This document shows, piece by piece, positions 1 through 64,000 of a DNA stretch of 64,000 nucleotides. Origin of the DNA: a virus (taxonomy: Duplodnaviria; Caudoviricetes); IMG/VR virus record IMGVR_UViG_3300028591_000070, positions 1 through 64,000 of that record; one strand, written 5' to 3'. How positions within the stretch are numbered: position 1 is the first letter of the stretch; every line of letters begins with the position of its first letter. The translations under genes were made by a program, and so were the position numbers. The notes beneath the pieces were generated by a model. The model ran no database searches. It was given only the letters and a program-made list of their open reading frames with translations, and was not told where the DNA came from.

Positions 1-49
1 CTTTATAAAACTATTTATATTTTTAATAAATAAAATACCTGGATAATAA

Positions 50-78
50 TTGAATTTTTTGAAAAAAATAAGTATAAT
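50..78 (+). promoter_or_regulatory. sigma70-like (early) promoter TTGAAT-N17-TATAAT
   Basis: TTGAAT at 50-55, 17-nt spacer, TATAAT at 73-78; same pattern recurs at 8027, 34749(-) and 45903. Confidence 0.7.
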
Positions 79-149
79 CTTATTATGGTTTTTAGCAAAT
101 AACAAGCTATATGCTTGATTAAAAAAATATTTATAGGAGATTCTTTTTA

Positions 150-380
150 ATGAAAAAGAACACAACAGCTAAAAACACAACTAAGTCGGCTACACTCACA
201 AGTGTTGTATCAAAGATTGTAAGCACAAAGAAATCAGGAAGTTCATTTACGCGTGATTCTTTCCTTTCTTCAGTTGCTAAGAAGATGCCAAATGCTAATC
301 CGGACTCTGCTCTCCGCATTCTCCGTATGACAGGCAAGGCAACTTACAACCGTACTTCTGGCAAGTACACAATGGCTTAA
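150..380 (+). CDS. small basic hypothetical protein, possibly DNA-binding
   Basis: 76 aa, K/S/T-rich; AGGAG SD, promoter upstream and terminator downstream. Confidence 0.65.
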   Translation: MKKNTTAKNTTKSATLTSVVSKIVSTKKSGSSFTRDSFLSSVAKKMPNANPDSALRILRMTGKATYNRTSGKYTMA

Positions 381-404
381 GTTGGTTTTTAAGTCCTAAA
401 AAAG

Positions 405-432
405 AAAGCCGCTCTTTTGAGCGGCTTTTTTA
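405..432. terminator. bidirectional intrinsic terminator
   Basis: AAAGCCGCTC-TTTT-GAGCGGCTTT with A/T tracts, between convergent genes. Confidence 0.85.
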
Positions 433-436
433 TTCA

Positions 437-3307
437 TTAGCGTTCTGTTACCCAAAGTTTTGCATTTTCTGGAACTCTCATTCCAAGTAATCTATAACCT
501 GGTTCATAAATCTGTCCGGCTTTATCAGTAATCATTGGAACTGTATTCATTCCATCTCTAACATACTGAACATTAAATCCACTATTTCTTAAAGATGTAA
601 CTAAAACAAGAGTTAGTTTATTTCCAGGAACACCATTTACTTCACCAATCTTTATGTAGTCTTTACCCATAAATCTCTCAACAAACATAACTTCTCCAGA
701 TTTTTGGTCAAATATAGGACAAACTGTAACACCTGACTCAAAAGTTAAAGCTTGATAATCTTTTCCATAGATATTAGCACTACAATATGCAAACTGGTCA
801 TAATCTACTTCAGGTTGGTCTTCACCTCCAAAATCCCATTTTAAGTTTTTATAGAAGTCATCCATTTCATTATCTAATGTTTGACTTGCTGCTTCTGCAG
901 CTTGAACTTCTTGATTACCACTTTCTAGTTGATTTTCAACTGCTTCTGGAGAGTTTGCTAATTCCTCAACACCTTCTGTAGGTTCTGTATTAGTTGCTAA
1001 AGCATCATTATTGATTGGAGCAGCCGGAGCTTCTGGTAATTTTTCTTCAACTTGTGGTACCTGATTTGTTACAACTTCCTGAGCATTATTAGGCCTTAAA
1101 ATAGCCATGTCTTTGTCAGTAATCATATGGCCCTTCTGAGTAATCTGGCCAACCATTGGATTTTCAGGGTCAAATGGATTTGTTTCAGGTTTAATTTCGC
1201 CTATGGCTGCTTTTGCATAATCAATATCAAATTGCTTTAATTCAATCTTTGTGCCATCATTTCTAATAATCCAATCACCAACTTTAGCATGAGCGATAGC
1301 ATTATTTGTATTATCAACCTGTTTTGCAATAGTATCTGCTAATAAATCTGCATGTTCTGTCTCAACACCTGGGTTTTGTTCCAAATAAACTTTTTCTGCA
1401 GTTAATTCTTTAACTTGTTCATCATTTACAATTGCTTGTGCACCCTGTTGTAATTGAGCATCACCTTGTTGTAATTTAGAAGCATCTTCAGCAGAAAGTC
1501 CTGTACCACTAAATTGAGCTCCTAAAGCTGAAAGTCCAGATAATGCCATAGCAACACCACCCATAGCAGAAAGAACACCCATACCTTTTCCAAGTTTAGT
1601 TGATGAGTTTTTAGTAGTGTTTATACCATTCGCTGTAAGTTTTGCACCAGTCAATGTCTTACCAATTCCTGAAACTTTTGTTAAAACATCTCCAGATTGT
1701 CCTAAAATCTTACCAACAGCTGAGGCTCCCATAGCTGCACCTGCTACACCACCTAAAACATCTATTCCTGCTTTTACCACATGACCAGTAACAGCATCTT
1801 TTCTTGTGTTTCCAATACCATTTGCAATAGCACCTACACCAGCCATAGCTGTACCAACTGCTGCTAAAGGTGGACATGCAATACCAGCTAATCTAACAAT
1901 ACCACCTGCAGTAAGTAAAACTCTTCCTAATTTGCGATTAAAAATTTCAAACTTAGAGTTTCCAGTGGCATCAAATATAGGTTGAACTTCTTTTGCAGCT
2001 GCTGTGAATACAGCAACTTTATTAGCCAACTCTTCAAATGTTGCTCTAATTTCTTGTTCAGATGTTCTATTTAAGGCGCTTCTTGTATTATTTGCGAAAT
2101 ATTCTTTAGCATTTGCTTTTGCATTAGCATAAGCATTTTGAGCGCTAGTTTTAATCTGATTTCCAATTCTCTGAGCACCTTGCTTAATATTATCCCACCA
2201 ACCTTCATATAAGAGTGACTCAAATAAAATAGAGTCTGCACAATAATTTATGCTCTCATCCATATCAATCATTGAGCTGACTGGACTTCTACTAGGTTGA
2301 ACTTGAGGTTGTGGCTGTTCTTGCTGTACAGCTTGTTCTTTTTCTTGGTCGATGGCTTCAGCCTCTTGAGCAACTTCTTGCTCTTCTTGTTTTATCTCTT
2401 CTTTAGAAACGCCTGCTTCTACAGCAACTTGTTTTGCCATATTAGCAATCTTAAAATCTTTAGAAGTAACAAAACCATCAATTTTTGCTCTACCAAAAAG
2501 ACCTGTATTTCTATCTACAATTTGAATTGCTTTTCTAAGCTGTTCGCTTGATAAATATGAATTAAGGTCTTCTAAAGCGGCTTTTAATTTAGCAATAGCC
2601 TCTTGTGCATTATTGATTTTTTGATTAGCTTTTGAACCTTCAAGATTTGCACCCATCTTGTCAGTTATGGCATTCATTTTATTTACAGCTTTTCCACGAG
2701 CGATAAGGTCTTTACCATTCTCAGAATTAGCAAGAGCAGCAGTGTTATTCTCTAATTCTTGTCTTTTTGCATTTAAAACAGTATTTTTCTTTTCAGCTTT
2801 ATTCTGATTAAATTCTGTTACTTCATCTATTGTGGCTAAGGCAGCTCTAGCATCATTCATCTGAATAGTAAGCTTCTTAATTTGAGAAGCCATTGAACCA
2901 AATAGAGCTTTTTCAGATAAGTGTGAACGATAGAAATCTGCTTCTGTGTCATTGCAAGTTTCAAATAATTGACCAACTTTTGCATAATAAATCTGCTCTT
3001 GTAGTTTATTAGCTTCGGCACATTCTCCTAGGTGTTCTAAAATCCAATTAGCTTTGAAGAAATCACCTCTCGCTAAAGCAATATTAGCTTCTGTTAGTTT
3101 ATTTTCTGGTAAATTAAAATATGATTCAAATAAAGTAGACTCTCTAATAGAGCCTGCATATTGTTCTTCATCTAAAAGTTGTTTTTCTAAAGTATCTACT
3201 GCTTTTTTAAATTCGGCATTAGTCTGATAAATACTTGTAGATTTATAAAATGCTATAGCTTGTTTTCCATTAGCTACCGCAGCATGTAAATTATTTATGT
3301 TTGCCAT
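437..3307 (-). CDS. large putative virion-internal protein (coiled coil plus Gly/Ala-rich hydrophobic region)
   Basis: Start moved to ATG 3307 (MANINN; ACTAA 12 nt upstream); many (I/L)xE motifs (IRES, LFES, LTEA, LYEG); function inferred only. Confidence 0.55.
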   Translation of the reverse strand: MANINNLHAAVANGKQAIAFYKSTSIYQTNAEFKKAVDTLEKQLLDEEQYAGSIRESTLFESYFNLPENKLTEANIALARGDFFKANWILEHLGECAEANKLQEQIYYAKVGQLFETCNDTEADFYRSHLSEKALFGSMASQIKKLTIQMNDARAALATIDEVTEFNQNKAEKKNTVLNAKRQELENNTAALANSENGKDLIARGKAVNKMNAITDKMGANLEGSKANQKINNAQEAIAKLKAALEDLNSYLSSEQLRKAIQIVDRNTGLFGRAKIDGFVTSKDFKIANMAKQVAVEAGVSKEEIKQEEQEVAQEAEAIDQEKEQAVQQEQPQPQVQPSRSPVSSMIDMDESINYCADSILFESLLYEGWWDNIKQGAQRIGNQIKTSAQNAYANAKANAKEYFANNTRSALNRTSEQEIRATFEELANKVAVFTAAAKEVQPIFDATGNSKFEIFNRKLGRVLLTAGGIVRLAGIACPPLAAVGTAMAGVGAIANGIGNTRKDAVTGHVVKAGIDVLGGVAGAAMGASAVGKILGQSGDVLTKVSGIGKTLTGAKLTANGINTTKNSSTKLGKGMGVLSAMGGVAMALSGLSALGAQFSGTGLSAEDASKLQQGDAQLQQGAQAIVNDEQVKELTAEKVYLEQNPGVETEHADLLADTIAKQVDNTNNAIAHAKVGDWIIRNDGTKIELKQFDIDYAKAAIGEIKPETNPFDPENPMVGQITQKGHMITDKDMAILRPNNAQEVVTNQVPQVEEKLPEAPAAPINNDALATNTEPTEGVEELANSPEAVENQLESGNQEVQAAEAASQTLDNEMDDFYKNLKWDFGGEDQPEVDYDQFAYCSANIYGKDYQALTFESGVTVCPIFDQKSGEVMFVERFMGKDYIKIGEVNGVPGNKLTLVLVTSLRNSGFNVQYVRDGMNTVPMITDKAGQIYEPGYRLLGMRVPENAKLWVTER

Positions 3308-3332
3308 AAAATAATTAGTTACTAATTTAATT
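3308..3332. promoter_or_regulatory. back-to-back divergent ACTAA motifs (putative late promoters)
   Basis: TTAGT at 3315-3319 and ACTAA at 3321-3325, each 12 nt from its ATG (3307-, 3333+). Confidence 0.7.
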
Positions 3333-3839
3333 ATGGATGATGAAGCATTAAACACTCAAAATAACTTAAATCTCTTAGCAGATGAAAATAACAATCCTAT
3401 TCAATCTGGACTTGTACCTATTGATTCAAATACTCCAAATGTATCGTTAAAAGTTCCAGAAATTAAGGCTTTATTTACAGAAGGAAACTTTAATAATTGT
3501 GCAGCTCTTATGTCTTCTATTCAGCTTAAGTTTGACTCAGTAACTAGAACTATTGAGCCATTAATTGAGGTTGCACTTATTGAATTATTATCTTCTTCAG
3601 ATAGATATGTTAGATCATTTGCAAATATAGTACCATCTTTTGATGATAATGGACAATTTGTAATTTCATTTAGCTTTAAGTTTACAGTTTCTGCATTTAT
3701 TGTACAAGAAGTAGAATATAATGATGTTCTTACAGATAGCCAGTATATCTTAAATAAGATTAGACCTACTGGAGCAAACTTTACAAAATGTGAAATTGAC
3801 TGTACTGAAGGAACTGTTACAGTAGAGGGTACTATTTAG
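3333..3839 (+). CDS. hypothetical protein
   Basis: 168 aa ORF with ACTAA motif at -12. Confidence 0.7.
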   Translation: MDDEALNTQNNLNLLADENNNPIQSGLVPIDSNTPNVSLKVPEIKALFTEGNFNNCAALMSSIQLKFDSVTRTIEPLIEVALIELLSSSDRYVRSFANIVPSFDDNGQFVISFSFKFTVSAFIVQEVEYNDVLTDSQYILNKIRPTGANFTKCEIDCTEGTVTVEGTI

Positions 3840-4081
3840 TGATAGAATCAGGACAAAAAGTTAAAATAAAAAAGCTCTCAAAAGAGAGCTATTTATTGTA
3901 TAAACAATATAAAAATGAATCACCTTTAATAGTGTGTCCTTGTCATCTTGAAGATAAAATTTTAAAAGTTTCTTTAATTGTTGATAAAAAAATTGCACTT
4001 TTAGAATTTAATGAATCTATAACAATAGCTTACACTAGCGATTTAGTTATTGCTGAAACTGTTCATCACCAAATTCCATAG
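3839..4081 (+). CDS. small hypothetical protein
   Basis: GTG start coupled to upstream stop; contains a hairpin (3873-3890) that may terminate the opposite-strand gene. Confidence 0.4.
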   Translation: MIESGQKVKIKKLSKESYLLYKQYKNESPLIVCPCHLEDKILKVSLIVDKKIALLEFNESITIAYTSDLVIAETVHHQIP

Positions 4082-4694
4082 GATTTCTATTAGCTACACC
4101 TGATGCCATTGCTTCAGCCTGAGCATTCTTAGAAAGAGTTCCTAAAACAAACTGATAATTTTTCCAACCTTCAATCAATCTAAAAATTGTGTCTTTTTCA
4201 TTTTCACATTTAATTACATTTGCTTTAAGTTTTGCAAGCTCTGCCATATAACGCTTACGAACAATCATCTCAATTTCACGCTGAGTTGTAATTCCCTGCT
4301 TACCTAAAGAAAGCTGTTCCTGCTTTACCTGAACATAGAGGCTTGCATAGAAATTGTCATATTTCTCCTGTTCAAAATCATATTTAGAACGAGTTCTCTG
4401 ATAAAGAGCTGTAAGCGCCAAAAGTGTAGACTCATATTCCATAAGAGATTTATTCAACTTATAAAAAGAAGGTGTTTCATCTCCACCAAAGAGAAGGTTA
4501 TCTTGCATATTACTAATCTGTTTTTCAACAAACTTTAATAAATCCTCCTCAGCCTCAGTATAAGTTTTTTCTGCTACTTGAAATAAATCATCTGGTGTTC
4601 CTTCTTCAGTCTTAGGAATAATTACATTTTCTTCTAAAGGTTGGCTCGCAACTATTTTTCCTTCTTGTTCTAATTTCTTTTCAGATCTAGTCAT
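4047..4694 (-). CDS. UvsY-like recombination mediator (tentative)
   Basis: Start moved to MTRSEKK at 4694 (AAGG SD); helical C-terminal half (TTQREIEMIV...KCENEKDTIFRLIEGWKNYQFVL) resembles UvsY. Confidence 0.45.
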   Translation of the reverse strand: MTRSEKKLEQEGKIVASQPLEENVIIPKTEEGTPDDLFQVAEKTYTEAEEDLLKFVEKQISNMQDNLLFGGDETPSFYKLNKSLMEYESTLLALTALYQRTRSKYDFEQEKYDNFYASLYVQVKQEQLSLGKQGITTQREIEMIVRKRYMAELAKLKANVIKCENEKDTIFRLIEGWKNYQFVLGTLSKNAQAEAMASGVANRNPMEFGDEQFQQ

Positions 4695-4803
4695 ATAAAT
4701 TTTCCTTAAAAAAATATTTTTTAAATTTAATATTAACTGTTTTTTGTTATTTCCACTTATTACGTGACCAAAGGTCGGTGGCCTGGTCAACTACTTGAAC
4801 GAC

Positions 4804-4866
4804 AAAAAGTCGTGAAAGTGGTCATCTTTAAATATAATTTAACAGTGACCAGTTTCCAGACTTTTT
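4804..4866. repeat. 63-bp palindromic element, copy 1
   Basis: AAAAAGTCGTGAAAGTGGTCA-21 nt-TGACCAGTTTCCAGACTTTTT; reverse complement of 14900-14962 with 3 mismatches. Confidence 0.95.
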
Positions 4867-4903
4867 AAATAAACTATTCAATAATTTCTACTAACTAACA
4901 TAT

Positions 4904-7189
4904 ATGAGTAGTAATATTATTTTACCTAACGACAATAATGGAAATAAGATTATTAAACCAGGTGACCTCTTATTTCCTACAATTGATATGAATCAAATTC
5001 AGCAAGGACCTAACATTACTGAAAAAGATATGGGTAATGCAGGATTTAAAGACCCTAGAGCTGTCAATGACCTTAAATATATTATTAAAGATATTTTGTC
5101 TGGAGACCCAAAAGCTGCAAAAAGACCTGAATATACAAGCTTGGGTTATGAACAAATGAAGACCGCTATTAAGTGGCTTGAGCAGCAAGGATTAGATGAT
5201 GCAACTTTACAACTTCTTCTTGAGAAACCATATCTTCTTACATTTAAGGATAAGCCTCCTACACCTGAAGAGTTTTTAACATCAAAATATATTGGTGCAC
5301 AGGCCGAATCTGTTTGGTGGCCTGTAAAGAAAAACTTTTTACAATTCTTTGACCCACTAAAACCTTATCGTACAGCTGTATTAAATCCATCCATTGGATC
5401 AGGCAAGTCAACATTTACAATGCTTGCTCTGTTATATGTGGCTTGTCACTTTGCTCTTATGCGCGACCCTTGGAAATTCTTTGGAAAATCTCGTACAACA
5501 GTATTTATTATCGCTTTATGTGCGGTTACACAAGGTAAAGCTAAGGAAATTTATAATGAGCCATTGAGACAGTTAATTGAATCTGCGAGTTTCTGGCATT
5601 GGTGTCGTACTCACCAAGAAATGTTAAATGAAGAAAAACATCTACAAGAAAGTGATACTATTGAATATATTCCATGGACTACAGCTTGTGATGGTGTATT
5701 CCAAACTGGAAATGGATTAAACTGGAAAACAGCTTCAGGTGATGGTAACATTATTGGTTTGAACATTTTGGTTGGAGCTATGACTGAGATCAACTTCTTC
5801 TTGGAAGCTGGTAAAGGCTGGACTCCTGATAAAGTGTATCGTTTCTTCTCTAAATTAAAGGAACGTATTTCAAACCGTTTCCAGTCAAACTATTATGCAC
5901 GTTTTATTCTCGACTCTTCTCCATCTTCATTAGATGACCCAATCCAAAACTGGATGACTTATGATGCTCCAGAAAATCCAAGTAATTATATTTGGCGTGG
6001 TTCTAGATGGAACTTATATCCAGAAGAATTCCCATCATTCTGTGATGTTGAAAACTTACATACATTAGATCAGAAAGTAACAGAACATCACAACTATGAT
6101 GTTGCTTTTAGGTTGTATAAAGGTGGTAGTGGTAAACCTCCTATTGTTTGTGAGACTGAATCTGAAGCAAGTCAATTTGATAATGCTGATTTAATATGGT
6201 GTCCAAAAGAACAAGTAACAAAAAATGGTACTGCATCATTCTTAGGTAAAGCAAAAGAAAACCCATTGGATTTCTTAAAAGACTGGTGTGGCGAGCCTTC
6301 TGGTACTCCAGATAGATTATTCTATCGTGACGACTGGATTGAGGACTGTTTTGATAATGGACTTAAAAACTTATATGGCTCTATTGTAGCTTTAGCAGAT
6401 GAGCAACCTGAGCACCTGATTTGGAATCAGATACAGAATCAATTCTTCTATAAAGTAATGAATAGATATTATTTTTATTATGAGCCAAATGTTCCTCGTG
6501 TAGTATCAGTCGACCAATCTAAATCTCGTGACTGTACTTGTATTTCAATGTCTCATGTTGAAAAAGATCCAAATAGAATTGATGAGCACACTAGATTGCC
6601 AATGACAATTTATGTAACTGACTTTACAATTGTGTTAGTGCCAAAAGGTGGACATATCAACTTGGATGCTATTAAATTTTTTATCTATGACTTGAAAAAT
6701 TTAGGTGGTATAAATCTTAGACATGTTTCATTTGATGGATGGCAGTCGGATCCTGCAAGACAATTCTTAGCAAGAGCTGGAATAAATGTCGACTATGTTT
6801 CAGTTGATAAATTGCCAGAACCTTATTATACATTCTATGATTTGGTTACTCATGGAAGATGGGTTTGTGGTAAAAATATTTTCGTAAAAAATAATATGAA
6901 GTCATTACATGAAGTAAGACGTAAACAAACAGGTACTATTAAAATTGACCACTTTGAAGGCGATCTTGACTATGAATGGGAAAAAGGAAACTGGCAAAGT
7001 AATGTTGTTACTGGATATAACGCAAAAGATACAACTGATGCTATTACTGGAAATATTTGGTTAATGAACTTATATAATAATGAGTTTATTCCACAGAAAT
7101 TCTTTTATAAAGATGCTCAACTAGAAAGAACAGTAGATAACATAGAAAAGAAGAATGCACAATTATTAAGTTCTATGAATTTAATTTAA
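4904..7189 (+). CDS. terL: terminase large subunit
   Basis: PPTPEEFL..YIG, Walker A PSIGSGKST, Walker B-like GAMTE, RNase H-like nuclease motifs VSVDQS, SFDGWQS, KDTTDA. Confidence 0.9.
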   Translation: MSSNIILPNDNNGNKIIKPGDLLFPTIDMNQIQQGPNITEKDMGNAGFKDPRAVNDLKYIIKDILSGDPKAAKRPEYTSLGYEQMKTAIKWLEQQGLDDATLQLLLEKPYLLTFKDKPPTPEEFLTSKYIGAQAESVWWPVKKNFLQFFDPLKPYRTAVLNPSIGSGKSTFTMLALLYVACHFALMRDPWKFFGKSRTTVFIIALCAVTQGKAKEIYNEPLRQLIESASFWHWCRTHQEMLNEEKHLQESDTIEYIPWTTACDGVFQTGNGLNWKTASGDGNIIGLNILVGAMTEINFFLEAGKGWTPDKVYRFFSKLKERISNRFQSNYYARFILDSSPSSLDDPIQNWMTYDAPENPSNYIWRGSRWNLYPEEFPSFCDVENLHTLDQKVTEHHNYDVAFRLYKGGSGKPPIVCETESEASQFDNADLIWCPKEQVTKNGTASFLGKAKENPLDFLKDWCGEPSGTPDRLFYRDDWIEDCFDNGLKNLYGSIVALADEQPEHLIWNQIQNQFFYKVMNRYYFYYEPNVPRVVSVDQSKSRDCTCISMSHVEKDPNRIDEHTRLPMTIYVTDFTIVLVPKGGHINLDAIKFFIYDLKNLGGINLRHVSFDGWQSDPARQFLARAGINVDYVSVDKLPEPYYTFYDLVTHGRWVCGKNIFVKNNMKSLHEVRRKQTGTIKIDHFEGDLDYEWEKGNWQSNVVTGYNAKDTTDAITGNIWLMNLYNNEFIPQKFFYKDAQLERTVDNIEKKNAQLLSSMNLI

Positions 7190-8013
7190 TAATTAAAGAT
7201 GCTTTCTTTTGGTACCTCGAATTCCTCTCCTATAAAGAGAGGAATTTTTTCTTTATCAGCAAAAGCTTTAACTTTATTTAAATCCTTTTCATTTATTTTA
7301 TTTTTAGTAAAGTGAAATAAGAGTTCAAACTTTATTGGATATTTATTTCTATAGTTAATTACTTTTAATATATTTTTAAATACAACACTAAAGTCCGCAC
7401 CAGCTCTAATAGACTCTAATGATTTTTGAGATAGACCATCAAAATCGATTTCTAAGAAAATATGCTCACAAGTATCAACCAACTTTTGGAGTAAGTCTTC
7501 GGTAATCAGTGTTGCATTTGTTGTGATATTTATATTTTTACAATATTTATAAGTTTTCATAATATCTAAAACTTCATTTAGATAAATAAATCCTTCGCCC
7601 CAATCTGTGAGCCAAAGAGTTTTAAATTTATAATTTTTAAGTTTCTCTATAGTGTAGAAATATAATTGCTTTCTTTTTTCAGAGTCATGGTGACCACCAT
7701 ATCGAACATAACACATAGGACAATGTAAATTACATTCCCTACTAATAGCAACTCGTACTGTGCCTACTTCATAATTATTAGATTTCCATACATCTAAGCA
7801 TGTTTTTCCTGGATTCATAACATAGCAATCTACCGGTTTAGTGAAAACTATTTTATTTAAATAATCATAAAAATCATTTTCTGGCAATTCATGAAAATCT
7901 TTATAACTAATCTCTCCTAATGATTGTCCAAGTCTATCATAACAACAATGGGCAATTTTAATTATGTCTTCTTTTTCATTATAAAAAATATCTAAATTCG
8001 TAACACAGTACAT
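7186..8013 (-). CDS. radical SAM protein with N-terminal Cys cluster (orphan paralogue of the island genes)
   Basis: CNLHCPMC (Cx3Cx2C), WGEGF, TTNATL, DFDG..ESIRAGADF; N-terminal C...HCC...C. Confidence 0.88.
   Translation of the reverse strand: MYCVTNLDIFYNEKEDIIKIAHCCYDRLGQSLGEISYKDFHELPENDFYDYLNKIVFTKPVDCYVMNPGKTCLDVWKSNNYEVGTVRVAISRECNLHCPMCYVRYGGHHDSEKRKQLYFYTIEKLKNYKFKTLWLTDWGEGFIYLNEVLDIMKTYKYCKNINITTNATLITEDLLQKLVDTCEHIFLEIDFDGLSQKSLESIRAGADFSVVFKNILKVINYRNKYPIKFELLFHFTKNKINEKDLNKVKAFADKEKIPLFIGEEFEVPKESIFNY
7220..7250 (+). terminator. probable terminator of terL, embedded in the antisense gene
   Basis: AATTCCTCTC-7 nt-GAGAGGAATT followed by a T run. Confidence 0.55.
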
Positions 8014-8026
8014 TTTTAAATTAGTT

Positions 8027-8055
8027 TTGAATTTATTCCTTATGATTGGTATAAT
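8027..8055 (+). promoter_or_regulatory. sigma70-like promoter
   Basis: TTGAAT-N17-TATAAT. Confidence 0.7.
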
Positions 8056-8091
8056 CTATATGTAAAGATTATCATTAAAGAGGTAAAACTT

Positions 8092-8451
8092 ATGGAAATG
8101 AATGAATTGTTTGAGAAGTTTGCTGGTGCTACTGATGACGTAGCAATCTATCTTTTTGGAAAGGCTCTTCAGGATGCTATTGACTCTAAGCTTGAAGCTA
8201 TTAAGCCTAAGATTAATGCTCTTGATTGTGGCAAGTACACTGTAGATGGTGCAGATCGTCAAATTAACGTCATGATGAAAGAAAACTCAGTAATTTCTGC
8301 TGATGCAATTGCTGAACTTTCTGAAGCTGAACTTCGCAAATCTTATAAGCTTACTGAAACAGCCCTTAAGGATCTTGGCCGTAAGGACTTGATCAATAAG
8401 TATAAGACTACTTCAGAAGTTAAATCTTTCCGCGTTGAAAAACTTAAGTAA
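8092..8451 (+). CDS. hypothetical early protein
   Basis: 119 aa; GAGG SD, own promoter and terminator. Confidence 0.75.
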   Translation: MEMNELFEKFAGATDDVAIYLFGKALQDAIDSKLEAIKPKINALDCGKYTVDGADRQINVMMKENSVISADAIAELSEAELRKSYKLTETALKDLGRKDLINKYKTTSEVKSFRVEKLK

Positions 8452-8468
8452 GAGTTTTTTAATCCTAT

Positions 8469-8497
8469 AAAAATGCTCCCGAATGGGAGCATTTTTT
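8469..8497 (+). terminator. intrinsic terminator
   Basis: AAAATGCTCCC-GAAT-GGGAGCATTTTTT. Confidence 0.85.
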
Positions 8498-8521
8498 ATT
8501 TTAAAAGTTAATATTTTCCTT

Positions 8522-9964
8522 ATGGAAACAAATATTACTCTCGCTAGACAGCCAGATTTTCTTGCTGAGAAGAGACTTTTAGCAGCACTTTATAAAAACA
8601 ATAATTATCTAGATAATGAAAAAATAACAGAAGACTTATTTTCAACCGCCTCAACTAAGCATTTGTTTGAGGCAATGCAAAACTTAAAAAATAGAAATAT
8701 TCCTTTTTCCCATGATACACTTTTACAGGAATATTCTATTCTTGACTTAAATGCATCTGATTATGTTGTTGATGTTGTTGTAAATGAAGACCCGGAAGAT
8801 AAAACAAATTACAATAATATAAATGATATTCTTGACCAACTTTATGACTTCAAGAAAAGACGCCAAATCTCAGATAAACTTGAAAAAGCAAAACATATTG
8901 TAGACTCAACAGCAAGATTAACGGATGCTCAGAAAAATGAAATTTCAGAATTGATGGATGACTCTGAAATTCTTATGCAGAAAAATGAAGATCATAAGAT
9001 TTCTGAAGTTATGGACTTTGATGCTTGGTTTAAGCTATATTCTCCTGAATATAAGAAACGCGAAAATGGTAAACAATATTATTTTAATAATTTTATTTTT
9101 GATAGTCTTGTTGAGACAGGTCCATTACCAGGCGAAATTGGAATTTTGGCTTCAGCATCCGGTTCTGGTAAATCTACCGTTTGTACAAACCTTATAAACT
9201 CTTTAATTGAAACAAAAGTTCCATGTATGTATTACTCACTTGAAATGAGTGCTATTTCTATTATGGATCGTCTTTTAGCAAAAAGACTTCAAATTAAATA
9301 TAGAGACATCATCAATCCTTCGGAAGAAGATTTTGAAATGATTAGTGGCCTTATTGAACAAGAGAAAAATGAACTTATTCAGAATAATCTTTTTAGATTC
9401 TCAGAGGATTCCGCTCTTTCTCTTGCAACTTTAAGAAAACAAATTATGAAGTTTCAAGCTGAAATTGGTTCTAAATATTGTATTATTGTATTAGACCTTT
9501 TGTCTATGATTACTGATTTTACAAAATTTCAAAATGGTGCAAACTCTGCTTTTGGTATTGAAGTTGCAATCAATAAATTGAGTTCTATTGCAAAGGAATT
9601 AGGTGTGCATATTATCGGTGTGTTACAGATGAATCGTTCTAAAGAAGCAGCAGTAACACCTCATTGTGTTGATGACCTTATTCGCCTTAAACCATCTATC
9701 GCAGATATTAAAAATGCTGGTGCTTGGGTAGAACGTGGCCGTTATGTTATCACTTGCTTTAGACAAAAATATTATGCAGAGCGTTATCTTCCAAAAGAAG
9801 AATATGCCGACATGGAAGATAGAATCGAGATTTCACTTGTTAAGGTAAATAATGGAGAATTAGATACAATGGAAGCAATGTTCGTTGGAGAATATTTTGA
9901 TGTTATTCCAATTGAACAACAAGGTGCGGACTTTGATTCGCAGGATGATGCATTTACTAATTAA
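8522..9964 (+). CDS. dnaB: DnaB-like replicative helicase
   Basis: Walker A ASASGSGKST, YYSLEMS, IVLDLL, VLQMNR; start moved to METNIT at 8522. Confidence 0.92.
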   Translation: METNITLARQPDFLAEKRLLAALYKNNNYLDNEKITEDLFSTASTKHLFEAMQNLKNRNIPFSHDTLLQEYSILDLNASDYVVDVVVNEDPEDKTNYNNINDILDQLYDFKKRRQISDKLEKAKHIVDSTARLTDAQKNEISELMDDSEILMQKNEDHKISEVMDFDAWFKLYSPEYKKRENGKQYYFNNFIFDSLVETGPLPGEIGILASASGSGKSTVCTNLINSLIETKVPCMYYSLEMSAISIMDRLLAKRLQIKYRDIINPSEEDFEMISGLIEQEKNELIQNNLFRFSEDSALSLATLRKQIMKFQAEIGSKYCIIVLDLLSMITDFTKFQNGANSAFGIEVAINKLSSIAKELGVHIIGVLQMNRSKEAAVTPHCVDDLIRLKPSIADIKNAGAWVERGRYVITCFRQKYYAERYLPKEEYADMEDRIEISLVKVNNGELDTMEAMFVGEYFDVIPIEQQGADFDSQDDAFTN

Positions 9965-9969
9965 TAAAT

Positions 9970-12117
9970 ATGGCAGGAATAAGTTTTAGTTCTAATAACG
10001 CTCCAAAATCTGAAATTCAAAGAAAGTCTTTTACTCAGCGACTTTCTGCTATTTTTGGATGGCGTTCAATTGATAAAGAAAAAGCCACAACTGAATTTGA
10101 GAAAAACTCTGGACTTAGATTTGTAAAAGTAGATGTAGGAAATAGTGCATTTCAGATTAAGCATGCTGCATTAGGAAACGTTTTTAAAAATCAAAAACTT
10201 TCTTCAAATGTAAATCGTCTTTTTAATGCTTATTTGGATGAAACTGCTTTTACATATTCTAGCATTGAAGAAAGACAGAAACGTTTAAGTGAATTGCGTT
10301 TTGCTGTTTGTAATGACCCATTCCTCAAACGAACATGTCAACTTGTAGCGGATGAAGCAACTCAGCTTGATGATCAAGACCGTTTAATTACAGTTACAGC
10401 TGAAAATGTTTTATTTGCAAACAGATGTTATGAATTATTTGCTCAATGGGGTATCACACAGCAGCGTATCTCAGCAGTTTGTAAATCTCTTGAAATGTAT
10501 GGTGAAGCTCTTTGGGCTCATCGTATTGGATATAAAGGAATAGAAAAAATTATTCCTCTTTCTGTTTTCTCACTTTCAGAACGTCTTGAGTTTAGTGCTC
10601 AACATATGTCTGAGGTTATGGCTCAATTAAAGAATGGTGATGGAATGAATAAATCTCGCCGTACTAAGATTGAGAAATTAATGGGTGAGATTAACAATGA
10701 TAAAGAGTTTATCAATGGTTTAAATGAAGATTATGCCGACCAGTTTGATACAAAACTTTTAGGTTTTGAAATGGAAGGTGGTGAAGTAGTTCCTCCTTGG
10801 ATTATTACACACTTCAGATACATGCCAGACGATAATGAATTTTTCCCTTATGGTTACCCACCATTGTTATTAGCATTACCAGAATTTAAGCAAGCATTTA
10901 GCCTTAAATTATTGCAAGGTCTTGCTCGTGAAAGTTCATTCCCAGTTCAGTTTTATCAGGTAAAGCAAACAGAAGGTGTAGGTGTTGAAACTGCCTTCGA
11001 GACAACAGATACTGTAAGACAAGAATATGAAAATATTGGTGTTACAGCAGCTTCAAACTCTATTGAAGTTTATACAGTAAACACAAAAATTTGGGCGCCA
11101 GAAGGTCTTCTTGATATGAAGATTTTTGAATCTAAGGTTGACTTTAACTTCATTGATGATATTGTAAATGCTGAAAAGAACGTAGCTATTGCAGCAGGTG
11201 TACCAATGCCTTATTTGACAGGTGGTATGGGTAGTAGCGAAAGTACTGTTCAGATTGCATCTGGTATTGCCTTGGCAGAACAGTATAAACCATTCGGTCG
11301 TCATGTTTACTCTATTCAGACATCATTCCTTGAGGAATTGGGAAAACTCATTCGTTTACATTTCGCTATCACAGGTGAATTTGATTATAATACTCCATTT
11401 GTATTATCAATGAGATTCCCTGCGGAAGAAGCTTCAGCTGATAAGCGTGAATCACGTGCAGCTTCTTTGGACATGACACAACAGATTATGGAACTTCTTC
11501 AAACTACATTAGGTCTTGAGGAAGGTGAAACATTACCAGAAGATGTTATCATTGATATTATGTCTAAGTATTCATTCTTAGATACAACTGATATTGAACG
11601 TTGGGTACGTCTTTCATCTATTGTTAAAAATTCTAGTGGTAAAAGTGGAGATAATGACAGCGACGATTTTGGTGATGGAGATATGGACTTTGGAGGTGAT
11701 GACTCTGGAGGATTTGACTTAGGTGGCGACGACTTAGGTGGTGGAGATGATGATACGGGAGGAGATGAAGGTGGTGATGAAGCTCCAGAACCAGAAGCTC
11801 CAGAACCTGCTCAAGAGTCAGTTAATATAAATTCAGATCTTTATTATTTAAAGACTAAAAAGAAGTTGGCTGAAAAACGTCAAATAAGAGAAGCAAAACG
11901 TCTTACTGAAATAAGACATCTTTATGAAGCTGCCGGAAACCAGATTTATATGAAATTCTTAAAAGAAAATCATATGAAAGAATGGTCTAAACAAATCAGT
12001 AAGCATTCTGCTCTCCATGAAGTTTATGTTGCTCCAATTGATAAATATAATTCAATGTATGAGTCAATTAGAGTTTTAACAGGCCAAAATAGAAAGAAAT
12101 TAAAGGAGAAAAAATGA
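9970..12117 (+). CDS. portal protein (T4 gp20-like) with Gly/Asp-rich linker and C-terminal extension
   Basis: VADEATQLD, LEMYGE, FPYGYP, AAGVPMPYL motifs; near terL. Confidence 0.8.
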   Translation: MAGISFSSNNAPKSEIQRKSFTQRLSAIFGWRSIDKEKATTEFEKNSGLRFVKVDVGNSAFQIKHAALGNVFKNQKLSSNVNRLFNAYLDETAFTYSSIEERQKRLSELRFAVCNDPFLKRTCQLVADEATQLDDQDRLITVTAENVLFANRCYELFAQWGITQQRISAVCKSLEMYGEALWAHRIGYKGIEKIIPLSVFSLSERLEFSAQHMSEVMAQLKNGDGMNKSRRTKIEKLMGEINNDKEFINGLNEDYADQFDTKLLGFEMEGGEVVPPWIITHFRYMPDDNEFFPYGYPPLLLALPEFKQAFSLKLLQGLARESSFPVQFYQVKQTEGVGVETAFETTDTVRQEYENIGVTAASNSIEVYTVNTKIWAPEGLLDMKIFESKVDFNFIDDIVNAEKNVAIAAGVPMPYLTGGMGSSESTVQIASGIALAEQYKPFGRHVYSIQTSFLEELGKLIRLHFAITGEFDYNTPFVLSMRFPAEEASADKRESRAASLDMTQQIMELLQTTLGLEEGETLPEDVIIDIMSKYSFLDTTDIERWVRLSSIVKNSSGKSGDNDSDDFGDGDMDFGGDDSGGFDLGGDDLGGGDDDTGGDEGGDEAPEPEAPEPAQESVNINSDLYYLKTKKKLAEKRQIREAKRLTEIRHLYEAAGNQIYMKFLKENHMKEWSKQISKHSALHEVYVAPIDKYNSMYESIRVLTGQNRKKLKEKK

Positions 12118-12299
12118 GTAAAGGTATAGTAGTGATTAAGGCTGGTAAAAGACCAACATCAGGTAGTGTAGAAAGTATTATCACAGCTTCAAGTCACTTT
12201 GGAATTTCAGAAAAAGATATTCTTTCACTTGTTGAAAGTGGTGAAGGATTTGTTTTTGAAGGTGATACTTATTATTTCGATGAAGCTTTAGATGACTAA
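12114..12299 (+). CDS. small putative HTH (NUMOD1-like) protein
   Basis: ESIITASSHFGISEKDI pattern; overlaps portal stop; AAGGAG SD. Confidence 0.5.
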   Translation: MSKGIVVIKAGKRPTSGSVESIITASSHFGISEKDILSLVESGEGFVFEGDTYYFDEALDD

Positions 12300-12678
12300 A
12301 GAAGAGTTTTTCGCTGATTGCGAATCAAATCTTGTTTTTGAAGATGATAATATTCATGTAACTATAGATGACCATGCTATTTGTCCATTTTGTGGAAATG
12401 AGATGAAATGGGAAGGTCATTTATTTTGTAATTGTAAAACTCAATTAGAATATTTTCAGAAAAAACAAGATATAGAAAGACAAATTAACTCTCTGAATAA
12501 TGCTCTTAAAAATCTTAAGAGCATTTATATTAAAGATACTTATTCTTTTTTTGCAAAACATTTTCTATCACAGATAAATACTATGATAGATAATTTAGAA
12601 AAGGATAAGAATGATGTTGAAAATTTAATTAAGGAAGAAGAAAATGGCAGAAACAAAAATGGTGATAGTTGTTCGTAA
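12292..12678 (+). CDS. zinc-ribbon and coiled-coil hypothetical protein
   Basis: CPFC...CNC followed by heptad-rich helix. Confidence 0.6.
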   Translation: MTKEEFFADCESNLVFEDDNIHVTIDDHAICPFCGNEMKWEGHLFCNCKTQLEYFQKKQDIERQINSLNNALKNLKSIYIKDTYSFFAKHFLSQINTMIDNLEKDKNDVENLIKEEENGRNKNGDSCS

Positions 12679-13060
12679 AGACCTTAAAATGCCTCGTGGA
12701 AAAATTGCGGCACAAGCCAGCCATGCTGCAGTTGGAGCAGTAATGCAGTCGATTTTTGGTAAAAATCTTGAGGCATCTGATATAGATGGATATGAGATAA
12801 AGATAACACCATCGATGAATGATACAATGAAAGATTGGCTTTTAGGAGAATATACCAAAATCTGTGTATGTGTTGAATCTGAAGAAGAACTTTTAAGTAT
12901 TTATGAAAAAGCACAAAAGAGTGGTTTAAATGTTTGTTTAATCACAGATAATGGTCATACTTGTTTTAATGGTGTTAAAACTAAAACTTGTCTTGCAATA
13001 GGGCCTTGCTTTTCAGCAGATGTAGATCCTATTACTAAAGACCTTAAATTATATAACTAA
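12644..13060 (+). CDS. pth2: peptidyl-tRNA hydrolase, Pth2 family
   Basis: KMVIVVRKDLKMPRGKIAAQASHA, TKIC, ITDNGHT, TCLAIGP. Confidence 0.95.
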   Translation: MAETKMVIVVRKDLKMPRGKIAAQASHAAVGAVMQSIFGKNLEASDIDGYEIKITPSMNDTMKDWLLGEYTKICVCVESEEELLSIYEKAQKSGLNVCLITDNGHTCFNGVKTKTCLAIGPCFSADVDPITKDLKLYN

Positions 13061-13061
13061 T

Positions 13062-13526
13062 TTATTCCTTAGGCTGTTTTAAGTCTACCCATTCATCACC
13101 TAAAGCTTCGCGAATACATTCTTTTGTTTTTTGTACGGCAGGTGATGGATTTTTTATTTCGGCAATTCCATGTAATAATTTGTGACATCTTTTGCATAAA
13201 ATTCTAAAGCGAGATGGATCTGTTATATCCATATAATCTTCTGCAGGAGTTTTTCCGTCTCTTTCCTGTGCTACAAATGCATGATGCAATACCATATTTT
13301 TACTAGCATATTTGTTGCCACAATATTCGCAAATATATCCACGTTCTTCTAATAATTTCTTTCTAAAATCTTTCCATTCATTTGTAGATCTAAAAGCAGA
13401 TTTAGCTTCTGATAATTTTTTACGTTCTGCAATTTGTTTCTTTTTGAGTGCTGCTTTTTCTTTCTTAATTTTTAATTTTTCTGCAGCTCTTCTTTTCTTT
13501 TCTTCTTCAGTTAATTTTTGTGCCAT
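13062..13526 (-). CDS. HNH endonuclease
   Basis: CEYCG...LHH...LCKRCHKLLH; start moved to MAQKLT at 13526 (ACTAA at -12). Confidence 0.8.
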   Translation of the reverse strand: MAQKLTEEEKKRRAAEKLKIKKEKAALKKKQIAERKKLSEAKSAFRSTNEWKDFRKKLLEERGYICEYCGNKYASKNMVLHHAFVAQERDGKTPAEDYMDITDPSRFRILCKRCHKLLHGIAEIKNPSPAVQKTKECIREALGDEWVDLKQPKE

Positions 13527-13546
13527 GCTTAAATTAGTTTTAAAAT

Positions 13547-13573
13547 AAAAAAGGAGCATTTAAGCTCCTCTTT
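13547..13573 (-). terminator. intrinsic terminator
   Basis: GGAGC-ATTTAA-GCTCC stem with A tract on + strand (U tract on -). Confidence 0.65.
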
Positions 13574-13575
13574 AC

Positions 13576-14142
13576 TTATTTATGTAATTCTTGATACCTT
13601 TTAGCTATTTCTTCATCTTTCTCATCAACAGTACCATCTCCATTTAAGTCACCTGGGCCATTAGCAACTTTTGCCATAGAGATAGCTTTTTGACCAGCAA
13701 CATACAACATTATTGTTGTACCAAAGGCAACAGCTGCTTGTGATACTCCAAATTCTGCTCCACTACCATCTTTTAAAGTTTCTCCAGCAATTGTAGCAGC
13801 TAATAAAATACCACATAAAAGAATAACTCTACGTAATTTGCTAGGGTCTCCATAGTCAGCTTCACCTGAAACCATATGTGTTGACTCTAATGTAAATTGT
13901 GCTCTATCAATTCCAACATAAACTGAAACGATACCAACCCAAAGAGTTAAAAACTCTGGAATAGGTAAGTTTAATCCTGCGTTGATAAACTCTGCAAACT
14001 TAACATGGGCTTGTAGATATTTTGTTAAAGCTTCCGAACTATAAACCCAGCATGCAGCCATTTGAAGGCCTATAACTACTAAAGTTACAAAAAAGTATAG
14101 TCCAATCCAAAAACTAGTTTTCCAATAAAATCTCTCTTTCAT
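13576..14142 (-). CDS. four-TM membrane protein, holin candidate, with EF-hand-like C-terminal loop
   Basis: Four hydrophobic segments, then GDLNGDGTVDEKD. Confidence 0.55.
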   Translation of the reverse strand: MKERFYWKTSFWIGLYFFVTLVVIGLQMAACWVYSSEALTKYLQAHVKFAEFINAGLNLPIPEFLTLWVGIVSVYVGIDRAQFTLESTHMVSGEADYGDPSKLRRVILLCGILLAATIAGETLKDGSGAEFGVSQAAVAFGTTIMLYVAGQKAISMAKVANGPGDLNGDGTVDEKDEEIAKRYQELHK

Positions 14143-14156
14143 GGAATAATTAGTTT

Positions 14157-14849
14157 TTAAAGGTTCTCAAGTTCCTCCAATTCGTGATAAGCTGCTGAAA
14201 TTGATCTATAAAGAGCTGCACAAAGTGGTGTTCTTTCATCATCTTTATATTTTTCAAGTCTCATCATAAGAGCGCTCATATCAGAATATTCACCATCAGA
14301 AATTTCATAGGCATCAGTATCTAATCCATCATGTAAAATATTTAAGATATTCCAACCTCTGTCTTGAACTTCACCATCATTTTTAAGTTCTTCATACTGT
14401 TCTGAAATAGGTCTATGAATATCATTCAAGTTATCATCAATAAATAAATCAACTGAGTCTCTATCAAAACCATTTTCTTCTAATTCAGCAATAAATGAAT
14501 CTTCATCATAAAGCTTTCCCCAAACTTCTTCATGATTTACATAATCTAAATCGGACATTCCAGCATTTTGAGCTGCTTGATGAATGGCCATTGCATGCCC
14601 AGGGTCATCATAAGCTTCGTCTCTAAAAGCTTCAAATCCACCAGCCTCAATTCTTGCTAAATCATCTTCTATTGACTCAGATAAATCCTCCATCTCAGGA
14701 TCTTTATCATAATTTTCGCAATCTATACAAATATGAATTGTTCGTCCTTCCTTATCTGTTTTCTCAAGAGCTACTTCATCAGGAGCAATTCTATCTCCGC
14801 AGCAATCACAAATGAGATAATTGTCTTTTATTGACTCTATAATGTGCAT
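14157..14849 (-). CDS. acidic hypothetical protein with N-terminal zinc finger, possibly head-internal
   Basis: CDCC...CIDC; IIES and LSES motifs; AGGAG SD and upstream ACTAA. Confidence 0.6.
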   Translation of the reverse strand: MHIIESIKDNYLICDCCGDRIAPDEVALEKTDKEGRTIHICIDCENYDKDPEMEDLSESIEDDLARIEAGGFEAFRDEAYDDPGHAMAIHQAAQNAGMSDLDYVNHEEVWGKLYDEDSFIAELEENGFDRDSVDLFIDDNLNDIHRPISEQYEELKNDGEVQDRGWNILNILHDGLDTDAYEISDGEYSDMSALMMRLEKYKDDERTPLCAALYRSISAAYHELEELENL

Positions 14850-14899
14850 TTTTATTCTCCTATTTAAGAAATTAGTTATATTTTTAACTATAATTCTTT

Positions 14900-14962
14900 A
14901 AAAAGTCTGGAAAGTGGTCACTGTTAAATTATATTTAAAGATGACCACTTTCCAGACTTTTT
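14900..14962. repeat. 63-bp palindromic element, copy 2 (perfect 21-bp arms)
   Basis: AAAAAGTCTGGAAAGTGGTCA-CTGTTAAATTATATTTAAAGA-TGACCACTTTCCAGACTTTTT. Confidence 0.95.
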
Positions 14963-15051
14963 GCTGCGCTCCAAGTCCGAAAATTGGCTGACTGCAGCAG
15001 TGCTAGTCACATACTGAATAGAACTAATCAAAAATAGAACTAAATTTAAAT

Positions 15052-15558
15052 ATGGAAACTGAAAAATTAAACATAGAACAAATACAGAAAAAAGAAAATG
15101 ATGCTTTAAGAGAATTTATTATCATGATTTGGATGACAAATCCAAAACGTGAAACTGTTAAAGTAATTCTAGATGATGGTCAGATTAAATTTTCATTAAA
15201 ATATGATAGATTTTATCAAATCATGTTTGATACATTAACTGATCTTATTAAAGACTCATCTGTAATGGGAACTTTAAACTTTATAAAAGATTCATTAAGT
15301 ACCTATGGTGGTATTTATTATTTGAATAAATCTAACAATGAATATCGCCAACTTACTAATACTCCTGGCATAGAACATTTAAGGCCTATTGATATTATGA
15401 ACACTACAGTGGCCCAAGCTCAAGCTGAAAAAGAGTCAAAAATGACATTATTTGAAAAGTCTAAACAAGACTCTAAGCTATTTTTTGATAAGATTTTTGG
15501 ACAAACTTTCCATCTTACTGGAACTACAAACTATCAGAAATTCTATGGACATGAATAA
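15052..15558 (+). CDS. hypothetical protein
   Basis: 168 aa; ACTAA at -13. Confidence 0.7.
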   Translation: METEKLNIEQIQKKENDALREFIIMIWMTNPKRETVKVILDDGQIKFSLKYDRFYQIMFDTLTDLIKDSSVMGTLNFIKDSLSTYGGIYYLNKSNNEYRQLTNTPGIEHLRPIDIMNTTVAQAQAEKESKMTLFEKSKQDSKLFFDKIFGQTFHLTGTTNYQKFYGHE

Positions 15559-16043
15559 TGGATTATAATTTTTGGAAAAAAACAGGACAAATAAAGCCAT
15601 TTACCTCGGTCGAAGAGTTTAATAAATATTGTCAAGATATTGTATCAGATTCTTCATCTGTTCCAAATATAAAAGCTAATGCGGCTTTACATAAATCTAA
15701 TATCAAAAAAGGATATTCAAAAGGTAATAAATATGACTCATTTGCAGAGTTTACTTTTTGTTCTTATATGGAACGAGTAAAGGGTTTCTTTGTTCAAAGA
15801 AATCAAAGAGATGTATTTTTACCTTATACTGATGAGACTGGAAAATCTAGAAAATATTATCCAGATTTTATAGTAAATGGGGCTTTCTATGAGGTAAAAG
15901 GTAGATTAAGACCTAAAGATGAACAAAAAATGAGACAACATCCAGAAGTAACCTTTGTTTTTCAAGATGAGATAAATGAAATGGCTAAAACTTTAGATAA
16001 AGATTTCCCTGGATGGCGTGGTGATTTTATTCAAACTAATTAA
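15558..16043 (+). CDS. PD-(D/E)xK nuclease (TnsA-N / T4 gp4-like)
   Basis: YTDETGKSRKYYPDF...YEVKG. Confidence 0.75.
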   Translation: MDYNFWKKTGQIKPFTSVEEFNKYCQDIVSDSSSVPNIKANAALHKSNIKKGYSKGNKYDSFAEFTFCSYMERVKGFFVQRNQRDVFLPYTDETGKSRKYYPDFIVNGAFYEVKGRLRPKDEQKMRQHPEVTFVFQDEINEMAKTLDKDFPGWRGDFIQTN

Positions 16044-16088
16044 GACTAGCACATTTTATAGCTTGAGGAGAATTAACTAAATTAAGTT

Positions 16089-17267
16089 ATGGAACAATAT
16101 AACATGAAACCTGGACTAAAACTAATGTCACTAGGATTTAATTGTTATTTGACTCTTTTGGAAGAAAGAATAAGAGGACCATTTGATAATATGGTCTGCG
16201 ATAGCATTAAGCATTTACAAGCAATTTTTAATAAAGAGTACCTAAATATTATATCAAATATAGATAATGTAAGATTTACACCTGGTGCAAAATACATAGA
16301 TAGCTTAAACTTAGCCATCCTACATAATGAATATAATGAACATTTTTTAGAAAATCAAGCTAAAAGAGTGAAGAACTTTGAGGAGTTTATAGAAAAAGCA
16401 AAAACGCAAGATGACTATTATTTTATAGCTTATATTCTAAATGAAACAATTGCTGAAGATTGTAAGAACTTCTTAAAAAAAGAAGGCCTTTTTGAGAAAA
16501 CAATTATTTTTTCTCATCACAAAAAGGTCTGTGACCTTTTTAAAAATTCTATATTTATAACACCACCAAATGGTAAGGCTTCATGGTCATTAGATATAAT
16601 TAAACAACTCCTAAAATATTTTAATGACCACGGTTATAAGACAAAATGGTGGTGGGATTGGGATACAAGTAATCCGCCAAAGGATTGGAAAAATTTTAAT
16701 TTAAATCCAAATCTTAATTATATGGCTTTAGGCTATAATCATTTTTTTAATTGTGTAACCTCTAGAGTAAGAGGGCCAGTAGATAACTTATTTTGTAAAG
16801 ATGCTTGTTATATTTATAAGCTTTGTGATGAGTCATATTTAAAAATAGCTTTAGACGATGGGAATATTCGGAATTTACATGACTCTATATATTATATAAA
16901 TGGCTTAAACTTAAATATAATTCATGATAAACCTGATACAAAATGGAAAAATCAACAAATAGAAAGATATGCTAATTTTAGAAAATTTATTAATAATCTT
17001 CAAAATCCTAATGATTATTATTTTTTATTATACATTATAGATGAAAAATATGTTTTTGAATATAAAAAAGCCCTTGAAGATAATGGTTTAATGAATAAAA
17101 CAATTGTTTTTTCACATGAGAAAAAATACTTAGAGTTATTTAAAAACAGAGTCTTAATCAACATAGATTTTAAACTAGATACATCAAAAAATGAAGTAAT
17201 CTGGTGGTGTCAACCTTTAGCAGATAAAATATACAAGTTTTTTCAGGCAAATGGTTTTACTGTTTAA
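16089..17267 (+). CDS. tandem-domain DUF1796-like (putative papain-like peptidase) protein
   Basis: SLGFNC...RGPFD in domain 1 and ALGYNH...RGPVD in domain 2; clear internal duplication. Confidence 0.6.
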   Translation: MEQYNMKPGLKLMSLGFNCYLTLLEERIRGPFDNMVCDSIKHLQAIFNKEYLNIISNIDNVRFTPGAKYIDSLNLAILHNEYNEHFLENQAKRVKNFEEFIEKAKTQDDYYFIAYILNETIAEDCKNFLKKEGLFEKTIIFSHHKKVCDLFKNSIFITPPNGKASWSLDIIKQLLKYFNDHGYKTKWWWDWDTSNPPKDWKNFNLNPNLNYMALGYNHFFNCVTSRVRGPVDNLFCKDACYIYKLCDESYLKIALDDGNIRNLHDSIYYINGLNLNIIHDKPDTKWKNQQIERYANFRKFINNLQNPNDYYFLLYIIDEKYVFEYKKALEDNGLMNKTIVFSHEKKYLELFKNRVLINIDFKLDTSKNEVIWWCQPLADKIYKFFQANGFTV

Positions 17268-17526
17268 CAAGTTTTTTCTCACACTCTTCTAAGAAGTTAT
17301 CAATTTCTGTTTTTATTTCTTCTTGAGTAATACCTTTTTCTTTCCAAGTTTTTGTGAATGTACAGTCATCACTAGAGATAGCAACAGCTATATTATCATA
17401 AGCAATAGTCATAAAAACTTCTAAGCCAGAATAGAAAAATTTTGCATTATTATTTTCAAGATGGAAACAACTAATTTTAGGGTTTGTGTCTCCAGTCCAA
17501 TTAAGCATAAACATATTTTTAAACAT
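17257..17526 (-). CDS. hypothetical protein
   Basis: 89 aa; ACTAA at -12. Confidence 0.6.
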   Translation of the reverse strand: MFKNMFMLNWTGDTNPKISCFHLENNNAKFFYSGLEVFMTIAYDNIAVAISSDDCTFTKTWKEKGITQEEIKTEIDNFLEECEKKLVKQ

Positions 17527-17594
17527 AATAAAATTAGTTGAATAAAGTTAAAATCAAATAATGTACTAACTAATATATTAAGGAGATTATAATA

Positions 17595-17783
17595 ATGATG
17601 CACTTAAGAGAAATCGTAGGTGACACACCTGACCAGATGCCTCAGACATCTGATAGAGTAATTAAACTTGATGAACAAGTTGTTACTCAGGAAGAGTTGG
17701 ATAAAAGAATGCAGGATAAGTCAGTTCGTGTAACTGAAACAAGTCCAGATAATTATAAGACTCTTCAGCGTCTAAGAGGTTAA
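17595..17783 (+). CDS. small protein upstream of the major capsid gene (possible head/scaffold-associated)
   Basis: 62 aa; AAGGAG SD, ACTAA upstream; LRE and LDE motifs. Confidence 0.6.
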   Translation: MMHLREIVGDTPDQMPQTSDRVIKLDEQVVTQEELDKRMQDKSVRVTETSPDNYKTLQRLRG

Positions 17784-17986
17784 CTTATTTTTTAGACGTT
17801 ACTAAATAAATATACAAGACAATAATTTATTAAGTATAAGTTTTTAACCGAAATGGTTAATGACCGTGCAGAAAATATATGCTGCTTTTATTTCTATCGA
17901 TATATAGAATTTTCATTAGAACTTTAATAAAAACGAACTACTGATGAATGTCTTAAAAAAATTTTAAAGGAGAAATAAAGAATACT

Positions 17987-19837
17987 ATGAGTATGCAAGA
18001 AAAAATCAATGGTACATCTGATGCTAAACTCCGTGAGTCAGCAATGTTGAAGATGTATAAGAATGATAAAAACTTCCGTGCAGATAAACTTATCGAAGCT
18101 TGGTCGGAAGTACCTGAAATTGGTGCAGGTCTTAAAGACATGCCACTTGGAACAGCTCGTAACACAGCTATCAACCTTGACAGACAGTACAACTGGATGA
18201 ACTCTTTGAAAGAGTCTCAGATGTCAACTGCTCTTAACAACTTTACACCAGAGAACATGCTTCGTCTTGTTCGTCTCGCAATGCCTAACATCATTCGTAA
18301 CAAAGTTTTCTCAGACTTCGCTCTTGAGACAACAAAAGATACTATTCAGTACGTTCGTCCATTCTGGGCTAAGACTGCTAATGGTAACGATCTTAATGAC
18401 CGTGATCCATCTTACACAGGTGGTGCAAATGATCCATCAGATCCATTCGAATATTCTAAGGGTGGTGACTTCAATGCTGATGATTTCCGTAAAGCACTTT
18501 ACGAAGATACACGTGACCGTCCAAATGACGAGCTCGCTAACGGTATTGTTGAAGGTAACATCGGTGGTGAAGTAACAATCCACTTCCGCAAGATGGCTGC
18601 TGCTGACCTTGCTGGTATTTCTGGCGAGAATGCTGAACATGCTGCATTCCTTTCTGGAAAATGGGGTGCTAACGGTGCAAACTATGTTGATGGTTACACA
18701 ATGATTTATGGTTACAACCCATCTGAAAGAAGAGCTTCTGAAAGAGCTGAACAGCATGTAATTGCTATGCAGGATAAGAGAAGTGGAGAATTCTTCGCTG
18801 CTCCTGGTTTCGAAGTAACATTGGTAAAACCTGTATTACTCCGTGACAAGTTCTTCAACAAGCTTGAAGCATACAATACTGGAAACGGAAACGTTATGCC
18901 AGGTTCAACTGCTGCTGCTAAGGCTATCAACGCAACTGTTGGTGACTTGGTTCTTGAAATCAAGACAACTGACGATGTAGCTAAGAAAGCTCCTTGGTAT
19001 GTAGAAGGTGAAACAAGAATTGCTGGTTTCGCACGCTTCAATTCAGAAGGTGACTTCGAAGGTAACTACCTTGGTGAAGTTGAAATCCAGTTGGCAGACT
19101 ACCAGTTCAAGCCACGCGCTACTGCAATTGGTGTATCTTGGTCACAGCTTACAGAAATTACTCTTGAAACATCTTATGGCCTTTCAGCTGAAGAGCTTCT
19201 TGTAACTTCTGCTTCACAGGAAATCCGTGCAGCTCTTGACTATCGTGCAATCCGTCTTGGATATGCTGTAGCTAAGACAAATGCTTCTATGAACCCTAAC
19301 TATTACTACGTATTTGACGCAGCATATAACTCAGGTGATGGAAACGCTAATGCCGCTCGTGGTAAAGATGGTTATACAGACAATGCTCAGACAGTTCTCT
19401 CTGCATTCGATACTGTAGGAAACATCATTTACAATGAAATTAACCGTGGTGGTGTATCTCGCCTTGTTGCAGGTCCATCAGCATGTTCTTACCTTAAACT
19501 TAACAAACAGTGGTCTTCTGCTGGTAAACAGGCACAGTTCGGTGCTCACCAGGAAGGTACATTGGATGGCATGCCAGTATTTAAGGTACCTAATACAATC
19601 ATTCCTGAGGATGAAATCCTTTGTGTATGGAAAGACGACCAGAACGAGACAGAAGTTTCTATCGCATTCGGTACATTGGTTCCATTCTTCTCAACAGGTA
19701 TCATCCAGCGTAAAAACTTCTATAAAGAAGCAGGTATCGCTACATATGGCGATTATCACGTTCTTAACAGAAGATTCCTTGCTATTGTTAAACTTAGCAA
19801 CCTCAAGGATATCGCTACACAGGGTGAAAGAGCATAA
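17987..19837 (+). CDS. major capsid protein (T4 gp23-like)
   Basis: 616 aa; LIEAW, LVRLAMPNII, EIQL..YQFKPRATAIGVSWS, GIATYGD; strongly biased codon usage; AAGGAG SD; terminator follows. Confidence 0.85.
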   Translation: MSMQEKINGTSDAKLRESAMLKMYKNDKNFRADKLIEAWSEVPEIGAGLKDMPLGTARNTAINLDRQYNWMNSLKESQMSTALNNFTPENMLRLVRLAMPNIIRNKVFSDFALETTKDTIQYVRPFWAKTANGNDLNDRDPSYTGGANDPSDPFEYSKGGDFNADDFRKALYEDTRDRPNDELANGIVEGNIGGEVTIHFRKMAAADLAGISGENAEHAAFLSGKWGANGANYVDGYTMIYGYNPSERRASERAEQHVIAMQDKRSGEFFAAPGFEVTLVKPVLLRDKFFNKLEAYNTGNGNVMPGSTAAAKAINATVGDLVLEIKTTDDVAKKAPWYVEGETRIAGFARFNSEGDFEGNYLGEVEIQLADYQFKPRATAIGVSWSQLTEITLETSYGLSAEELLVTSASQEIRAALDYRAIRLGYAVAKTNASMNPNYYYVFDAAYNSGDGNANAARGKDGYTDNAQTVLSAFDTVGNIIYNEINRGGVSRLVAGPSACSYLKLNKQWSSAGKQAQFGAHQEGTLDGMPVFKVPNTIIPEDEILCVWKDDQNETEVSIAFGTLVPFFSTGIIQRKNFYKEAGIATYGDYHVLNRRFLAIVKLSNLKDIATQGERA

Positions 19838-19862
19838 GCTTAATCGCTTAAGTGCTTAGTGG

Positions 19863-19893
19863 AAAGGAGCTCTTTGGAGCTCCTTTTATTTTT
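19863..19893 (+). terminator. intrinsic terminator after the major capsid gene
   Basis: AAAGGAGCTC-TTTG-GAGCTCCTTTT. Confidence 0.85.
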
Positions 19894-19909
19894 TAAAACT
19901 AATTTATTT

Positions 19910-20791
19910 ATGTGTAATCAAGAAATAAAAGATGATTTTTTTATAAGATATGACCAGATTGACGATAAAATTTATTTAACTCATTGCTGTAGAATTGAGT
20001 CAAAAGCTTATTCATTAAAAGAATTAGAAGAACGTGGTCTTCAAAGTCTTATAGAAGAAACATCTAGTCTTGAACAGACTGTTAGACCAGGTAGTGAAAG
20101 CTTATGTAAAAAAACTTGTAAATATGCTTTACAACCTAAATCAATATTTATTCAAGCTATAGGACTATGTAATTTTCATTGTTTCCATTGCAGTTCTGGG
20201 CATGGGGATATTAAATGTACTTTACTTACAAAAAATCCTTTAAAAAATAAAAAAGTATTTTTTAATTTAATTGAGCATATTAAAAAATTAAATTATGATA
20301 CATCTATTATAGTAGATGGATCTGGAGAAATTTTTATATATTATAATACTCTATTAGATACTCTAAAGAGTTTAAAAAATACAAATATAAAACAAATTAC
20401 ATTTGAAACTAATGCATCTCTTTTAAATGAAGAAAAAATAAATACACTAAAAAAATTATCCCAAGAAACAAGTGTTGAGTATTTATTTAGAGTATCAATT
20501 GATGGTATTTCTAAAGAAACTCATGAAAAAGTTAGACCAACTGCGAATTATAATCAGTTAATAAAAGTATTTAAAATTCTTTCTGAGACATTTAATACTA
20601 CTATTAATTTTACTATAAAGCGTCCAAATGTAATGGATACACCTAAAGCAGAAGAATATTTTAAAAACTTATTCCCAAAAGCAAATTTATTTATTGAATA
20701 TGATTTTTTTGACAGTGACTTTTTGAAAGAGCAATTAAATGACGAAGAAGGAAAATATAGCTGTTTATTTATTCCTAGACTTCAAAATTAA
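19910..20791 (+). CDS. radical SAM protein with N-terminal Cys cluster
   Basis: CNFHCFHC, DGSGEIF, ETNASL, SIDG; start moved to MCNQ at 19910. Confidence 0.9.
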   Translation: MCNQEIKDDFFIRYDQIDDKIYLTHCCRIESKAYSLKELEERGLQSLIEETSSLEQTVRPGSESLCKKTCKYALQPKSIFIQAIGLCNFHCFHCSSGHGDIKCTLLTKNPLKNKKVFFNLIEHIKKLNYDTSIIVDGSGEIFIYYNTLLDTLKSLKNTNIKQITFETNASLLNEEKINTLKKLSQETSVEYLFRVSIDGISKETHEKVRPTANYNQLIKVFKILSETFNTTINFTIKRPNVMDTPKAEEYFKNLFPKANLFIEYDFFDSDFLKEQLNDEEGKYSCLFIPRLQN

Positions 20792-20805
20792 AACTAATTT
20801 ATTTA

Positions 20806-21660
20806 ATGAAAAATAATAATGGAGAAATTGCTCAAGACTGTGGGTTTTTATCAACTTTAAGTTGTTGTTTATGTAGACCTAATAAGGTTATGCTTAGGCC
20901 ATGTTGTTTTATACCCTTTCCTAAATGTAGTATTTTATCTTTAGATGATTTTTTTAATAAAACGTTTAAAGAATTGAGTGACTTAAGGCCATTCAATAAA
21001 GATGCTATTGACTGTAAATTTAAATGTAATTTAAAGCCAGTTGATACCTTAGAAATAAATTTTTTATACAAATGCAATCTTAAATGCCATCACTGCATAT
21101 CTGAAGCACCTTTAAATAAAGAAGACGTGAATATAACAAAGAATTATATATTAAAAATATTTGATAAGATAATAAATGAGGGTTATCATTTTAATAAAAT
21201 TCATTTAGATGGATCTGGAGAGATATTCATAATATATAAAGACTTAAAAGAATACTTAAAAAAGTTGTCTAAAGATATAGTTAATGAGATAATGTTTGCA
21301 ACTAATGCAACTTTGCTTACGGAAGACATAATTAAGGAATTATGTGAGATAAGTGAATCTACAGGAGTTAAATTTTCATTTGATATATCTTTAGATGGAA
21401 TCACGAAAGAAACATTTGAGGCAACTCGAGTAGGTGCTTCATTTGAAAAAGTTATAAACAATATTAAAAATTTAAGACCTCATTTTGAATATATGCTTTC
21501 ATTTACAGCAAAACGACCAAATATTACAGATAATCCTCATGATGTTATTTCTTTCTTTAAAGAACTAGGAGCAATATATCCAACCATAAGATATGATGCC
21601 TTAGATGAAAATATTAAACAAGAATATATGGAAAAATACCGTAACTTATTATCTTGCTAA
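20806..21660 (+). CDS. radical SAM protein with N-terminal Cys cluster
   Basis: CNLKCHHC, DGSGEIF, ATNATL, SLDGITKETFEATRVG. Confidence 0.9.
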   Translation: MKNNNGEIAQDCGFLSTLSCCLCRPNKVMLRPCCFIPFPKCSILSLDDFFNKTFKELSDLRPFNKDAIDCKFKCNLKPVDTLEINFLYKCNLKCHHCISEAPLNKEDVNITKNYILKIFDKIINEGYHFNKIHLDGSGEIFIIYKDLKEYLKKLSKDIVNEIMFATNATLLTEDIIKELCEISESTGVKFSFDISLDGITKETFEATRVGASFEKVINNIKNLRPHFEYMLSFTAKRPNITDNPHDVISFFKELGAIYPTIRYDALDENIKQEYMEKYRNLLSC

Positions 21661-21688
21661 GTTAATATTTTTTAAATGGAGATTTTTT

Positions 21689-22534
21689 ATGGCTTGTAAA
21701 GAACAGCATGATTTACAAATATTATATTATGACCACGATTTTGCTGAAGAAAAGTTTTCTATACAAATGTGTAGATGTTGTTTTCTTAAGCCCCAAGCTA
21801 TATTGTCATTAAAACAGTATAATGAGATTGATCCTATAGATTATATAGAATCTCATGATAATTCTAGAAAAGAATTTGTCCCAGCATGGGAAGGACATTG
21901 TGACCTAAAATGTAATTTAAACTCAAAAGTTAAAACTGTTTTATTAGGTTTATCTTATGCTTGTAATTTAAATTGCTATCATTGTTTTCATGATATTCAT
22001 AAAGATTTACCTTTATTAAAAGAAACTTATATCAATACCCTTTATAAATTAAAGGGTCATAATTTGGATGAAATCTCTCCAACAACAGCTGGAGAAGAAT
22101 TTATTTATTATAATGAGATTAGAGACTGGTTAAAGACATTAACTCCAAAAGATGTTAAAAAGATTAAGCATCAAACTAATCTCACTCTTTTAAATAGAGA
22201 AAAGATTTTAGAATTAAAACAAATTTCAGATGAAACAAAGGTAAAATATTTCTTTATGCCATCTATTGATGGCATAACTAAAGAGACATATGAGTCAACC
22301 CGTATTGGTGGAACATTTGAGGTTGTTATGCAGAATCTTAAAGACCTAGTTGATATTTTTGAACCACAAAATGTAAAGCCTTCTTTTACAATTAAGAAAA
22401 CTAATGTTTCAGATATCCAAAATATTATTAGCTTCTTTAGAAATAATTTTGGAGTAGAAGTTGACATTGGCGCAGATGTTTATGATGAATTTTGTAGAAC
22501 AGTTCAGCCAGCTGCTTATGAGGAATGTAAATAA
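21689..22534 (+). CDS. radical SAM protein with N-terminal Cys cluster
   Basis: CNLNCYHC, AGEEF, QTNL, SIDGITKETYESTRIG; start moved to MACKEQ at 21689 (GGAG SD). Confidence 0.9.
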   Translation: MACKEQHDLQILYYDHDFAEEKFSIQMCRCCFLKPQAILSLKQYNEIDPIDYIESHDNSRKEFVPAWEGHCDLKCNLNSKVKTVLLGLSYACNLNCYHCFHDIHKDLPLLKETYINTLYKLKGHNLDEISPTTAGEEFIYYNEIRDWLKTLTPKDVKKIKHQTNLTLLNREKILELKQISDETKVKYFFMPSIDGITKETYESTRIGGTFEVVMQNLKDLVDIFEPQNVKPSFTIKKTNVSDIQNIISFFRNNFGVEVDIGADVYDEFCRTVQPAAYEECK

Positions 22535-23946
22535 TGGAAGTATGCCCACAAGATAAAAGAGTTAGCCTTGAAATTAGATTTGATGATGATGGAAAAGTAA
22601 GTTTAGCGAGGTGCTGTTTTTTATATGCTTTTAGTCATCTCACTTTAGAGGAATATGGAAAGATTAAAGATATTATCGATTATGCAGAAAACTCTAAAAT
22701 AAATTATGCAAAAAGTTCAAATATCTGTGTAGCTAAATGTTATCTCGAAAAAAGAATTAAACAAGTAGATGTCGGTATTTCTCATGCATGTAATATGCAT
22801 TGTATGAATTGTTTTTTTAAAGAGCATAAAGACACACCTGAAATGAAGAAGGCCTATTTTGATACTCTTTATAAAATTAAAGGCCATCAATTAGACACTA
22901 TTATGATGAATAATGGTGGAGAAGTTTTTGTTTATTATGATGAAATAATTGAATATCTTAAGTCTCTTACTCCGAATGATACTCGTCAGGTAACTTTTGT
23001 AACAAATTTAGTTTTATTAAATGAGGAAAGATTTAAGGAACTAAAACAAATCAGCGAGGACACAGGAGTTACTTATTTCTTTTTGCCTTCTGTAGATGGT
23101 ATTAAAAAAGAATCATATGAGGCGATTCGTTTAGGTGGTAAGTTTGAAAAAATTACAGAAAATCTTCATTTATTAGCAGATGTTTTTGGTCCTCAACAAG
23201 CAGTAATTCTTTATACTATTAAAAAGCCAAATATAGACGAGACTGAAAATGTCGAAAAATATTTTATGGACACTTTCGGAATTAGATGTTCTATATCATT
23301 TGACGTTTATGATAAAGAGTGCGAAGAAAAATATAATTCCATTTTTAGAAAGAATTATACGAAAGAAGAAAAAGAAGTTTCTTCTTCTAAAGAAGAAAAA
23401 TTTAAGTTTATAGATTCTGGAAAAGCTATTGTGTATCCTCTCTCTATTATTTTAAATAAAAATCCTAAAGAACAGAATGTCAAGAAATTTGCAAATACCA
23501 ATTTTAACATTTATATTTTAACTAAAAGATGTCCAAAATGGATTAAAAAATATATGAATGTTTTTTTTATAAAGACACCTAAAAAACAGGTTTACTTTAA
23601 TATGAATCTTAAAATTTTTACGCCATATATTTTAATGGTTGATGATTTGTCAAAATTAAATATAGAGTGTCCATCAATTCTTGAATACTTTTTATCAAAA
23701 ACAAATCGTGATCTTATAAAGCTTAATAATATTGTTAAACAAGATAAGTCATTTATTACAAAAAGTGGTTCATTTTTTAGTTATAATCTAATTATTAAAA
23801 CCGACTTTTTTAGAAAAAATTTCTATAATCTTAATTTAAGAAAAAGTTTAATAAAAAACTTTAAGAATAAGGATAAAATAGAGGTGGAAATTCCAGAAAA
23901 AGTTGCTTTTTTGTCTGATAAAAAATTATATAAGGAATTTTACTAA
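22534..23946 (+). CDS. radical SAM protein with C-terminal extension (possibly degenerate GT2)
   Basis: CNMHCMNC, GGEVF, SVDG; extension contains YILMVDD. Confidence 0.85.
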   Translation: MEVCPQDKRVSLEIRFDDDGKVSLARCCFLYAFSHLTLEEYGKIKDIIDYAENSKINYAKSSNICVAKCYLEKRIKQVDVGISHACNMHCMNCFFKEHKDTPEMKKAYFDTLYKIKGHQLDTIMMNNGGEVFVYYDEIIEYLKSLTPNDTRQVTFVTNLVLLNEERFKELKQISEDTGVTYFFLPSVDGIKKESYEAIRLGGKFEKITENLHLLADVFGPQQAVILYTIKKPNIDETENVEKYFMDTFGIRCSISFDVYDKECEEKYNSIFRKNYTKEEKEVSSSKEEKFKFIDSGKAIVYPLSIILNKNPKEQNVKKFANTNFNIYILTKRCPKWIKKYMNVFFIKTPKKQVYFNMNLKIFTPYILMVDDLSKLNIECPSILEYFLSKTNRDLIKLNNIVKQDKSFITKSGSFFSYNLIIKTDFFRKNFYNLNLRKSLIKNFKNKDKIEVEIPEKVAFLSDKKLYKEFY

Positions 23947-25769
23947 TGGAATTTTGTTCGCAGTTAGATAGGTCTATGCTAGAACTTTCAGTTTTTTCAA
24001 AAGGAAGCGTTTCATTTTCTAGATGTTCCTACTTGAAAAGTTTAGCATACCTAAAATATGATGAAGTTAAAAATATTGACATTTTTAATTATGATTACAT
24101 TGATAATGCTTGTAAAAAGAGTTCTACATTATGCTCTGTAAAATGTAATCAACTTTCTAATAAATTTGAAAATATTAAAATTGGCATTTCAAGAGCTTGT
24201 AATTTTAACTGTTATCATTGTTTTAATAAAGAACATAAAGACAATTCTCAAGATAAGGAAATCTATTTTTATCTTTTACATGAGGTAAAAGGTCATCATT
24301 TAAATGCCTTAATTTTAGGTCATCAAGGAGAAGTTTTTGTTTATTATGATGAAATATTAAATTATTTAAAAACTTTAACAGTAGCTGATTTTAAACAAAT
24401 CATTTTTCAAACAAATTTAAGTTTATTAAGTGAGTCTCGCATAAAAGAATTAAAAGATGTTTCAGCATCAACAGGCATAGACTATGTATTTTTACCATCT
24501 ATAAATGGTATTACTGAAAAAACTTTTAAGGCTGTTACAAACAGTAATAATTTTAATTTTGTAATAGATAATTTAAAATTATTATTAACTTATTTTGGAC
24601 AAAAAAATACAAAAGTTACTTTCACTATAAAAGAACCAAATATAGATGATTTGCCTAATGTAAATACATTTTTTAAGAACTTAGGAATAGTTTTTTTAAA
24701 TATAAATTATGATATGTATGATACTCGTTGTAAAGATCTTTATTTAGCATTTTTAAATAATGGTCAGTTTAAATGTATTTATGATACTTCATGTTTGGAA
24801 AACACTATTAAAAGTCCTTATTTACTTAAATATAAGAAAAAGTCTGAAACAGATGATGGTGAAAAATTTCTTCTCTTAAAGGAATATAAAAAATCGCATC
24901 AAAATTCATCAATAAATGAAATTGTTACTACACCTAAAGAACAGCCAGTCGAAAAAGTTTTGATCGACCCAAACTATGAAGGCCTTTTCACTATAGGTAT
25001 TACTTGCCATAAAGAGCAAACACTTTCTCCAAGTTTGATTAATCTTATTACATCTAGTAATAATATAAAATTTCTCATATCAAATGATGCCGGAAAAAAT
25101 TATAATAAAGGTTTGAAGACTTTATTAAAAGATAATCCTAATGTTCAATTTATTTATGCTCAACCTGGTATAGAGAATAATAGACAAAACATTTTATCCC
25201 ATACTTTTAGTAAGTATTTATACATTGTAGATTATGATGATGAAATAAAAATTGATGAGTCTAAATTGCTCACATTCTTAGAAAAATGTAATGACGAAGT
25301 TATTATGGTAAATCCTTATGAGGATGGATCACAACCAGATTATATTTATCATAGTGATACTCAATTCTTTGTTGTTACTTGGGCTCAAATTTTTAGTACA
25401 AACTTTATAAGACAGGTTGGTGGATATATTCAAACTTGGAACTTTTATCATGAAGAATTTGGTACTAACGCTAATATTTTGGCAAATATTTATTCTAGAA
25501 ATATTGAATATCATGTGAGTCATATAAATGATAAAAATATTATTTATTACAATCATTTACTTTCTGACAGTATTGGCCATAATAGTATGCTTAAAAGAAG
25601 ATTTAAGGAAATTTATAATTTCGTGAAAAAAATACCAAAGAATGATAATATTACTTATAAAAAAGTTTTTCTAGAAATTTTTAAGGAAAGATTATCATTG
25701 ATGGGCCTTTCTGAAAAAAATTATGATCAGATAAATAGATTGATTATAAAACTTATAAGGAAGTTATAG
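23946..25769 (+). CDS. radical SAM / GT2-family glycosyltransferase fusion
   Basis: CNFNCYHC in the N-terminal half; C-terminal FTIGITC, ISNDA, GIENNRQ, YLYIVDYDD. Confidence 0.8.
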   Translation: MEFCSQLDRSMLELSVFSKGSVSFSRCSYLKSLAYLKYDEVKNIDIFNYDYIDNACKKSSTLCSVKCNQLSNKFENIKIGISRACNFNCYHCFNKEHKDNSQDKEIYFYLLHEVKGHHLNALILGHQGEVFVYYDEILNYLKTLTVADFKQIIFQTNLSLLSESRIKELKDVSASTGIDYVFLPSINGITEKTFKAVTNSNNFNFVIDNLKLLLTYFGQKNTKVTFTIKEPNIDDLPNVNTFFKNLGIVFLNINYDMYDTRCKDLYLAFLNNGQFKCIYDTSCLENTIKSPYLLKYKKKSETDDGEKFLLLKEYKKSHQNSSINEIVTTPKEQPVEKVLIDPNYEGLFTIGITCHKEQTLSPSLINLITSSNNIKFLISNDAGKNYNKGLKTLLKDNPNVQFIYAQPGIENNRQNILSHTFSKYLYIVDYDDEIKIDESKLLTFLEKCNDEVIMVNPYEDGSQPDYIYHSDTQFFVVTWAQIFSTNFIRQVGGYIQTWNFYHEEFGTNANILANIYSRNIEYHVSHINDKNIIYYNHLLSDSIGHNSMLKRRFKEIYNFVKKIPKNDNITYKKVFLEIFKERLSLMGLSEKNYDQINRLIIKLIRKL

Positions 25770-25770
25770 A

Positions 25771-26523
25771 ATGAAGTTTAATGTTGCTATTCCAAAACAT
25801 GCTTTAAATATAATAAAACAAGAATTTCCTCATGATAATATTATCATTTTTGATAAATCTTTATTTGAAGAATATTTTCCAGTTGATGATAATTTTAATT
25901 TCAATGAAGAACAACTTATGCTTTTAAGATTTATTCTTATTAAAAAATATAAGAATTTAATTTTTATCGACTATCCTAATATAACGATAAAGCCAGGTCT
26001 TCGAGAAGAAATAGTACAACTTAGTAAAACCAAAGATCAGTTTATTTATTTTAATGAAAAATATGATTTCTTTTATTCTAAATCATGCTTACCTGAAATA
26101 GAAGATGCTTTATTTAAGGTTGAAAACTTAAAAAGCCTATTGAGTATAAATAACTTTTCTTTATTTATGATCCCAAATACTAGAGAGTATAATTTTGAAA
26201 ATATTCTTTTTTATGGTGGCCTTAAATATTATATTGAGTTTTTCTTAAGATCAGAAAAAATTCTTCTTTTAAATTTAAATAAAACGCCTTTTGATTATAA
26301 AAAATATAGAAAACTGATTGAAGATGGAGTCTTTTTGTTAGGTTATAATGCTCTTCAATTTGAGACTGGAACTCCATATAATTCTAATAATTTATTACTT
26401 ATTGATTTTGATGTTGATAAGTTACCTATAAGATATGACCTTATAAAGATATATAAAAATATTGAAACTGAAAAAATGTATGTTGGATATTTTTCAGAAA
26501 TAACTTGTAAAGGAGTTTTATGA
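25771..26523 (+). CDS. hypothetical protein, weak glycosyltransferase-like pattern
   Basis: LLRFILIKKYKNLIFID resembles a degenerate GT32 motif; operon context. Confidence 0.45.
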   Translation: MKFNVAIPKHALNIIKQEFPHDNIIIFDKSLFEEYFPVDDNFNFNEEQLMLLRFILIKKYKNLIFIDYPNITIKPGLREEIVQLSKTKDQFIYFNEKYDFFYSKSCLPEIEDALFKVENLKSLLSINNFSLFMIPNTREYNFENILFYGGLKYYIEFFLRSEKILLLNLNKTPFDYKKYRKLIEDGVFLLGYNALQFETGTPYNSNNLLLIDFDVDKLPIRYDLIKIYKNIETEKMYVGYFSEITCKGVL

Positions 26524-28031
26524 AAAAAATAATTGAGAAAGAGGAATTTTCTAAAAAACTATCAAAATATCCTGATGAAATTATAAAATTATTTTCTCAT
26601 TTAATGAATGCTAATATTTATTTTTTTATAAATAAGGATAAGCTTGTTGTATTTAATGCTTATGGCACTCCTTCAAAACTTTATTCCACCAAAAGTAAGG
26701 TATTTACAAAAATAATAAAAAATAAAAGGCTAACATTTAATGATTTCAAAGAATTAAAATCTAAATTAGAAGAATTTGAAGTTAATTCATTTACTTTTCT
26801 TAGTAGAAAAGACTTTATTCAGAAACTAGAACCTAAAAATAAAATTACTGAGCTAAAAATTAATATAAGCAATTATTGTACACTAAATTGTGATTATTGC
26901 TTTCAAAAAGAAAAAAATACTAAGAGACTTACTTTTGAACAATGTAAAGAACATATTGATTCTTTTATGGAAACTTACAAATGTCAAAGTTTTTTATTGA
27001 CTTTAGCCATGACCTCAGAGCCATTTTTAGATTTTGAGTTGATAAAACAGATATATAAATATGTTCAAGAAAAGTGTCTTGATAAATTAAAGGCTTCTAC
27101 AACTAAACAAGATATTTATTCTTTTTTAGGAATATCTTCAGATGAAGAATATTTAAAGATATTAAATCAACGAGATTATTATAAGTCTAGTTTTAAAAAC
27201 ATGGATAAAAGATTTATAAGTGATTCTTTAGAAAAAGATTTAATAAATATTGATTTTATATCAGATGAAAATGAAATACAAAGAATAAATAAAGAAGTTA
27301 TTTATACGTCATTATCAGCTTCTAAAGATTTATATTATTTATGTTTGTGTACAAATGGAACAATTCGACCTTCTAAAGAAGACTTAGCATTTATTAAAAA
27401 GCTTTATTCATATGGACCTTTAAACTTAAGTTTTGATGGTGATTTTAAAGGAAATTCTCATAGAAAATATCCAAATGGAAAGCCATCCTATAATGATGTT
27501 TTAGAGAATATTCATTTTTTCCAAAAAAATGGCATAAAGTTAAAAATAAATTGTACTATTACTGAGGATAATAATGATTTTTTAAAACTAATAAAGTTTT
27601 TTCATAAAAATAATATTACAGATTTTAAGTTTAATCTCAAAAAAGGCGTATATTCAAAAAATCTTCTTAAAAATATAAGGAAATTCTATAAAGCTTATTA
27701 TACCCATAAGATTGATTCTCTTTATGGTTTTGAAAAATTTGGAAGTAATATTCATAAAGATTTTATTTATCTTATAAACTGTGAAGATTGTAATAGAAAA
27801 TGTATTGGCTTTGATAATAAAGAATATTATTGCGATTATTTCATCGGCAATAACTTAAATCTTCCTAAATCTGGAGTAAATGTTTTACGAAGAAATAAAT
27901 GTACAAATTGTCCTTTTGCTTTAATCTGTGGTGGAACTTGTCAAGCAATCACAAGGTCAACAAATATAGATGAAAAATCATGTGAAGTAAGACAAGAGAT
28001 ATTTAAACAGATTGTTTATTTCACAAGTTAA
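26520..28031 (+). CDS. radical SAM/SPASM maturase-like protein
   Basis: CTLNCDYC, SEPFL, CTNGT, SFDG, HRKYPNGKPSY; SPASM-like CTNCPFALICGGTC...C. Confidence 0.9.
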   Translation: MKKIIEKEEFSKKLSKYPDEIIKLFSHLMNANIYFFINKDKLVVFNAYGTPSKLYSTKSKVFTKIIKNKRLTFNDFKELKSKLEEFEVNSFTFLSRKDFIQKLEPKNKITELKINISNYCTLNCDYCFQKEKNTKRLTFEQCKEHIDSFMETYKCQSFLLTLAMTSEPFLDFELIKQIYKYVQEKCLDKLKASTTKQDIYSFLGISSDEEYLKILNQRDYYKSSFKNMDKRFISDSLEKDLINIDFISDENEIQRINKEVIYTSLSASKDLYYLCLCTNGTIRPSKEDLAFIKKLYSYGPLNLSFDGDFKGNSHRKYPNGKPSYNDVLENIHFFQKNGIKLKINCTITEDNNDFLKLIKFFHKNNITDFKFNLKKGVYSKNLLKNIRKFYKAYYTHKIDSLYGFEKFGSNIHKDFIYLINCEDCNRKCIGFDNKEYYCDYFIGNNLNLPKSGVNVLRRNKCTNCPFALICGGTCQAITRSTNIDEKSCEVRQEIFKQIVYFTS

Positions 28032-28067
28032 TATTAAACTAAATAATTTATCTATGGAGAAAATTAC

Positions 28068-28976
28068 ATGAAACTTATTTTAGGAACAGTTGGTTCGCCT
28101 AATACGAAGTACGAAGATTTAGAAAAAATTTTCGATACAGTGTATGATCATTATGGAAAAGAAACTATTATTGATACTGGCCATGGTTATATGAAAAAAG
28201 ATGATGAAAATAATGCTGAAACATATATTGGCCGTTGGATTAAGGAAAGAGGTCTTACTCCAGAAAAAGATATTAAAGTTATCGATAAAGTTGGACTTTG
28301 GTATAATGAGAATAAAGATGGAGAGAGAAAAATTCAAGATCCATCTGAAATTTTAGATGAAATTTATCAGCGTCTTGGATTTATGCCTGAAACAATTTTA
28401 ATTCATGCTTTGAAAGATTCACAGTCAATCTCAGATGAACGCTATTTGGAGTTAGCTCAGCTTATTGAAGACACAGCTGACATTAAAGAATCTGGCTTTA
28501 GTGCTCACATGGAATTTGAGCCTCTTATTATGTGGCTTCAGAAACTTAAAGAATTTTCAAAACAGAAATATGCTATGCTTCCTTATTCAGTATTAAGTGA
28601 TATTCCTAATATTTGGCATGATGAACAAGGAAAACATTTTAGCCAGAATAAAAATATTTATGGCATAGATGTTTGGCCAAATTGTACAAAAGAAGGTTTT
28701 AAGGTTGCCAAAGATTTAGGCTATGATACAATTATTATGATGCCTCGCGAACAAGGAAAGATTACACAAATCAGCTATGCTCCTCTTTGGCAGAATTGGT
28801 GTTTTAGATATGCTTGTATGAATGAACATGCGGATTATATAGCAGAGTCATCTTTAAATCCAGTGCATATTAAAGAAGATATTGCCATTGCAGAAGGCGA
28901 ATGGTATCATCAAACAAATCGTGAAGGTTTAAGAGACAAAATTATTGCTGAGTCAGAAGAACTTGGAAATTGGTAA
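28068..28976 (+). CDS. aldo/keto reductase family protein
   Basis: LILGT, IDTGHGY, ETYIG, ILIH, GFSAH. Confidence 0.75.
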   Translation: MKLILGTVGSPNTKYEDLEKIFDTVYDHYGKETIIDTGHGYMKKDDENNAETYIGRWIKERGLTPEKDIKVIDKVGLWYNENKDGERKIQDPSEILDEIYQRLGFMPETILIHALKDSQSISDERYLELAQLIEDTADIKESGFSAHMEFEPLIMWLQKLKEFSKQKYAMLPYSVLSDIPNIWHDEQGKHFSQNKNIYGIDVWPNCTKEGFKVAKDLGYDTIIMMPREQGKITQISYAPLWQNWCFRYACMNEHADYIAESSLNPVHIKEDIAIAEGEWYHQTNREGLRDKIIAESEELGNW

Positions 28977-28988
28977 GGAGAATATAGA

Positions 28989-30212
28989 ATGGCAGAAATT
29001 AGTATTATAGCATATGGTGATGGCGTTTGTTTAAATGACCACGATAGAAATCCTTACGGAAATGAAAAATATGGTCTTTGTGCTTATTGTTCAGGCTCTA
29101 ATAACTGGAATAAATCAAATGCGGTTGCTTCTCAGATTAAAGAATGGGCTGATTGGGATAAATTGGAAAAATCTCTAGAAGAAAATCCTCTTATTCAAAA
29201 AGCGATTAAAAATAAAGAAATTATTACTTGGAATCTTTGGGGTGCAAACCCTGATACTCCTATTCCAATTGCAGATGGATTAGATAGTCCTTTAGAAAGA
29301 TCTCAAGCAATCATAGATTTCTGTGAAGATTTTTCTGGTAGGCATGACATTTTTAGACAGTATTTCGTTTCTACTAATGGATTTTGGCTTACAGATAAAA
29401 GAGTTCAAGATTTTTATACAAAAAATCCTAAAATGCATCTTCAATTATCTTATGATGGTCTTGGTAATTATGTAAGACAAGGTCCATTTGACCCACTTTG
29501 GGATAAAGAAACCGGTCCTATTTTAGCTGATTTTGCAAAAAAAGGCATTTTTGACTTAATAAATATTACAATGACTCGTCAAAATAATTCTTTATTGGCA
29601 AACGTTGCCCTCATAAATAAATGGAGATCTGATAATGGGCTTATGAACCTTGAACATTTTAGTGTTAAGACAAATCATATTAATGATAGTCCATATTGTG
29701 ATCATTGGAATTTTAAAGGTAAATCATTAAATACTTACATTAATGAACTTGAGCGTTTGTTTATTATGACAAAATATGGAAATATTTCTTCCAACCCATA
29801 TTGGAAACCATATACTGATTATTTTATGAATCAACTGGTTAGATGGGACCCTTATTCTGGAGATAACTCATGTGGAATGTATTCTATTTTTGTTAATGGG
29901 CAAGATCCAAATGACCCTATTAAACATAGGTCTCAGAATTATAACTGGTCTATTAATACTTTAGGAGAATATGTTGTTTGTCAATTGATTGATAAACCAA
30001 CTGACGTGCCAAATCCACATTTAACTCGTCCAGCTATGTGTGAGAAATGTGAATATGGTTGGATGAATGAATGCCATCCTTGTCCAGACAATGTTAATAA
30101 TCCAGACTGTCAGTATAAAAAAGAATATGCTCGTTTGATGCTTCGTATGAAACTTATGAATGACATTATTCAAGTAGGTGGGCAGCATCAATGTAATTGC
30201 TCAAATAAATAA
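28989..30212 (+). CDS. radical SAM/SPASM protein with atypical Cx16Cx2C motif
   Basis: C-LNDHDRNPYGNEKYGL-CAYC, LWGANP, STNG, QLSYDG; C-terminal CG...CQL...CEKC..ECHPC..DC. Confidence 0.8.
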   Translation: MAEISIIAYGDGVCLNDHDRNPYGNEKYGLCAYCSGSNNWNKSNAVASQIKEWADWDKLEKSLEENPLIQKAIKNKEIITWNLWGANPDTPIPIADGLDSPLERSQAIIDFCEDFSGRHDIFRQYFVSTNGFWLTDKRVQDFYTKNPKMHLQLSYDGLGNYVRQGPFDPLWDKETGPILADFAKKGIFDLINITMTRQNNSLLANVALINKWRSDNGLMNLEHFSVKTNHINDSPYCDHWNFKGKSLNTYINELERLFIMTKYGNISSNPYWKPYTDYFMNQLVRWDPYSGDNSCGMYSIFVNGQDPNDPIKHRSQNYNWSINTLGEYVVCQLIDKPTDVPNPHLTRPAMCEKCEYGWMNECHPCPDNVNNPDCQYKKEYARLMLRMKLMNDIIQVGGQHQCNCSNK

Positions 30213-30225
30213 TACTAATTAAATT

Positions 30226-31995
30226 ATGGAAATGCATAAATCATCCTTTGAAGTTCCTTCAAAGGATTATAAAAAACAAATTACTAATGGAATATATTCT
30301 CTAAAAGTTGAGGCTGGTTCTCTTAATATTGTTGATGCTCTTAAAAGCTTTATTGATTATGATAAAGTAGCCATTGTTACTAGGCATAGTATAAGAGGTG
30401 AAGATTATTCTGCTTCAGGACCATTAACTGATTTAGGAAAAACTGCAGCAGAAAATATTGGTAAGCAATTAAAAGCTGAATTTGGTGAAAGGTCTATTGC
30501 ATTATATTCAACTGATACTGTAAGAACTAGAGATACAGCATCTCTTATAAATAAAGGTTGGAACGATGCTGAGACTTCCGAGATTGATACCTCAAAAGAT
30601 ATTATTAATGGAGGTTATTTTGAAGTTTCTGGTTCATGGCCAGAAATTACTGAAAGTGTACAAACTCCAGAATTTAAAAATAAAGTTGAAACATGGAAAT
30701 CTAATTTTATAAGTGAAATGCCTGATGGCTTATCATGGTGGGTAAGCCATGACTCATTATTAGTTCCACTTGTTTATAATATTTCTGATTTTAATCCTGA
30801 GAAATATAAACAGCTTTATAAGTTTGAATATTTACCATGGGTTTCACCTTTATCTGGAATTATTATTGCCATTAAAAACAATGATATTCAGATTAAGGTT
30901 ATTAGCTGTTTAGAAACAGGTTTTATTAGTAGTAATGACTATAATCATGACTATACAGAAGATGTTGAAAATCCAGAAGAATTACGCAAAAAAAATTTAG
31001 TAGCAACAACATTTACTCATCCAAAAGTTGATAATACTTATAAGTCAAAACCAGATTTATCTTATATATTTGATCAATCTGATACAAATAGTAATCCACT
31101 TTATTGTGATTCCACTTATGCAGGTTGTGGTCAATGTGTATCTTGCCAGAATTGCGATAATGGATGTCAAACATCTTGTCAAGGGTGTGATGGATGTAAC
31201 TCTTGTCAAACATGCTTCTCATGTCAAGCAAAGTGTCAGACTGAAGGATATTCTTGGACAGTATATAAAGAAAAAATTACTGAATGTACATCATGTGTAT
31301 CTTGTCGAGATTGTGTAGGTGGTTATACTAAAAAATACGTCACTGATTGTAATCCTTGTAATTCATGCTATGGTCAACAACAAGTTAAAACTTGGTCTCA
31401 GTGTTCTGGATGTCAATGGGGATGTACAGGCTGTAACTTATGCAATGGCTGTAATGATGGTTGTACTTCTAATGGCCAAGGCTGTTCTTCTTGCCATAAT
31501 AGTTGTACAGGTTGTAGAGCTTGTTATGGCTGTCGTTCTGGATGTACAGCAGGAACAAGTCATACCCAGTCTTGTTCATATTATTATTCTGGTGGATGTA
31601 GTCCTTGTAATTCTTGTGATCAATGTACTTCTTGTAATTCTTGTACTGGAAATTGTTGGGGATGTGATGGGTGTACAACTTGTACAGCATGTCAAAGTTG
31701 TGCTAGTTGTCAAACTTGTACAGCTTCTTGTCAGTCTACCTGCTATAATGGTTGTATAAGTTGTAATTCTCAGACAACTGTAACAGAATGGAGATGTGAT
31801 GGTTGTACTCAAGAACAACCTGTTACAAGATGTGTTCCAGGATGCGAAACTACTTGTTATGCCGGATGTACAAATACATATGATAATAGATGGAAAAGAT
31901 ATAATTGTTCAGATAAATGTATGACTTGTGTGGGTATCGATGCTTATGCATGTACTTCTTGTTATCAAAAAAATTATGATGTGGAGTATAAATAA
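30226..31995 (+). CDS. histidine phosphatase domain fused to a long CxxC/CxxxC-repeat region
   Basis: TRHS...LTDLG...STDTVRTRDTA...VSHD; ~64 Cys (hand count) in the C-terminal ~290 aa. Confidence 0.8.
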   Translation: MEMHKSSFEVPSKDYKKQITNGIYSLKVEAGSLNIVDALKSFIDYDKVAIVTRHSIRGEDYSASGPLTDLGKTAAENIGKQLKAEFGERSIALYSTDTVRTRDTASLINKGWNDAETSEIDTSKDIINGGYFEVSGSWPEITESVQTPEFKNKVETWKSNFISEMPDGLSWWVSHDSLLVPLVYNISDFNPEKYKQLYKFEYLPWVSPLSGIIIAIKNNDIQIKVISCLETGFISSNDYNHDYTEDVENPEELRKKNLVATTFTHPKVDNTYKSKPDLSYIFDQSDTNSNPLYCDSTYAGCGQCVSCQNCDNGCQTSCQGCDGCNSCQTCFSCQAKCQTEGYSWTVYKEKITECTSCVSCRDCVGGYTKKYVTDCNPCNSCYGQQQVKTWSQCSGCQWGCTGCNLCNGCNDGCTSNGQGCSSCHNSCTGCRACYGCRSGCTAGTSHTQSCSYYYSGGCSPCNSCDQCTSCNSCTGNCWGCDGCTTCTACQSCASCQTCTASCQSTCYNGCISCNSQTTVTEWRCDGCTQEQPVTRCVPGCETTCYAGCTNTYDNRWKRYNCSDKCMTCVGIDAYACTSCYQKNYDVEYK

Positions 31996-33564
31996 ATGGA
32001 ATTACTAAAAGATGAACAAATAACCTTAAATATAGATGGTTTCGTTATTTCACAGAACCTTCATAATAAAGCCACAGCAACAAGTTTATTTGGTATTACT
32101 AATAAAGATAACTTAAATATAGGCCATGACGATAGAACATGGGTTTTAGAGAAAGATATTATTTGTGATACTTGTAATAGATGTGTAGGATGCCAAACTT
32201 GCGTAAGCTGTAATAACTGTGTTGATACAGTAGGATGTAATAATAATTGTCAAGGATGCACTGGAAGTTGTACAGGCTGTGCTAGTGGCTGCTATGATAC
32301 TTGCTTTGGTGATTGTTATACCTGTCAAGATTGCCAAGCAGGATGTACTTCTTGTAATGCTTGTACAGCAGGATGCGATGGTGGATGTCAGACAGAATGT
32401 TATGTCTGTGTAAGTTGCGATGGCTGTGTCGGCTGTAATGGTGATTGCGTTGGTTGTTTTAATGGATGTCAGGAATCTTGTCAAAACTGTACTGGCTGCG
32501 CTAGCTGTACTGCTTGTGTATCTTGTCAAACAGGCTGTCAAACAGGTTGCCATGATAATTGTCTAGGAGGATGTACTACTAGTACTACTGGTGCTTGTAC
32601 CACAATATGTCAAACACACTGTCAAACTTGTACAGGATGTGATAATAGCTGCCATGGTGGATGTACATTATGTAATGGCTGTACAAGTGGATGTACTACT
32701 AGCTGCCATATAGGTTGTCAAACAGGTTGTACAACTGCATGCCAGATGTGTACGGGTGATTCTTGCGCTAATTGCAATAGTTGTAATAGCTGTACAAGCT
32801 ATAATGGTGGTTGTCCTTCTGGATATACTATATGTAGTCCTTGTGTAGGAACATATAGCTGTGGTAGTAGCCAAGGTTCAGCATGTTCACCATGTTATGG
32901 ATCTAATCACGGTGGTCAAGATACCCCAGAAGATCCAGGGGAAGAACCAAAACAAAAAGAAGTAGACATTAATTGCTTAAACAGAGCCACAGGTGGAACT
33001 GAAGCAGGACTAAATACAGGTTGTCAAACAGCACCATATAATGCAGCAGATATAAAAGAGCCACCAGAGTATAAAGGCCCACCAGCTTGGAATCAATTAT
33101 CAGATCACGATAAAGTAGATAAATATAAAGAGCTTGGATATAAAGTAAATATTAAAGATACACCTGAAGATATTACTGGTATGGAGCTTAAAGCGCTTGA
33201 AGACCTATTCCCAGGAGCAGACCATGTTCAAACTGAATGGGACGAAGAAAGTGGAACCTTTACGGAATATGTGTATGATGAGGAAGGTAATTTATTAGGA
33301 ACTGCTAAATCAAAAGATCGAGGTGAATCATTTGAAGCTGAGTCGGTGCCTAATAAAAAAGGTAATAAAAAGAAAACTACAGGCATTAAAGTAAACAAAG
33401 GTGCAAAACCCCCTACAACTGATATGTCTAAAAAGCACACTAAAGAATATGATAGTGAAGGTAAACCAACAGGAAAAGAAACAGCAGCTGATGGATCAAC
33501 AGAAGTTGAAAACCCAGAAACAGGAGAAAAAGTAAATACTGGTCCTCAACCAGCTGGTTGTTAA
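31996..33564 (+). CDS. giant CxxC/CxxxC-repeat protein (putative radical SAM modification target)
   Basis: ~55 aa Cys-free N-terminus, ~65 Cys (hand count) in ~245 aa, then a charged low-complexity tail ending in Cys. Confidence 0.8.
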   Translation: MELLKDEQITLNIDGFVISQNLHNKATATSLFGITNKDNLNIGHDDRTWVLEKDIICDTCNRCVGCQTCVSCNNCVDTVGCNNNCQGCTGSCTGCASGCYDTCFGDCYTCQDCQAGCTSCNACTAGCDGGCQTECYVCVSCDGCVGCNGDCVGCFNGCQESCQNCTGCASCTACVSCQTGCQTGCHDNCLGGCTTSTTGACTTICQTHCQTCTGCDNSCHGGCTLCNGCTSGCTTSCHIGCQTGCTTACQMCTGDSCANCNSCNSCTSYNGGCPSGYTICSPCVGTYSCGSSQGSACSPCYGSNHGGQDTPEDPGEEPKQKEVDINCLNRATGGTEAGLNTGCQTAPYNAADIKEPPEYKGPPAWNQLSDHDKVDKYKELGYKVNIKDTPEDITGMELKALEDLFPGADHVQTEWDEESGTFTEYVYDEEGNLLGTAKSKDRGESFEAESVPNKKGNKKKTTGIKVNKGAKPPTTDMSKKHTKEYDSEGKPTGKETAADGSTEVENPETGEKVNTGPQPAGC

Positions 33565-33567
33565 AAT

Positions 33568-33599
33568 AAAAAAGAGAGGTCTTATGACCTCTCTTTTTT
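33568..33599. terminator. bidirectional intrinsic terminator
   Basis: AAAAAAGAGAGGTC-TTAT-GACCTCTCTTTTTT between convergent genes. Confidence 0.9.
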
Positions 33600-33600
33600 A

Positions 33601-34701
33601 TTATTTTTCCATAAACTTATTACGTTCTATTTTAACATCCAAATCAGATGTTACCAATTCATAATCTTCAGTAATTCTCCAAATATTTTTCATAAAATCT
33701 ATTACATTATTTCCACCAAGACCTCCAACCCAAACATCTGGAAGATGGCCAATACCTTCTGAGAAATTTGAGTCAGGAATAAAATCTCTAGTAGAGAGTA
33801 CCAAACTGAATTTATCTTTTTCAAAAACTATTTGTTTTGGGTCAATTCCTTCTAATAAACCATTTGTATTACTACCAATATAAATAGTTCTTTTATCATC
33901 TTTAAGAGCATAAATAAGACGTTCAGCAGCAGAACCAGTATTGTCAATAAGAACTATAATTTTCTTATATTTTGATTTTTTTATCTTTTCAGCAAAAGCT
34001 AATGCTGGATTTACTTTACCACCAGGGGCATTTAAGAGGTCGATTATCAAATATTCTTTTTTTGGAAGAGATAACTTATCAAATGTATCATTTTTAATAT
34101 GACTATTAAGTTTAATTACATAGGATTTTTTTGTTTCTAATATTGAAATTCCTTTACTAATTTCTTCCATTCCTACAAAATTTAATTTTGCGCCGGAATT
34201 ACCATTCATCCAATCATCACCTTTCCAATTAAACCAACTCCACTCACCAACTCTCCAATCTTTTTCACCATTACTTGGATAATAAAACATAGTTTCATTT
34301 TCAACATAACCTTTTTTCAACAATTCATCTTTTGTGCCATATTCATTTGAAAACTTTACCCATTTGCGATAACTTGGAGACTCAAGCCATTTTCCATTCT
34401 CATCTTTAATACTCAAACCATGATGATTATCAAGTGGCAACCAACCTTTCTCATCATTTGGTCTAAAAAATGACTCAATATATTCAAACATCTCACCATC
34501 AATTTTCATATTATCCAACTGATGAACATCAAAACCTCTCTCCACCATCTCAGGATAAAAAACATAATCAACCAAAGCTAACTCAATCTTTTTAATATCC
34601 TCATCAATATCATCTCTAATTACAGGATGAAGGAGGTCTTCTCCACAAACATTAAAAAGTGCGAAAATTACAAAAAATAAACTAATAATAAATTTCTTCA
34701 T
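33601..34701 (-). CDS. secreted S41-family (tail-specific) peptidase-like protein
   Basis: Signal peptide MKKFIISLFFVIFALF; LIIDL..APGG, TGSAAE, IGSNTNG, EGIGHLPD; start moved to 34701 (GAGG SD). Confidence 0.75.
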   Translation of the reverse strand: MKKFIISLFFVIFALFNVCGEDLLHPVIRDDIDEDIKKIELALVDYVFYPEMVERGFDVHQLDNMKIDGEMFEYIESFFRPNDEKGWLPLDNHHGLSIKDENGKWLESPSYRKWVKFSNEYGTKDELLKKGYVENETMFYYPSNGEKDWRVGEWSWFNWKGDDWMNGNSGAKLNFVGMEEISKGISILETKKSYVIKLNSHIKNDTFDKLSLPKKEYLIIDLLNAPGGKVNPALAFAEKIKKSKYKKIIVLIDNTGSAAERLIYALKDDKRTIYIGSNTNGLLEGIDPKQIVFEKDKFSLVLSTRDFIPDSNFSEGIGHLPDVWVGGLGGNNVIDFMKNIWRITEDYELVTSDLDVKIERNKFMEK

Positions 34702-34720
34702 ATCTATTACCTCTATATAG

Positions 34721-34749
34721 AATATACTTATTATATTAAATTTATTCAA
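34721..34749 (-). promoter_or_regulatory. sigma70-like promoter
   Basis: TTGAAT-N17-TATATT on the - strand. Confidence 0.65.
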
Positions 34750-34767
34750 AAAATACTAAATTTTAAT

Positions 34768-35721
34768 ATGGAAACAAAATACTTAGATGTTCATATTATT
34801 TATAGTGATAAAGATAAAAAATATTTACCGAAATTGTTACAACAATACAAAAAATTTAAAATCGAAAATTCTATATATGATTGGGAATTATCATTAAAAG
34901 TTCATAATAATTCTGGAATTAACAATATAGGTCAATTTCAAAGAAGATTAGAAATTATAAAAGATGCGCCTGAAGATCATTATATTTGGTTTATAGATGG
35001 AGATGACGAGATTATTGGAAACGCAAACCTTAAAAATTGCCCAGAAAATGATATAGACATTTATATTTTTGCTTATAAAGGATTTGCTCAGCTTCCATCA
35101 AAAAAAGTAATTGTTGTTGATGAAAAATATTTATTTAAAGATACGTTCTTTAATAAAGAAAAAGGAGATTATTTTTTTGAAGGACCTAGAGGTATGTCTA
35201 ACCTAACACATATAGGTGGTGGGGCATTATGGAATAAATGGATAAAAGTAAAATGTTGGCATAATTTATTTAATTATCTTAAAAATATGAATTATGAAAA
35301 TATTAGACCTAATAGCTCTGAAGATTGTTTTTATAGTTTATATGCCTTAAATAATGCAAACTATATTTTTTATTCAATAAATCCTATATATCAATATAGA
35401 AATGATAGGTCCATAGTATTTAATCCCACAAATAATATTATTAAGTATCAATCATTTTTAAATTTTAGAAAAAACCATAAAGAAGTTACTGAAGCTATAC
35501 GAGGATTAAATATTCCTTATATTGAAGATTTCTTTATAGCTGATAGATGTTGTCACTTAGAAAAAGCTTTATTGTGTGTCGAGATTAAAAAAGCTTTACA
35601 AGATGTTGTAGATGAATTTGGTAAAGAAACAATAATATATGTTTTAGAAAATTATGATGCTAGAGTAAATTCTTGTCACCCTATGGTAAAACATCTTGCT
35701 TATAAATATTTGACTAAATAG
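34768..35721 (+). CDS. GT2-family glycosyltransferase
   Basis: GQFQRR, YIWFIDGDDEI, LWNKWIK, SEDCFY. Confidence 0.85.
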   Translation: METKYLDVHIIYSDKDKKYLPKLLQQYKKFKIENSIYDWELSLKVHNNSGINNIGQFQRRLEIIKDAPEDHYIWFIDGDDEIIGNANLKNCPENDIDIYIFAYKGFAQLPSKKVIVVDEKYLFKDTFFNKEKGDYFFEGPRGMSNLTHIGGGALWNKWIKVKCWHNLFNYLKNMNYENIRPNSSEDCFYSLYALNNANYIFYSINPIYQYRNDRSIVFNPTNNIIKYQSFLNFRKNHKEVTEAIRGLNIPYIEDFFIADRCCHLEKALLCVEIKKALQDVVDEFGKETIIYVLENYDARVNSCHPMVKHLAYKYLTK

Positions 35722-35724
35722 ATT

Positions 35725-36189
35725 ATGGAAATACAGAAGCAATTTTTACGAAAAGGTAGAGATTATAATAGATCTGGAGCTCAGTTAAGACCTAAACTGA
35801 TTGGTTTATATGAATTAAAAGATAATCTACCTAATATGCTTGCTTCCAATGTGGTTTCACATCAAGATGAAGGCATTACAACTGTTTTTCATTTTGTAGT
35901 AGATGGCAAAGGAAATGTAATTCAAGCTGTTCCTTTAAATGAAAAAGCAAGATTTATGCCAACCTACTATATGAATGAATTGGTTTCTATATTAGTGGTT
36001 CCATCTAATGTAGATGGAAGTTTATCAGATAAACAGTATGAAAGTTTAGTCGAGCTTGTAAAATATATTAAAGCTACTTGTGGATTAAAGGACATTAGAG
36101 AATTAAATATGAGATGTTTTACAGATCCTGATAAATTTAATGAGTTTATATTAGAAACTGAAAATATTAATACAAATGTTCCAAAATAA
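35725..36189 (+). CDS. Amidase_2/PGRP-like protein, apparently catalytically degenerate
   Basis: HFVVDGKGNVIQAVPLNEKA, SDKQYESLVELV; expected Zn-ligand His residues appear absent. Confidence 0.6.
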   Translation: MEIQKQFLRKGRDYNRSGAQLRPKLIGLYELKDNLPNMLASNVVSHQDEGITTVFHFVVDGKGNVIQAVPLNEKARFMPTYYMNELVSILVVPSNVDGSLSDKQYESLVELVKYIKATCGLKDIRELNMRCFTDPDKFNEFILETENINTNVPK

Positions 36190-37270
36190 ATACGACTTTT
36201 TAATAGTAGGCTCAGGTTTATATGGGCTTACTTGGAATAGGCTAGCACAAGAAAAAGGTAAAAGTTGTCTTATCATAGAAAAAAGAGATAGAATTGGCGG
36301 AAATATAATTACAGAAAACTGGAAAGGAATTCCCATTCATAAATATGGCCCACACATTTTCCATACAAATAACAAAGAAGTTTGGGATTTTGTAAATAAA
36401 AATTGTAAGATTGAATCATATATAAATCAACCTGTTGCTTGGAATAAAAAACTTTATAATTTACCATTTAATATGAATACATTTTATCAAGTCTTTGATA
36501 CAAAAAACATTGATAAAATAAAAGAAATAATTCAAAGAGATATAAAAGAGTCGGGAATTAAAAATCCGAAAAATCTTGAAGAACAAGCTATTTCGATGGT
36601 TGGAACTACCATTTATGAGATACTTATAAAGCATTATACTGAAAAACAATGGGGAAGACCTTGTTCTGAATTACCAGCAGGTATAATTAAAAGATTACCT
36701 CTTAGATGGACTTTTGATAATAATTATTTCAATGCAGATTACCAAGGAATGCCACATTATAATGAATTGGTAGAGAATCTTTCAAAGGGTGCTGATATTT
36801 TAGTTAATACAGATTATTTTTTAGATAAAGAAAAGTTTAATTCATTAGCTGACCGAATAATTTATACTGGACCAATTGATGAGTTTTTTAATTATAAATA
36901 TGGAAAATTAGATTGGCGAACTGTAAGATGGGAAAATGAAGAGAAACATTGCGATAATTTTCTTGGTGCAGCTATAATGAATTTTACTGGGCCTGAAGAA
37001 AAATATACAAGAATTATTGAACATAGACATTTTTATAAAGACCAAAGTAAATTTCCAAAAGAAACCTTAATTTCATATGAATATTCAGAAGAATATGAAG
37101 CTGGAAAAGAAAAATTTTATCCAATAAATGATGAAAAAAATAATAAAATTTTAAGTCTATATCAGAAAGAAATAAGTGATAAATTTATTTTTGGTGGAAG
37201 ATTGGCAGAGTACAAGTATTATGATATGGATAAAGTTATTGAAAAATGTTTTAATGACTTTAAGGCATAA
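36176..37270 (+). CDS. glf: UDP-galactopyranose mutase
   Basis: IVGSGLYG, RIGGN, HKYGPHIFHT, YTEKQWG, NNYF, YTGPID, TRIIEH, GRLAEYKYYDMD. Confidence 0.97.
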   Translation: MFQNKYDFLIVGSGLYGLTWNRLAQEKGKSCLIIEKRDRIGGNIITENWKGIPIHKYGPHIFHTNNKEVWDFVNKNCKIESYINQPVAWNKKLYNLPFNMNTFYQVFDTKNIDKIKEIIQRDIKESGIKNPKNLEEQAISMVGTTIYEILIKHYTEKQWGRPCSELPAGIIKRLPLRWTFDNNYFNADYQGMPHYNELVENLSKGADILVNTDYFLDKEKFNSLADRIIYTGPIDEFFNYKYGKLDWRTVRWENEEKHCDNFLGAAIMNFTGPEEKYTRIIEHRHFYKDQSKFPKETLISYEYSEEYEAGKEKFYPINDEKNNKILSLYQKEISDKFIFGGRLAEYKYYDMDKVIEKCFNDFKA

Positions 37271-38021
37271 TTTTAAAAGTATCGAATTTTAATAAATCAT
37301 CATATGTTATAACTTTTTCAATGTGGCTATCTCCTCTATCCATCTCATAATAAGATTTAGCCAATAAAAGGTCATCATAATGTTTCGAGTCTTTATTGAA
37401 CCATCTATCAAATTCATCAAGTAAGTAAGCAGCACCATGCATGTAATCTTTTTCATAATATTCACAAAAATTTAATAATTTATTATAGATAAATGAATTT
37501 TTAAAAAATTCTTCTGATTGGTCATAATCTGAATATATTGCTTGATAACTATATTCTGGATGTGAAATAATTTGTCTACTAAAAAAGCCTTCTCTCAAAT
37601 ATACTTTAAGTGTATCTAAAGACCTTTTTAGAAAAAACTTTGTTGAAGAGTCTAGACTTATAAAAACTGGTGTCCATGTACAAAAATTAATATTACCAGC
37701 ATTCCAAGTTATATAATATGTTGGGATAGTTTTTTTGGGATTTAAATTTAAATCATAAAAAATAGTGTCTGACTCAATGAACCATCCTCCAAGGTGGAGC
37801 ATAAGAAATAATTTATAATATTCATATGTACAGGAATAGTGAATTTTATTTAAAATTTTTTTAATATCAGGCTCAATAGTTTTTTGACAAGCCTTTATTA
37901 AAGCTGAATTTTCATTATAAACATGAATTTCATGACCTAACTCAAGATTTCGATAAACACAAAAACGATTACGATAAGATTTTTTTAGGCAATCATTAAA
38001 ATCAATAACATTAAGGACCAT
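37260..38021 (-). CDS. GT32/DXD-type glycosyltransferase-like protein
   Basis: YEYYKLFLMLHLGGWFIESD resembles the sDxxRxxxLxxxGGxYxDxD motif. Confidence 0.55.
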   Translation of the reverse strand: MVLNVIDFNDCLKKSYRNRFCVYRNLELGHEIHVYNENSALIKACQKTIEPDIKKILNKIHYSCTYEYYKLFLMLHLGGWFIESDTIFYDLNLNPKKTIPTYYITWNAGNINFCTWTPVFISLDSSTKFFLKRSLDTLKVYLREGFFSRQIISHPEYSYQAIYSDYDQSEEFFKNSFIYNKLLNFCEYYEKDYMHGAAYLLDEFDRWFNKDSKHYDDLLLAKSYYEMDRGDSHIEKVITYDDLLKFDTFKIMP

Positions 38022-38048
38022 AGATAAGTTAGTTTCTATGGTCCTTAA
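38011..38048 (-). promoter_or_regulatory. 14-bp hairpin sequestering a start codon, with ACTAA motif in the loop
   Basis: TTAAGGACCATAGA / TCTATGGTCCTTAA perfect arms; ATG 38021 lies in the 3' arm on the - strand. Confidence 0.75.
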
Positions 38049-38052
38049 GTTT

Positions 38053-39702
38053 TTACATCAACTCTCCAAAAACACCTCTACCTGGATCAATAACTTCATC
38101 CAAAGGTTCAATGCTTAAGTTTTTAACATCTGAAATAATCGCATCTGCAACTGAAACAAACTGAGTTGTCATATTAGTTGCGTATAAAACTGCATTCTTT
38201 ACGATATTATATGGATCTACAATTCCCTGTTCAATTAAGTTTTCAACCTTACCAGTTCTAGCATTAAATCCAAAGTTTTTATCCTCATGAAGTTCAATAG
38301 CAACCTTTTCGTAAGAGCAGCTTGCAGAGTGTACTAAAATTTTGAGTGGCATTTTAATAGCTTGCATAAGAGCATCATATACAACTTTTTTATCTGAAGT
38401 AGTGTTTTCCAAAAGTTTAGAATATTCATCACCTTCAGCGATTCTATAAAGTGTTGTTCCACCTCCTACTACAAATCCACCATTCAAAGCGTTTCGTACA
38501 GCATTTAAGGCATCATCAACTCTATCTTTACGTTCAGATAATTCCTGGTTTGAGAGAGCTCCAACATAAATAGTTGCAATACCACCTTCAAGTTTAGCAA
38601 TACGAGACTTGATATTTGTGATTTCATCTGAAGAAAGAGCATGAGTTGGATCTTGATGGTCGATCAAACCTTGTAAAGTATCAACGTAATCTTTCTTTCT
38701 ATTCTTATCAGTTGAAGGTTCTGTTACAACTACACTATTTTTTGTAGCAATAATTGATTCGGCATGTCCACATTTATCATAAGACATTTCTTCAAGCTGA
38801 ATTTTTTCACCAATAACTTCTGTATTAAAGATTACTGCTAAATCTTCATTTTCTCTTTGAATAGACTCTCTTGAATAGCCTGGAGTTCTAATAAATACAT
38901 TGTTATCTTTGGCTGCGGTATTTGTGTAAAAAGCCGCAACCTCATCTGAATAATCTGGTGCAATAACAAGAAGATTATGTCCATGCATCAATTGAATAAA
39001 CATTTTAAAATGTTCCAAGTCTTCAACTGGATCTCTAAAAATTGCAACATAAACATCTTCTAAAATACACTGGTCATTTGCAGAATTTACACATTTAGAT
39101 GAGATATAGCCTTTTCCGATTTCACATCCTTTTGAAAGGACAAGCGAACTTTCTCCATAGCGTGACTGCGAGTCTGCATAAGATACAAGACCTTTATCTC
39201 CAATTGAAGTGAAAGCTTGTGTAATAAGATTTGCCATTTCCTCATCACCATTTGCAGAAATAAAAGCTATATCATGAATCTGTTTTTCATCATCAATATC
39301 ACATTTGAAATTTGATAAAAGATTAAAAATAAAATCTCTTATTTCAGTAATACAAGTTCTAATGAGATTTATATCAAATCCTTGGTCAATAAGTCCATTC
39401 ATTGCCTTACACATAGCATATGTCAAAATAGCTGTAGTTGAAGAACCATCACCATTATGATAATTTGCTTTATCAGAAGCTTCTGTTACAAACTTAACAC
39501 CCATATCTTTAAGTTCATCACTTAATTTAATTTTCTTAAGAGCAGTAACACCATCCTTTGAAAGGATTGTATTTGTTCCATTATTATATGCGAATACTTT
39601 TCCTCTAGGACCGAAAGTGTCAATAACAACACCTACTGCAATTCGCATTCCCTCAAGCATTGCTCTACGGGCGTCAAACGATTTTACAACAATATTTCCC
39701 AT
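38053..39702 (-). CDS. groEL: phage chaperonin, GroEL-like
   Basis: TFGPRG, SKDGVT, GDGSSTT, ISANGD, ERKDRVDDAL, GGG, GIVDP. Confidence 0.95.
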   Translation of the reverse strand: MGNIVVKSFDARRAMLEGMRIAVGVVIDTFGPRGKVFAYNNGTNTILSKDGVTALKKIKLSDELKDMGVKFVTEASDKANYHNGDGSSTTAILTYAMCKAMNGLIDQGFDINLIRTCITEIRDFIFNLLSNFKCDIDDEKQIHDIAFISANGDEEMANLITQAFTSIGDKGLVSYADSQSRYGESSLVLSKGCEIGKGYISSKCVNSANDQCILEDVYVAIFRDPVEDLEHFKMFIQLMHGHNLLVIAPDYSDEVAAFYTNTAAKDNNVFIRTPGYSRESIQRENEDLAVIFNTEVIGEKIQLEEMSYDKCGHAESIIATKNSVVVTEPSTDKNRKKDYVDTLQGLIDHQDPTHALSSDEITNIKSRIAKLEGGIATIYVGALSNQELSERKDRVDDALNAVRNALNGGFVVGGGTTLYRIAEGDEYSKLLENTTSDKKVVYDALMQAIKMPLKILVHSASCSYEKVAIELHEDKNFGFNARTGKVENLIEQGIVDPYNIVKNAVLYATNMTTQFVSVADAIISDVKNLSIEPLDEVIDPGRGVFGELM

Positions 39703-39725
39703 AATAAATAATATTAACCTTAAAC

Positions 39726-39758
39726 AAAAAGGAGCCGCTTTCGCGACTCCTTTGTTTT
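39726..39758 (-). terminator. intrinsic terminator of the clpP-like gene
   Basis: On - strand GGAGTCGC-GAAA-GCGGCTCC-TTTTT. Confidence 0.8.
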
Positions 39759-39775
39759 AGTTTATCACCTTCTTT

Positions 39776-40597
39776 TTATTTATTTTCCTCAGTTGTTTTT
39801 TCTTCTTTTTTAGAAGATTTCTTTTCTGCTTTTTTAGCTGGCTTTTTGACAGCAGACTTTTTAGCAGGTTTTTTCGCAACTGTTGAATTACCTTCCATAA
39901 TAGCCTTAATTTCTTCGTTGATTTCAGCTTGATGCTTTTCAGCGAGAGCAGCAACTAAAGCTTGTTTCTTGTGGTCTTCTTCTCTTGCTTTTAGAATTCT
40001 TTCATGAGCTTCTTTTGCAGTAAACCAGAAATCTTTACCTTCAATCATGGCATCAATTTCTTCATCAGTCATAAATCCAGCATAAATTTCTCTAGCTGTT
40101 TCTTCAAACCATTTCTGATCAAACTTCAAACGAGCAGTAATTTCATGCCATTTTCCATAGAACATAGCTGACATAGAATGTACCATTACACATGAATGAG
40201 GAGCAAAATCAAAGTTATCTCCTGCCATCATGATTGTCGAAGCTGCTGAACAACAGAATCCATCAATATGCATATTGATAGTTGCAGGACAGTCACACAA
40301 AGCATCGAAAATGTGATATCCGGCATACATAGCTCCACCAAAACAATTGATATGAATATCAACAGTATCAGTTGGGTGGCATTCACTTAAAGCTCTCAAA
40401 AAGTCGATATAATCTTCAATATCTTCAATCTCATTGATTAAATAATAATCTATGTTTTTTGAGCCATCAGGTTGGCTTGTAATTTTCAAAAGTGGGTCAT
40501 CATCATAAGGGTCATCATACATAAAAGGTGCTTTTGCCTTATTAGATGGTGTCTTAAACTTAGTTGTTTCCATCATTGTCTCCATATTTTTAAACAT
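39776..40597 (-). CDS. clpP: ClpP-family protease with basic C-terminal tail
   Basis: HINCFGG, GFCCSAAS (catalytic Ser), VMVH, DFWFTAKEA; AKKPAKK tail. Confidence 0.85.
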   Translation of the reverse strand: MFKNMETMMETTKFKTPSNKAKAPFMYDDPYDDDPLLKITSQPDGSKNIDYYLINEIEDIEDYIDFLRALSECHPTDTVDIHINCFGGAMYAGYHIFDALCDCPATINMHIDGFCCSAASTIMMAGDNFDFAPHSCVMVHSMSAMFYGKWHEITARLKFDQKWFEETAREIYAGFMTDEEIDAMIEGKDFWFTAKEAHERILKAREEDHKKQALVAALAEKHQAEINEEIKAIMEGNSTVAKKPAKKSAVKKPAKKAEKKSSKKEEKTTEENK

Positions 40598-40617
40598 ATA
40601 TAAATATTAACAGAATT

Positions 40618-41859
40618 TTAGTTACCACCACCTCGCATAATAGCCATAGCTCCAACAGTTGCAACACTATTACACATAGGACCCAACTTAGCTTCTATCT
40701 CATCTCTTTGAGTTTTCATAACTTGTGGGTCTAATTGTCCTGCAATATCAGTCTTAACAAGAGAACGAATAACATAAAAGTTATTTAATACTTCTGAACG
40801 AATCATAGGACGAACCCAAACTTCAAGTTCATCTTCATCTATTCTCTCATAATCTTTAGACTTACATAGCCATTTAAGGTTTATGTTTCCACCAACAGTT
40901 GTAAAACCATGCATACACCATTGTCCATTGATTTTTTCTTTAGACCAATGTTCTCTACGAATTCTATTTAACATACCTTGGCGAGCAGCATCCATATCCA
41001 TTTGCGATGTATAAGATGATGCTGTTCCAACATAACCTGGTACCATTTTTCCTGGATATCTAATTCCTCTACCATAACGAGAACCCATTATACCACCAGC
41101 TGCTCCACCCATCATTTGAGTATTATAGTAAGCGAATGGATTTCCTCGTCCACCACCTCCTCCCATGCTTCCACCTGGTACAGTATAATATGGAATACAA
41201 CCCATAACTTCAACTGTATCATCTTCAAAAGTTGGGAATGGTACTATAACTTCTTGATTTGCAGCAACTTGTCCATAAGCCTGTTCTTTAACAATAGGTC
41301 TAAAAGTATAGTATCTCTGTAAAGCAGGACGAACCATATATTCAATAATCTGTTGTTTAGAATATTCTATATCTTGGAAGTTTGCAAATGGGAAACCAAT
41401 AACAGTCAAACAAGTCTCCAACTCAAAATCTGAGATATTTATTGACCTTACGCCTGGAGTAACATTTGGTAATTCACCACCTTTTCCTTCAAATGAGAAA
41501 GGAATAAAGTTTTTATCAGGCATAAAACCCGGGTCCCATTTAGCTGGCAATATTCCAAAGTAAGGTAGTGTTAAACCTTGAACAGCAATTTTAGAAGGGT
41601 CCGACTCAGACTGAGATAATTCGTCCCAATGAATAATAAACTTTGTTTTATTGTCAACTCTATAATCTTCTAAAACATAAATAATTCTATTATGAAATAG
41701 AGCATTTGAAACGCCATCACCATCACTAGCATCTACTTTTACAATAGATCCTCTAGTATAGACTTTTGTATCTTTATTTACAGTAAAAGCTCCTAAAGCA
41801 TTCCAAGTATTTAGGATTAGCTCTTGGTCTTGAGTACTTAAATATTCAAATTCATCCAT
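40618..41859 (-). CDS. putative neck protein (T4 gp13-like)
   Basis: IGFPF...IEYSKQQI.....PALQRYY resembles the gp13 N-terminal motif; ACTAA at -12. Confidence 0.55.
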   Translation of the reverse strand: MDEFEYLSTQDQELILNTWNALGAFTVNKDTKVYTRGSIVKVDASDGDGVSNALFHNRIIYVLEDYRVDNKTKFIIHWDELSQSESDPSKIAVQGLTLPYFGILPAKWDPGFMPDKNFIPFSFEGKGGELPNVTPGVRSINISDFELETCLTVIGFPFANFQDIEYSKQQIIEYMVRPALQRYYTFRPIVKEQAYGQVAANQEVIVPFPTFEDDTVEVMGCIPYYTVPGGSMGGGGGRGNPFAYYNTQMMGGAAGGIMGSRYGRGIRYPGKMVPGYVGTASSYTSQMDMDAARQGMLNRIRREHWSKEKINGQWCMHGFTTVGGNINLKWLCKSKDYERIDEDELEVWVRPMIRSEVLNNFYVIRSLVKTDIAGQLDPQVMKTQRDEIEAKLGPMCNSVATVGAMAIMRGGGN

Positions 41860-41862
41860 GAA

Positions 41863-42999
41863 TTAATTAGTAATCCGATGGCGTCCTGCTGTTTGAATTT
41901 TATGTCTTCCAGATGTTTTAGCTTTAAGGTCGATTAAACCCTTTAATTCATCAATGCTATCACTTACTCTGTCCATCCAACCCATAGCAATCATGTCTTT
42001 TACAGTTTTAATTGATGCATCTTTTCCTTGTAAAATATCATTTATATCTTTAATTCCAGGTCTGCAAGGTGGAACTAAAAATGAGACTTTGTCTCTTAAT
42101 TTTTCCATAAGAAAAAGACAAGCTTTAAGTCCTGGGCTATCATTATCAACTACATAGATGACTTGTGGAAACTTATTTAATAAATAAATCTGTCTTTCTG
42201 TTGGTGTACAATGAAAAAGACAACTTGAATTTTTAAATTCAGGTTCTGTTCTTAAGCTAAACATGTCCATCAAACCTTCAGTGATATATAAAGGTTTTGA
42301 GGTGTCCAATTTATTATAATCATAAATTGTATTTATGGATGAATGGCCTGGATATAAAACTTTTTTATATTTCTTTTCATCATATTCTATGCCATGCTCT
42401 TGATGCCATTTTATCCAAGCTTCTTTTCCTTGAGTATCACGAGCTTCAAATGAGATAAGTTTACTATTTTCAAAAATAGGAATTACAACACACTTATTAA
42501 AGTAATTCCATTCTTTTTTATTTAATGGGTCTGATTTTTGTTTTGTTATAAAAAAGTCACCATATTTAATGTTATTCTTTTCACAAAAATCTAAAGTAAA
42601 TCCACGAGACTGGGCCCATTTAACACCATTTGGATTATTCTTAATAGATGTTAAATTACCTTCAAATGTAAAGTCGATTTCAGGAGTTTTAGAGAAGTCT
42701 ATAGATACTGGAGCTTTTGAAACATAGGTGCGTTTAACACCTATGTTCAAGTCTTTATAGATAGAAGTGCCAAATCTTTCGTAATAGACAGTAGTAAGTG
42801 CATGATTATACCCACAAGCATAACATTTACACCAACCTTTCTCAAGATTTATATTCATAGATGGCGAATGATCATCATGGTCTGGGCTAAGGCATCTAAT
42901 ATTAAATTTATTTTTATTGGCTGGAATTTTTACTCCAAGTCTATTTAATATTTCTTTACTTATTTCTGTTTTATCTTCTGAAAAGTCATTTAAGCGCAT
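41863..42999 (-). CDS. dnaG: DNA primase (CHC2 zinc finger + TOPRIM)
   Basis: CLSPDHDDHSPS...CKCYACG, ITEGLMD, VDNDSPG, KDIND. Confidence 0.92.
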   Translation of the reverse strand: MRLNDFSEDKTEISKEILNRLGVKIPANKNKFNIRCLSPDHDDHSPSMNINLEKGWCKCYACGYNHALTTVYYERFGTSIYKDLNIGVKRTYVSKAPVSIDFSKTPEIDFTFEGNLTSIKNNPNGVKWAQSRGFTLDFCEKNNIKYGDFFITKQKSDPLNKKEWNYFNKCVVIPIFENSKLISFEARDTQGKEAWIKWHQEHGIEYDEKKYKKVLYPGHSSINTIYDYNKLDTSKPLYITEGLMDMFSLRTEPEFKNSSCLFHCTPTERQIYLLNKFPQVIYVVDNDSPGLKACLFLMEKLRDKVSFLVPPCRPGIKDINDILQGKDASIKTVKDMIAMGWMDRVSDSIDELKGLIDLKAKTSGRHKIQTAGRHRITN

Positions 43000-43419
43000 T
43001 TATTTACCTACAAAAACATCATCTTCTTTAAAGTCTTTTCCTTTGATTTCCATATCTTGGCCATTTCTTTTAATTTTAATAGTCTGATCTTCACCAAAAG
43101 AAAACTTTTCTCCAGTATCATTATCAACAATATCAATTACCATTTTTCCAGTTGGCTTGATAAAAACATTTGTTGCTGTTACTGAGTGGGCGTCATTATT
43201 TCCCATTTTCATATTAGGCCAATCAATATCTTTTAATTCTACACCTGAAGAGCGTAGAGTCATTGCTTCGTCCTGATAAATATCATATGAAACTTTGTCA
43301 ATACCATCAGGATTTAATCCTTCATCTGCCATCGCGAGACACATTTGGAGGCTTCGGAAGTCTGCATCAACGAGCAAATAATCTGAATATTTTTCTTGTT
43401 TTTTAATTTTTAATGCCAT
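43000..43419 (-). CDS. stand-alone fragment of a family A DNA polymerase (motif A region) with intein/Hint-like C-terminal remnant
   Basis: LLVDADFRSLQM (motif A-like), DAHSVTATNVF; start moved to MALKIK at 43419. Confidence 0.7.
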   Translation of the reverse strand: MALKIKKQEKYSDYLLVDADFRSLQMCLAMADEGLNPDGIDKVSYDIYQDEAMTLRSSGVELKDIDWPNMKMGNNDAHSVTATNVFIKPTGKMVIDIVDNDTGEKFSFGEDQTIKIKRNGQDMEIKGKDFKEDDVFVGK

Positions 43420-43475
43420 AATTATAAAAATATTAACTGAAATACTAATTAAATTTATATAAAGGAGAAAATTTA

Positions 43476-44381
43476 ATGGAAGGACTTTCAAAAGAAACTG
43501 CCTCTAAATTTATGAGTAAGGCTATGAGAATAAACTCTATTTTAGGATATAAAGATTATAGCCACTCTGACTTTACTTCAATTATGCTTGGAAATGTTAA
43601 ACAGGATGACTCTACTTGGGCAAGATATATTGGTGGAAGATTTGCCATTTTTGAAGCACCAGGAAGAACAGGACATCAAAGTAGAGGATATAGTGGAGAT
43701 TGGGAAGAAGCCTTAAATGTAGTTTCTAATTATGGAAAAATTGGTTTAAGTGTTGATTGGGGTGGTGGAGCTGGTGGAAGAAACACTAGAACAGAACTCG
43801 CCACAAAATTTTTCGATGGATATTATAACTTCTCAAGATGTATACAAGAAGCTTTTGGTGGACCTAGATCAGATAGCTGGGAAAATGAAGAAGTTGCTTT
43901 AAGATTTATTGATTGGGCAGCAAATATAAATTCAATTTCTGATATTATTAAAGCAACACCTCTTAAAAAGAATAAAGACTTATTTAATAAATTAAAGACA
44001 TTTATTGTTGAGTGGACTTTAACTATTGAAGAGCTTGCAAAAGACCCTAAATATAAAAAAGATGATGACAAAGGTTGGTGGTATCATCATAATGTAGAAA
44101 GAACTGTTGCAGAAGATGCTATAAAATCTATTAATGTTCCAGAAGAATTATCATCTCTTAATCCTAGTGATTTCAACATTGATAATGGAAGTTTATGGGT
44201 AGCTGGAAAATGGGTCCATCCTATATTTAGAGAAACAACTAGTGGTGAAATTAAATGTTTCTGGCAACAATCTTCAAATGGAGCTCCAAAACCATTAAAA
44301 ACTCCAGATGATTTGGCAAATTGGATTGGTGCAACTATAAAGTTTACACCTAAGTTTGATCCGGCTACATTTTTAAGTTAA
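43476..44381 (+). CDS. hypothetical protein
   Basis: 301 aa; AAGGAG SD and ACTAA upstream. Confidence 0.75.
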   Translation: MEGLSKETASKFMSKAMRINSILGYKDYSHSDFTSIMLGNVKQDDSTWARYIGGRFAIFEAPGRTGHQSRGYSGDWEEALNVVSNYGKIGLSVDWGGGAGGRNTRTELATKFFDGYYNFSRCIQEAFGGPRSDSWENEEVALRFIDWAANINSISDIIKATPLKKNKDLFNKLKTFIVEWTLTIEELAKDPKYKKDDDKGWWYHHNVERTVAEDAIKSINVPEELSSLNPSDFNIDNGSLWVAGKWVHPIFRETTSGEIKCFWQQSSNGAPKPLKTPDDLANWIGATIKFTPKFDPATFLS

Positions 44382-44394
44382 TATGACTTAAAAT

Positions 44395-44727
44395 ATGGAA
44401 ACAATTAAAAATAAATATAAATCTAATTCGGGATGCAGCACAATGCATCCCAATTTGTTATGGTGCAAAATACTTAGAGCTGTAGAAATATGGCCAGACG
44501 AACATGAAGGCCAATACTTAAAAAAACAAGAATATTCTGATATGTTGGGTAAAAAGCCTTATAAGTATCAAGCGGAATTAGATAACTTAAAGTTTGTAGA
44601 ATATATTGAATATATTCCTAAAAATAAACATGTTCCATACTATGGCTATAAATTGACTGAATTAGGAAAACAAGTATTACAACAAATGAAAGATGAATTT
44701 GGTGAAGAAAATCTTTTAATTTTTTAA
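44395..44727 (+). CDS. small winged-helix-like protein
   Basis: YKLTELG wing motif; paralogous to a domain of 44769..45854. Confidence 0.6.
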   Translation: METIKNKYKSNSGCSTMHPNLLWCKILRAVEIWPDEHEGQYLKKQEYSDMLGKKPYKYQAELDNLKFVEYIEYIPKNKHVPYYGYKLTELGKQVLQQMKDEFGEENLLIF

Positions 44728-44734
44728 AATAAAG

Positions 44735-44763
44735 AAGCCACTCAAAAGAGTGGCTTTATTTTT
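44735..44763. terminator. bidirectional terminator
   Basis: AAGCCACTC-AAAA-GAGTGGCTT. Confidence 0.8.
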
Positions 44764-44768
44764 ATTGA

Positions 44769-45854
44769 TTACTCATCATCTTCAACGAAGTTTGAACGAC
44801 GATTTATATTGTGGAATGTATTATCATCTGCTCCAAGACGACCTGTTTTAAGGTTTCCTCTATTTGTAGGAACTACCTTTTCAGCTCTGTCTAGCAAGAA
44901 GTTACGATAGAATGAATCAACTCCAATTGACTTAATACGACCAATTGCTTTATCCTGAATCTTCTTATAGATTTCTTTTTCTTCATCATCAAAAGTATCT
45001 AAGATAATAGAAGAGAATTTAATACCTTTAAGGTCTGAACCTTGACCAAATGCTCTATTAAGTTCTCTGTTTGTTTCTGCGAAAATTCTCTTAAGCTTAC
45101 GAACTTTATCCTCATCCATGCTTCCTGTATCATAACCAAAAATACGTCTCTGAGTTCCAACGTCAATGTCACGGTCATAAACAGCAACTGGAAGAACAGT
45201 TCTTTCACGTGGAGCTGAGTCATGAACACCTTGATAAGAGAATGCTACTTCTCCCTGATATTCCTGGTCATCTTTTCTTGTAAGAGTTGGCTCAAGGTTG
45301 TGACGTTCCATACGGTCACCTTTAACTGTTTCAAATGGGTTACATGCTCTTTCACCAAAAGAACGAATCATATAACGCATAACTTTTTCTCCAAGTGGAG
45401 TTACTTTATAAGCTCCAAGGCCAATTGAACCTGGTGTCTTAACTCTTTCAAGATATCCAGCTTTGTTTACTAATGTTCCAAAATAAGCTGAGTCCTGGTT
45501 TGCATAGTCCCAACCATTCTTTCCCTGATATTCTTGTGGTTGGAGTAATTCACCATTGTGATATTTTGGCCAGAAATAAGCAGCTGCCAAGAATTCACAC
45601 CAACGATTTTCTGGGTGCATAAACTTTACATGAGGACAAGTTGCATAAGGGTTTATATCCTTGTCACTATGTGGTGTTCTGATACCCATTTCTTCAATTT
45701 TTTCAACTGATTCTGTAAGACCAATCTTAATATTAGATCCATCAAAATCAAGATCGAACGAGTTTACATTTTCAAGAAGACCTTCTTTCTGCATATCTTT
45801 AATGGTAGCTTCAAAGGCTTCTGCAAGCTTGCTTTCAACAAGTTCTTTATCCAT
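44769..45854 (-). CDS. putative head-internal protein with winged-helix-like domain
   Basis: N-terminal LVES, LAEA, LLEN, LTES motifs; YKVTPLG; GGAGG SD. Confidence 0.6.
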   Translation of the reverse strand: MDKELVESKLAEAFEATIKDMQKEGLLENVNSFDLDFDGSNIKIGLTESVEKIEEMGIRTPHSDKDINPYATCPHVKFMHPENRWCEFLAAAYFWPKYHNGELLQPQEYQGKNGWDYANQDSAYFGTLVNKAGYLERVKTPGSIGLGAYKVTPLGEKVMRYMIRSFGERACNPFETVKGDRMERHNLEPTLTRKDDQEYQGEVAFSYQGVHDSAPRERTVLPVAVYDRDIDVGTQRRIFGYDTGSMDEDKVRKLKRIFAETNRELNRAFGQGSDLKGIKFSSIILDTFDDEEKEIYKKIQDKAIGRIKSIGVDSFYRNFLLDRAEKVVPTNRGNLKTGRLGADDNTFHNINRRSNFVEDDE

Positions 45855-45902
45855 CTAAAATCCTCCAATAATTATTGTGATATAAAATAATTAGTTAATA
45901 TA

Positions 45903-45931
45903 ATGAATTTTGTTATCTTGAGAAGTATATT
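45903..45931 (+). promoter_or_regulatory. sigma70-like promoter
   Basis: ATGAAT-N17-TATATT upstream of the early gene run. Confidence 0.55.
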
Positions 45932-45950
45932 CTAATATAAGAGGTTAAAT

Positions 45951-46808
45951 ATGGCTATTATTTTCGAAAAAACAAAATATGATGTTTCTGGTTTAAATCT
46001 TCCAGATGTTTGTCCAGTTTGTGGTGGTGACATTCTTGTTAAAGATAATGGCCAGGTGCGATGTGCTAATCCTAAATGTGCAGGAGTTGCTCATCACTTA
46101 AATATGTATTTCTTTAATCAGCTTGAAATCAAAGGTGCTGGAGATGCTTTTATTGCGAATGCTTCTAAAGAATGGCGCTCTGTATCAGATATTCTTTATG
46201 CTTGGAAATCACGAAATCGTTCAGATAAATTCTGTGAGTTTGCAGGTGGTGTGAATGGCGATAAAGTTCTCAAAGAAATGGATAATAAACTTAAAAAGCC
46301 AACCTCAATGAGTGCTTTCCTCAATCTTTTTGATTTTGATGGATTTGGTTTTAAGAAAATTCAGCTTCTTGAAGATACAAAAGCTTTTGAAAATGCTTAT
46401 AATGGTGATTTTGACCTTCTTTTTGAAAAGCCAATTACAGACGAAATTAAAGGTTTAAGTCAGGACTCACTTAATGAGTTTTATGAACAGGTTCTCGACC
46501 ATACTCAAGATATTCTTGAAAGCTATGCTCTTTTGAAAGACTATATTAAAAAAGAACAGAAAGTTGAAGGTGGTAAATTCGCTGGTATGAACTTCTGCTT
46601 TACAGGCGCTTGTGAATGTGGTTGGAAACGTAAGGATTGTGAAGCAAAAGTTGCTGAATTAGGTGGTAAAGTTACTGCTGTAAATAAAGATTTGACATAT
46701 CTCGTAACAGATGATGTCGACTCGGGTTCAGCTAAAGCTAAGAAAGCTAAAGAACTTGGAAGTAAAGTTATTACCTCATTCGAGTTCAAGAAGATGTGTG
46801 AGGAATAA
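45951..46808 (+). CDS. C-terminal half of NAD-dependent DNA ligase (Zn finger, HhH, BRCT); no adenylation domain
   Basis: PDVCPVCG...RCANPKC, IKGAG and FDGFG HhH loops, BRCT FCFTG...LGGK...YLV...KAKKAKELG. Confidence 0.85.
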   Translation: MAIIFEKTKYDVSGLNLPDVCPVCGGDILVKDNGQVRCANPKCAGVAHHLNMYFFNQLEIKGAGDAFIANASKEWRSVSDILYAWKSRNRSDKFCEFAGGVNGDKVLKEMDNKLKKPTSMSAFLNLFDFDGFGFKKIQLLEDTKAFENAYNGDFDLLFEKPITDEIKGLSQDSLNEFYEQVLDHTQDILESYALLKDYIKKEQKVEGGKFAGMNFCFTGACECGWKRKDCEAKVAELGGKVTAVNKDLTYLVTDDVDSGSAKAKKAKELGSKVITSFEFKKMCEE

Positions 46809-46809
46809 A

Positions 46810-47082
46810 ATGAGTAATAAATTACCACCAGTTATGAAGAAAGGTTGTTGGGAAAGTGGTCCTAAAAACTTTGGCAGTTTTGAATTCAAAGGTGAAATAA
46901 TCACAATTGATACTGAAGAGAAGTATCTGCATTGGGATAAGAAACTTGATATTAATGGTGATGACCCAGATATTCAGGAAATGCTTGATACTAATGACCC
47001 CAACTTTGGAAAATTGTGGAAAGCTATGGAAGCCTTTTTATTTATAACCCATAGAATTGATATTCATCATTGGGATAAGTAA
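46810..47082 (+). CDS. hypothetical protein
   Basis: Start moved to MSNKLP at 46810 (GAGG SD). Confidence 0.65.
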   Translation: MSNKLPPVMKKGCWESGPKNFGSFEFKGEIITIDTEEKYLHWDKKLDINGDDPDIQEMLDTNDPNFGKLWKAMEAFLFITHRIDIHHWDK

Positions 47083-47092
47083 GGAGATTATT

Positions 47093-47230
47093 ATGTCAAA
47101 AGAACAGTTGGAAGAATATTTATCAAATTTAAATTTGAATTATTATAACGAAGAAGAACTTCAGAAAATCTATGATGCAGTAAAATCAACTGTAGACCAA
47201 ATTGAAGAAAATATTGGTCGTGAGGCATAA
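47093..47230 (+). CDS. 45-aa hypothetical protein absent from the ORF track
   Basis: AAGGAG SD; MSKEQLEEYLSNLN...IGREA; fills the gap exactly, next ATG at 47232. Confidence 0.7.
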   Translation: MSKEQLEEYLSNLNLNYYNEEELQKIYDAVKSTVDQIEENIGREA

Positions 47231-47231
47231 T

Positions 47232-47678
47232 ATGGACGAAGCTTTAAAGAAGTTTAAGCAAGAAGTACAGTCTGCCGAAATGAATGTAGATGACAGAGCT
47301 GCGTCTACTTACCATATTGTTCGTGAAATGGCTCGATATCTTATTGCTAAAGAAGAACAAGTTATGAAATCATCAATAGATGAATTTTTTATTGGGGATA
47401 AAAGTCCTGCTACAAAATCAGCTTATGCTGAACAACTTGCTAAAGATTGTTTATCCGAAGTAAAAGATTGGTTGGCTGTTCCTAATAAAGAAACAAGAGA
47501 TTTGGCCTATGAACCTATTGAAGATTTAATTTATAAGTTACAAGATGGTATAAAGAAATCTCTGATTGATAAACTTACTGAGAATATTCAATACTCTACA
47601 TCGCCTTCTTGCACAAAGGGAATGGAACTTTTTATTAAGAGTATTGAAGACTGGAGTATTGATGATATTGAAGACTAA
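47232..47678 (+). CDS. hypothetical protein
   Basis: Start moved to MDEALK (GAGG SD). Confidence 0.65.
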   Translation: MDEALKKFKQEVQSAEMNVDDRAASTYHIVREMARYLIAKEEQVMKSSIDEFFIGDKSPATKSAYAEQLAKDCLSEVKDWLAVPNKETRDLAYEPIEDLIYKLQDGIKKSLIDKLTENIQYSTSPSCTKGMELFIKSIEDWSIDDIED

Positions 47679-47952
47679 AAAGCAGCGATTAAGAGAATGG
47701 CTCCAAAATTATGCAAATGAACATAGATGTTATGTTTGTATAAACTCAGATTATTCGCCTTGTGTAATTGCAATAAAAGGGAATCCTATTCGTAGATATG
47801 ACGAAGAAGATGGTTATTGGTATTGGACTTATCATGGTAAAGGTAAGTCTAAGTGGCTTGATGATGAAATTCCTGAAAAGTTAAAATGGACAAGATTTGA
47901 CCTTATGGAAGGAAAAGGAATTATATTTAATCCGGAGAAGAAAAATGTTTGA
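47662..47952 (+). CDS. hypothetical protein
   Basis: Start moved to MILKTK (GGAG SD); overlapping gene run. Confidence 0.6.
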   Translation: MILKTKKQRLREWLQNYANEHRCYVCINSDYSPCVIAIKGNPIRRYDEEDGYWYWTYHGKGKSKWLDDEIPEKLKWTRFDLMEGKGIIFNPEKKNV

Positions 47953-48250
47953 TGAAGAAAAAATATTTAGAGAACATTTTCCAGAATACACTTGTGGTAA
48001 AGAACCTTTAAGTCCTTATTGGGATTTATTTCAAGAAGGTGTTTGCTGTGGATATGATAAAGCAAAAGAATGGCATAATATAGAAGATGAACCTCCTCCA
48101 GTTGGAGAAACGGTATTGGTTTATTATGGTATAGATGCTTTAGGCATGGCTGTTTTAGCAACAGCTACTGTGGATTGTCATGGTGTTTGGTACAGTAATG
48201 TAAATGAAACACCTCTTAAGTGGCAAAGTATAAATTTGCCAAAGGATTAA
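47945..48250 (+). CDS. DUF551-like phage protein
   Basis: EWHNIEDEPP...VLV...W...KWQSINLP; start moved to MFDEEK. Confidence 0.6.
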   Translation: MFDEEKIFREHFPEYTCGKEPLSPYWDLFQEGVCCGYDKAKEWHNIEDEPPPVGETVLVYYGIDALGMAVLATATVDCHGVWYSNVNETPLKWQSINLPKD

Positions 48251-48253
48251 ATT

Positions 48254-48790
48254 ATGGCATTGTTTAAAAAGATATTTGATTTAGACCCCACAGAGGTTGA
48301 AAAGTTTATTACAAAAATATATAAAGCCCAGTGGACACAGTATGGTCTTTCTTTTCCAGAAGACATGGAAGTAAAAATTCATTGGTATGTCCCTTATAAT
48401 GAGTTTTATGTTTATACTGAACCTAAACTTGAAACAGAAGATTACAAAAAATATTCTTTCCGTGGTAAGAGAGTAAATCTTTCTAAATATTTTGATTTAA
48501 CCTTTAATAGTCATTCTCATTATGATTTTTCTCAGATTTATGGAATGATAACTGGTGAGACAACCTTTAATGGTGAAGTAGGTATATGGCCTGATCCAGA
48601 ACATCCTATAGATTATGATAGAATTTTAGCATTTTATTATCACAAAGAATATACTCAAGTTTGTCATAAGACTGATGGTACTTGGTATATTTCTGATTGG
48701 GATGATGTGACTGATAAAGAAGTTAGAAAGCCAGTTCCAGCTAATTTGATGGCTGAAGTTTTGAAGGTAGTAGGCAATGATAGAAACTAA
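48254..48790 (+). CDS. hypothetical protein
   Basis: 178 aa ORF in a tightly packed run. Confidence 0.7.
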   Translation: MALFKKIFDLDPTEVEKFITKIYKAQWTQYGLSFPEDMEVKIHWYVPYNEFYVYTEPKLETEDYKKYSFRGKRVNLSKYFDLTFNSHSHYDFSQIYGMITGETTFNGEVGIWPDPEHPIDYDRILAFYYHKEYTQVCHKTDGTWYISDWDDVTDKEVRKPVPANLMAEVLKVVGNDRN

Positions 48791-49025
48791 AGTTTTTTGT
48801 GATAAGTGCAAAAAAGAAATAAAGTGTATTCCTCCAGGACCTGATGGCTCAGTTCTTAAATTAGAAGGTGAGAAGCAGATTCAAATAATAAATGGCCCTC
48901 ATAATATGTCTTTTCCAAGAGAACGTACACTCTTTGATGATAGTCCTTATCCTACAGAAATTATGCTTTGCCATGATTGTAGCTTATTATTTAAAAAATA
49001 TATGGATGCTTTTTGGAAAAAATAA
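48777..49025 (+). CDS. small zinc-finger phage protein
   Basis: FCDKCKKEI...LCHDC. Confidence 0.65.
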   Translation: MIETKVFCDKCKKEIKCIPPGPDGSVLKLEGEKQIQIINGPHNMSFPRERTLFDDSPYPTEIMLCHDCSLLFKKYMDAFWKK

Positions 49026-49041
49026 TAGTTAATATTATTAA

Positions 49042-50619
49042 ATGGAAAAATCTTTTCAAGAGATTGACATTGAAAAAGCAATAAACCAATCTAGTTTTTT
49101 ATTCAAATATGATACGGGCCTAGGAAAGTCTTATGTTCTCTCAGGCTGTTTAGCCCATTTAAGATATTTTAATGAATGTTGGAAAGCTTTAGTATTAACC
49201 TCATCAATTGGTATTATGAATCTTAATGGGGAAATTCAAAAGTTTGTAGCCCAATATGATCCCTCTAGAACATTAGTTATTTCTTCTATTACTGAACTTA
49301 AAGACCGTTTAGTTTTTTCAAATGATAATTGGGATGTTATTATCTGTGGATATTCAACATTTAAGAGTATAAATGACGCCTATAAAAAAGCTCTAAAAGT
49401 TAAAGCTAAAAATAAATTTTGTATTCCATTGAAAGGATGGTTTGGCGATTATCATGGACTCTTATTAGCAGATGAATGCCACTTAATTGGAAACCCATCT
49501 TCTGAGAAAGCTAAAAACTTTTTTAATTCACTTCCTTGTTTTGATTATAGATATTTATTTTCTGCTACACCTTGGGATAAAAAAGAAAAAGCATATCCTA
49601 TATTAAAAACTCTTGATGAAGGTCTTGTTAAAGGATTAAATTATACTGAATGGCTTTCAACTTTTTGTGAGTTGGGTACAAGATTTTCTCCTTATGCTCC
49701 AAATATTGATACTTGGGATATGGGAAAATGGGCTAGACTTCAAAATATTTTAGCTGACACTTATGTTGCTGTTCGTGAAAAATCATTATTAAACTTACCA
49801 CCTGCTATTGATATGGATTTAATTACAGTTGATATGTCTCCAATCCATAGAGAGATTTATGAATTGTTTAGTAATATCAATGCTAAAATTATTGCTCAAG
49901 ATAAAAGTAAAGACCAATCGCTAGTTGATAAACTCATCAACACTTTCCAGATTTTACAGCTTGTTGTAGATAATCCTTATTTGATAAAAAACAATGAGAA
50001 AATCAGAAACAGAATGGAAGAGTTTGAGCTTTATGATGACGTTGCTAAATTAGACCAACTTGTTGCTAAGTTTGATTATACAAGAGATTTTACAAAATTA
50101 AAGTGTTTGGATAACATTCTCCAATATGAGTGTGATGAAATGGAAAATAAAGTTTTAGTTTTCTATTTTCACCCTCTTACTTTAGAAGAATTAAAAAAGA
50201 AATATCCAAATGCTTATGTTGTTTCTAGAGATGTTCCAGAGGACCAGAGATTTCAGATCATTGAGAAGTTTAAGAAGGATCCTAAAGAAAAAGTATTGAT
50301 TGCTTCTATTATGATTGCGAATACGTCATTTACTCTAACAGAATGTAAAGCTGAGATTTTTTATGAAAGACAATGGTCTGGAATTGTTCATGAACAAGCA
50401 AGAGGAAGAATTCATCGTATTGGTTCTACTGAAGAAGTTCGTTACTATAACTTGTGTTTTAATAATTCAATTGATAATATTCAGCTTGAAACCTTAAAAA
50501 CTAAAGGTGATACTATGAAAGGCCTTGGAAAGAAAACGCATCTTACTAGTGATGAATGGCGTTTAATTTTTGGTGGGTCTATTGATGATCAGAATGCATT
50601 TTTACAAAAATTGAGTTAA
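49042..50619 (+). CDS. SNF2-like (SF2) helicase
   Basis: DTGLGKS, ADECH, SATP, QARGRIHRIG. Confidence 0.9.
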   Translation: MEKSFQEIDIEKAINQSSFLFKYDTGLGKSYVLSGCLAHLRYFNECWKALVLTSSIGIMNLNGEIQKFVAQYDPSRTLVISSITELKDRLVFSNDNWDVIICGYSTFKSINDAYKKALKVKAKNKFCIPLKGWFGDYHGLLLADECHLIGNPSSEKAKNFFNSLPCFDYRYLFSATPWDKKEKAYPILKTLDEGLVKGLNYTEWLSTFCELGTRFSPYAPNIDTWDMGKWARLQNILADTYVAVREKSLLNLPPAIDMDLITVDMSPIHREIYELFSNINAKIIAQDKSKDQSLVDKLINTFQILQLVVDNPYLIKNNEKIRNRMEEFELYDDVAKLDQLVAKFDYTRDFTKLKCLDNILQYECDEMENKVLVFYFHPLTLEELKKKYPNAYVVSRDVPEDQRFQIIEKFKKDPKEKVLIASIMIANTSFTLTECKAEIFYERQWSGIVHEQARGRIHRIGSTEEVRYYNLCFNNSIDNIQLETLKTKGDTMKGLGKKTHLTSDEWRLIFGGSIDDQNAFLQKLS

Positions 50620-50640
50620 TATTTTTACTAAGGTATTTAT

Positions 50641-51999
50641 ATGGATTTAAGTTTTAAATTACCCAGCCAGTTCGACTGGGTTGATTTGTCTAATGATGAA
50701 TTTAATGCTGCGCTTGAAGCAACAATTAAGACAAATGATAACCTCTTTATTCAAAGTAGAGCTGGTTGTGGAAAATCTTTGATTATTAAAATCGCATGTC
50801 AAATGCTTAAAAATGTGGCGGTTGTTGCTCCTACTGGTTCAGCAGCAGTCCAACTTCAAGCAGATGGAATTCCTTCTGGAACTTTGCACTCATTTTTCCA
50901 GTTACCACCTACCACTATTATAGATCAGGAAGCTATTTTTAAGCAGATGTTTAAAAAGCAGCGTGACCTCATTAAAAAATTGGATGTCATTATTATTGAT
51001 GAAGTTTCTATGATTTCTTCTCATATGTTTGATACTATCATTATGAAGTTGTCACATATTAAAAATGGTGACCTTCCGAGATTTATTTTATTTGGCGATG
51101 TTTTCCAGTTACCACCTGTTGTAAATGATAGAGATGATACAGTTTATGATTTCTATCAAAAGAATTATGATGGCAATATCATGTTCTTTAATGCAAATCT
51201 TTATGATGAAATGGGCTTCAAAGTTATTCAGATGAATCATTCATTTAGACAATCTGACCCAGTTTTCGCAGACAATATTCTAAAAATTGGATTAGGAACA
51301 GCAACACAAGAAACTTTAGATTATTTTAATCAGAAGGTAATTTCTTGGCCAGAATATGAGAAAAATCATAAAAAGTATATGTATCTTGCTTCAACTAGAA
51401 AAGAAGTAGGAACAATGAATGATATTTATCTCAAATGGGTAAAAGGAAAAGAAAAGACATTTAAGACTCAAAAGAGTCCAGGATTTCCAGACAATATTAA
51501 AGAATTTGATGAGGATATAACCTTAAAAGAAGGTGCTCAGGTTATTTTCACACAGAATAATAGAGCAGCTGGCCATGTAAATGGTTCTATCGGAATTATC
51601 ACTTCATTAGATGATATGGGAGCTGATGTAGAACTAGAAGATGGCACACATACAAGAGCTCAATATTCAAAGTTTGATATTTTTGAGCCATATATTGATG
51701 AAGCTACAGGATTGATTAAAAACAGAATTAAGGCGTGGGTGTGGTCAATCGATTGTAAAATCTGTAAGGCTATGACAATTAACAAATCACAAGGCAAGAC
51801 ATTTGAAGATGCTTATATTGCATTAGGCGGATGGATTCAACAAGGTGGTTTATATGTTGCATTATCAAGACTTACAGAACTAGATGGACTTGGTTTATCT
51901 AGACCTATTAAAATGGGAGACATGATTGTCAACAATGAGTCTAAGGAATTTTTTGCTAAGTTGGAAAAACAAAAGGCGTTGGAAGAAAATAAATCATAG
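50641..51999 (+). CDS. Pif1/RecD-like SF1B helicase
   Basis: AGCGKS, APTG, TLHSFF, IIDEVSM, GDVFQLPPV, FRQ, TINKSQG, YVALSR. Confidence 0.92.
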   Translation: MDLSFKLPSQFDWVDLSNDEFNAALEATIKTNDNLFIQSRAGCGKSLIIKIACQMLKNVAVVAPTGSAAVQLQADGIPSGTLHSFFQLPPTTIIDQEAIFKQMFKKQRDLIKKLDVIIIDEVSMISSHMFDTIIMKLSHIKNGDLPRFILFGDVFQLPPVVNDRDDTVYDFYQKNYDGNIMFFNANLYDEMGFKVIQMNHSFRQSDPVFADNILKIGLGTATQETLDYFNQKVISWPEYEKNHKKYMYLASTRKEVGTMNDIYLKWVKGKEKTFKTQKSPGFPDNIKEFDEDITLKEGAQVIFTQNNRAAGHVNGSIGIITSLDDMGADVELEDGTHTRAQYSKFDIFEPYIDEATGLIKNRIKAWVWSIDCKICKAMTINKSQGKTFEDAYIALGGWIQQGGLYVALSRLTELDGLGLSRPIKMGDMIVNNESKEFFAKLEKQKALEENKS

Positions 52000-52165
52000 A
52001 GACTCTGATATAAGCCCTAAACTCATAATTACTGGAATTGCCAGACTTTTATTATTAGGTTTATTTCTATTTGGCTTTATTTATGGCGTTAAGATTTCAA
52101 ATGAATTATTTACTGCTGGGGTTTGTATAAGTGGGATTTTGTGTGTAATAATTGAGATGCATTAA
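51926..52165 (+). CDS. small two-TM membrane protein (start uncertain)
   Basis: Two hydrophobic segments; fills the gap before a terminator. Confidence 0.4.
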   Translation: MSTMSLRNFLLSWKNKRRWKKINHRDSDISPKLIITGIARLLLLGLFLFGFIYGVKISNELFTAGVCISGILCVIIEMH

Positions 52166-52192
52166 AAAAGAGGAGCTTAAAGCTCCTCTTTT
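52166..52192. terminator. bidirectional terminator
   Basis: AAAAGAGGAGCT-TAA-AGCTCCTCTTTT. Confidence 0.85.
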
Positions 52193-52200
52193 ATTTATTA

Positions 52201-54912
52201 CTACTCTTCGTAAATCTTGTGGTGGATAACTAATTCAACACCTTCAGAAAGTGGAGTAACAATAACTGTTACCTTAATTACGAAAAGACCTTGCTGTTTT
52301 GTAATCTTTGTATTTACACCAGCAATATCAATTTCGCACTTATGCCAGTACTTATTCTTCATATCTGTACGTTTAGCACAAATAGATTCAGTCTGACCTT
52401 GACGGATTCCAATGTAGTAATCATTGATAGGCTTCATAATCTGTGGAATCATTACATTGTCTCTGATTTCACGTTTTACAATTACGAAAGACATCGCATA
52501 ATTCAAATAAGACCAATCTGAAAGGAAGTTTGGATCCTGAACAGTCTTATTAGAAGTAATCATGATACCTTCTTCACCATTCTGAACAATAGGGTTGATA
52601 CCAATCTTGTCTAAGTGTTCATTTGCTTTCTGGTCAAATGCATAGCGAGCTTTATTTGATGTAAAGTCTGTCAACTGTCCACCAATACCACTCTCATTCT
52701 GCCAAGCACAAGGAACAAGACCATACATTCTGTCCATAGAACGTGCAAGCATCTTACCTACTGAACCGATTGGCTTTCTCCAGTATTTCTTAGCTGTAAT
52801 TGCATCTTTTACCTCAAACTCACCAGCGAACTGAGCATTTGAAGCTCCATTGATACGACCATTTACAACAACTTTATTAGCAATCTGTTCTGTAATAATA
52901 CCTTTCTCATTAGGAGTAAGAAGTTTAGGAGAGATAACAGTAGCAAATTCCTGAGCTCTGTTGATATCTGCTAATGCATCTTTTAATTCTTCACGACCTG
53001 TAGGTTCCATGAAAATCCATGCATCATCATAAATATCCATCTTAGCTTCTTCAAGAGCTTCCTTCATAATAGGAAGATATGAAGCATCCCAATCGCCACC
53101 CAACTTACCTAATTTAAGGTTTTTCTCCATAATAAGAGAAATATAACGGTCACCTTCGATAGTAAATACTTTCTTAGAAGGAGCTGAACCATCACCATCT
53201 ACATCAAATGGGTCAATTACACGATTGTATCTCCAGAATCCATTCTCATCTAAGTCACCAGTACCATCACCGAACTTCTTAACAACACGTACTTCAATAA
53301 ATGAAGCATCATTATCTTGAAGAATATCTTCGAGATAGTTTTCATTACCGTAAGAATTTACACCTGCAGGGTCCAAAGAACCAATGAATTCACCACCTGA
53401 AGTAGTTTTTCCTATATAAACTTCCTCTGAACATGTAATATCAATCTGGTTGAAGTTTGGATTTGTAAGAGCACCTGTACCATTTGCAACTGCAACTTCA
53501 TAAGCAGCTTTACCATCTGTAGAACCATAAAGGTCGATAAGTTCTTCCTCTGTATTCAATCTGATAAATGTGCTATCACCATCAATCTTGTAGATTTTAT
53601 GGAATAAGTTTGCGGCTTTTTCACCAACAATTGCATTCTGGAATGTAACGATTCTTGTTGAAAGGTCATCTGTTAATTCATAGAAGATTTCAGATGGGTC
53701 ATCATCATTGATGATACCAATATGCTGTGGCAATTTTTCTTCATCTTCTGGATCATAGAATACAACATACTTTGAGTTCTCAAGCTTATTGTTGATAACT
53801 GCTTTATCTGTTTCTGAAGCACTATCAGGAATCTTAACAAAGAGTTTTCCTTCTTCTTCAAATCTGTCTGTATCATATGGAGCATAAGGAAGGATTTTCT
53901 CATAGTAATATTTATCATAACCAATTGCTTTAAGGTTGATAGTTGTCTTTGTTTCTGTAGGAGATTTCTGCATGAAGTAAGCATATACATCATCATAAAT
54001 ATCTACTTGATAAGCAAACAATCCTGTGATTCCAAAAGCAATCTGGATAATGTCATCACCATCTGAAACATAACCATTGAGCAAGAGTTTTGCAATCTTT
54101 TCAGCATCGCCTTCTACTACATTATAAGCTGTTTTACCAATCCAATCCTTAAATGGGTTGAAGTCTGGCGAATTTTTCTTTTCATCAGAATATTTGAAAC
54201 CAAAATTTGTAAGAGTTGCAGTATTTCCTGAGAAAGACCAGAAACCTTCATTATCATCCCAGTAAGTAGTGTCTGTACCAGTAGGAGCAACTTTACCATT
54301 TCTCATTGTGTCATAGTCAATTGCTGTTACATCCAAAGAAGATGGCTTCTTAAATGTAAGTGTATAATCAGCAGTTGTCTCATCATGTTTCATTGAGAAA
54401 TAACCATAACCTGGTTGATCTGCAGCTGGTGTATAGTCTGGAATTGTAGGACCTGTTAATTCGATAGTTGTTTTTTTATTCTTATAGTCTGGTGAGAAAG
54501 CACTTTCTTGTGTTGGAACTACTTTTACCTTAAAAGCTCCACCTGAAGCTTCACGTAATTCATCTTTACTTTGAACTCTATAGAACTTATAAAGACCATT
54601 ACGAGTAATATAGAAACCACCCAAATATGATGGGTATGCTGAACTTCCTCCTGGTGGTGCAGAAATATAAATTGGATATTCTGCGTTGAATGCTTTAGCT
54701 TCGAGAAGATCTGGCCAATTGGCTGAACCTACACCCATAAGGGCATCGATTGCTCCTGCATTACCAGAAGGGAAATATGTTGCGCGAGTATTTCCTTTTG
54801 GGGCACGACATGCCATCCAACCGATAAGCTGTTCATCCTGAGTTTTAATTCTAAAGGATTCATCAATATCGATAAATTTACAGCGCCAAGTTTGTCTGTT
54901 TACAAATGCCAT
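52201..54912 (-). CDS. contractile tail sheath protein
   Basis: 903 aa; C-terminal LDKIGINPIV...IMITSNKT...SYLN...FVIKVTVIVTPLSEGVELV; GGAGG SD. Confidence 0.85.
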   Translation of the reverse strand: MAFVNRQTWRCKFIDIDESFRIKTQDEQLIGWMACRAPKGNTRATYFPSGNAGAIDALMGVGSANWPDLLEAKAFNAEYPIYISAPPGGSSAYPSYLGGFYITRNGLYKFYRVQSKDELREASGGAFKVKVVPTQESAFSPDYKNKKTTIELTGPTIPDYTPAADQPGYGYFSMKHDETTADYTLTFKKPSSLDVTAIDYDTMRNGKVAPTGTDTTYWDDNEGFWSFSGNTATLTNFGFKYSDEKKNSPDFNPFKDWIGKTAYNVVEGDAEKIAKLLLNGYVSDGDDIIQIAFGITGLFAYQVDIYDDVYAYFMQKSPTETKTTINLKAIGYDKYYYEKILPYAPYDTDRFEEEGKLFVKIPDSASETDKAVINNKLENSKYVVFYDPEDEEKLPQHIGIINDDDPSEIFYELTDDLSTRIVTFQNAIVGEKAANLFHKIYKIDGDSTFIRLNTEEELIDLYGSTDGKAAYEVAVANGTGALTNPNFNQIDITCSEEVYIGKTTSGGEFIGSLDPAGVNSYGNENYLEDILQDNDASFIEVRVVKKFGDGTGDLDENGFWRYNRVIDPFDVDGDGSAPSKKVFTIEGDRYISLIMEKNLKLGKLGGDWDASYLPIMKEALEEAKMDIYDDAWIFMEPTGREELKDALADINRAQEFATVISPKLLTPNEKGIITEQIANKVVVNGRINGASNAQFAGEFEVKDAITAKKYWRKPIGSVGKMLARSMDRMYGLVPCAWQNESGIGGQLTDFTSNKARYAFDQKANEHLDKIGINPIVQNGEEGIMITSNKTVQDPNFLSDWSYLNYAMSFVIVKREIRDNVMIPQIMKPINDYYIGIRQGQTESICAKRTDMKNKYWHKCEIDIAGVNTKITKQQGLFVIKVTVIVTPLSEGVELVIHHKIYEE

Positions 54913-54964
54913 TATTTTCCTCCAAATAAATTATATTTAAAATTAGTAGTTAATTTTTTATAGA

Positions 54965-55492
54965 CTACTCTATAATACCTAATTGTCTCTGTTTAGCCTC
55001 TAATGCAGCCGCATCAATTTCGCCTATATCAATTCTCTGAATAGTTTTTATCAACTCAGACATCATTGTAAGATATTCTGGGTCTGTTAATAAAAACTTT
55101 TTAATATATTTCATTGTAATTTCAGTAGGATTAAACTTTGAAGCAATTTTTTCATAGAATTCTGGGTTTTCCATAAGTTTAGCAATCACTTCGTCTTGAT
55201 TTACAAAATTTTCAACGTCTACATAAAGCTTTCCATGTTTGTCATACTTAATTGTTTTTTCATCAATTTCAATATACTTGCTATGGAGTTTAAAATTATG
55301 TTGTATTTCATTTGTATCATGCATAGGAACAAGTTTATTTCCTAACAAGTTTGCAAATGTACAAATAACATCATTTAATTCCGAATCTGTTAGATGTTTT
55401 TTAAGATAAAACTTTTTATTTACAGGGTCCCTTTCGAAGTTACTGTCTAAGAAAGTGGCAACCATTTTATAGATTTCGTCTCTTGATACCAT
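54965..55492 (-). CDS. hypothetical protein
   Basis: 175 aa; ACTAA at -12. Confidence 0.7.
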   Translation of the reverse strand: MVSRDEIYKMVATFLDSNFERDPVNKKFYLKKHLTDSELNDVICTFANLLGNKLVPMHDTNEIQHNFKLHSKYIEIDEKTIKYDKHGKLYVDVENFVNQDEVIAKLMENPEFYEKIASKFNPTEITMKYIKKFLLTDPEYLTMMSELIKTIQRIDIGEIDAAALEAKQRQLGIIE

Positions 55493-55524
55493 GTCTAAAT
55501 TAGTCTCAAAATACTAATTAGATT

Positions 55525-58500
55525 ATGGCACTAGATACTGAAAATATGAACGTTTATAAAGTAGAAACTGATAATGACATCTACAATGTAGTTAGAAACT
55601 ATGATATTAATAAACTTTTTGATAAGCTTATTGTGCCAAATGCTACCAAGGAACAACTTAAAGACAATCTTAAAAAGGCCTTAAATGAGAAAAATAATGA
55701 TGAAGCTTTAAGAATATTAAATTATCTTTTAAAATATAAACATAATTATTATAAAAGAAACGATGTTTTATTAGATGACGAAAGTCCTAATTCTCAAGAA
55801 AAAACAATTACTCTAAAAGACGCAGGCTATTATGAGATTATTATGGAGGCGGCTTCAGCTAAGTCTCCATGGTTTAACAAAGCCGGTGAAAATTTTGAAC
55901 ATTTTTTAGTTAAAGGGTCACCATGGACAGATAATATTCCTAATAAAAATTCTAATAATATTGATCTCATTTCAAACAGTCAAAAAAGTTTATATTTATT
56001 AAAAAATTTTAATTATGTTCTTATAAATAAAACTAATGATAATGTATTTGTAGTATATATTGGAAATTATGAATTAAATGATAAAGGATGTTTCTTATTT
56101 AAGAAATATCAAAAACAATATAATGAATTAAATCTTAGAAGTTTAACAACTCTTATAGAAGAGTTTCCTTATAAAACATATCAAAATATTGAAACTGCTA
56201 TATCTGGAATAGTTTCGTCCTTTGAAAAAATTAATACAGGCTTATTAGATTATTTTGAATATAATTCATCTGCTTTTGCAGCTTATGGTTCAAGACAAAT
56301 TTTTTTAGAAACTTTCAAAACACTTTTATATAGTAAAATAAATTTGGATCATAAGGTATACCTTAAAGGGTCTAAAGAAGATGAAAGTGATTTAAAAGAT
56401 ATTAAAGATAATATTATTTTTGATGATGTTTATGCTTGGACTCAATCTTCAGATGCTACATATGAGCAAAAACATTATTATGACAATTTTGTTCAAACTA
56501 ATAATCTTAGTCCTTCAGGAGAAAGTGCTTATTTATCAAAAATTATTAGATGTGATGCCAACTCTCCAGTAGCATATAAGCTCCAAGGATTTGAGGATGA
56601 CCAAAATACATACTTAAACTTAAAAGAAAAAGGTGAGATTCACATTTTAAATAAACCTACTCCTAAAGAAATAGATAAATCAAACTTTGATAAAAATTAT
56701 AGCTTATCTAAAAAGGTAGACCATAAAAATGTAGGCCTTATATATGGTTTTGATTATGATACATTTGGATTGAACTCTAGCTTTGAAAATTTTATTGGAG
56801 GTGGCAAAAAAGGATACGGCCCTCATATGAACCATCAAGATAATTGCTATTGGTGTAATGGAGAGGATGCTCACATTAAAATTAGATATTTAGGTGATAA
56901 TGATTCTATTCTTAAAAGGGTTTTTTTCCAGAATGGTTCATACCCTACTAGTGGAAAAAGAATTTCTCTTTCTGGAGAAAAGTCGGCATTAGATAATTTT
57001 AATTATATTGATGTGCCATCTGGATCTACATTAGAGTTTAAATACAAATGTTCTTCTTGTATTAAATCTTTAAACTTTGATAAATGTTTTGTCACAATTT
57101 TAAAAAATAATTCTTCAGTATATAATTCTAAATATTCAACTTATGGATATGAAGCAAAGTTAGATATTAAGACTGTAAATACAAATGACCTTTTATCAAA
57201 ATTGAATAAATCTGAAAATATTTTATTTAATCAGAGTAATTCTACAATAAATCTTTCAGAAATATATCAAGCAATTGGCAACAATAAATGGACTATGAGT
57301 GAGTTGTTTTTTAATAACTCACACCTTGTTGATGGCTGTGAAGATTTCATTGATTTTAAAATTGATAAAGATTGGAATTATTATACTATCTCATTTAAAG
57401 TCTTTGATAATATGATTCTGGACTTTGGTGACCTATCTACAGAAGTTGAATATTATAATAATGTTATTTTAGATTCAATAGATGAGTCGTCTGTATGTAA
57501 TGAACAATTACCACAAAAAGAATATTTTAATAAATCAAATACTCATGATGAAAAAAATTTTATTAAAGAACTTTCATTTACAAATGAACTTCAAGATAGA
57601 ATCTTAGATGATAACTTAAATACTCTCTACAATAAAAATTATAATAATACCGTTTCATTTGATTCTGATAATTCTGGTGGACAAACTATTAACAGTACCA
57701 TCTTTGATACAGAGAGAGATAAAAATGAAAGACTCGACAAATATCATGATTATAGAGTTTTCTGTGAGCTTTTTGAAAAAATTTATATTACTATAAAATC
57801 TGGTAATCAAATCAGTTTATTGCCTATTAACCATAATATTTCTTTTGGTGATTATGAACAAAAGAAATATGGCTATATTACAAACTTTTATTTTAAGAGA
57901 ACTGCTTTTTCAGAAGAACAGATTTATAATAAAAGAATTTCGGTTAAACAAGGGGAATTTATTTATTTTAAATGTGAATACAATTCATGCCGTGTAGAAA
58001 TTGATAAAGAATTATCTTCTATGCCTATAGATACAGTAGTATATCCAGTAAACTATGATCCATTTAAATGTAAATATTATCCTCTAAATCCTGCAGATTA
58101 TGATACAGAAGATGTATATAAAGGTTATCCAAAATCTCTTAATTCTGAAGGTAGAACTTTCCAATGGATTAGATTTACAACATCAAATTCATCATATGAT
58201 ATTATCATTTTCTTAAAAAAGATTACTGTTGAAATCAATTTTTTAAGTAATCTATTTGGTGAAGAAATTGTTACAAAAAATTTTAGTTCAAATAAGTTTG
58301 AACCAAATGAAAATTTCTCATTTAGTATAAAGCTTCCAAAAATATGCAGAATTTCAAATCTTAGATACTCTGAGAAAGAAACATATTCATACATTGAAGA
58401 TGAAAAAATCCTTAATCCGGTTTATTTTAATGAAAATTATAGTTATGAATCATTTATAAGCTTTTATTCTCAGAATTCAAAAAAAGTTATTAAAAACTTT

Positions 58501-61500
58501 AAAGATTATGTTTATAGTTTGCCCAATATCCTTTCATCTTATACTGGTTCTAGACAGATTTTTGAATTATTTAAAAATACATTTTCTTCATTAGGTAAGA
58601 AAACCTCTTATTTTTCTGATGAAACTATTTCATTCTCATTAAATGCAAAATATGCAGACTCACATATTAGAATTTCTGAAGATTATATTATAGGCTCTAC
58701 TCTCTTTGAAAACTTTCAAGGAAAATATTCAGATCATATTTTATGTGAGGGTATTTATCGTTTTGTAGGTAATAGTGGAAACACAGGAAATGGCGGAAAA
58801 GGTGGCGATATTATTCCAGAAAAAATTTATGCTACTATTCTATCTGGTAGTGGTGGTGGAGGCCTTTATGGTGGAGATAGTGGTAAAGCTTGCCAAAATA
58901 ATATGATAAGCCCTCTGGATGGAGAACATTGGATGTTTTCTTTCCAGGTTTGGATTGGAATTTATATTCCTCTAGATTTAGGATGGCTCGGAGATTATTC
59001 TTTTTGGCTTTTTGGCCCATTCAAGGTTCCAGATCCTCGTGTAACAAAGGGTTGGGTCGAATCTTCTGGTAAAACTAAAGGTACCATTGGTCTTACTTGT
59101 TGGACAGGAATTGGATCTGGTTGTGGTGGACAAGGTTTTTATGGAAAAGGTCACACTGCTGGAGATGGTTCTTGGTTTTTAGGTGTATTAAAAGATACTC
59201 TAGTAGATGAAGGTTCAGCTCCATTAAATTCATCATATTGGGAACGTGATGAAGATTGGCCTTTAAATAGAGCTTTTGAAAAATTAGTTAATAATGCAAA
59301 CAACGTTCAAAAAAGCTATTTCATCAATTGTTTTAGCTATGATAAAGCACAAACCAAAAATAATATTTTACAAGGTGCAGATTATTTTGGTAATAATTTT
59401 AACGAAAGATACAGAGGAGCTTTTTTTGATACTATTATTGAGATAAACTCAGAAAAAAATAATAAAATTGTTTTATTCTCTAATGTAGGTTCATCTGGAA
59501 ATAATGGACTAAATGGCGAAAATTCTAAAATGAATTCTTCAGGTGTTATGGAGTCGATGCCTAAAGATGGTATTTGCGGCCAGGAAGGAAGACCTACACA
59601 TTTTGAATTTGACTCAAAAAGTTATTATAGAGTTATTAGTAGTTCTTATTTTACTAATATAAATGATAGTATTATTTTGGATGACAATTTAAAATTAAAT
59701 AAGGGTTTATTATGTGGTGGTGTGCATGATGTACAACCTCAAAAATCTATAAAAATTCCTAAAAGTTTTAATTTCAAGGATGGGTCACCTATATTAGGAT
59801 GGATGAGTACTTATCATAAAGATGGACGAAAAGCAATTATTATGGCAAAAGATGAATGGAATAAAAATTATTTTAAAGTTGACACCTTCAAATGGGATCA
59901 TCCATTAAATCAAGCATCTTATATACCAAAAGAAGAAAATACATTTAGCTCTATTTTGTATGCATCTTTTACTTATTTTTGGTTTCAACTAGACTTTGAT
60001 CTTAGGATAATTGATATTGTTAATCCTCTTGCCATTAATATTTTAGAAGGTTTTAAATATTTAATAAATCCTCAAGATGATGGAGAATGTATGGGTGTAA
60101 AGTTTAGACCTAAATTATTACCATTTTGTTGGGACACTAAGTCACATACAGCTTATACTATAAGCAATTCAAATTCAAAGTTGTCATATTCTGATATAAA
60201 TGATGATCCATTTACTGAATATTCTCCTACAAAATATCTAAATTTTGATAATAATAATCATTTTAGATCTGAATATCCTTTTATATTTGAGTCAAATTCA
60301 AATATAGACACAGTAGAATTAAATAATATGTTTTATAAATCAGGTAAGTCAAAAGAAATTAATGAATCATATGGAAATCGTTATAATGCAGAATTAAAAA
60401 CCTCTATTTATAATTTTATAAATTGTTATAATAACTTACAAAAACCTATTTGGACAGATCAAAATATCTTTAAAAATGATACACTATGTGTAAGTAATAT
60501 TGGTCTTACTAGGACTAATAGTGGGGAAGGCCGTTTACTTAAATTAAAAGATGTAAATACAACTTCCCCAGCTATAGTACGAAATAGTTTTTCATTATCA
60601 AAAAGTACTGTTAGCATTATAAAAAATCATTTATATAAATGTATTTTCCAAATATCTAATGACATTTATGAATTACCTATAGATGGATTTGATGAAGGCT
60701 TATGTAATATTTTACCAAAGATTTTAACAAATAATATCACTATTATTAATGACTCATTTGTACCTTTTAATTATAATATCAGTAATATTGCTTATTCTTC
60801 AGAAGTATTTAGTAAAGTGTTTAATCGTCTTGATAGATATGGTAACCCTTTAAATTTTTATGATATTAGTGAGGCATTAGTTACAAAGTTTAAAAATACA
60901 GAAAATTTAATTACAGTATTTAGGATTTCTAAAAAATCTAAGTCAACTTATGAAATAAGCCATGTTAGTAGTAATCTTAATCGGAATAAATTTATTCTAG
61001 AAATAGTTGATACAAAAAGAGATAATCTTGTTCTTTATAATAGCCTTAAAAGTGAAACGAGCTCTATTCAAATTTCTAATATAAATGATTTATCTATTAA
61101 GACATCTTATAACAATTTGAAAATTAAAAAAGGTAATGACTATTATATTATTATTTATGATAAATATAATTATTTATATGGAAATATACAGCATAATAAT
61201 ATTATAGATGGCGTTGCAGAAACTGAAAAAACAAAATACTTAAATTATTTTTTGGAATATACTACTTCTAGAGGAAGAATTCCTGTTATAAGCACATGCT
61301 TGGATAGCTTAATATTCTTAGGAAGAAATCCAGAGAAATTAAATTCAAAAGATGCCGAAAATGTTAAATTAGCTTATATTTATAGTGGAAATATTTATAC
61401 TTATGGGTCTACTATTTATAATAGAGATACTCTAAAGCAAATTTCAAATATTAATTTATCATTAGACTTAGAGCCAATAGATGATAATTCAACTTGTGTT

Positions 61501-61578
61501 GCCTTAATCGACTATAAGCATCTTTGCCATGGCGATATAATTCTAAATCAATCAAACTCAGATTGGCTCAAGATTTAA
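55525..61578 (+). CDS. 2017-aa putative tail fibre/baseplate-associated protein with Gly-rich patches
   Basis: AGYYEIIMEAAS, GNSGNTGNGGKGG, SGSGGGGLYGGDSG; lies between sheath and tube/baseplate genes; ACTAA at -12. Confidence 0.55.
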   Translation: MALDTENMNVYKVETDNDIYNVVRNYDINKLFDKLIVPNATKEQLKDNLKKALNEKNNDEALRILNYLLKYKHNYYKRNDVLLDDESPNSQEKTITLKDAGYYEIIMEAASAKSPWFNKAGENFEHFLVKGSPWTDNIPNKNSNNIDLISNSQKSLYLLKNFNYVLINKTNDNVFVVYIGNYELNDKGCFLFKKYQKQYNELNLRSLTTLIEEFPYKTYQNIETAISGIVSSFEKINTGLLDYFEYNSSAFAAYGSRQIFLETFKTLLYSKINLDHKVYLKGSKEDESDLKDIKDNIIFDDVYAWTQSSDATYEQKHYYDNFVQTNNLSPSGESAYLSKIIRCDANSPVAYKLQGFEDDQNTYLNLKEKGEIHILNKPTPKEIDKSNFDKNYSLSKKVDHKNVGLIYGFDYDTFGLNSSFENFIGGGKKGYGPHMNHQDNCYWCNGEDAHIKIRYLGDNDSILKRVFFQNGSYPTSGKRISLSGEKSALDNFNYIDVPSGSTLEFKYKCSSCIKSLNFDKCFVTILKNNSSVYNSKYSTYGYEAKLDIKTVNTNDLLSKLNKSENILFNQSNSTINLSEIYQAIGNNKWTMSELFFNNSHLVDGCEDFIDFKIDKDWNYYTISFKVFDNMILDFGDLSTEVEYYNNVILDSIDESSVCNEQLPQKEYFNKSNTHDEKNFIKELSFTNELQDRILDDNLNTLYNKNYNNTVSFDSDNSGGQTINSTIFDTERDKNERLDKYHDYRVFCELFEKIYITIKSGNQISLLPINHNISFGDYEQKKYGYITNFYFKRTAFSEEQIYNKRISVKQGEFIYFKCEYNSCRVEIDKELSSMPIDTVVYPVNYDPFKCKYYPLNPADYDTEDVYKGYPKSLNSEGRTFQWIRFTTSNSSYDIIIFLKKITVEINFLSNLFGEEIVTKNFSSNKFEPNENFSFSIKLPKICRISNLRYSEKETYSYIEDEKILNPVYFNENYSYESFISFYSQNSKKVIKNFKDYVYSLPNILSSYTGSRQIFELFKNTFSSLGKKTSYFSDETISFSLNAKYADSHIRISEDYIIGSTLFENFQGKYSDHILCEGIYRFVGNSGNTGNGGKGGDIIPEKIYATILSGSGGGGLYGGDSGKACQNNMISPLDGEHWMFSFQVWIGIYIPLDLGWLGDYSFWLFGPFKVPDPRVTKGWVESSGKTKGTIGLTCWTGIGSGCGGQGFYGKGHTAGDGSWFLGVLKDTLVDEGSAPLNSSYWERDEDWPLNRAFEKLVNNANNVQKSYFINCFSYDKAQTKNNILQGADYFGNNFNERYRGAFFDTIIEINSEKNNKIVLFSNVGSSGNNGLNGENSKMNSSGVMESMPKDGICGQEGRPTHFEFDSKSYYRVISSSYFTNINDSIILDDNLKLNKGLLCGGVHDVQPQKSIKIPKSFNFKDGSPILGWMSTYHKDGRKAIIMAKDEWNKNYFKVDTFKWDHPLNQASYIPKEENTFSSILYASFTYFWFQLDFDLRIIDIVNPLAINILEGFKYLINPQDDGECMGVKFRPKLLPFCWDTKSHTAYTISNSNSKLSYSDINDDPFTEYSPTKYLNFDNNNHFRSEYPFIFESNSNIDTVELNNMFYKSGKSKEINESYGNRYNAELKTSIYNFINCYNNLQKPIWTDQNIFKNDTLCVSNIGLTRTNSGEGRLLKLKDVNTTSPAIVRNSFSLSKSTVSIIKNHLYKCIFQISNDIYELPIDGFDEGLCNILPKILTNNITIINDSFVPFNYNISNIAYSSEVFSKVFNRLDRYGNPLNFYDISEALVTKFKNTENLITVFRISKKSKSTYEISHVSSNLNRNKFILEIVDTKRDNLVLYNSLKSETSSIQISNINDLSIKTSYNNLKIKKGNDYYIIIYDKYNYLYGNIQHNNIIDGVAETEKTKYLNYFLEYTTSRGRIPVISTCLDSLIFLGRNPEKLNSKDAENVKLAYIYSGNIYTYGSTIYNRDTLKQISNINLSLDLEPIDDNSTCVALIDYKHLCHGDIILNQSNSDWLKI

Positions 61579-61596
61579 TTTACTAATTTAATAGAT

Positions 61597-62442
61597 ATGG
61601 TTAGTATAGTTAAAGAATCAGATGACGCAAATAAAAAGAATAGTGCTGATTTCACTGGGGTAGATAAAGACATACAAGTTTATGAAAGAGATGTCTTAGA
61701 CTACCTCACAGACATGGAGCCTCAGTCTCAAAATCTTTTTTATGCTGGAAACTTTCTAGAAGTAGGATCTGGCTCAAGCTCAATTAAAGAATTTTATAAT
61801 GCTCATTATCGTATTGCAGGCATTCAACTACCAGGTATGTCATTTGATATGGAAACTGATAAACTAACTCGTATCCCAATGTTTAAGGCTTGTAATTTTG
61901 AATATAAAGTTACTATTGATTGGCGTGAAGATGTTTATCATTCTGTTCAAAAATATCATGAAGATTGGATGAGAAGATGGTATGATAGAGTTCATGATAC
62001 TTTAAGATGCGGTGTAAGTGGAAAGTTTCGTTCATTAGATTTAATTGCATATCATTATACAGCGAGTTCAGATCTTGCAACATTTTTAGAAGAGCCAGAA
62101 ATTGAACCTTTATTTTGGTATAGAATTGCTGGTATGGTACCTATCAATATTGAAGGTATGAAATTTGATGCTGCAAATGGTAAAAATGATGAATTATATT
62201 CTGTTCAATATATATGTTCTAAAATAGATTTACGATATAATATGAAATTCTTATCAACAGAACATAACTTATATGACACAACTGAAAGTGCCAAAGAAGG
62301 TAAATCTATGAATGATGTTGCTGTTTGGTCTCCTGAAGGAATAAATGAGTCATTTAATTCAGAAGCACAACAGAATCAAAATCTTGAAAAATTACGTTTA
62401 GCACGTACATTATCTACTACATATGATAGTTATTTATCTTAA
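61597..62442 (+). CDS. tail tube-fold protein (gp19/gp54-like)
   Basis: IQLPGMSF, VTIDWRED, EDWMRR, GMVPINIEG..FD pattern. Confidence 0.55.
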   Translation: MVSIVKESDDANKKNSADFTGVDKDIQVYERDVLDYLTDMEPQSQNLFYAGNFLEVGSGSSSIKEFYNAHYRIAGIQLPGMSFDMETDKLTRIPMFKACNFEYKVTIDWREDVYHSVQKYHEDWMRRWYDRVHDTLRCGVSGKFRSLDLIAYHYTASSDLATFLEEPEIEPLFWYRIAGMVPINIEGMKFDAANGKNDELYSVQYICSKIDLRYNMKFLSTEHNLYDTTESAKEGKSMNDVAVWSPEGINESFNSEAQQNQNLEKLRLARTLSTTYDSYLS

Positions 62443-62451
62443 GGAGGTTTT

Positions 62452-62943
62452 ATGACAACTGAGAATACTTTATTAGGAAAAATGGTTGACCTCTTTGAGG
62501 AACCAGAAGGAACATCAAATATCATTGATTTAGACTTCGATCCGATGAATGAAGATGGTTGGAGTACAATGACTCGTTCATTAGTTGAAAAAAATAGTTT
62601 TGCTATATTAAATGCTTATAGAATGTGGTTAGCTTCTAGAAGAGGAGACTATATCAGAGAAAACCCTGATGCAAGTGGATATTTTCAATATGCCTTAAAT
62701 AATAAATATACATTTGAGAAAGCAAATGAAGAAAATGTTAAAAATGATATTATCAGACTAACTGCAGAAAGATTTCCTTTAATTAGATTGGTTGATTGTC
62801 AGGTAAAAGCTAATCAGTCTACTAAAAAATGGGAAGTAAAGGTTATTATAGAAGACTTAAAAAGTGGCAATTTTGTATCTATGGAAGAAAACTTAGACGT
62901 TGTAAACAAAGAAACAAATCAGGGATTTTTGGAGATTGAATAA
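62452..62943 (+). CDS. baseplate wedge protein, gp25/GPW-like
   Basis: WLASRRGDYIRENPDASG...IIRLTAERFPLIRL. Confidence 0.65.
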   Translation: MTTENTLLGKMVDLFEEPEGTSNIIDLDFDPMNEDGWSTMTRSLVEKNSFAILNAYRMWLASRRGDYIRENPDASGYFQYALNNKYTFEKANEENVKNDIIRLTAERFPLIRLVDCQVKANQSTKKWEVKVIIEDLKSGNFVSMEENLDVVNKETNQGFLEIE

Positions 62944-63362
62944 TGAACTTAAAAGAACTTAAAAAATTAGAAAGTGCATATTTTACTTCTGAAAAATCAA
63001 ACTTAAGAGAATATGCCAAAGCTTATAAAGAAATATACACAAAATGTAAAAGATTCTCTGGATTATGGCTTTCTGATGAAGTTTTAATTTCTGATATGGC
63101 TAGAGTTTATATTCAAGAACAAATGCATGATATGCAGCTTATAGCAAATGACTCAGATTTAAGACAAAGAATAAAAGGTGCAAGCAAACTTATAGTTAAA
63201 AATTTTGCTACAAAAGATGAAGTTTTAGCTTTAATTAAAAGATTAGATGTCCCACCTAGAAGTTTTGAAGAAGCACGTACAATGCTTGAAAAAAGTTATT
63301 TATATAGCAAGATTAAGCCTGAGACTCTTTCTGCTGTTCTCTCAGAATACTTAGGTCTTTAG
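62943..63362 (+). CDS. hypothetical protein
   Basis: 139 aa, translationally coupled (TAATG). Confidence 0.7.
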   Translation: MNLKELKKLESAYFTSEKSNLREYAKAYKEIYTKCKRFSGLWLSDEVLISDMARVYIQEQMHDMQLIANDSDLRQRIKGASKLIVKNFATKDEVLALIKRLDVPPRSFEEARTMLEKSYLYSKIKPETLSAVLSEYLGL

Positions 63363-63464
63363 TATATTTTTCAATACTGGTATAATATATTTCTTTTTTA
63401 GATTTTTTGATTTTAGGTTTATTTAGGTAGGCTAAAAGTTTCTTAAAAAACACAATTACTGGCA

Positions 63465-63902
63465 TTATTGCTGTTTCCTCTCGTCAAACAAATGTCTCTC
63501 ATTAAGCTCAGAAATAAAGAGTTCTAACTTAGAACAACTTATGCCACATTTTACAAATGATTCATCAGTATCTAATATTTCTTTAATCTCTTTCCAAGAT
63601 TTATTTTGAACATGCTTATAATAATAGGCTACTGATGTAATTATTGCTTCCTTAAATTCCTCTACTGAAGGGAAAGAAATTGTTTCTCCATTGAACGCTT
63701 CAATAATTGACATGAAGTTATCCAACCCCACTGCATTATACACATCTATCAGTTTTAAGATTTTTTCATCTTTATAGGAATTTCTTAATAAAAGTAAGGT
63801 TAAAATATCTCTTACTAAATCTGCTTGAGGCTTATCTGTTAATATATTATTAAGTTTATTTTTAAAAACAGAAGTCTCATTGTCAAAAAGTCTGTCTGCC
63901 AT
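63465..63902 (-). CDS. Mor-like regulator (tentative)
   Basis: VGLDNFMSIIEAFNGETISFP resembles the Mor dimerisation motif; ACTAA at -12. Confidence 0.45.
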   Translation of the reverse strand: MADRLFDNETSVFKNKLNNILTDKPQADLVRDILTLLLLRNSYKDEKILKLIDVYNAVGLDNFMSIIEAFNGETISFPSVEEFKEAIITSVAYYYKHVQNKSWKEIKEILDTDESFVKCGISCSKLELFISELNERHLFDERKQQ

Positions 63903-64000
63903 GGATTAATTAGTCTTTTGTCCAAAAGGCAAAAGATTAAAGCCATGGCCTTTTAAGTAAGTTATTTTATATGAGGCAAAATCAAATTTATTTATCCATT

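Follow-up and report, generated by a model that had tools for sequence, protein, structure and literature searches.

Gene content of the island

The island occupies positions 19,910 to 38,021 of the window (the whole 64,000-nt stretch of DNA that was analysed) and is carried by a giant gut phage with a 386-kb genome. We identified the following features in and near the island, and refer to genes by their first coordinate.

7186-8013, minus strand: further paralog of the short radical SAMs, not within the island
19862-19887, plus strand: terminator-like hairpin, 3′ of the Gp23 major capsid gene (17987-19837)
19910-20791, plus strand: short radical SAM paralog 1, 293 aa; ACTAA at -12
20806-21660, plus strand: short radical SAM paralog 2, 284 aa; ACTAA at -13
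21689-22534, plus strand: short radical SAM paralog 3, 281 aa; GTTAATAT at -28, heading the 21689-28031 run
22534-23946, plus strand: short radical SAM, 470 aa, whose GT-like tail is eroded
23946-25769, plus strand: short radical SAM-GT2 fusion, 607 aa (PF00535 E 1e-4, slightly below cut-off)
25771-26523, plus strand: degenerate GT8/GT32-like protein; phage GT8-like proteins matched at 91% by hhalign
26520-28031, plus strand: radical SAM/SPASM enzyme, 503 aa; canonical Cx2Cx5Cx3C tail
28068-28976, plus strand: aldo-keto reductase, Module A accessory; ACTAA at -30, GTTAATAT at -41
28989-30212, plus strand: radical SAM, putative core maturase of Module A (conserved Cys, fold match)
30226-31995, plus strand: Cys-repeat protein 1, 589 aa, 65 Cys; ACTAA at -12
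31996-33564, plus strand: Cys-repeat protein 2, 522 aa, 68 Cys
33565-33602, plus strand: 17-bp terminator hairpin, end of Module A
33601-34701, minus strand: S41 peptidase; signal-peptide-like start, neither ACTAA nor GTTAATAT upstream
34768-35721, plus strand: GT2-like glycosyltransferase (hhalign 98%); ACTAA at -13
35725-36189, plus strand: Amidase_2-like protein (E 5e-6); ACTAA at -12
36176-37270, plus strand: UDP-galactopyranose mutase (glf)
37260-38021, minus strand: GT32-like protein, by motif only; ACTAA at -12

The original prediction treated these genes as one pathway. The genes are real, but they comprise two modules:

Module A, 28068-33564: aldo-keto reductase, radical SAM 28989 and two Cys-repeat proteins
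Module B, 19910-26523 together with GT2 and glf: glycosyltransferase genes and five short radical SAMs that lack SPASM

The seven predicted radical SAM genes 3′ of the major capsid terminator were confirmed, and six of them matched PF04055 above cut-off in profile searches. The aldo-keto reductase (28068, by family homology), glf and the GT2 glycosyltransferase (34768, GT2-like) were also borne out, as were the two repeat proteins of about 65 Cys, in which we counted 65 (30226) and 68 (31996). The GT32-like label of 37260 stands as a motif resemblance, which hhalign did not confirm. SPASM-type Cys tails occur in 26520 and 28989 but not in the other five. Gene order is conserved in five close relatives, and no transporter was found among the annotated island genes.

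S41 peptidase and amidase genes also lie within the span. The S41 gene is kept in position in close relatives, but none adjoins the module in L008-L033, which are distant loci. A role as leader peptidase was ruled out by its signal-peptide-like start, its opposite strand and its absence from those loci, and it is probably unrelated to Module A. The Amidase_2-like 35725 is probably lysis-related. glf is found at the equivalent site in one relative (L043) and is missing from two others (L005 and L042), and 37260 has a paralog at genome position 204392.

Upstream motifs

Overall, ACTAA is not enriched (150 occurrences against 218 expected). At -12 to -16 it precedes 73 of 441 genes, against about 2.4 expected, and is a real promoter-like motif. 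It lies upstream of 30226, of eight of the 12 largest ORFs and of most short radical SAM paralogs. All seven island genes said to share it with portal, sheath and neck genes do carry it, but our searches did not confirm the portal, sheath and neck labels, nor the identity of most ACTAA genes as structural. The 21689-28031 run has GTTAATAT in place of ACTAA, a motif also of replication and chaperone genes. Late expression would fit only a part of the island; because the 21689-28031 run follows GTTAATAT, the island is not uniformly "late". A sigma-70 scan of the sequence gave matches at chance level.

A radical SAM enzyme tied to giant Cys-repeat proteins

The 28989 protein had no match in Pfam, NCBIfam or PHROG. 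The top fold matches of its predicted structure are anSME (first), CteB, ChlB and SuiB. It begins at the barrel, has no RRE, and has a cluster motif of Cx16Cx2C (Cx3Cx2C in distant homologs). Its tail has seven conserved SPASM-type Cys with the non-canonical spacing Cx2Cx7Cx2Cx8C. Both 28989 and 26520 thus possess the auxiliary-cluster cysteines of ranthipeptide and sactipeptide enzymes.

Searching viral contigs with the single protein sequences of 28989 and 26520 recovered no homologs, and alignment queries were needed; annotated phage records yielded no 28989 homolog. We obtained 85 loci with 28989 homologs (49 clusters at 90% identity), from dozens of livestock-gut phages. Among the 25 clusters with at least 4 kb on both flanks, all had a giant Cys-repeat ORF nearby, and in 24 it was within 3 kb of the enzyme. 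The background is 2 of 536 genome ORFs with at least 14 Cys per 100 aa, these being 30226 and 31996 themselves. The pairing spreads over a deep tree that includes 35-40-kb phages and jumbo phages; at one locus (L046), no Cys-repeat ORF was found within 3 kb to the left and 6 kb to the right of the enzyme. The co-occurrence anticipated for related phages therefore holds for the 28989-type enzyme, which is a radical SAM enzyme with a SPASM-type tail that is genetically tied to giant Cys-repeat proteins.

The neighborhoods of these loci point to the virion. In detail, L015 has the order terminase, reductase, enzyme, small ORF, Cys protein and tail-fibre genes, and the module is located behind a tail-fibre gene in L012, adjoins tail genes in L044 and L009, and lies in the baseplate region in L008. 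A distant two-enzyme locus (L098) has the Cys repeat and an Mtd_N adhesin domain (E 3e-14) in one fusion protein. Given that 28989 is a near-constant neighbor of Cys-repeat proteins, its probable role is to cross-link some component of the virus particle. The predicted radical SAM maturation of giant, probably virion, Cys-repeat proteins is thus supported for 28989, by co-occurrence and by tail and terminase neighbors, but not for the five short enzymes. Counting against a virion role, the window's own Cys proteins matched no tail family in profile searches, and their genes sit behind the capsid gene and outside any tail operon. The same applies to L045, a chromosomal Treponema zioleckii homolog with a Cys/Asp-repeat protein and no visible phage context.

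In 30226, 63 of the 65 Cys fall within residues 295-585, and the N-terminal His-phosphatase-like domain is optional. In 31996, residues 57-303 hold 65 of the 68 Cys, the 55-aa N-terminus is conserved and the low-complexity tail is variable. Gaps of 3 or 4 make up 81-85% of Cys-Cys gaps in the two proteins. G/S/T dominate at -1 and +2 of the repeat Cys, positions +1/+2 are rich in T/S/G/Q/N, and Asp/Glu acceptors are few, so PapB/QhpD-type chemistry is a poor fit. Multiheme cytochromes were considered and ruled out, because the partners contain only 37 CxxCH against 1671 CxxC.

Across partners, lengths range from 140 to more than 780 aa, with mixed 3/4 Cys spacing and up to 146 Cys. Small natural partners have 138 aa with 20 Cys (L005) and 164 aa (L008). 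Among close relatives the enzyme is 83-90% identical, against 33-86% for the Cys proteins, whose lengths run from 138 to about 590 aa. Partner N-termini split into 23 BLAST groups with no common leader. The short precursor with a conserved, RRE-bound leader that is typical of ranthipeptides and sactipeptides was thus not found, and the leader/core design implied by a RiPP-like machinery is unsupported. Complex prediction for 28989 with residues 1-110 of 31996 was uninformative (score 0.00), and an ESM Atlas search with 31996 returned nothing. One sheep-gut RNA run contains contigs identical to both Cys genes, although contigs are no evidence of transcription, its level or its timing.

The window's 28068 protein is linked to aligned homologs at E 1e-12 to 1e-22, and seven of eight aligned family members match PF00248. 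It has the family homology and catalytic Asp/Tyr/Lys/His of aldo-keto reductases, and the D/K/H positions are retained in the family alignment. The gene joins the 28989-type enzyme at three separate tree positions, but is not essential, as only 13 of 44 Module A homolog clusters have it.

The other SPASM enzyme, 26520, has an N-terminal extension of about 105 aa that by position is a candidate RRE. Its best models are PapB (62.7 bits, cut-off 340) and TIGR04115 (58.8 bits, cut-off 350), and its homologs are confined to close jumbo relatives. It may be a second, lineage-specific maturase for the Cys repeats.

Short radical SAM enzymes and glycosyltransferases

The short radical SAMs have 15 copies in the genome, nine of them at 238731-246372, and 10 of the 15 are outside the island. 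Copy number varies: relatives have about 4-9 such genes at the site, and GT-like and GH5 genes are inserted in the array of relatives. Paralog 1 (19910) has an N-terminal C..CC..CxxxC, then CxxxCxxC, and no SPASM; the start of 21689 was set at an ATG preceded by GGAG. The N-terminal C..CC..CxxxC is conserved in the family and predicted on a beta-hairpin and helix. This domain had no PF13186 (twitch) match, with an hhalign probability of 0.6%. The best short-paralog score to NF033640 (N_Twi_rSAM) was 42.4 bits, below the cut-off of 170, and covered the barrel only. Fold matches did not single out sugar enzymes, the paralog alignment had one weak match among viral sequences, and an ESM Atlas search with 21689 returned viral radical SAM clusters only.

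The five island short enzymes are either fused to glycosyltransferase domains or lie among glycosyltransferase genes, and the tail of 22534 weakly resembles that of 23946 (hhalign E 0.001). Short radical SAMs occur in 1 of 29 Module A homolog clusters (70% identity), and L005, whose enzyme is 77% identical, lacks both these and 26520 over 3.7 kb of upstream sequence. Based on the fusion and interleaving and on this absence from unrelated Module A loci, the five enzymes probably edit sugars, independently of Module A. By inspection, a separate DNA-base-glycosylation-like gene cluster is present at genome positions 185-190 kb.

Proposed mechanism and alternatives

Judging from sequence and gene neighborhood, 28989 would act on the repeats of an appendage of the virion, most likely through thioether stapling. 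That this occurs alongside a second, co-located cassette, in which the short enzymes separately edit sugars, we consider an evenly balanced proposition. The enzyme would cleave SAM, take a hydrogen atom off a small residue close to each Cys (the flanks being Thr, Ser, Gly, Gln or Asn) and form many thioether staples from Cys to carbon over the length of the repeat, recognizing the repeat itself and not a leader. The substrates would be late-made virion appendages, with the varied N-termini as particle anchors. The hypervariable stapled repeat could form a redox-stable, protease-resistant fibre in the gut, whose anoxic conditions prevent disulfide formation. The reductase may be an optional helper that supplies electrons or reduces a carbonyl by-product, and the short radical SAMs would edit the sugars of a glycan that the phage builds, either on the virion or on the host surface, apart from Module A. 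More tentatively, and at somewhat less than an even chance, these would be a leader-independent phage radical SAM family that installs dozens to more than 100 thioether staples per virion protein as an anoxic disulfide substitute, and a 15-copy array that separately edits a virion glycan.

Alternatively, 28989 could act on the repeats without forming thioethers, by anSME-like oxidation of the Cys C-beta to a thioaldehyde or formylglycine that the reductase finishes by reduction, epimerisation or desulfuration, or the repeats might mainly bind metal or Fe-S and be lightly edited. We consider this unlikely. The top fold match is to anSME, which like 28989 is missing an RRE, the reductase accompanies the enzyme at three separate tree positions, and ferredoxin-like CxxCxxCxxxC spacings occur in the repeats; against this, most clusters do without the reductase, CxxCH is rare, and Cys spacing is free to vary among strains, unlike that of Fe-S folds. 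It is quite unlikely that the modified proteins are products that work inside the cell or are freed at lysis, for instance as a RiPP-like effector, as a metal sink or in superinfection exclusion. Small phages place the module between terminase and tail genes, the L098 repeat is fused to Mtd_N, partners share no leader, the annotated island genes include no transporter, and the adjoining S41 protease, which would suit such products, is not beside the module in distant loci. The chromosomal Treponema pair, the differing genome sites of the module in related jumbo phages (L012 and L058) and the lack of a tail-family match do favor products of this kind.

The single pathway originally predicted, with seven radical SAMs and glycosyltransferases cross-linking and glycosylating both Cys-repeat proteins, is very unlikely. 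Close relatives share the gene order, many genes share ACTAA, and the abundant Ser, Thr and Cys of the cores are potential sugar acceptors, but we found no support for glycosylation of these proteins. Moreover, the short enzymes are nearly absent from Module A loci, including L005, most paralogs are elsewhere in the genome, and the 21689-28031 run has another upstream motif. Module B might act on host surface glycans or phage DNA and not on a virion glycan, which is somewhat unlikely. Jumbo-phage glycosyltransferase clusters have been proposed as diversifiers of host surface polysaccharides (PMC7824862), and part of the array shares its motif with replication and chaperone genes, but most short paralogs carry ACTAA, and the DNA-base-glycosylation-like cluster is distinct.

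We found no published radical SAM maturation of a virus particle protein, and no account of the 28989/Cys-repeat system, in the open-access literature. The nearest remark concerns the 15 radical SAM genes and the Cys-rich tail spikes of a huge anoxic virus, and gives no mechanism (PMC9723712). If correct, stapling by 28989 would represent a new step in phage morphogenesis, assign a biological role to the uncharacterised Cys-repeat maturase systems, and provide an enzyme potentially able to staple very long substrates with no need of a leader. Direct testing is possible with the natural mini-substrates (L005 and L008) and the homologous pair in a cultured Treponema zioleckii strain, kT3 (NZ_JPUF01000091.1).

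Comparison with known systems

The short paralogs resemble N_Twi_rSAM (NF033640) proteins in having an N-terminal Cys-bearing domain before the barrel; BtrN, NeoN and BlsE are twitch sugar enzymes. As in mycobacteriophage virion glycosylation (Freeman 2023, cited in PMC11256854), phage glycosyltransferases could decorate the particle, although radical SAM editing is not part of what that citing article relates.

Like anSME, its top fold match, 28989 is an RRE-less enzyme of SPASM type that would act on protein Cys, but here there is no sulfatase partner, the target Cys number dozens and the tail spacing is non-canonical. SCIFF/ranthipeptide maturases (CteB, Tte1186 and PapB) are of the same fold class, with 5WHY and 5WGG among the top matches of 28989, and CQTSCQ-type units in the Cys-repeat cores resemble the SCIFF core. 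28989 differs from these and from QhpD in having no RRE, no common leader among its partners and few Asp/Glu acceptors, and its substrates are ten times longer, with a probable structural role. CteB links Cys to a Thr two positions onward, and QhpD is a precedent for a protein stapled by thioethers (PMC8326336). As in the CXXX-repeat system (TIGR04114 target, TIGR04115 maturase), a radical SAM/SPASM enzyme adjoins regularly spaced Cys with small-residue flanks. The TIGR04115 cut-off is missed by 26520, and 28989 has no match to this model; TIGR04114 had no match on whole proteins, fragments or the genome, in searches whose sensitivity composition filters may lower. The targets here are also longer and phage-borne, in structural regions. 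Module A thus falls outside the CXXX-repeat and ranthipeptide systems by their membership tests, yet by analogy it would work as they do.

Gene content of the island

Genes are named by their position in the window. The original prediction listed seven radical SAM genes, an aldo-keto reductase, two Cys-repeat proteins, a GT2-like gene and glf behind the capsid terminator (19910-38021). This list proved correct, with 37260 being GT32-like on motif alone. Six of the radical SAM genes match PF04055, homology identifies 28068 as an aldo-keto reductase, 34768 is GT2-like and the glf assignment is clear; the span further includes genes for an S41 peptidase and an amidase. The Cys-repeat proteins 30226 and 31996 contain 65 and 68 Cys with 3/4 spacing and are the only ORFs of this kind in the genome.

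A radical SAM enzyme linked to giant Cys-repeat proteins

Radical SAM enzyme 28989 had no match in any family library searched, and its predicted model (pLDDT 85) resembles anSME, CteB, ChlB and SuiB. Across 66 representative relatives, conservation covers the cluster Cys as well as seven Cys in the tail; the Cx16Cx2C loop is restricted to this jumbo lineage, and distant members have Cx3Cx2C. One homologous locus carries a C-terminal fragment of a second paralog of this family (L005 2-271), ~3.4 kb upstream of the first.

Scans for 28989 homologs recovered 85 loci (49 clusters at 90% identity). A Cys-repeat ORF was nearby in all 25 clusters with a flank of at least 4 kb to either side, and within 3 kb in 24 of them; thus, the expected co-occurrence of radical SAM and Cys-rich genes in related genomes holds for 28989. 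A locus with a shorter left flank (L046) had no Cys-repeat ORF near the homolog. The shortest partner proteins have ~140 aa and the longest 985 aa; the Cys count reaches 146. In phages of 35-40 kb the pair either adjoins tail genes (L009, L044) or is flanked by a terminase on one side and tail-fibre genes on the other (L015). The jumbo phages have it in a baseplate region (L008) or following a tail-fibre gene (L012). A more distant two-enzyme locus (L098) has an Mtd_N adhesin domain joined to the Cys repeat. Phages are not the only carriers of the pairing, since a chromosomal 28989 homolog of Treponema zioleckii adjoins a Cys/Asp-repeat protein (L045).

Several related arrangements were also noted. 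The Treponema zioleckii kT3 partner (L045 2036-3729) has 219 aa and toxin-antitoxin-like genes around it. Several human-gut contigs (L098-L117) have prophage-like loci that encode a pair of radical SAMs and a pair of Cys-repeat proteins, the latter bearing Mtd_N domains in L098. One relative carries two pairs of Cys-repeat genes (L041 13751-21530), and tail-type proteins with scattered high Cys adjoin the module at L009 9535-11640 (10% Cys), L051 13302-16280 and L028 16378-19392.

BLAST sorts the partners' segments ahead of the Cys core into 23 groups, and 28989 lacks an RRE, so its recognition site is likely the repeat itself. A leader/core design, as in the RiPP-like scheme originally proposed, is thus not supported. 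In close relatives the reductase (81-95% identity) and 28989 (83-90%) are kept. The Cys proteins, by contrast, change in sequence, in length and in number from one relative to the next, and 30226 has its phosphatase-like domain in some and not in others. Of 44 clusters, 13 have the reductase; they lie at three separate points of the tree, and on this distribution the reductase appears to be a recurrent, optional helper of Module A (28068, 28989, 30226 and 31996). Gene 26520, the most RiPP-maturase-like of the island, is confined to close relatives and diverges fast (38-49% identity in most).

Short radical SAM enzymes

Module B comprises five short radical SAMs in the 19910-26523 stretch, glycosyltransferase genes and glf. 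The short family has 15 paralogs: besides these five, there is one at 7186, and nine more lie in the 238.7-246.4 kb region of the genome.

Short radical SAM genes outside the island
Window 7186-8013: single copy
Whole genome record G000 238731-246372 (stretch L001 2732-10373), alternating strands: nine paralogs

All share an N-terminal C..CC..CxxxC domain without SPASM. SPASM-type Cys tails, as in the thioether-forming enzymes named in the original proposal, occur in 28989 and 26520 but not in the five short enzymes. Their predicted fold is a generic radical SAM barrel, and twitch homology was not demonstrable. One carries a fused GT2 domain and another a GT-like tail that has eroded; the protein encoded at 25771 is GT8/32-like and degenerate. 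Relatives have ~4-9 short-enzyme genes at this site, with GT-like and GH5 genes inserted between. GH5 (cellulase-family) genes within such arrays are found at L041 8303-9202 and L042 3147-4172. Our best inference is that the short enzymes edit sugars; the target could be virion, host surface or DNA.

Upstream motifs

ACTAA is below chance frequency in the genome overall and occurs at -12 to -16 in 73 of 441 genes, versus ~2.4 expected. Just 4 of these 73 have a Shine-Dalgarno, compared with 23 of 31 genes with ACTAA 20-45 nt upstream, a pattern that fits a promoter element yielding near-leaderless transcripts. A second motif, GTTAATAT, is 22-fold enriched and lies upstream of GroEL, ClpP, both helicases and the 21689-28031 run. 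Genome-wide, ACTAATT and GTTAATAT define two promoter-like classes of genes lacking a Shine-Dalgarno, with the motif 12-17 nt before ATG (for example, window 38053, 39776, 49042 and 21689), which suggests that near-leaderless translation is widespread in this phage. A 392-aa, internally duplicated protein without a family match (window 16089-17267) has ACTAA at -13.

Because ACTAA is found ahead of 8 of the 12 largest ORFs, and also of a gene with a weak terminase match, a late/structural class is plausible. Late expression, originally proposed for the whole island, would fit only a part of it. As this run follows GTTAATAT and 28068 has both motifs, the island is not a single regulatory unit.

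Genome and probable host

The window is the opening 64 kb of the virus record, which is 385,934 bp long with a terminal repeat and 31.7% GC. The phage encodes a flagellin whose best matches are flagellins of 281-286 aa (one chain named FlaB1), which we take to be spirochaete FlaB proteins; the host is therefore probably Treponema. This FlaB-type gene (G000 330942-331637, L125) apparently lacks ~50 N-terminal residues. Relatives include pig-gut assemblies, and identical contigs are present in one sheep-gut RNA run.

Elsewhere in the genome, a SAM-synthetase-like gene (G000 220305-221120, L126) fits the heavy SAM demand of ~20 radical SAM genes. By inspection, G000 184976-190617 (L002) resembles a DNA-base glycosylation pathway, with GT-like, isomerase, oxidoreductase, thymidylate-synthase-like and kinase genes. 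At G000 74481-80394, one radical SAM is followed by seven paralogs with a common N-terminal FETNSSS motif.

Proposed modification and alternatives

The enzyme class of 28989, its conserved cluster ligands and its near-obligate Cys-repeat link are established. We consider it quite likely that 28989 modifies the neighbouring Cys-repeat proteins. The original reading, a single pathway in which the island's radical SAMs and glycosyltransferases all act on these proteins, is an unlikely alternative. The 28989 link (25/25 clusters) supports its core, but when loci are clustered at 70% identity, just 1 of the 29 clusters, this lineage, has short enzymes beside Module A. The original observation is confirmed and its interpretation partly supported.

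The chemistry may well be thioether stapling between Cys and carbon, as the precedents of CteB, in which Cys is joined to the Thr at i+2, and of QhpD would suggest (PMC8326336). An anSME-like oxidation that the reductase completes, or else a metal scaffold, is a less likely rival to stapling; anSME is among the structures that the model resembles, and the reductase is optional. The stapled or otherwise modified product would, with reasonable probability, be a virion appendage. The less probable alternative is a product outside the virion; the pair neighbours tail genes in several phages and also resides on a bacterial chromosome.

Comparison with known systems

Module A would work like the CXXX-repeat system, yet that system's HMM tests do not recognize it; it would likewise resemble ranthipeptide systems, yet it lacks their leader. 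No report of radical SAM maturation of virion proteins was found in the open-access literature. A huge anoxic virus with 15 radical SAM genes has been described, their function not being assigned there (PMC9723712). New here are the unclassified 28989 family, its counted co-occurrence with Cys repeats, the lack of a leader, the optional reductase, the presence of this family in a cultured bacterium, and the split of the island into two modules.

Follow-up and report, generated by a model that had tools for sequence, protein, structure and literature searches.

A 65-cysteine ladder encoded beside radical-SAM enzymes in a large phage: probably a cross-linked structural rod

The phage protein P0002 carries a ladder of 65 cysteines and is probably an enzymatically cross-linked structural rod, not a small antibiotic-like peptide, since radical-SAM (rSAM) enzymes of the cysteine-stapling kind are encoded next to it. 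With modest confidence, we favor the interpretation that P0002 forms the thioether-stapled shaft of a virion-associated protein. P0002 is made in the host cytoplasm and is modular, with a putative docking or recognition module, the cysteine ladder, a short linker, and a variable end domain. The ladder would be the substrate of the phage rSAM/SPASM enzymes P0049 and/or P0047, which may turn its thiols into intramolecular thioether bridges, of the sactionine or ranthionine type, to nearby residues. The Gly/Ser/Thr-rich and otherwise structureless chain would become a covalently stapled shaft resisting reduction and proteases, and would hold the variable end domain off the particle, like a fiber or decoration protein.

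The window, the whole stretch of 64,000 nucleotides that was analyzed, forms the first part of a phage record of 385,934 bp, which contains about 17 rSAM genes. The samples carrying this DNA are labeled as gut metagenomes of sheep and other animals. The array module is located behind the capsid gene; elsewhere in the window there are replication genes, not tail genes. Only two cysteine-array open reading frames are present in the whole genome, and both belong to the P0002/P0003 module, the features of which are as follows.

26520–28031, plus strand: P0049, 503 residues, rSAM-SPASM protein of the peptide-maturase type, in the same operon as P0002
28068–28976, plus strand: P0046, 302 residues, no family match, syntenic with P0047
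28989–30212, plus strand: P0047, 407 residues, probable divergent protein of the rSAM/SPASM fold, based on a structure model
30226–31995, plus strand: P0003, paralogous array protein of 589 residues, directly upstream of P0002
31996–33564, plus strand: P0002, whole open reading frame of 522 residues, stop codon at 33562–33564
31996–32163, plus strand: conserved cysteine-free N-terminal module of P0002, residues 1–56
32164–32436, plus strand: cysteine array part 1, residues 57–147, 27 cysteines, all invariant
32437–32895, plus strand: cysteine array part 2, residues 148–300, 38 cysteines, length variable among homologues
33028–33561, plus strand: C-terminal beta-sheet domain predicted by AlphaFold2 (AF2), residues ~345–522, with a Gly-Cys end
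33601–34749, minus strand: S41-type peptidase gene, convergent with P0002 (Pfam PF03572 at 2.3e-9)

P0002 begins directly after the stop codon of the gene before it, without intervening nucleotides. Translation of 32164–32895 on the plus strand (residues 57–300) gives 65 cysteines in 244 residues, or 26.6%, whereas cysteine averages 1.6% in the long open reading frames of the window when the two array proteins are left aside. A reading of the sequence alone had put the array at about 65 cysteines in about 245 residues, preceded by about 55 cysteine-free ones, of which we count 56. Over all 522 residues of P0002, the spacing between successive cysteines is 3 in 32 cases, 4 in 25, and 5–8 in seven; CC and CxC pairs are absent. 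The units of the array can be described as C-[Q/T/N/V/D]-(x)-[G/S]. They are asymmetric: the residue after the cysteine always bears a side chain (Q, T, N, V, D, H, or Y), and the residue preceding the next cysteine is mostly glycine or serine. The non-cysteine content of the array includes six tyrosines, two phenylalanines, and four histidines, and the P0002 alignment contains no fixed acceptor residue after the array cysteines.

P0002 has 43 metagenomic homologues. Tandem Repeats Finder detected only short, weak repeats in the array region (2–6 copies of 9–18 bp, 63–100% match), and the cadence of the array is therefore not a DNA repeat, in agreement with the earlier claim that no exact tandem repeat is present. 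In the homologue from L002, all 27 cysteines of residues 57–147 are kept, ten of them through switches between TGT and TGC, and the comparison of array part 1 with L002 (dS 1.83, dN 0.11, dN/dS 0.06) indicates strong purifying selection. The plus frame is thus coding, and the pattern is held at the protein level, as had been proposed from the sequence. Given this result, the minus-strand open reading frames at 32146–32553 and 32668–32874 were taken as shadows of the coding frame. Conservation in array part 1 extends to the non-cysteine residues, at 84%. In array part 2, 88% of the cysteines but only 48% of the other residues are conserved, and insertions and deletions comprise whole cysteine units. 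In one gut DNA sequencing run, the high-depth contigs of a relative end at 30245 and restart at 34233; the uncovered part is not evidence. No match to P0002 was found by tblastn among GenBank phages, and a search of the ESM Atlas gave no usable match. The arrays did not match Pfam at E-values up to 10, but neither did control arrays, which makes this test powerless.

Free thiols in the cytoplasm readily bind Zn or Fe, and P0002 is made there, so the array could be a metal binder, metallothionein-like but very long, or an Fe-S/Zn 'necklace', with its thiolates serving as ligands and not as cross-link donors. The clusters would then structure the rod, or would serve the many Fe-S enzymes of the phage as a metal store or electron carrier; the approximately 17 rSAM enzymes of the genome all need Fe-S clusters. 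The high cysteine content, small polar spacers, and many CxxC pairs are compatible with this alternative, but the CC and CxC pairs typical of metallothioneins are missing from the array, and the conservation of the non-cysteine residues of part 1 goes far beyond the needs of metal ligation. AF2 cannot fold the array without cofactors (pLDDT about 25, no structure). A metal role was also suggested for the archaeal protein CrpA by the authors who described it, on the grounds that its gene cluster is upregulated during growth on pyrite (PMC13692751). However, P0002 has no metallothionein, ferredoxin, or zinc-finger family match, the sole match in a sequence-profile search of the PDB being marginal (KCMF1, E 0.078), and a dedicated rSAM enzyme of the peptide-maturase type is tied to the arrays in all five lineages of small phages described below. 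We consider metal binding unlikely to be the function of the array.

The candidate maturase P0049 sits 4 kb upstream of P0002, with two genes between. It consists of an N-terminal extension of about 108 residues, a radical-SAM domain with C120, C124, and C127, and a SPASM domain (Cx2Cx5Cx3C). These three cysteines and C421, C438, C461, C464, C470, C474, and C488 are invariant in ten homologues, so that P0049 has both the CxxxCxxC motif and the seven-cysteine SPASM domain that characterize thioether RiPP maturases. Among proteins of solved structure, it is closest to the thioether synthase CteB (E 7.6e-14), with which it is colinear up to the end of the SPASM domain. Thioether RiPP maturases bind the leader of their substrate through a RiPP recognition element; in P0049, the last ~45 residues of the 108-residue extension align with CteB residues 54–97. 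The rSAM core contains an insertion of about 85 residues. The best NCBIfam matches, PapB (62.7 bits) and TIGR04115 (58.8 bits), both fall far short of the cut-off. P0049 is the only rSAM protein of the window with BLASTP similarity to the TIGR04115-type enzymes of other phages, to which it is related in hhalign with a probability of 98.5% and an E-value of 1.7e-15. In the relative L006, the stretch from the capsid gene to the array genes lacks a P0049 homologue. A complex prediction for P0049 with P0002 residues 1–100 scored 0.00, which is not evidence for or against binding.

P0047 is probably a second protein with an rSAM/SPASM-like fold, as judged from its predicted structure. It has a Cx16Cx2C motif in place of CxxxCxxC, in which C14, C31, and C34 are invariant. 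When the P0047 model was compared with 48,161 PDB chains, only four reached a Z-score of 8 or more: anSME (PDB: 4K36, 9.8), ChlB (9GM3, 9.2), CteB (5WGG, 8.8), and TigE (8VPO, 8.0). The alignment of P0047 with P0049 in hhalign shows a weak colinear similarity of the TNG, SxDG, and SPASM segments (E 0.002). No match was found in Pfam, including the radical-SAM family PF04055, or in NCBIfam or the PDB sequences. The lack of the canonical motif and of a family match, together with the mediocre quality of the model (pTM 0.59), means that P0047 could be inactive as an enzyme. The relatives of P0047 are 77–91% identical, while the P0002 homologues drop to 41–55%. The order P0047, first array, second array occurs in six of seven cases (the window, L002, L004, L006, L041, and the minimal L043). 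L042 is the exception, its arrays being preceded immediately by a gene that does not resemble P0047. P0046 adjoins P0047 in every relative whose upstream stretch is readable. P0046 has no family match in Pfam or NCBIfam, and a search of the PDB sequences gave nothing useful. A language model finds P0046 to be a look-alike of aldo/keto reductases (score 0.92), which we regard as a lead only.

Cysteine arrays adjoin rSAM genes in other phages as well. We identified 18 IMG/VR contigs representing five unrelated lineages with arrays of 30–68 cysteines, and in each of the five the array gene has an rSAM gene, encoding 451–518 residues, at a distance of no more than about 1 kb. TIGR04115 is the best family of all six array-adjoining enzymes (245–534 bits), and four of them pass the 350-bit cut-off. 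The phages are small and have just one or two rSAM matches each. In both lineages examined for gene order, the rSAM/array pair follows tail genes, with the order tape measure, baseplate, tail fiber, rSAM, array in one and tail fibers, array, rSAM, endolysin in the other. In one lineage, the array precedes the non-cysteine domain, a reversed order. The link to rSAM/SPASM chemistry made by the sequence-only reading is supported both by P0049 and P0047 in the operon and by the TIGR04115-type enzymes of all five lineages. No published description of such a system in phages was found in the literature.

Two small rSAM proteins encoded nearby are fused to GT2-like domains, and glf is in the vicinity. 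The small rSAM paralogues of about 280 residues were considered as array-specific enzymes and rejected, as nine more are located at 238.7–246.4 kb with no array near. The GT2-like fusions and the second, array-free cluster indicate that most rSAM proteins of this phage are not array-specific. The same observations are in line with the alternative that the rSAM genes serve another pathway, such as sugar or glycan synthesis with the fused glycosyltransferases and glf, and that the array stays unmodified and oxidizes to a disulfide ladder, or to a network between subunits, once the particle leaves the cell. We consider this quite improbable, because P0049 is of the peptide-maturase and not the sugar type, and because the linkage of TIGR04115-type enzymes to arrays in other phages would be left needing explanation. 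Furthermore, the samples come from animal guts, the presumed anoxic conditions of which would make disulfides unreliable.

The domains that flank the array in P0002 differ in their conservation. The N-terminal module has a mean column identity of 89% in 15 homologues and a dN/dS of 0.15, whereas the C-terminal domains of the same 15 proteins are only 44% identical. In a search of 1.84 billion proteins, the N-terminal module was always fused directly to a cysteine array in real homologues, a pattern that is as compatible with a docking or recognition function of its 56 residues as with a leader. Multi-copy matches to the module in proteins of 1053 and 361 residues were discarded as translated tandem-repeat DNA with inflated scores. 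After the array come 222 residues in which E, K, D, G, and T are abundant, the last of all being Cys522. The charged tail with a terminal cysteine that was noted earlier is thus present, but it is not loose: AF2 predicts a folded beta-sheet domain with about 12 strands for residues ~345–515 (pLDDT 80–92). Structure prediction, which had been proposed as a check, was informative for this domain and not for the array. The domain has weak beta-meander matches in the PDB (Foldseek, VIA; Z up to 6.4), which include single-layer sheets of the OspA type, a GtfA domain, and a phi812 baseplate protein. Gly521 and Cys522 are invariant in the 15 closer homologues and absent from distant ones.

A conserved N-terminus and a variable C-terminus are the usual layout of phage fiber proteins, and the occurrence of this layout in P0002 counts for a fiber-type function. 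We infer that the product belongs to the virion from the position of the module behind the capsid gene and from the arrays of the other phages. The earlier proposal of a leader, core, and follower is not supported in that form, since the C-terminal part is a predicted folded domain that varies between relatives, the N-terminal flank of P0003 is different, and one phage lineage has the non-cysteine domain after the array. P0003 contains 64 cysteines within residues 294–579, its N-terminal part is weakly histidine-phosphatase-like, and short forms without this domain occur in relatives. Because the flanks before the arrays differ between P0002 and P0003, a single leader-recognition rule cannot cover both. 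It is accordingly very improbable that P0002 is a true RiPP precursor, from which a 56-residue leader would be cleaved and the modified array or its pieces released as a bioactive product: the order of parts recalls a leader with a core behind it, P0049, with its N-terminal extension, is built like a maturase, and an S41 peptidase, which keeps its position in relatives and the role of which in P0002 processing is conjecture, is encoded next door, but P0002 has 522 residues with a predicted folded C-terminal domain, the annotated neighbors include no transporter or immunity gene, the arrays of two other lineages sit in tail-fiber modules, and the domain order can be reversed.

The rSAM enzymes are known to staple small antibiotic-like peptides through thioethers, and in 2026 one archaeal protein was shown to be stapled as well (PMC13692751). 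If phages staple ladders of 65 cysteines within large modular proteins, as our favored interpretation of P0002 implies, this would be a new way of making virus parts that are rigid, redox-proof, and protease-resistant without folding or disulfides, and the stapled rod would suit anoxic, protease-rich guts. A more specific proposal, which we regard as possible but doubtful in its full form, is that the 244-residue ladder is stapled into a thioether-linked rod of a particle-associated fiber by two phage rSAM/SPASM enzymes, one of which has a Cx16Cx2C cluster motif. Part of a fiber would then be built by enzymatic chemistry instead of folding, the cluster motif of P0047 would be unprecedented, and the ladder would be the largest known RiPP-like modification and a new class of structural material in viruses, held together by covalent cross-links. 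The system would provide an experimental handle on the uncharacterized TIGR04114/04115 systems and on a possible non-canonical rSAM enzyme, and protein materials with dense cross-linking would gain a natural scaffold.

Among known cysteine-rich proteins, metallothioneins differ from P0002 not only in the paired cysteines and family matches discussed above, but also because they are small proteins with few or no aromatic residues and histidines, whereas the P0002 array includes both. The closest structural relative of P0047, anSME (256 residues aligned), similarly has no N-terminal recognition domain, and it acts on a cysteine or serine of a whole protein. However, the two have no detectable sequence similarity, their cluster motifs are CxxxCxxC and Cx16Cx2C, respectively, and neither the conversion of cysteine to formylglycine nor a CxPxR-type site is indicated for the P0047 system. 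CteB and PapB, the enzymes of thermocellin and freyrasin, share with P0049 the N-terminal extension, CxxxCxxC followed by phenylalanine, TNG, SxDG, and the seven-cysteine SPASM domain, but not the insertion in the rSAM core. They act on peptides of a few dozen residues, which receive 1–6 bridges and lose their leader; P0002, with its length and its predicted folded C-terminal domain, is not such a short precursor.

The CXXX-repeat system (TIGR04114/04115/04117) is known from database curation only, and no experimental paper on it was found. It resembles the P0002 module in its long cysteine arrays with small polar spacers and in the proximity of the array gene to an rSAM/SPASM maturase. In the search against target models that had been proposed as a check, TIGR04114 and TIGR04117 did not match P0002, P0003, or four relatives at E-values up to 10, while the arrays of L007 and L024, used as positive controls, matched TIGR04114 above its 20-bit cut-off. 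P0049 also fails the 350-bit cut-off of TIGR04115, so the P0002/P0049 system is outside the curated cut-offs of the CXXX families. The repeat is defined by a cysteine at every fourth residue, and the mixture of spacings in P0002 is a difference of degree: in the TIGR04115-linked phage arrays, too, spacings of 4 are mixed with spacings of 3 (6–35%), and the L041 homologue of P0002 has 39 spacings of 4 versus 19 of 3. P0002 is further distinguished by its 522 residues with two extra domains, by the tighter linkage of its module to a second rSAM-like protein, P0047, and by its location behind a capsid gene of a 386-kb phage, whereas the TIGR04115-linked arrays of the two lineages examined for gene order are located behind tail-fiber genes.

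In Methanococcus voltae, the rSAM/SPASM enzyme CrpC was shown experimentally to put ranthionine bridges into the 28.8-kDa cysteine-rich protein CrpA (PMC13692751). The Crp host is an archaeon, whereas P0002 belongs to a phage, and TIGR04463, the family of the Crp maturase, is absent from the matches of P0049 at E-values up to 0.01. CrpA contains ten 17-residue repeats with C-x-x-Q/D and far fewer cysteines than P0002, and it has a common N-terminus with CrpB, unlike P0002 and P0003 (PMC13692751). Nevertheless, CrpA is, like P0002, a protein-sized substrate in which a conserved N-terminus, of 47 residues, is followed by repeated cysteine motifs, and its gene is adjoined by those of a second related substrate and an rSAM/SPASM enzyme (PMC13692751). 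The arrays of both proteins are modeled by AlphaFold with low confidence.

P0002, a 522-residue protein with a cysteine cadence far beyond chance, is encoded by the final gene of a + strand run that starts at the capsid gene. The window covers the initial 64 kb of the 385,934-bp virus record, has a G+C content of ~31%, and has no close relative that we could find among GenBank phages. The genes of the run, including those of radical SAM (rSAM) enzymes, and the gene that converges on it are as follows.

17987–19837, + strand: Gp23-like major capsid protein, first of the run
after the capsid gene, + strand: five small rSAM paralogues, the last two with C-terminal extensions
between the small rSAMs and P0049, + strand: 250-aa protein with no assigned function
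26520–28031, + strand: P0049, maturase-type rSAM/SPASM enzyme
between P0049 and P0047, + strand: P0046, 302 aa
28989–30212, + strand: P0047, 407 aa
30226–31995, + strand: P0003, 589 aa, with a second array of 64 cysteines
31996–33564, + strand: P0002, 522 aa
32164–32895, + strand: cysteine array of P0002, 244 residues with 65 cysteines, translated with no internal stop
33601–34749, − strand: S41-type (C-terminal processing) peptidase, convergent with P0002

The P0003 stop abuts P0002 with a spacer of 0. The N-terminal part of P0003 has a weak histidine-phosphatase-like match (PF00300, E 4.8e-4, below cut-off), which the short forms of P0003 in relatives (143–247 aa) lack; P0003 and these forms share a YIF(D/S)...(P)xYC junction ahead of the array. 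The position of the S41-type peptidase, which adjoins a P0002 C-terminal Gly-Cys that is invariant among the closer homologues, is common to the related phage loci L002, L004, L006, and L042. The motif ACTAA(A/T/C)(T/A), a possible promoter or initiation signal, lies ~6–30 nt upstream of the starts at 16089, 20806, 28068, 30226, 34768, 35725, and 38021 (− strand). No copy occurs within 60 nt upstream of the capsid start (17987) or of P0002, whose start directly adjoins the P0003 stop.

The array of P0002 is preceded by 56 Cys-free residues and followed by 222 residues that are rich in Glu, Lys, Asp, Gly, and Thr and end with Cys522. Cysteine spacings across the entire protein are 3 (32 times), 4 (25 times), and 5–8 (seven times, all within the array), and CC and CxC pairs are absent. 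The mean cysteine content of the other long open reading frames of the window is 1.6%. Repeats detected at the array by Tandem Repeats Finder are only short and weak, and in residues 57–147 all 27 cysteines are retained in a 49%-identical homologue, with a TGT/TGC switch at 10 of them and a dN/dS ratio of 0.06. The cadence is therefore real, the + strand is coding, and the spacing is maintained at the protein level, as the sequence-only reading had proposed from the lack of an exact DNA repeat. The same reading took the end of the protein for a charged tail; AlphaFold2 instead folds residues ~345–515 into a beta-sheet domain with pLDDT of 80–92, whereas the pLDDT of the array is ~25. The domain is weakly similar to OspA-type single-layer sheets, a GtfA domain, and a phage baseplate protein from the PDB (Z ≤6.4).

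We found 43 metagenomic homologues of P0002, whose contigs, where readable, belong to syntenic phages of ~300–390 kb. Their column identities differ along the protein.

Conservation of the parts of P0002 among its homologues
N-terminal module, residues 1–56: mean 89%
Array part 1, residues 57–147: Cys 100%, non-Cys 84%
Array part 2, residues 148–300: Cys 88%, non-Cys 48%, whole-unit insertions and deletions
C-terminal domain: mean 44%

When residues 1–62 were searched against 1.84 billion proteins, the N-terminal module occurred only immediately before cysteine arrays, in proteins of 97–545 aa with differing or missing C-termini. Multi-copy matches to the module are translated satellite repeats and were rejected as relatives. 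The uneven conservation and this search indicate that the module and ladder form the conserved unit and that the distal part is variable. Such an arrangement, with a conserved N-terminal unit and a variable distal part, is typical of phage fibre-type proteins.

P0049 comprises an N-terminal extension of ~108 residues, a CxxxCxxC motif followed by Phe, an insertion of ~85 residues, TNG and SxDG motifs, and a SPASM domain (Cx2Cx5Cx3C); its cluster cysteines are all invariant in 10 homologues. The best solved relative is the thioether synthase CteB (family profile, E 7.6e-14), and the alignment is colinear from where the CteB recognition domain ends to the end of SPASM. The top NCBIfam matches, PapB and TIGR04115, are both well under cut-off. 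P0047 has no family match. It has invariant Cys14, Cys31, and Cys34 (Cx16Cx2C) and a C-terminal Cys cluster, and its TNG, SxDG, and Cys-cluster regions are colinear with those of P0049, albeit weakly (hhalign E 0.002). When its model (pTM 0.59) was compared exhaustively with 48,161 PDB chains, only anSME, ChlB, CteB, and TigE, which are rSAM/SPASM enzymes acting on proteins or peptides, reached Z ≥8. We read P0047 as a probable divergent rSAM/SPASM protein, whether active or not.

The window shares the order P0047, first array, second array with L002, L004, L006, L041, and the minimal locus L043, where the array proteins have just 143 and 172 aa and P0047 identity is still 77%. P0049 and the small rSAMs are absent between the capsid gene and P0046 in L006, and a different gene replaces P0047 upstream of the arrays in L042. 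Judged by gene linkage, P0047 is the tighter array partner. Compared with L006, the most divergent relative whose sequence was read, P0047 retains 82% identity, while the adjoining array proteins drop to ~40%; although it has no database family, P0047 ranks among the most slowly evolving genes of this analysis.

A pattern scan of IMG/VR identified 18 more phage contigs, from five lineages, with similar cysteine spacing. Their array proteins (235–381 aa, 30–68 Cys) are fused to an unrelated domain of ~115 residues, which follows an N-terminal array in one lineage (L024). This domain carries a Y.GSA(Y/W)DF-type motif and occurs in smaller phages (contigs of 16–108 kb; L009:8215–10420, L017:9680–12495, L024, L007, and L008). 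An rSAM of 451–518 aa lies within ~1 kb of the array gene in all five lineages. The best family of the array-adjacent rSAMs is TIGR04115, "radical SAM peptide maturase, CXXX-repeat target family", in six of six cases (245–534 bits; four above the 350-bit cut-off). P0049 is homologous to these enzymes (hhalign probability 98.5%) and alone among the rSAMs of the window has BLASTP similarity to them. The rSAM/array pair is at the end of the tail module in both lineages tested, in the orders tape measure, baseplate, tail fibre, rSAM, array and tail fibres, array, rSAM, endolysin.

On the most parsimonious reading, the ladder would be a substrate of rSAM/SPASM thioether formation. An rSAM/SPASM enzyme would introduce thioether bridges into the ladder, and these would turn a Gly/Ser/Thr-rich chain unable to fold alone into a stapled shaft bearing the variable end domain. 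The flanks of the cysteines fit this reading, since each cysteine is always followed by a residue with a side chain (Q, T, N, V, D, H, or Y), and the residue before the next cysteine is mostly Gly or Ser. The very strong non-Cys conservation in array part 1 fits site-by-site enzyme recognition. A precedent is the CrpA/CrpC system (PMC13692751), in which an rSAM/SPASM enzyme was shown experimentally to install ranthionine bridges in a Cys-rich protein of 28.8 kDa whose N-terminus is conserved. The sequencing runs that contain this DNA are labelled as gut metagenomes of sheep and other animals, and we infer that this anoxic habitat allows oxygen-sensitive rSAM enzymes to function and makes disulfides unreliable. 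Sheep-gut metatranscriptome contigs match 31106–32020, which spans the P0003/P0002 junction, 32237–32753, and 32735–33472 exactly; the upstream enzyme genes are covered by pieces of 150–190 bp only. These matches hint that the array genes are expressed, with DNA carry-over possible.

The main alternative is that the P0002 array binds metal. Against it, the array lacks CC and CxC pairs and has conserved spacer residues, and small phages carry a dedicated maturase. The array could otherwise form a ladder of disulfides while the rSAMs serve glycan chemistry, as the small glycosyltransferase-fused rSAM paralogues and their clustering elsewhere without arrays would allow, but P0049 does not fit this explanation. 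A classical released RiPP is unlikely given the size of P0002, its predicted folded end domain, and the tail-module context of arrays in other phages.

The whole genome contains 19 PF04055 matches in ~17 genes, a complement unusually large for a virus, and P0002 and P0003 are its only Cys-array ORFs. Nine back-to-back rSAM paralogues of ~280 aa (G000:C1:238731–246372, outside the window) have no Cys-array gene nearby, and further rSAM regions of the window are at 7186–8013 and 19859–25769. The two small paralogues with C-terminal extensions lie within 22534–25769, one extension being GT2-like (23946–25769; PF00535, E 1.1e-4), with glf (36176–37270) and an amidase_2 gene downstream. The GT2-like extension, glf, and amidase_2 suggest that this late region also encodes a distinct pathway related to glycans.

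P0002 and the candidate enzyme P0049 are clearly of the same kind as the CXXX-repeat and Crp systems. By curated cut-offs, however, neither P0049 nor P0002 is a member of the CXXX-repeat families or of the Crp family. A check against CXXX-repeat target models had been proposed from the sequence; the P0002 family has no TIGR04114 match even at E up to 10, whereas two arrays of the other phages match TIGR04114. Spacings of 3 and 4 are also mixed in the TIGR04115-linked arrays, from which P0002 thus differs in degree. In full-text literature searches, neither a paper on rSAM-associated Cys arrays of phages nor experimental work on TIGR04115 was found. Particular to the system described here are the three-part protein of 522 aa, the paired adjacent array proteins, the 3-dominated spacing, the divergent P0049, the strongly conserved but non-canonical P0047, and a location downstream of the capsid gene in a phage of 386 kb that has ~17 rSAM genes.
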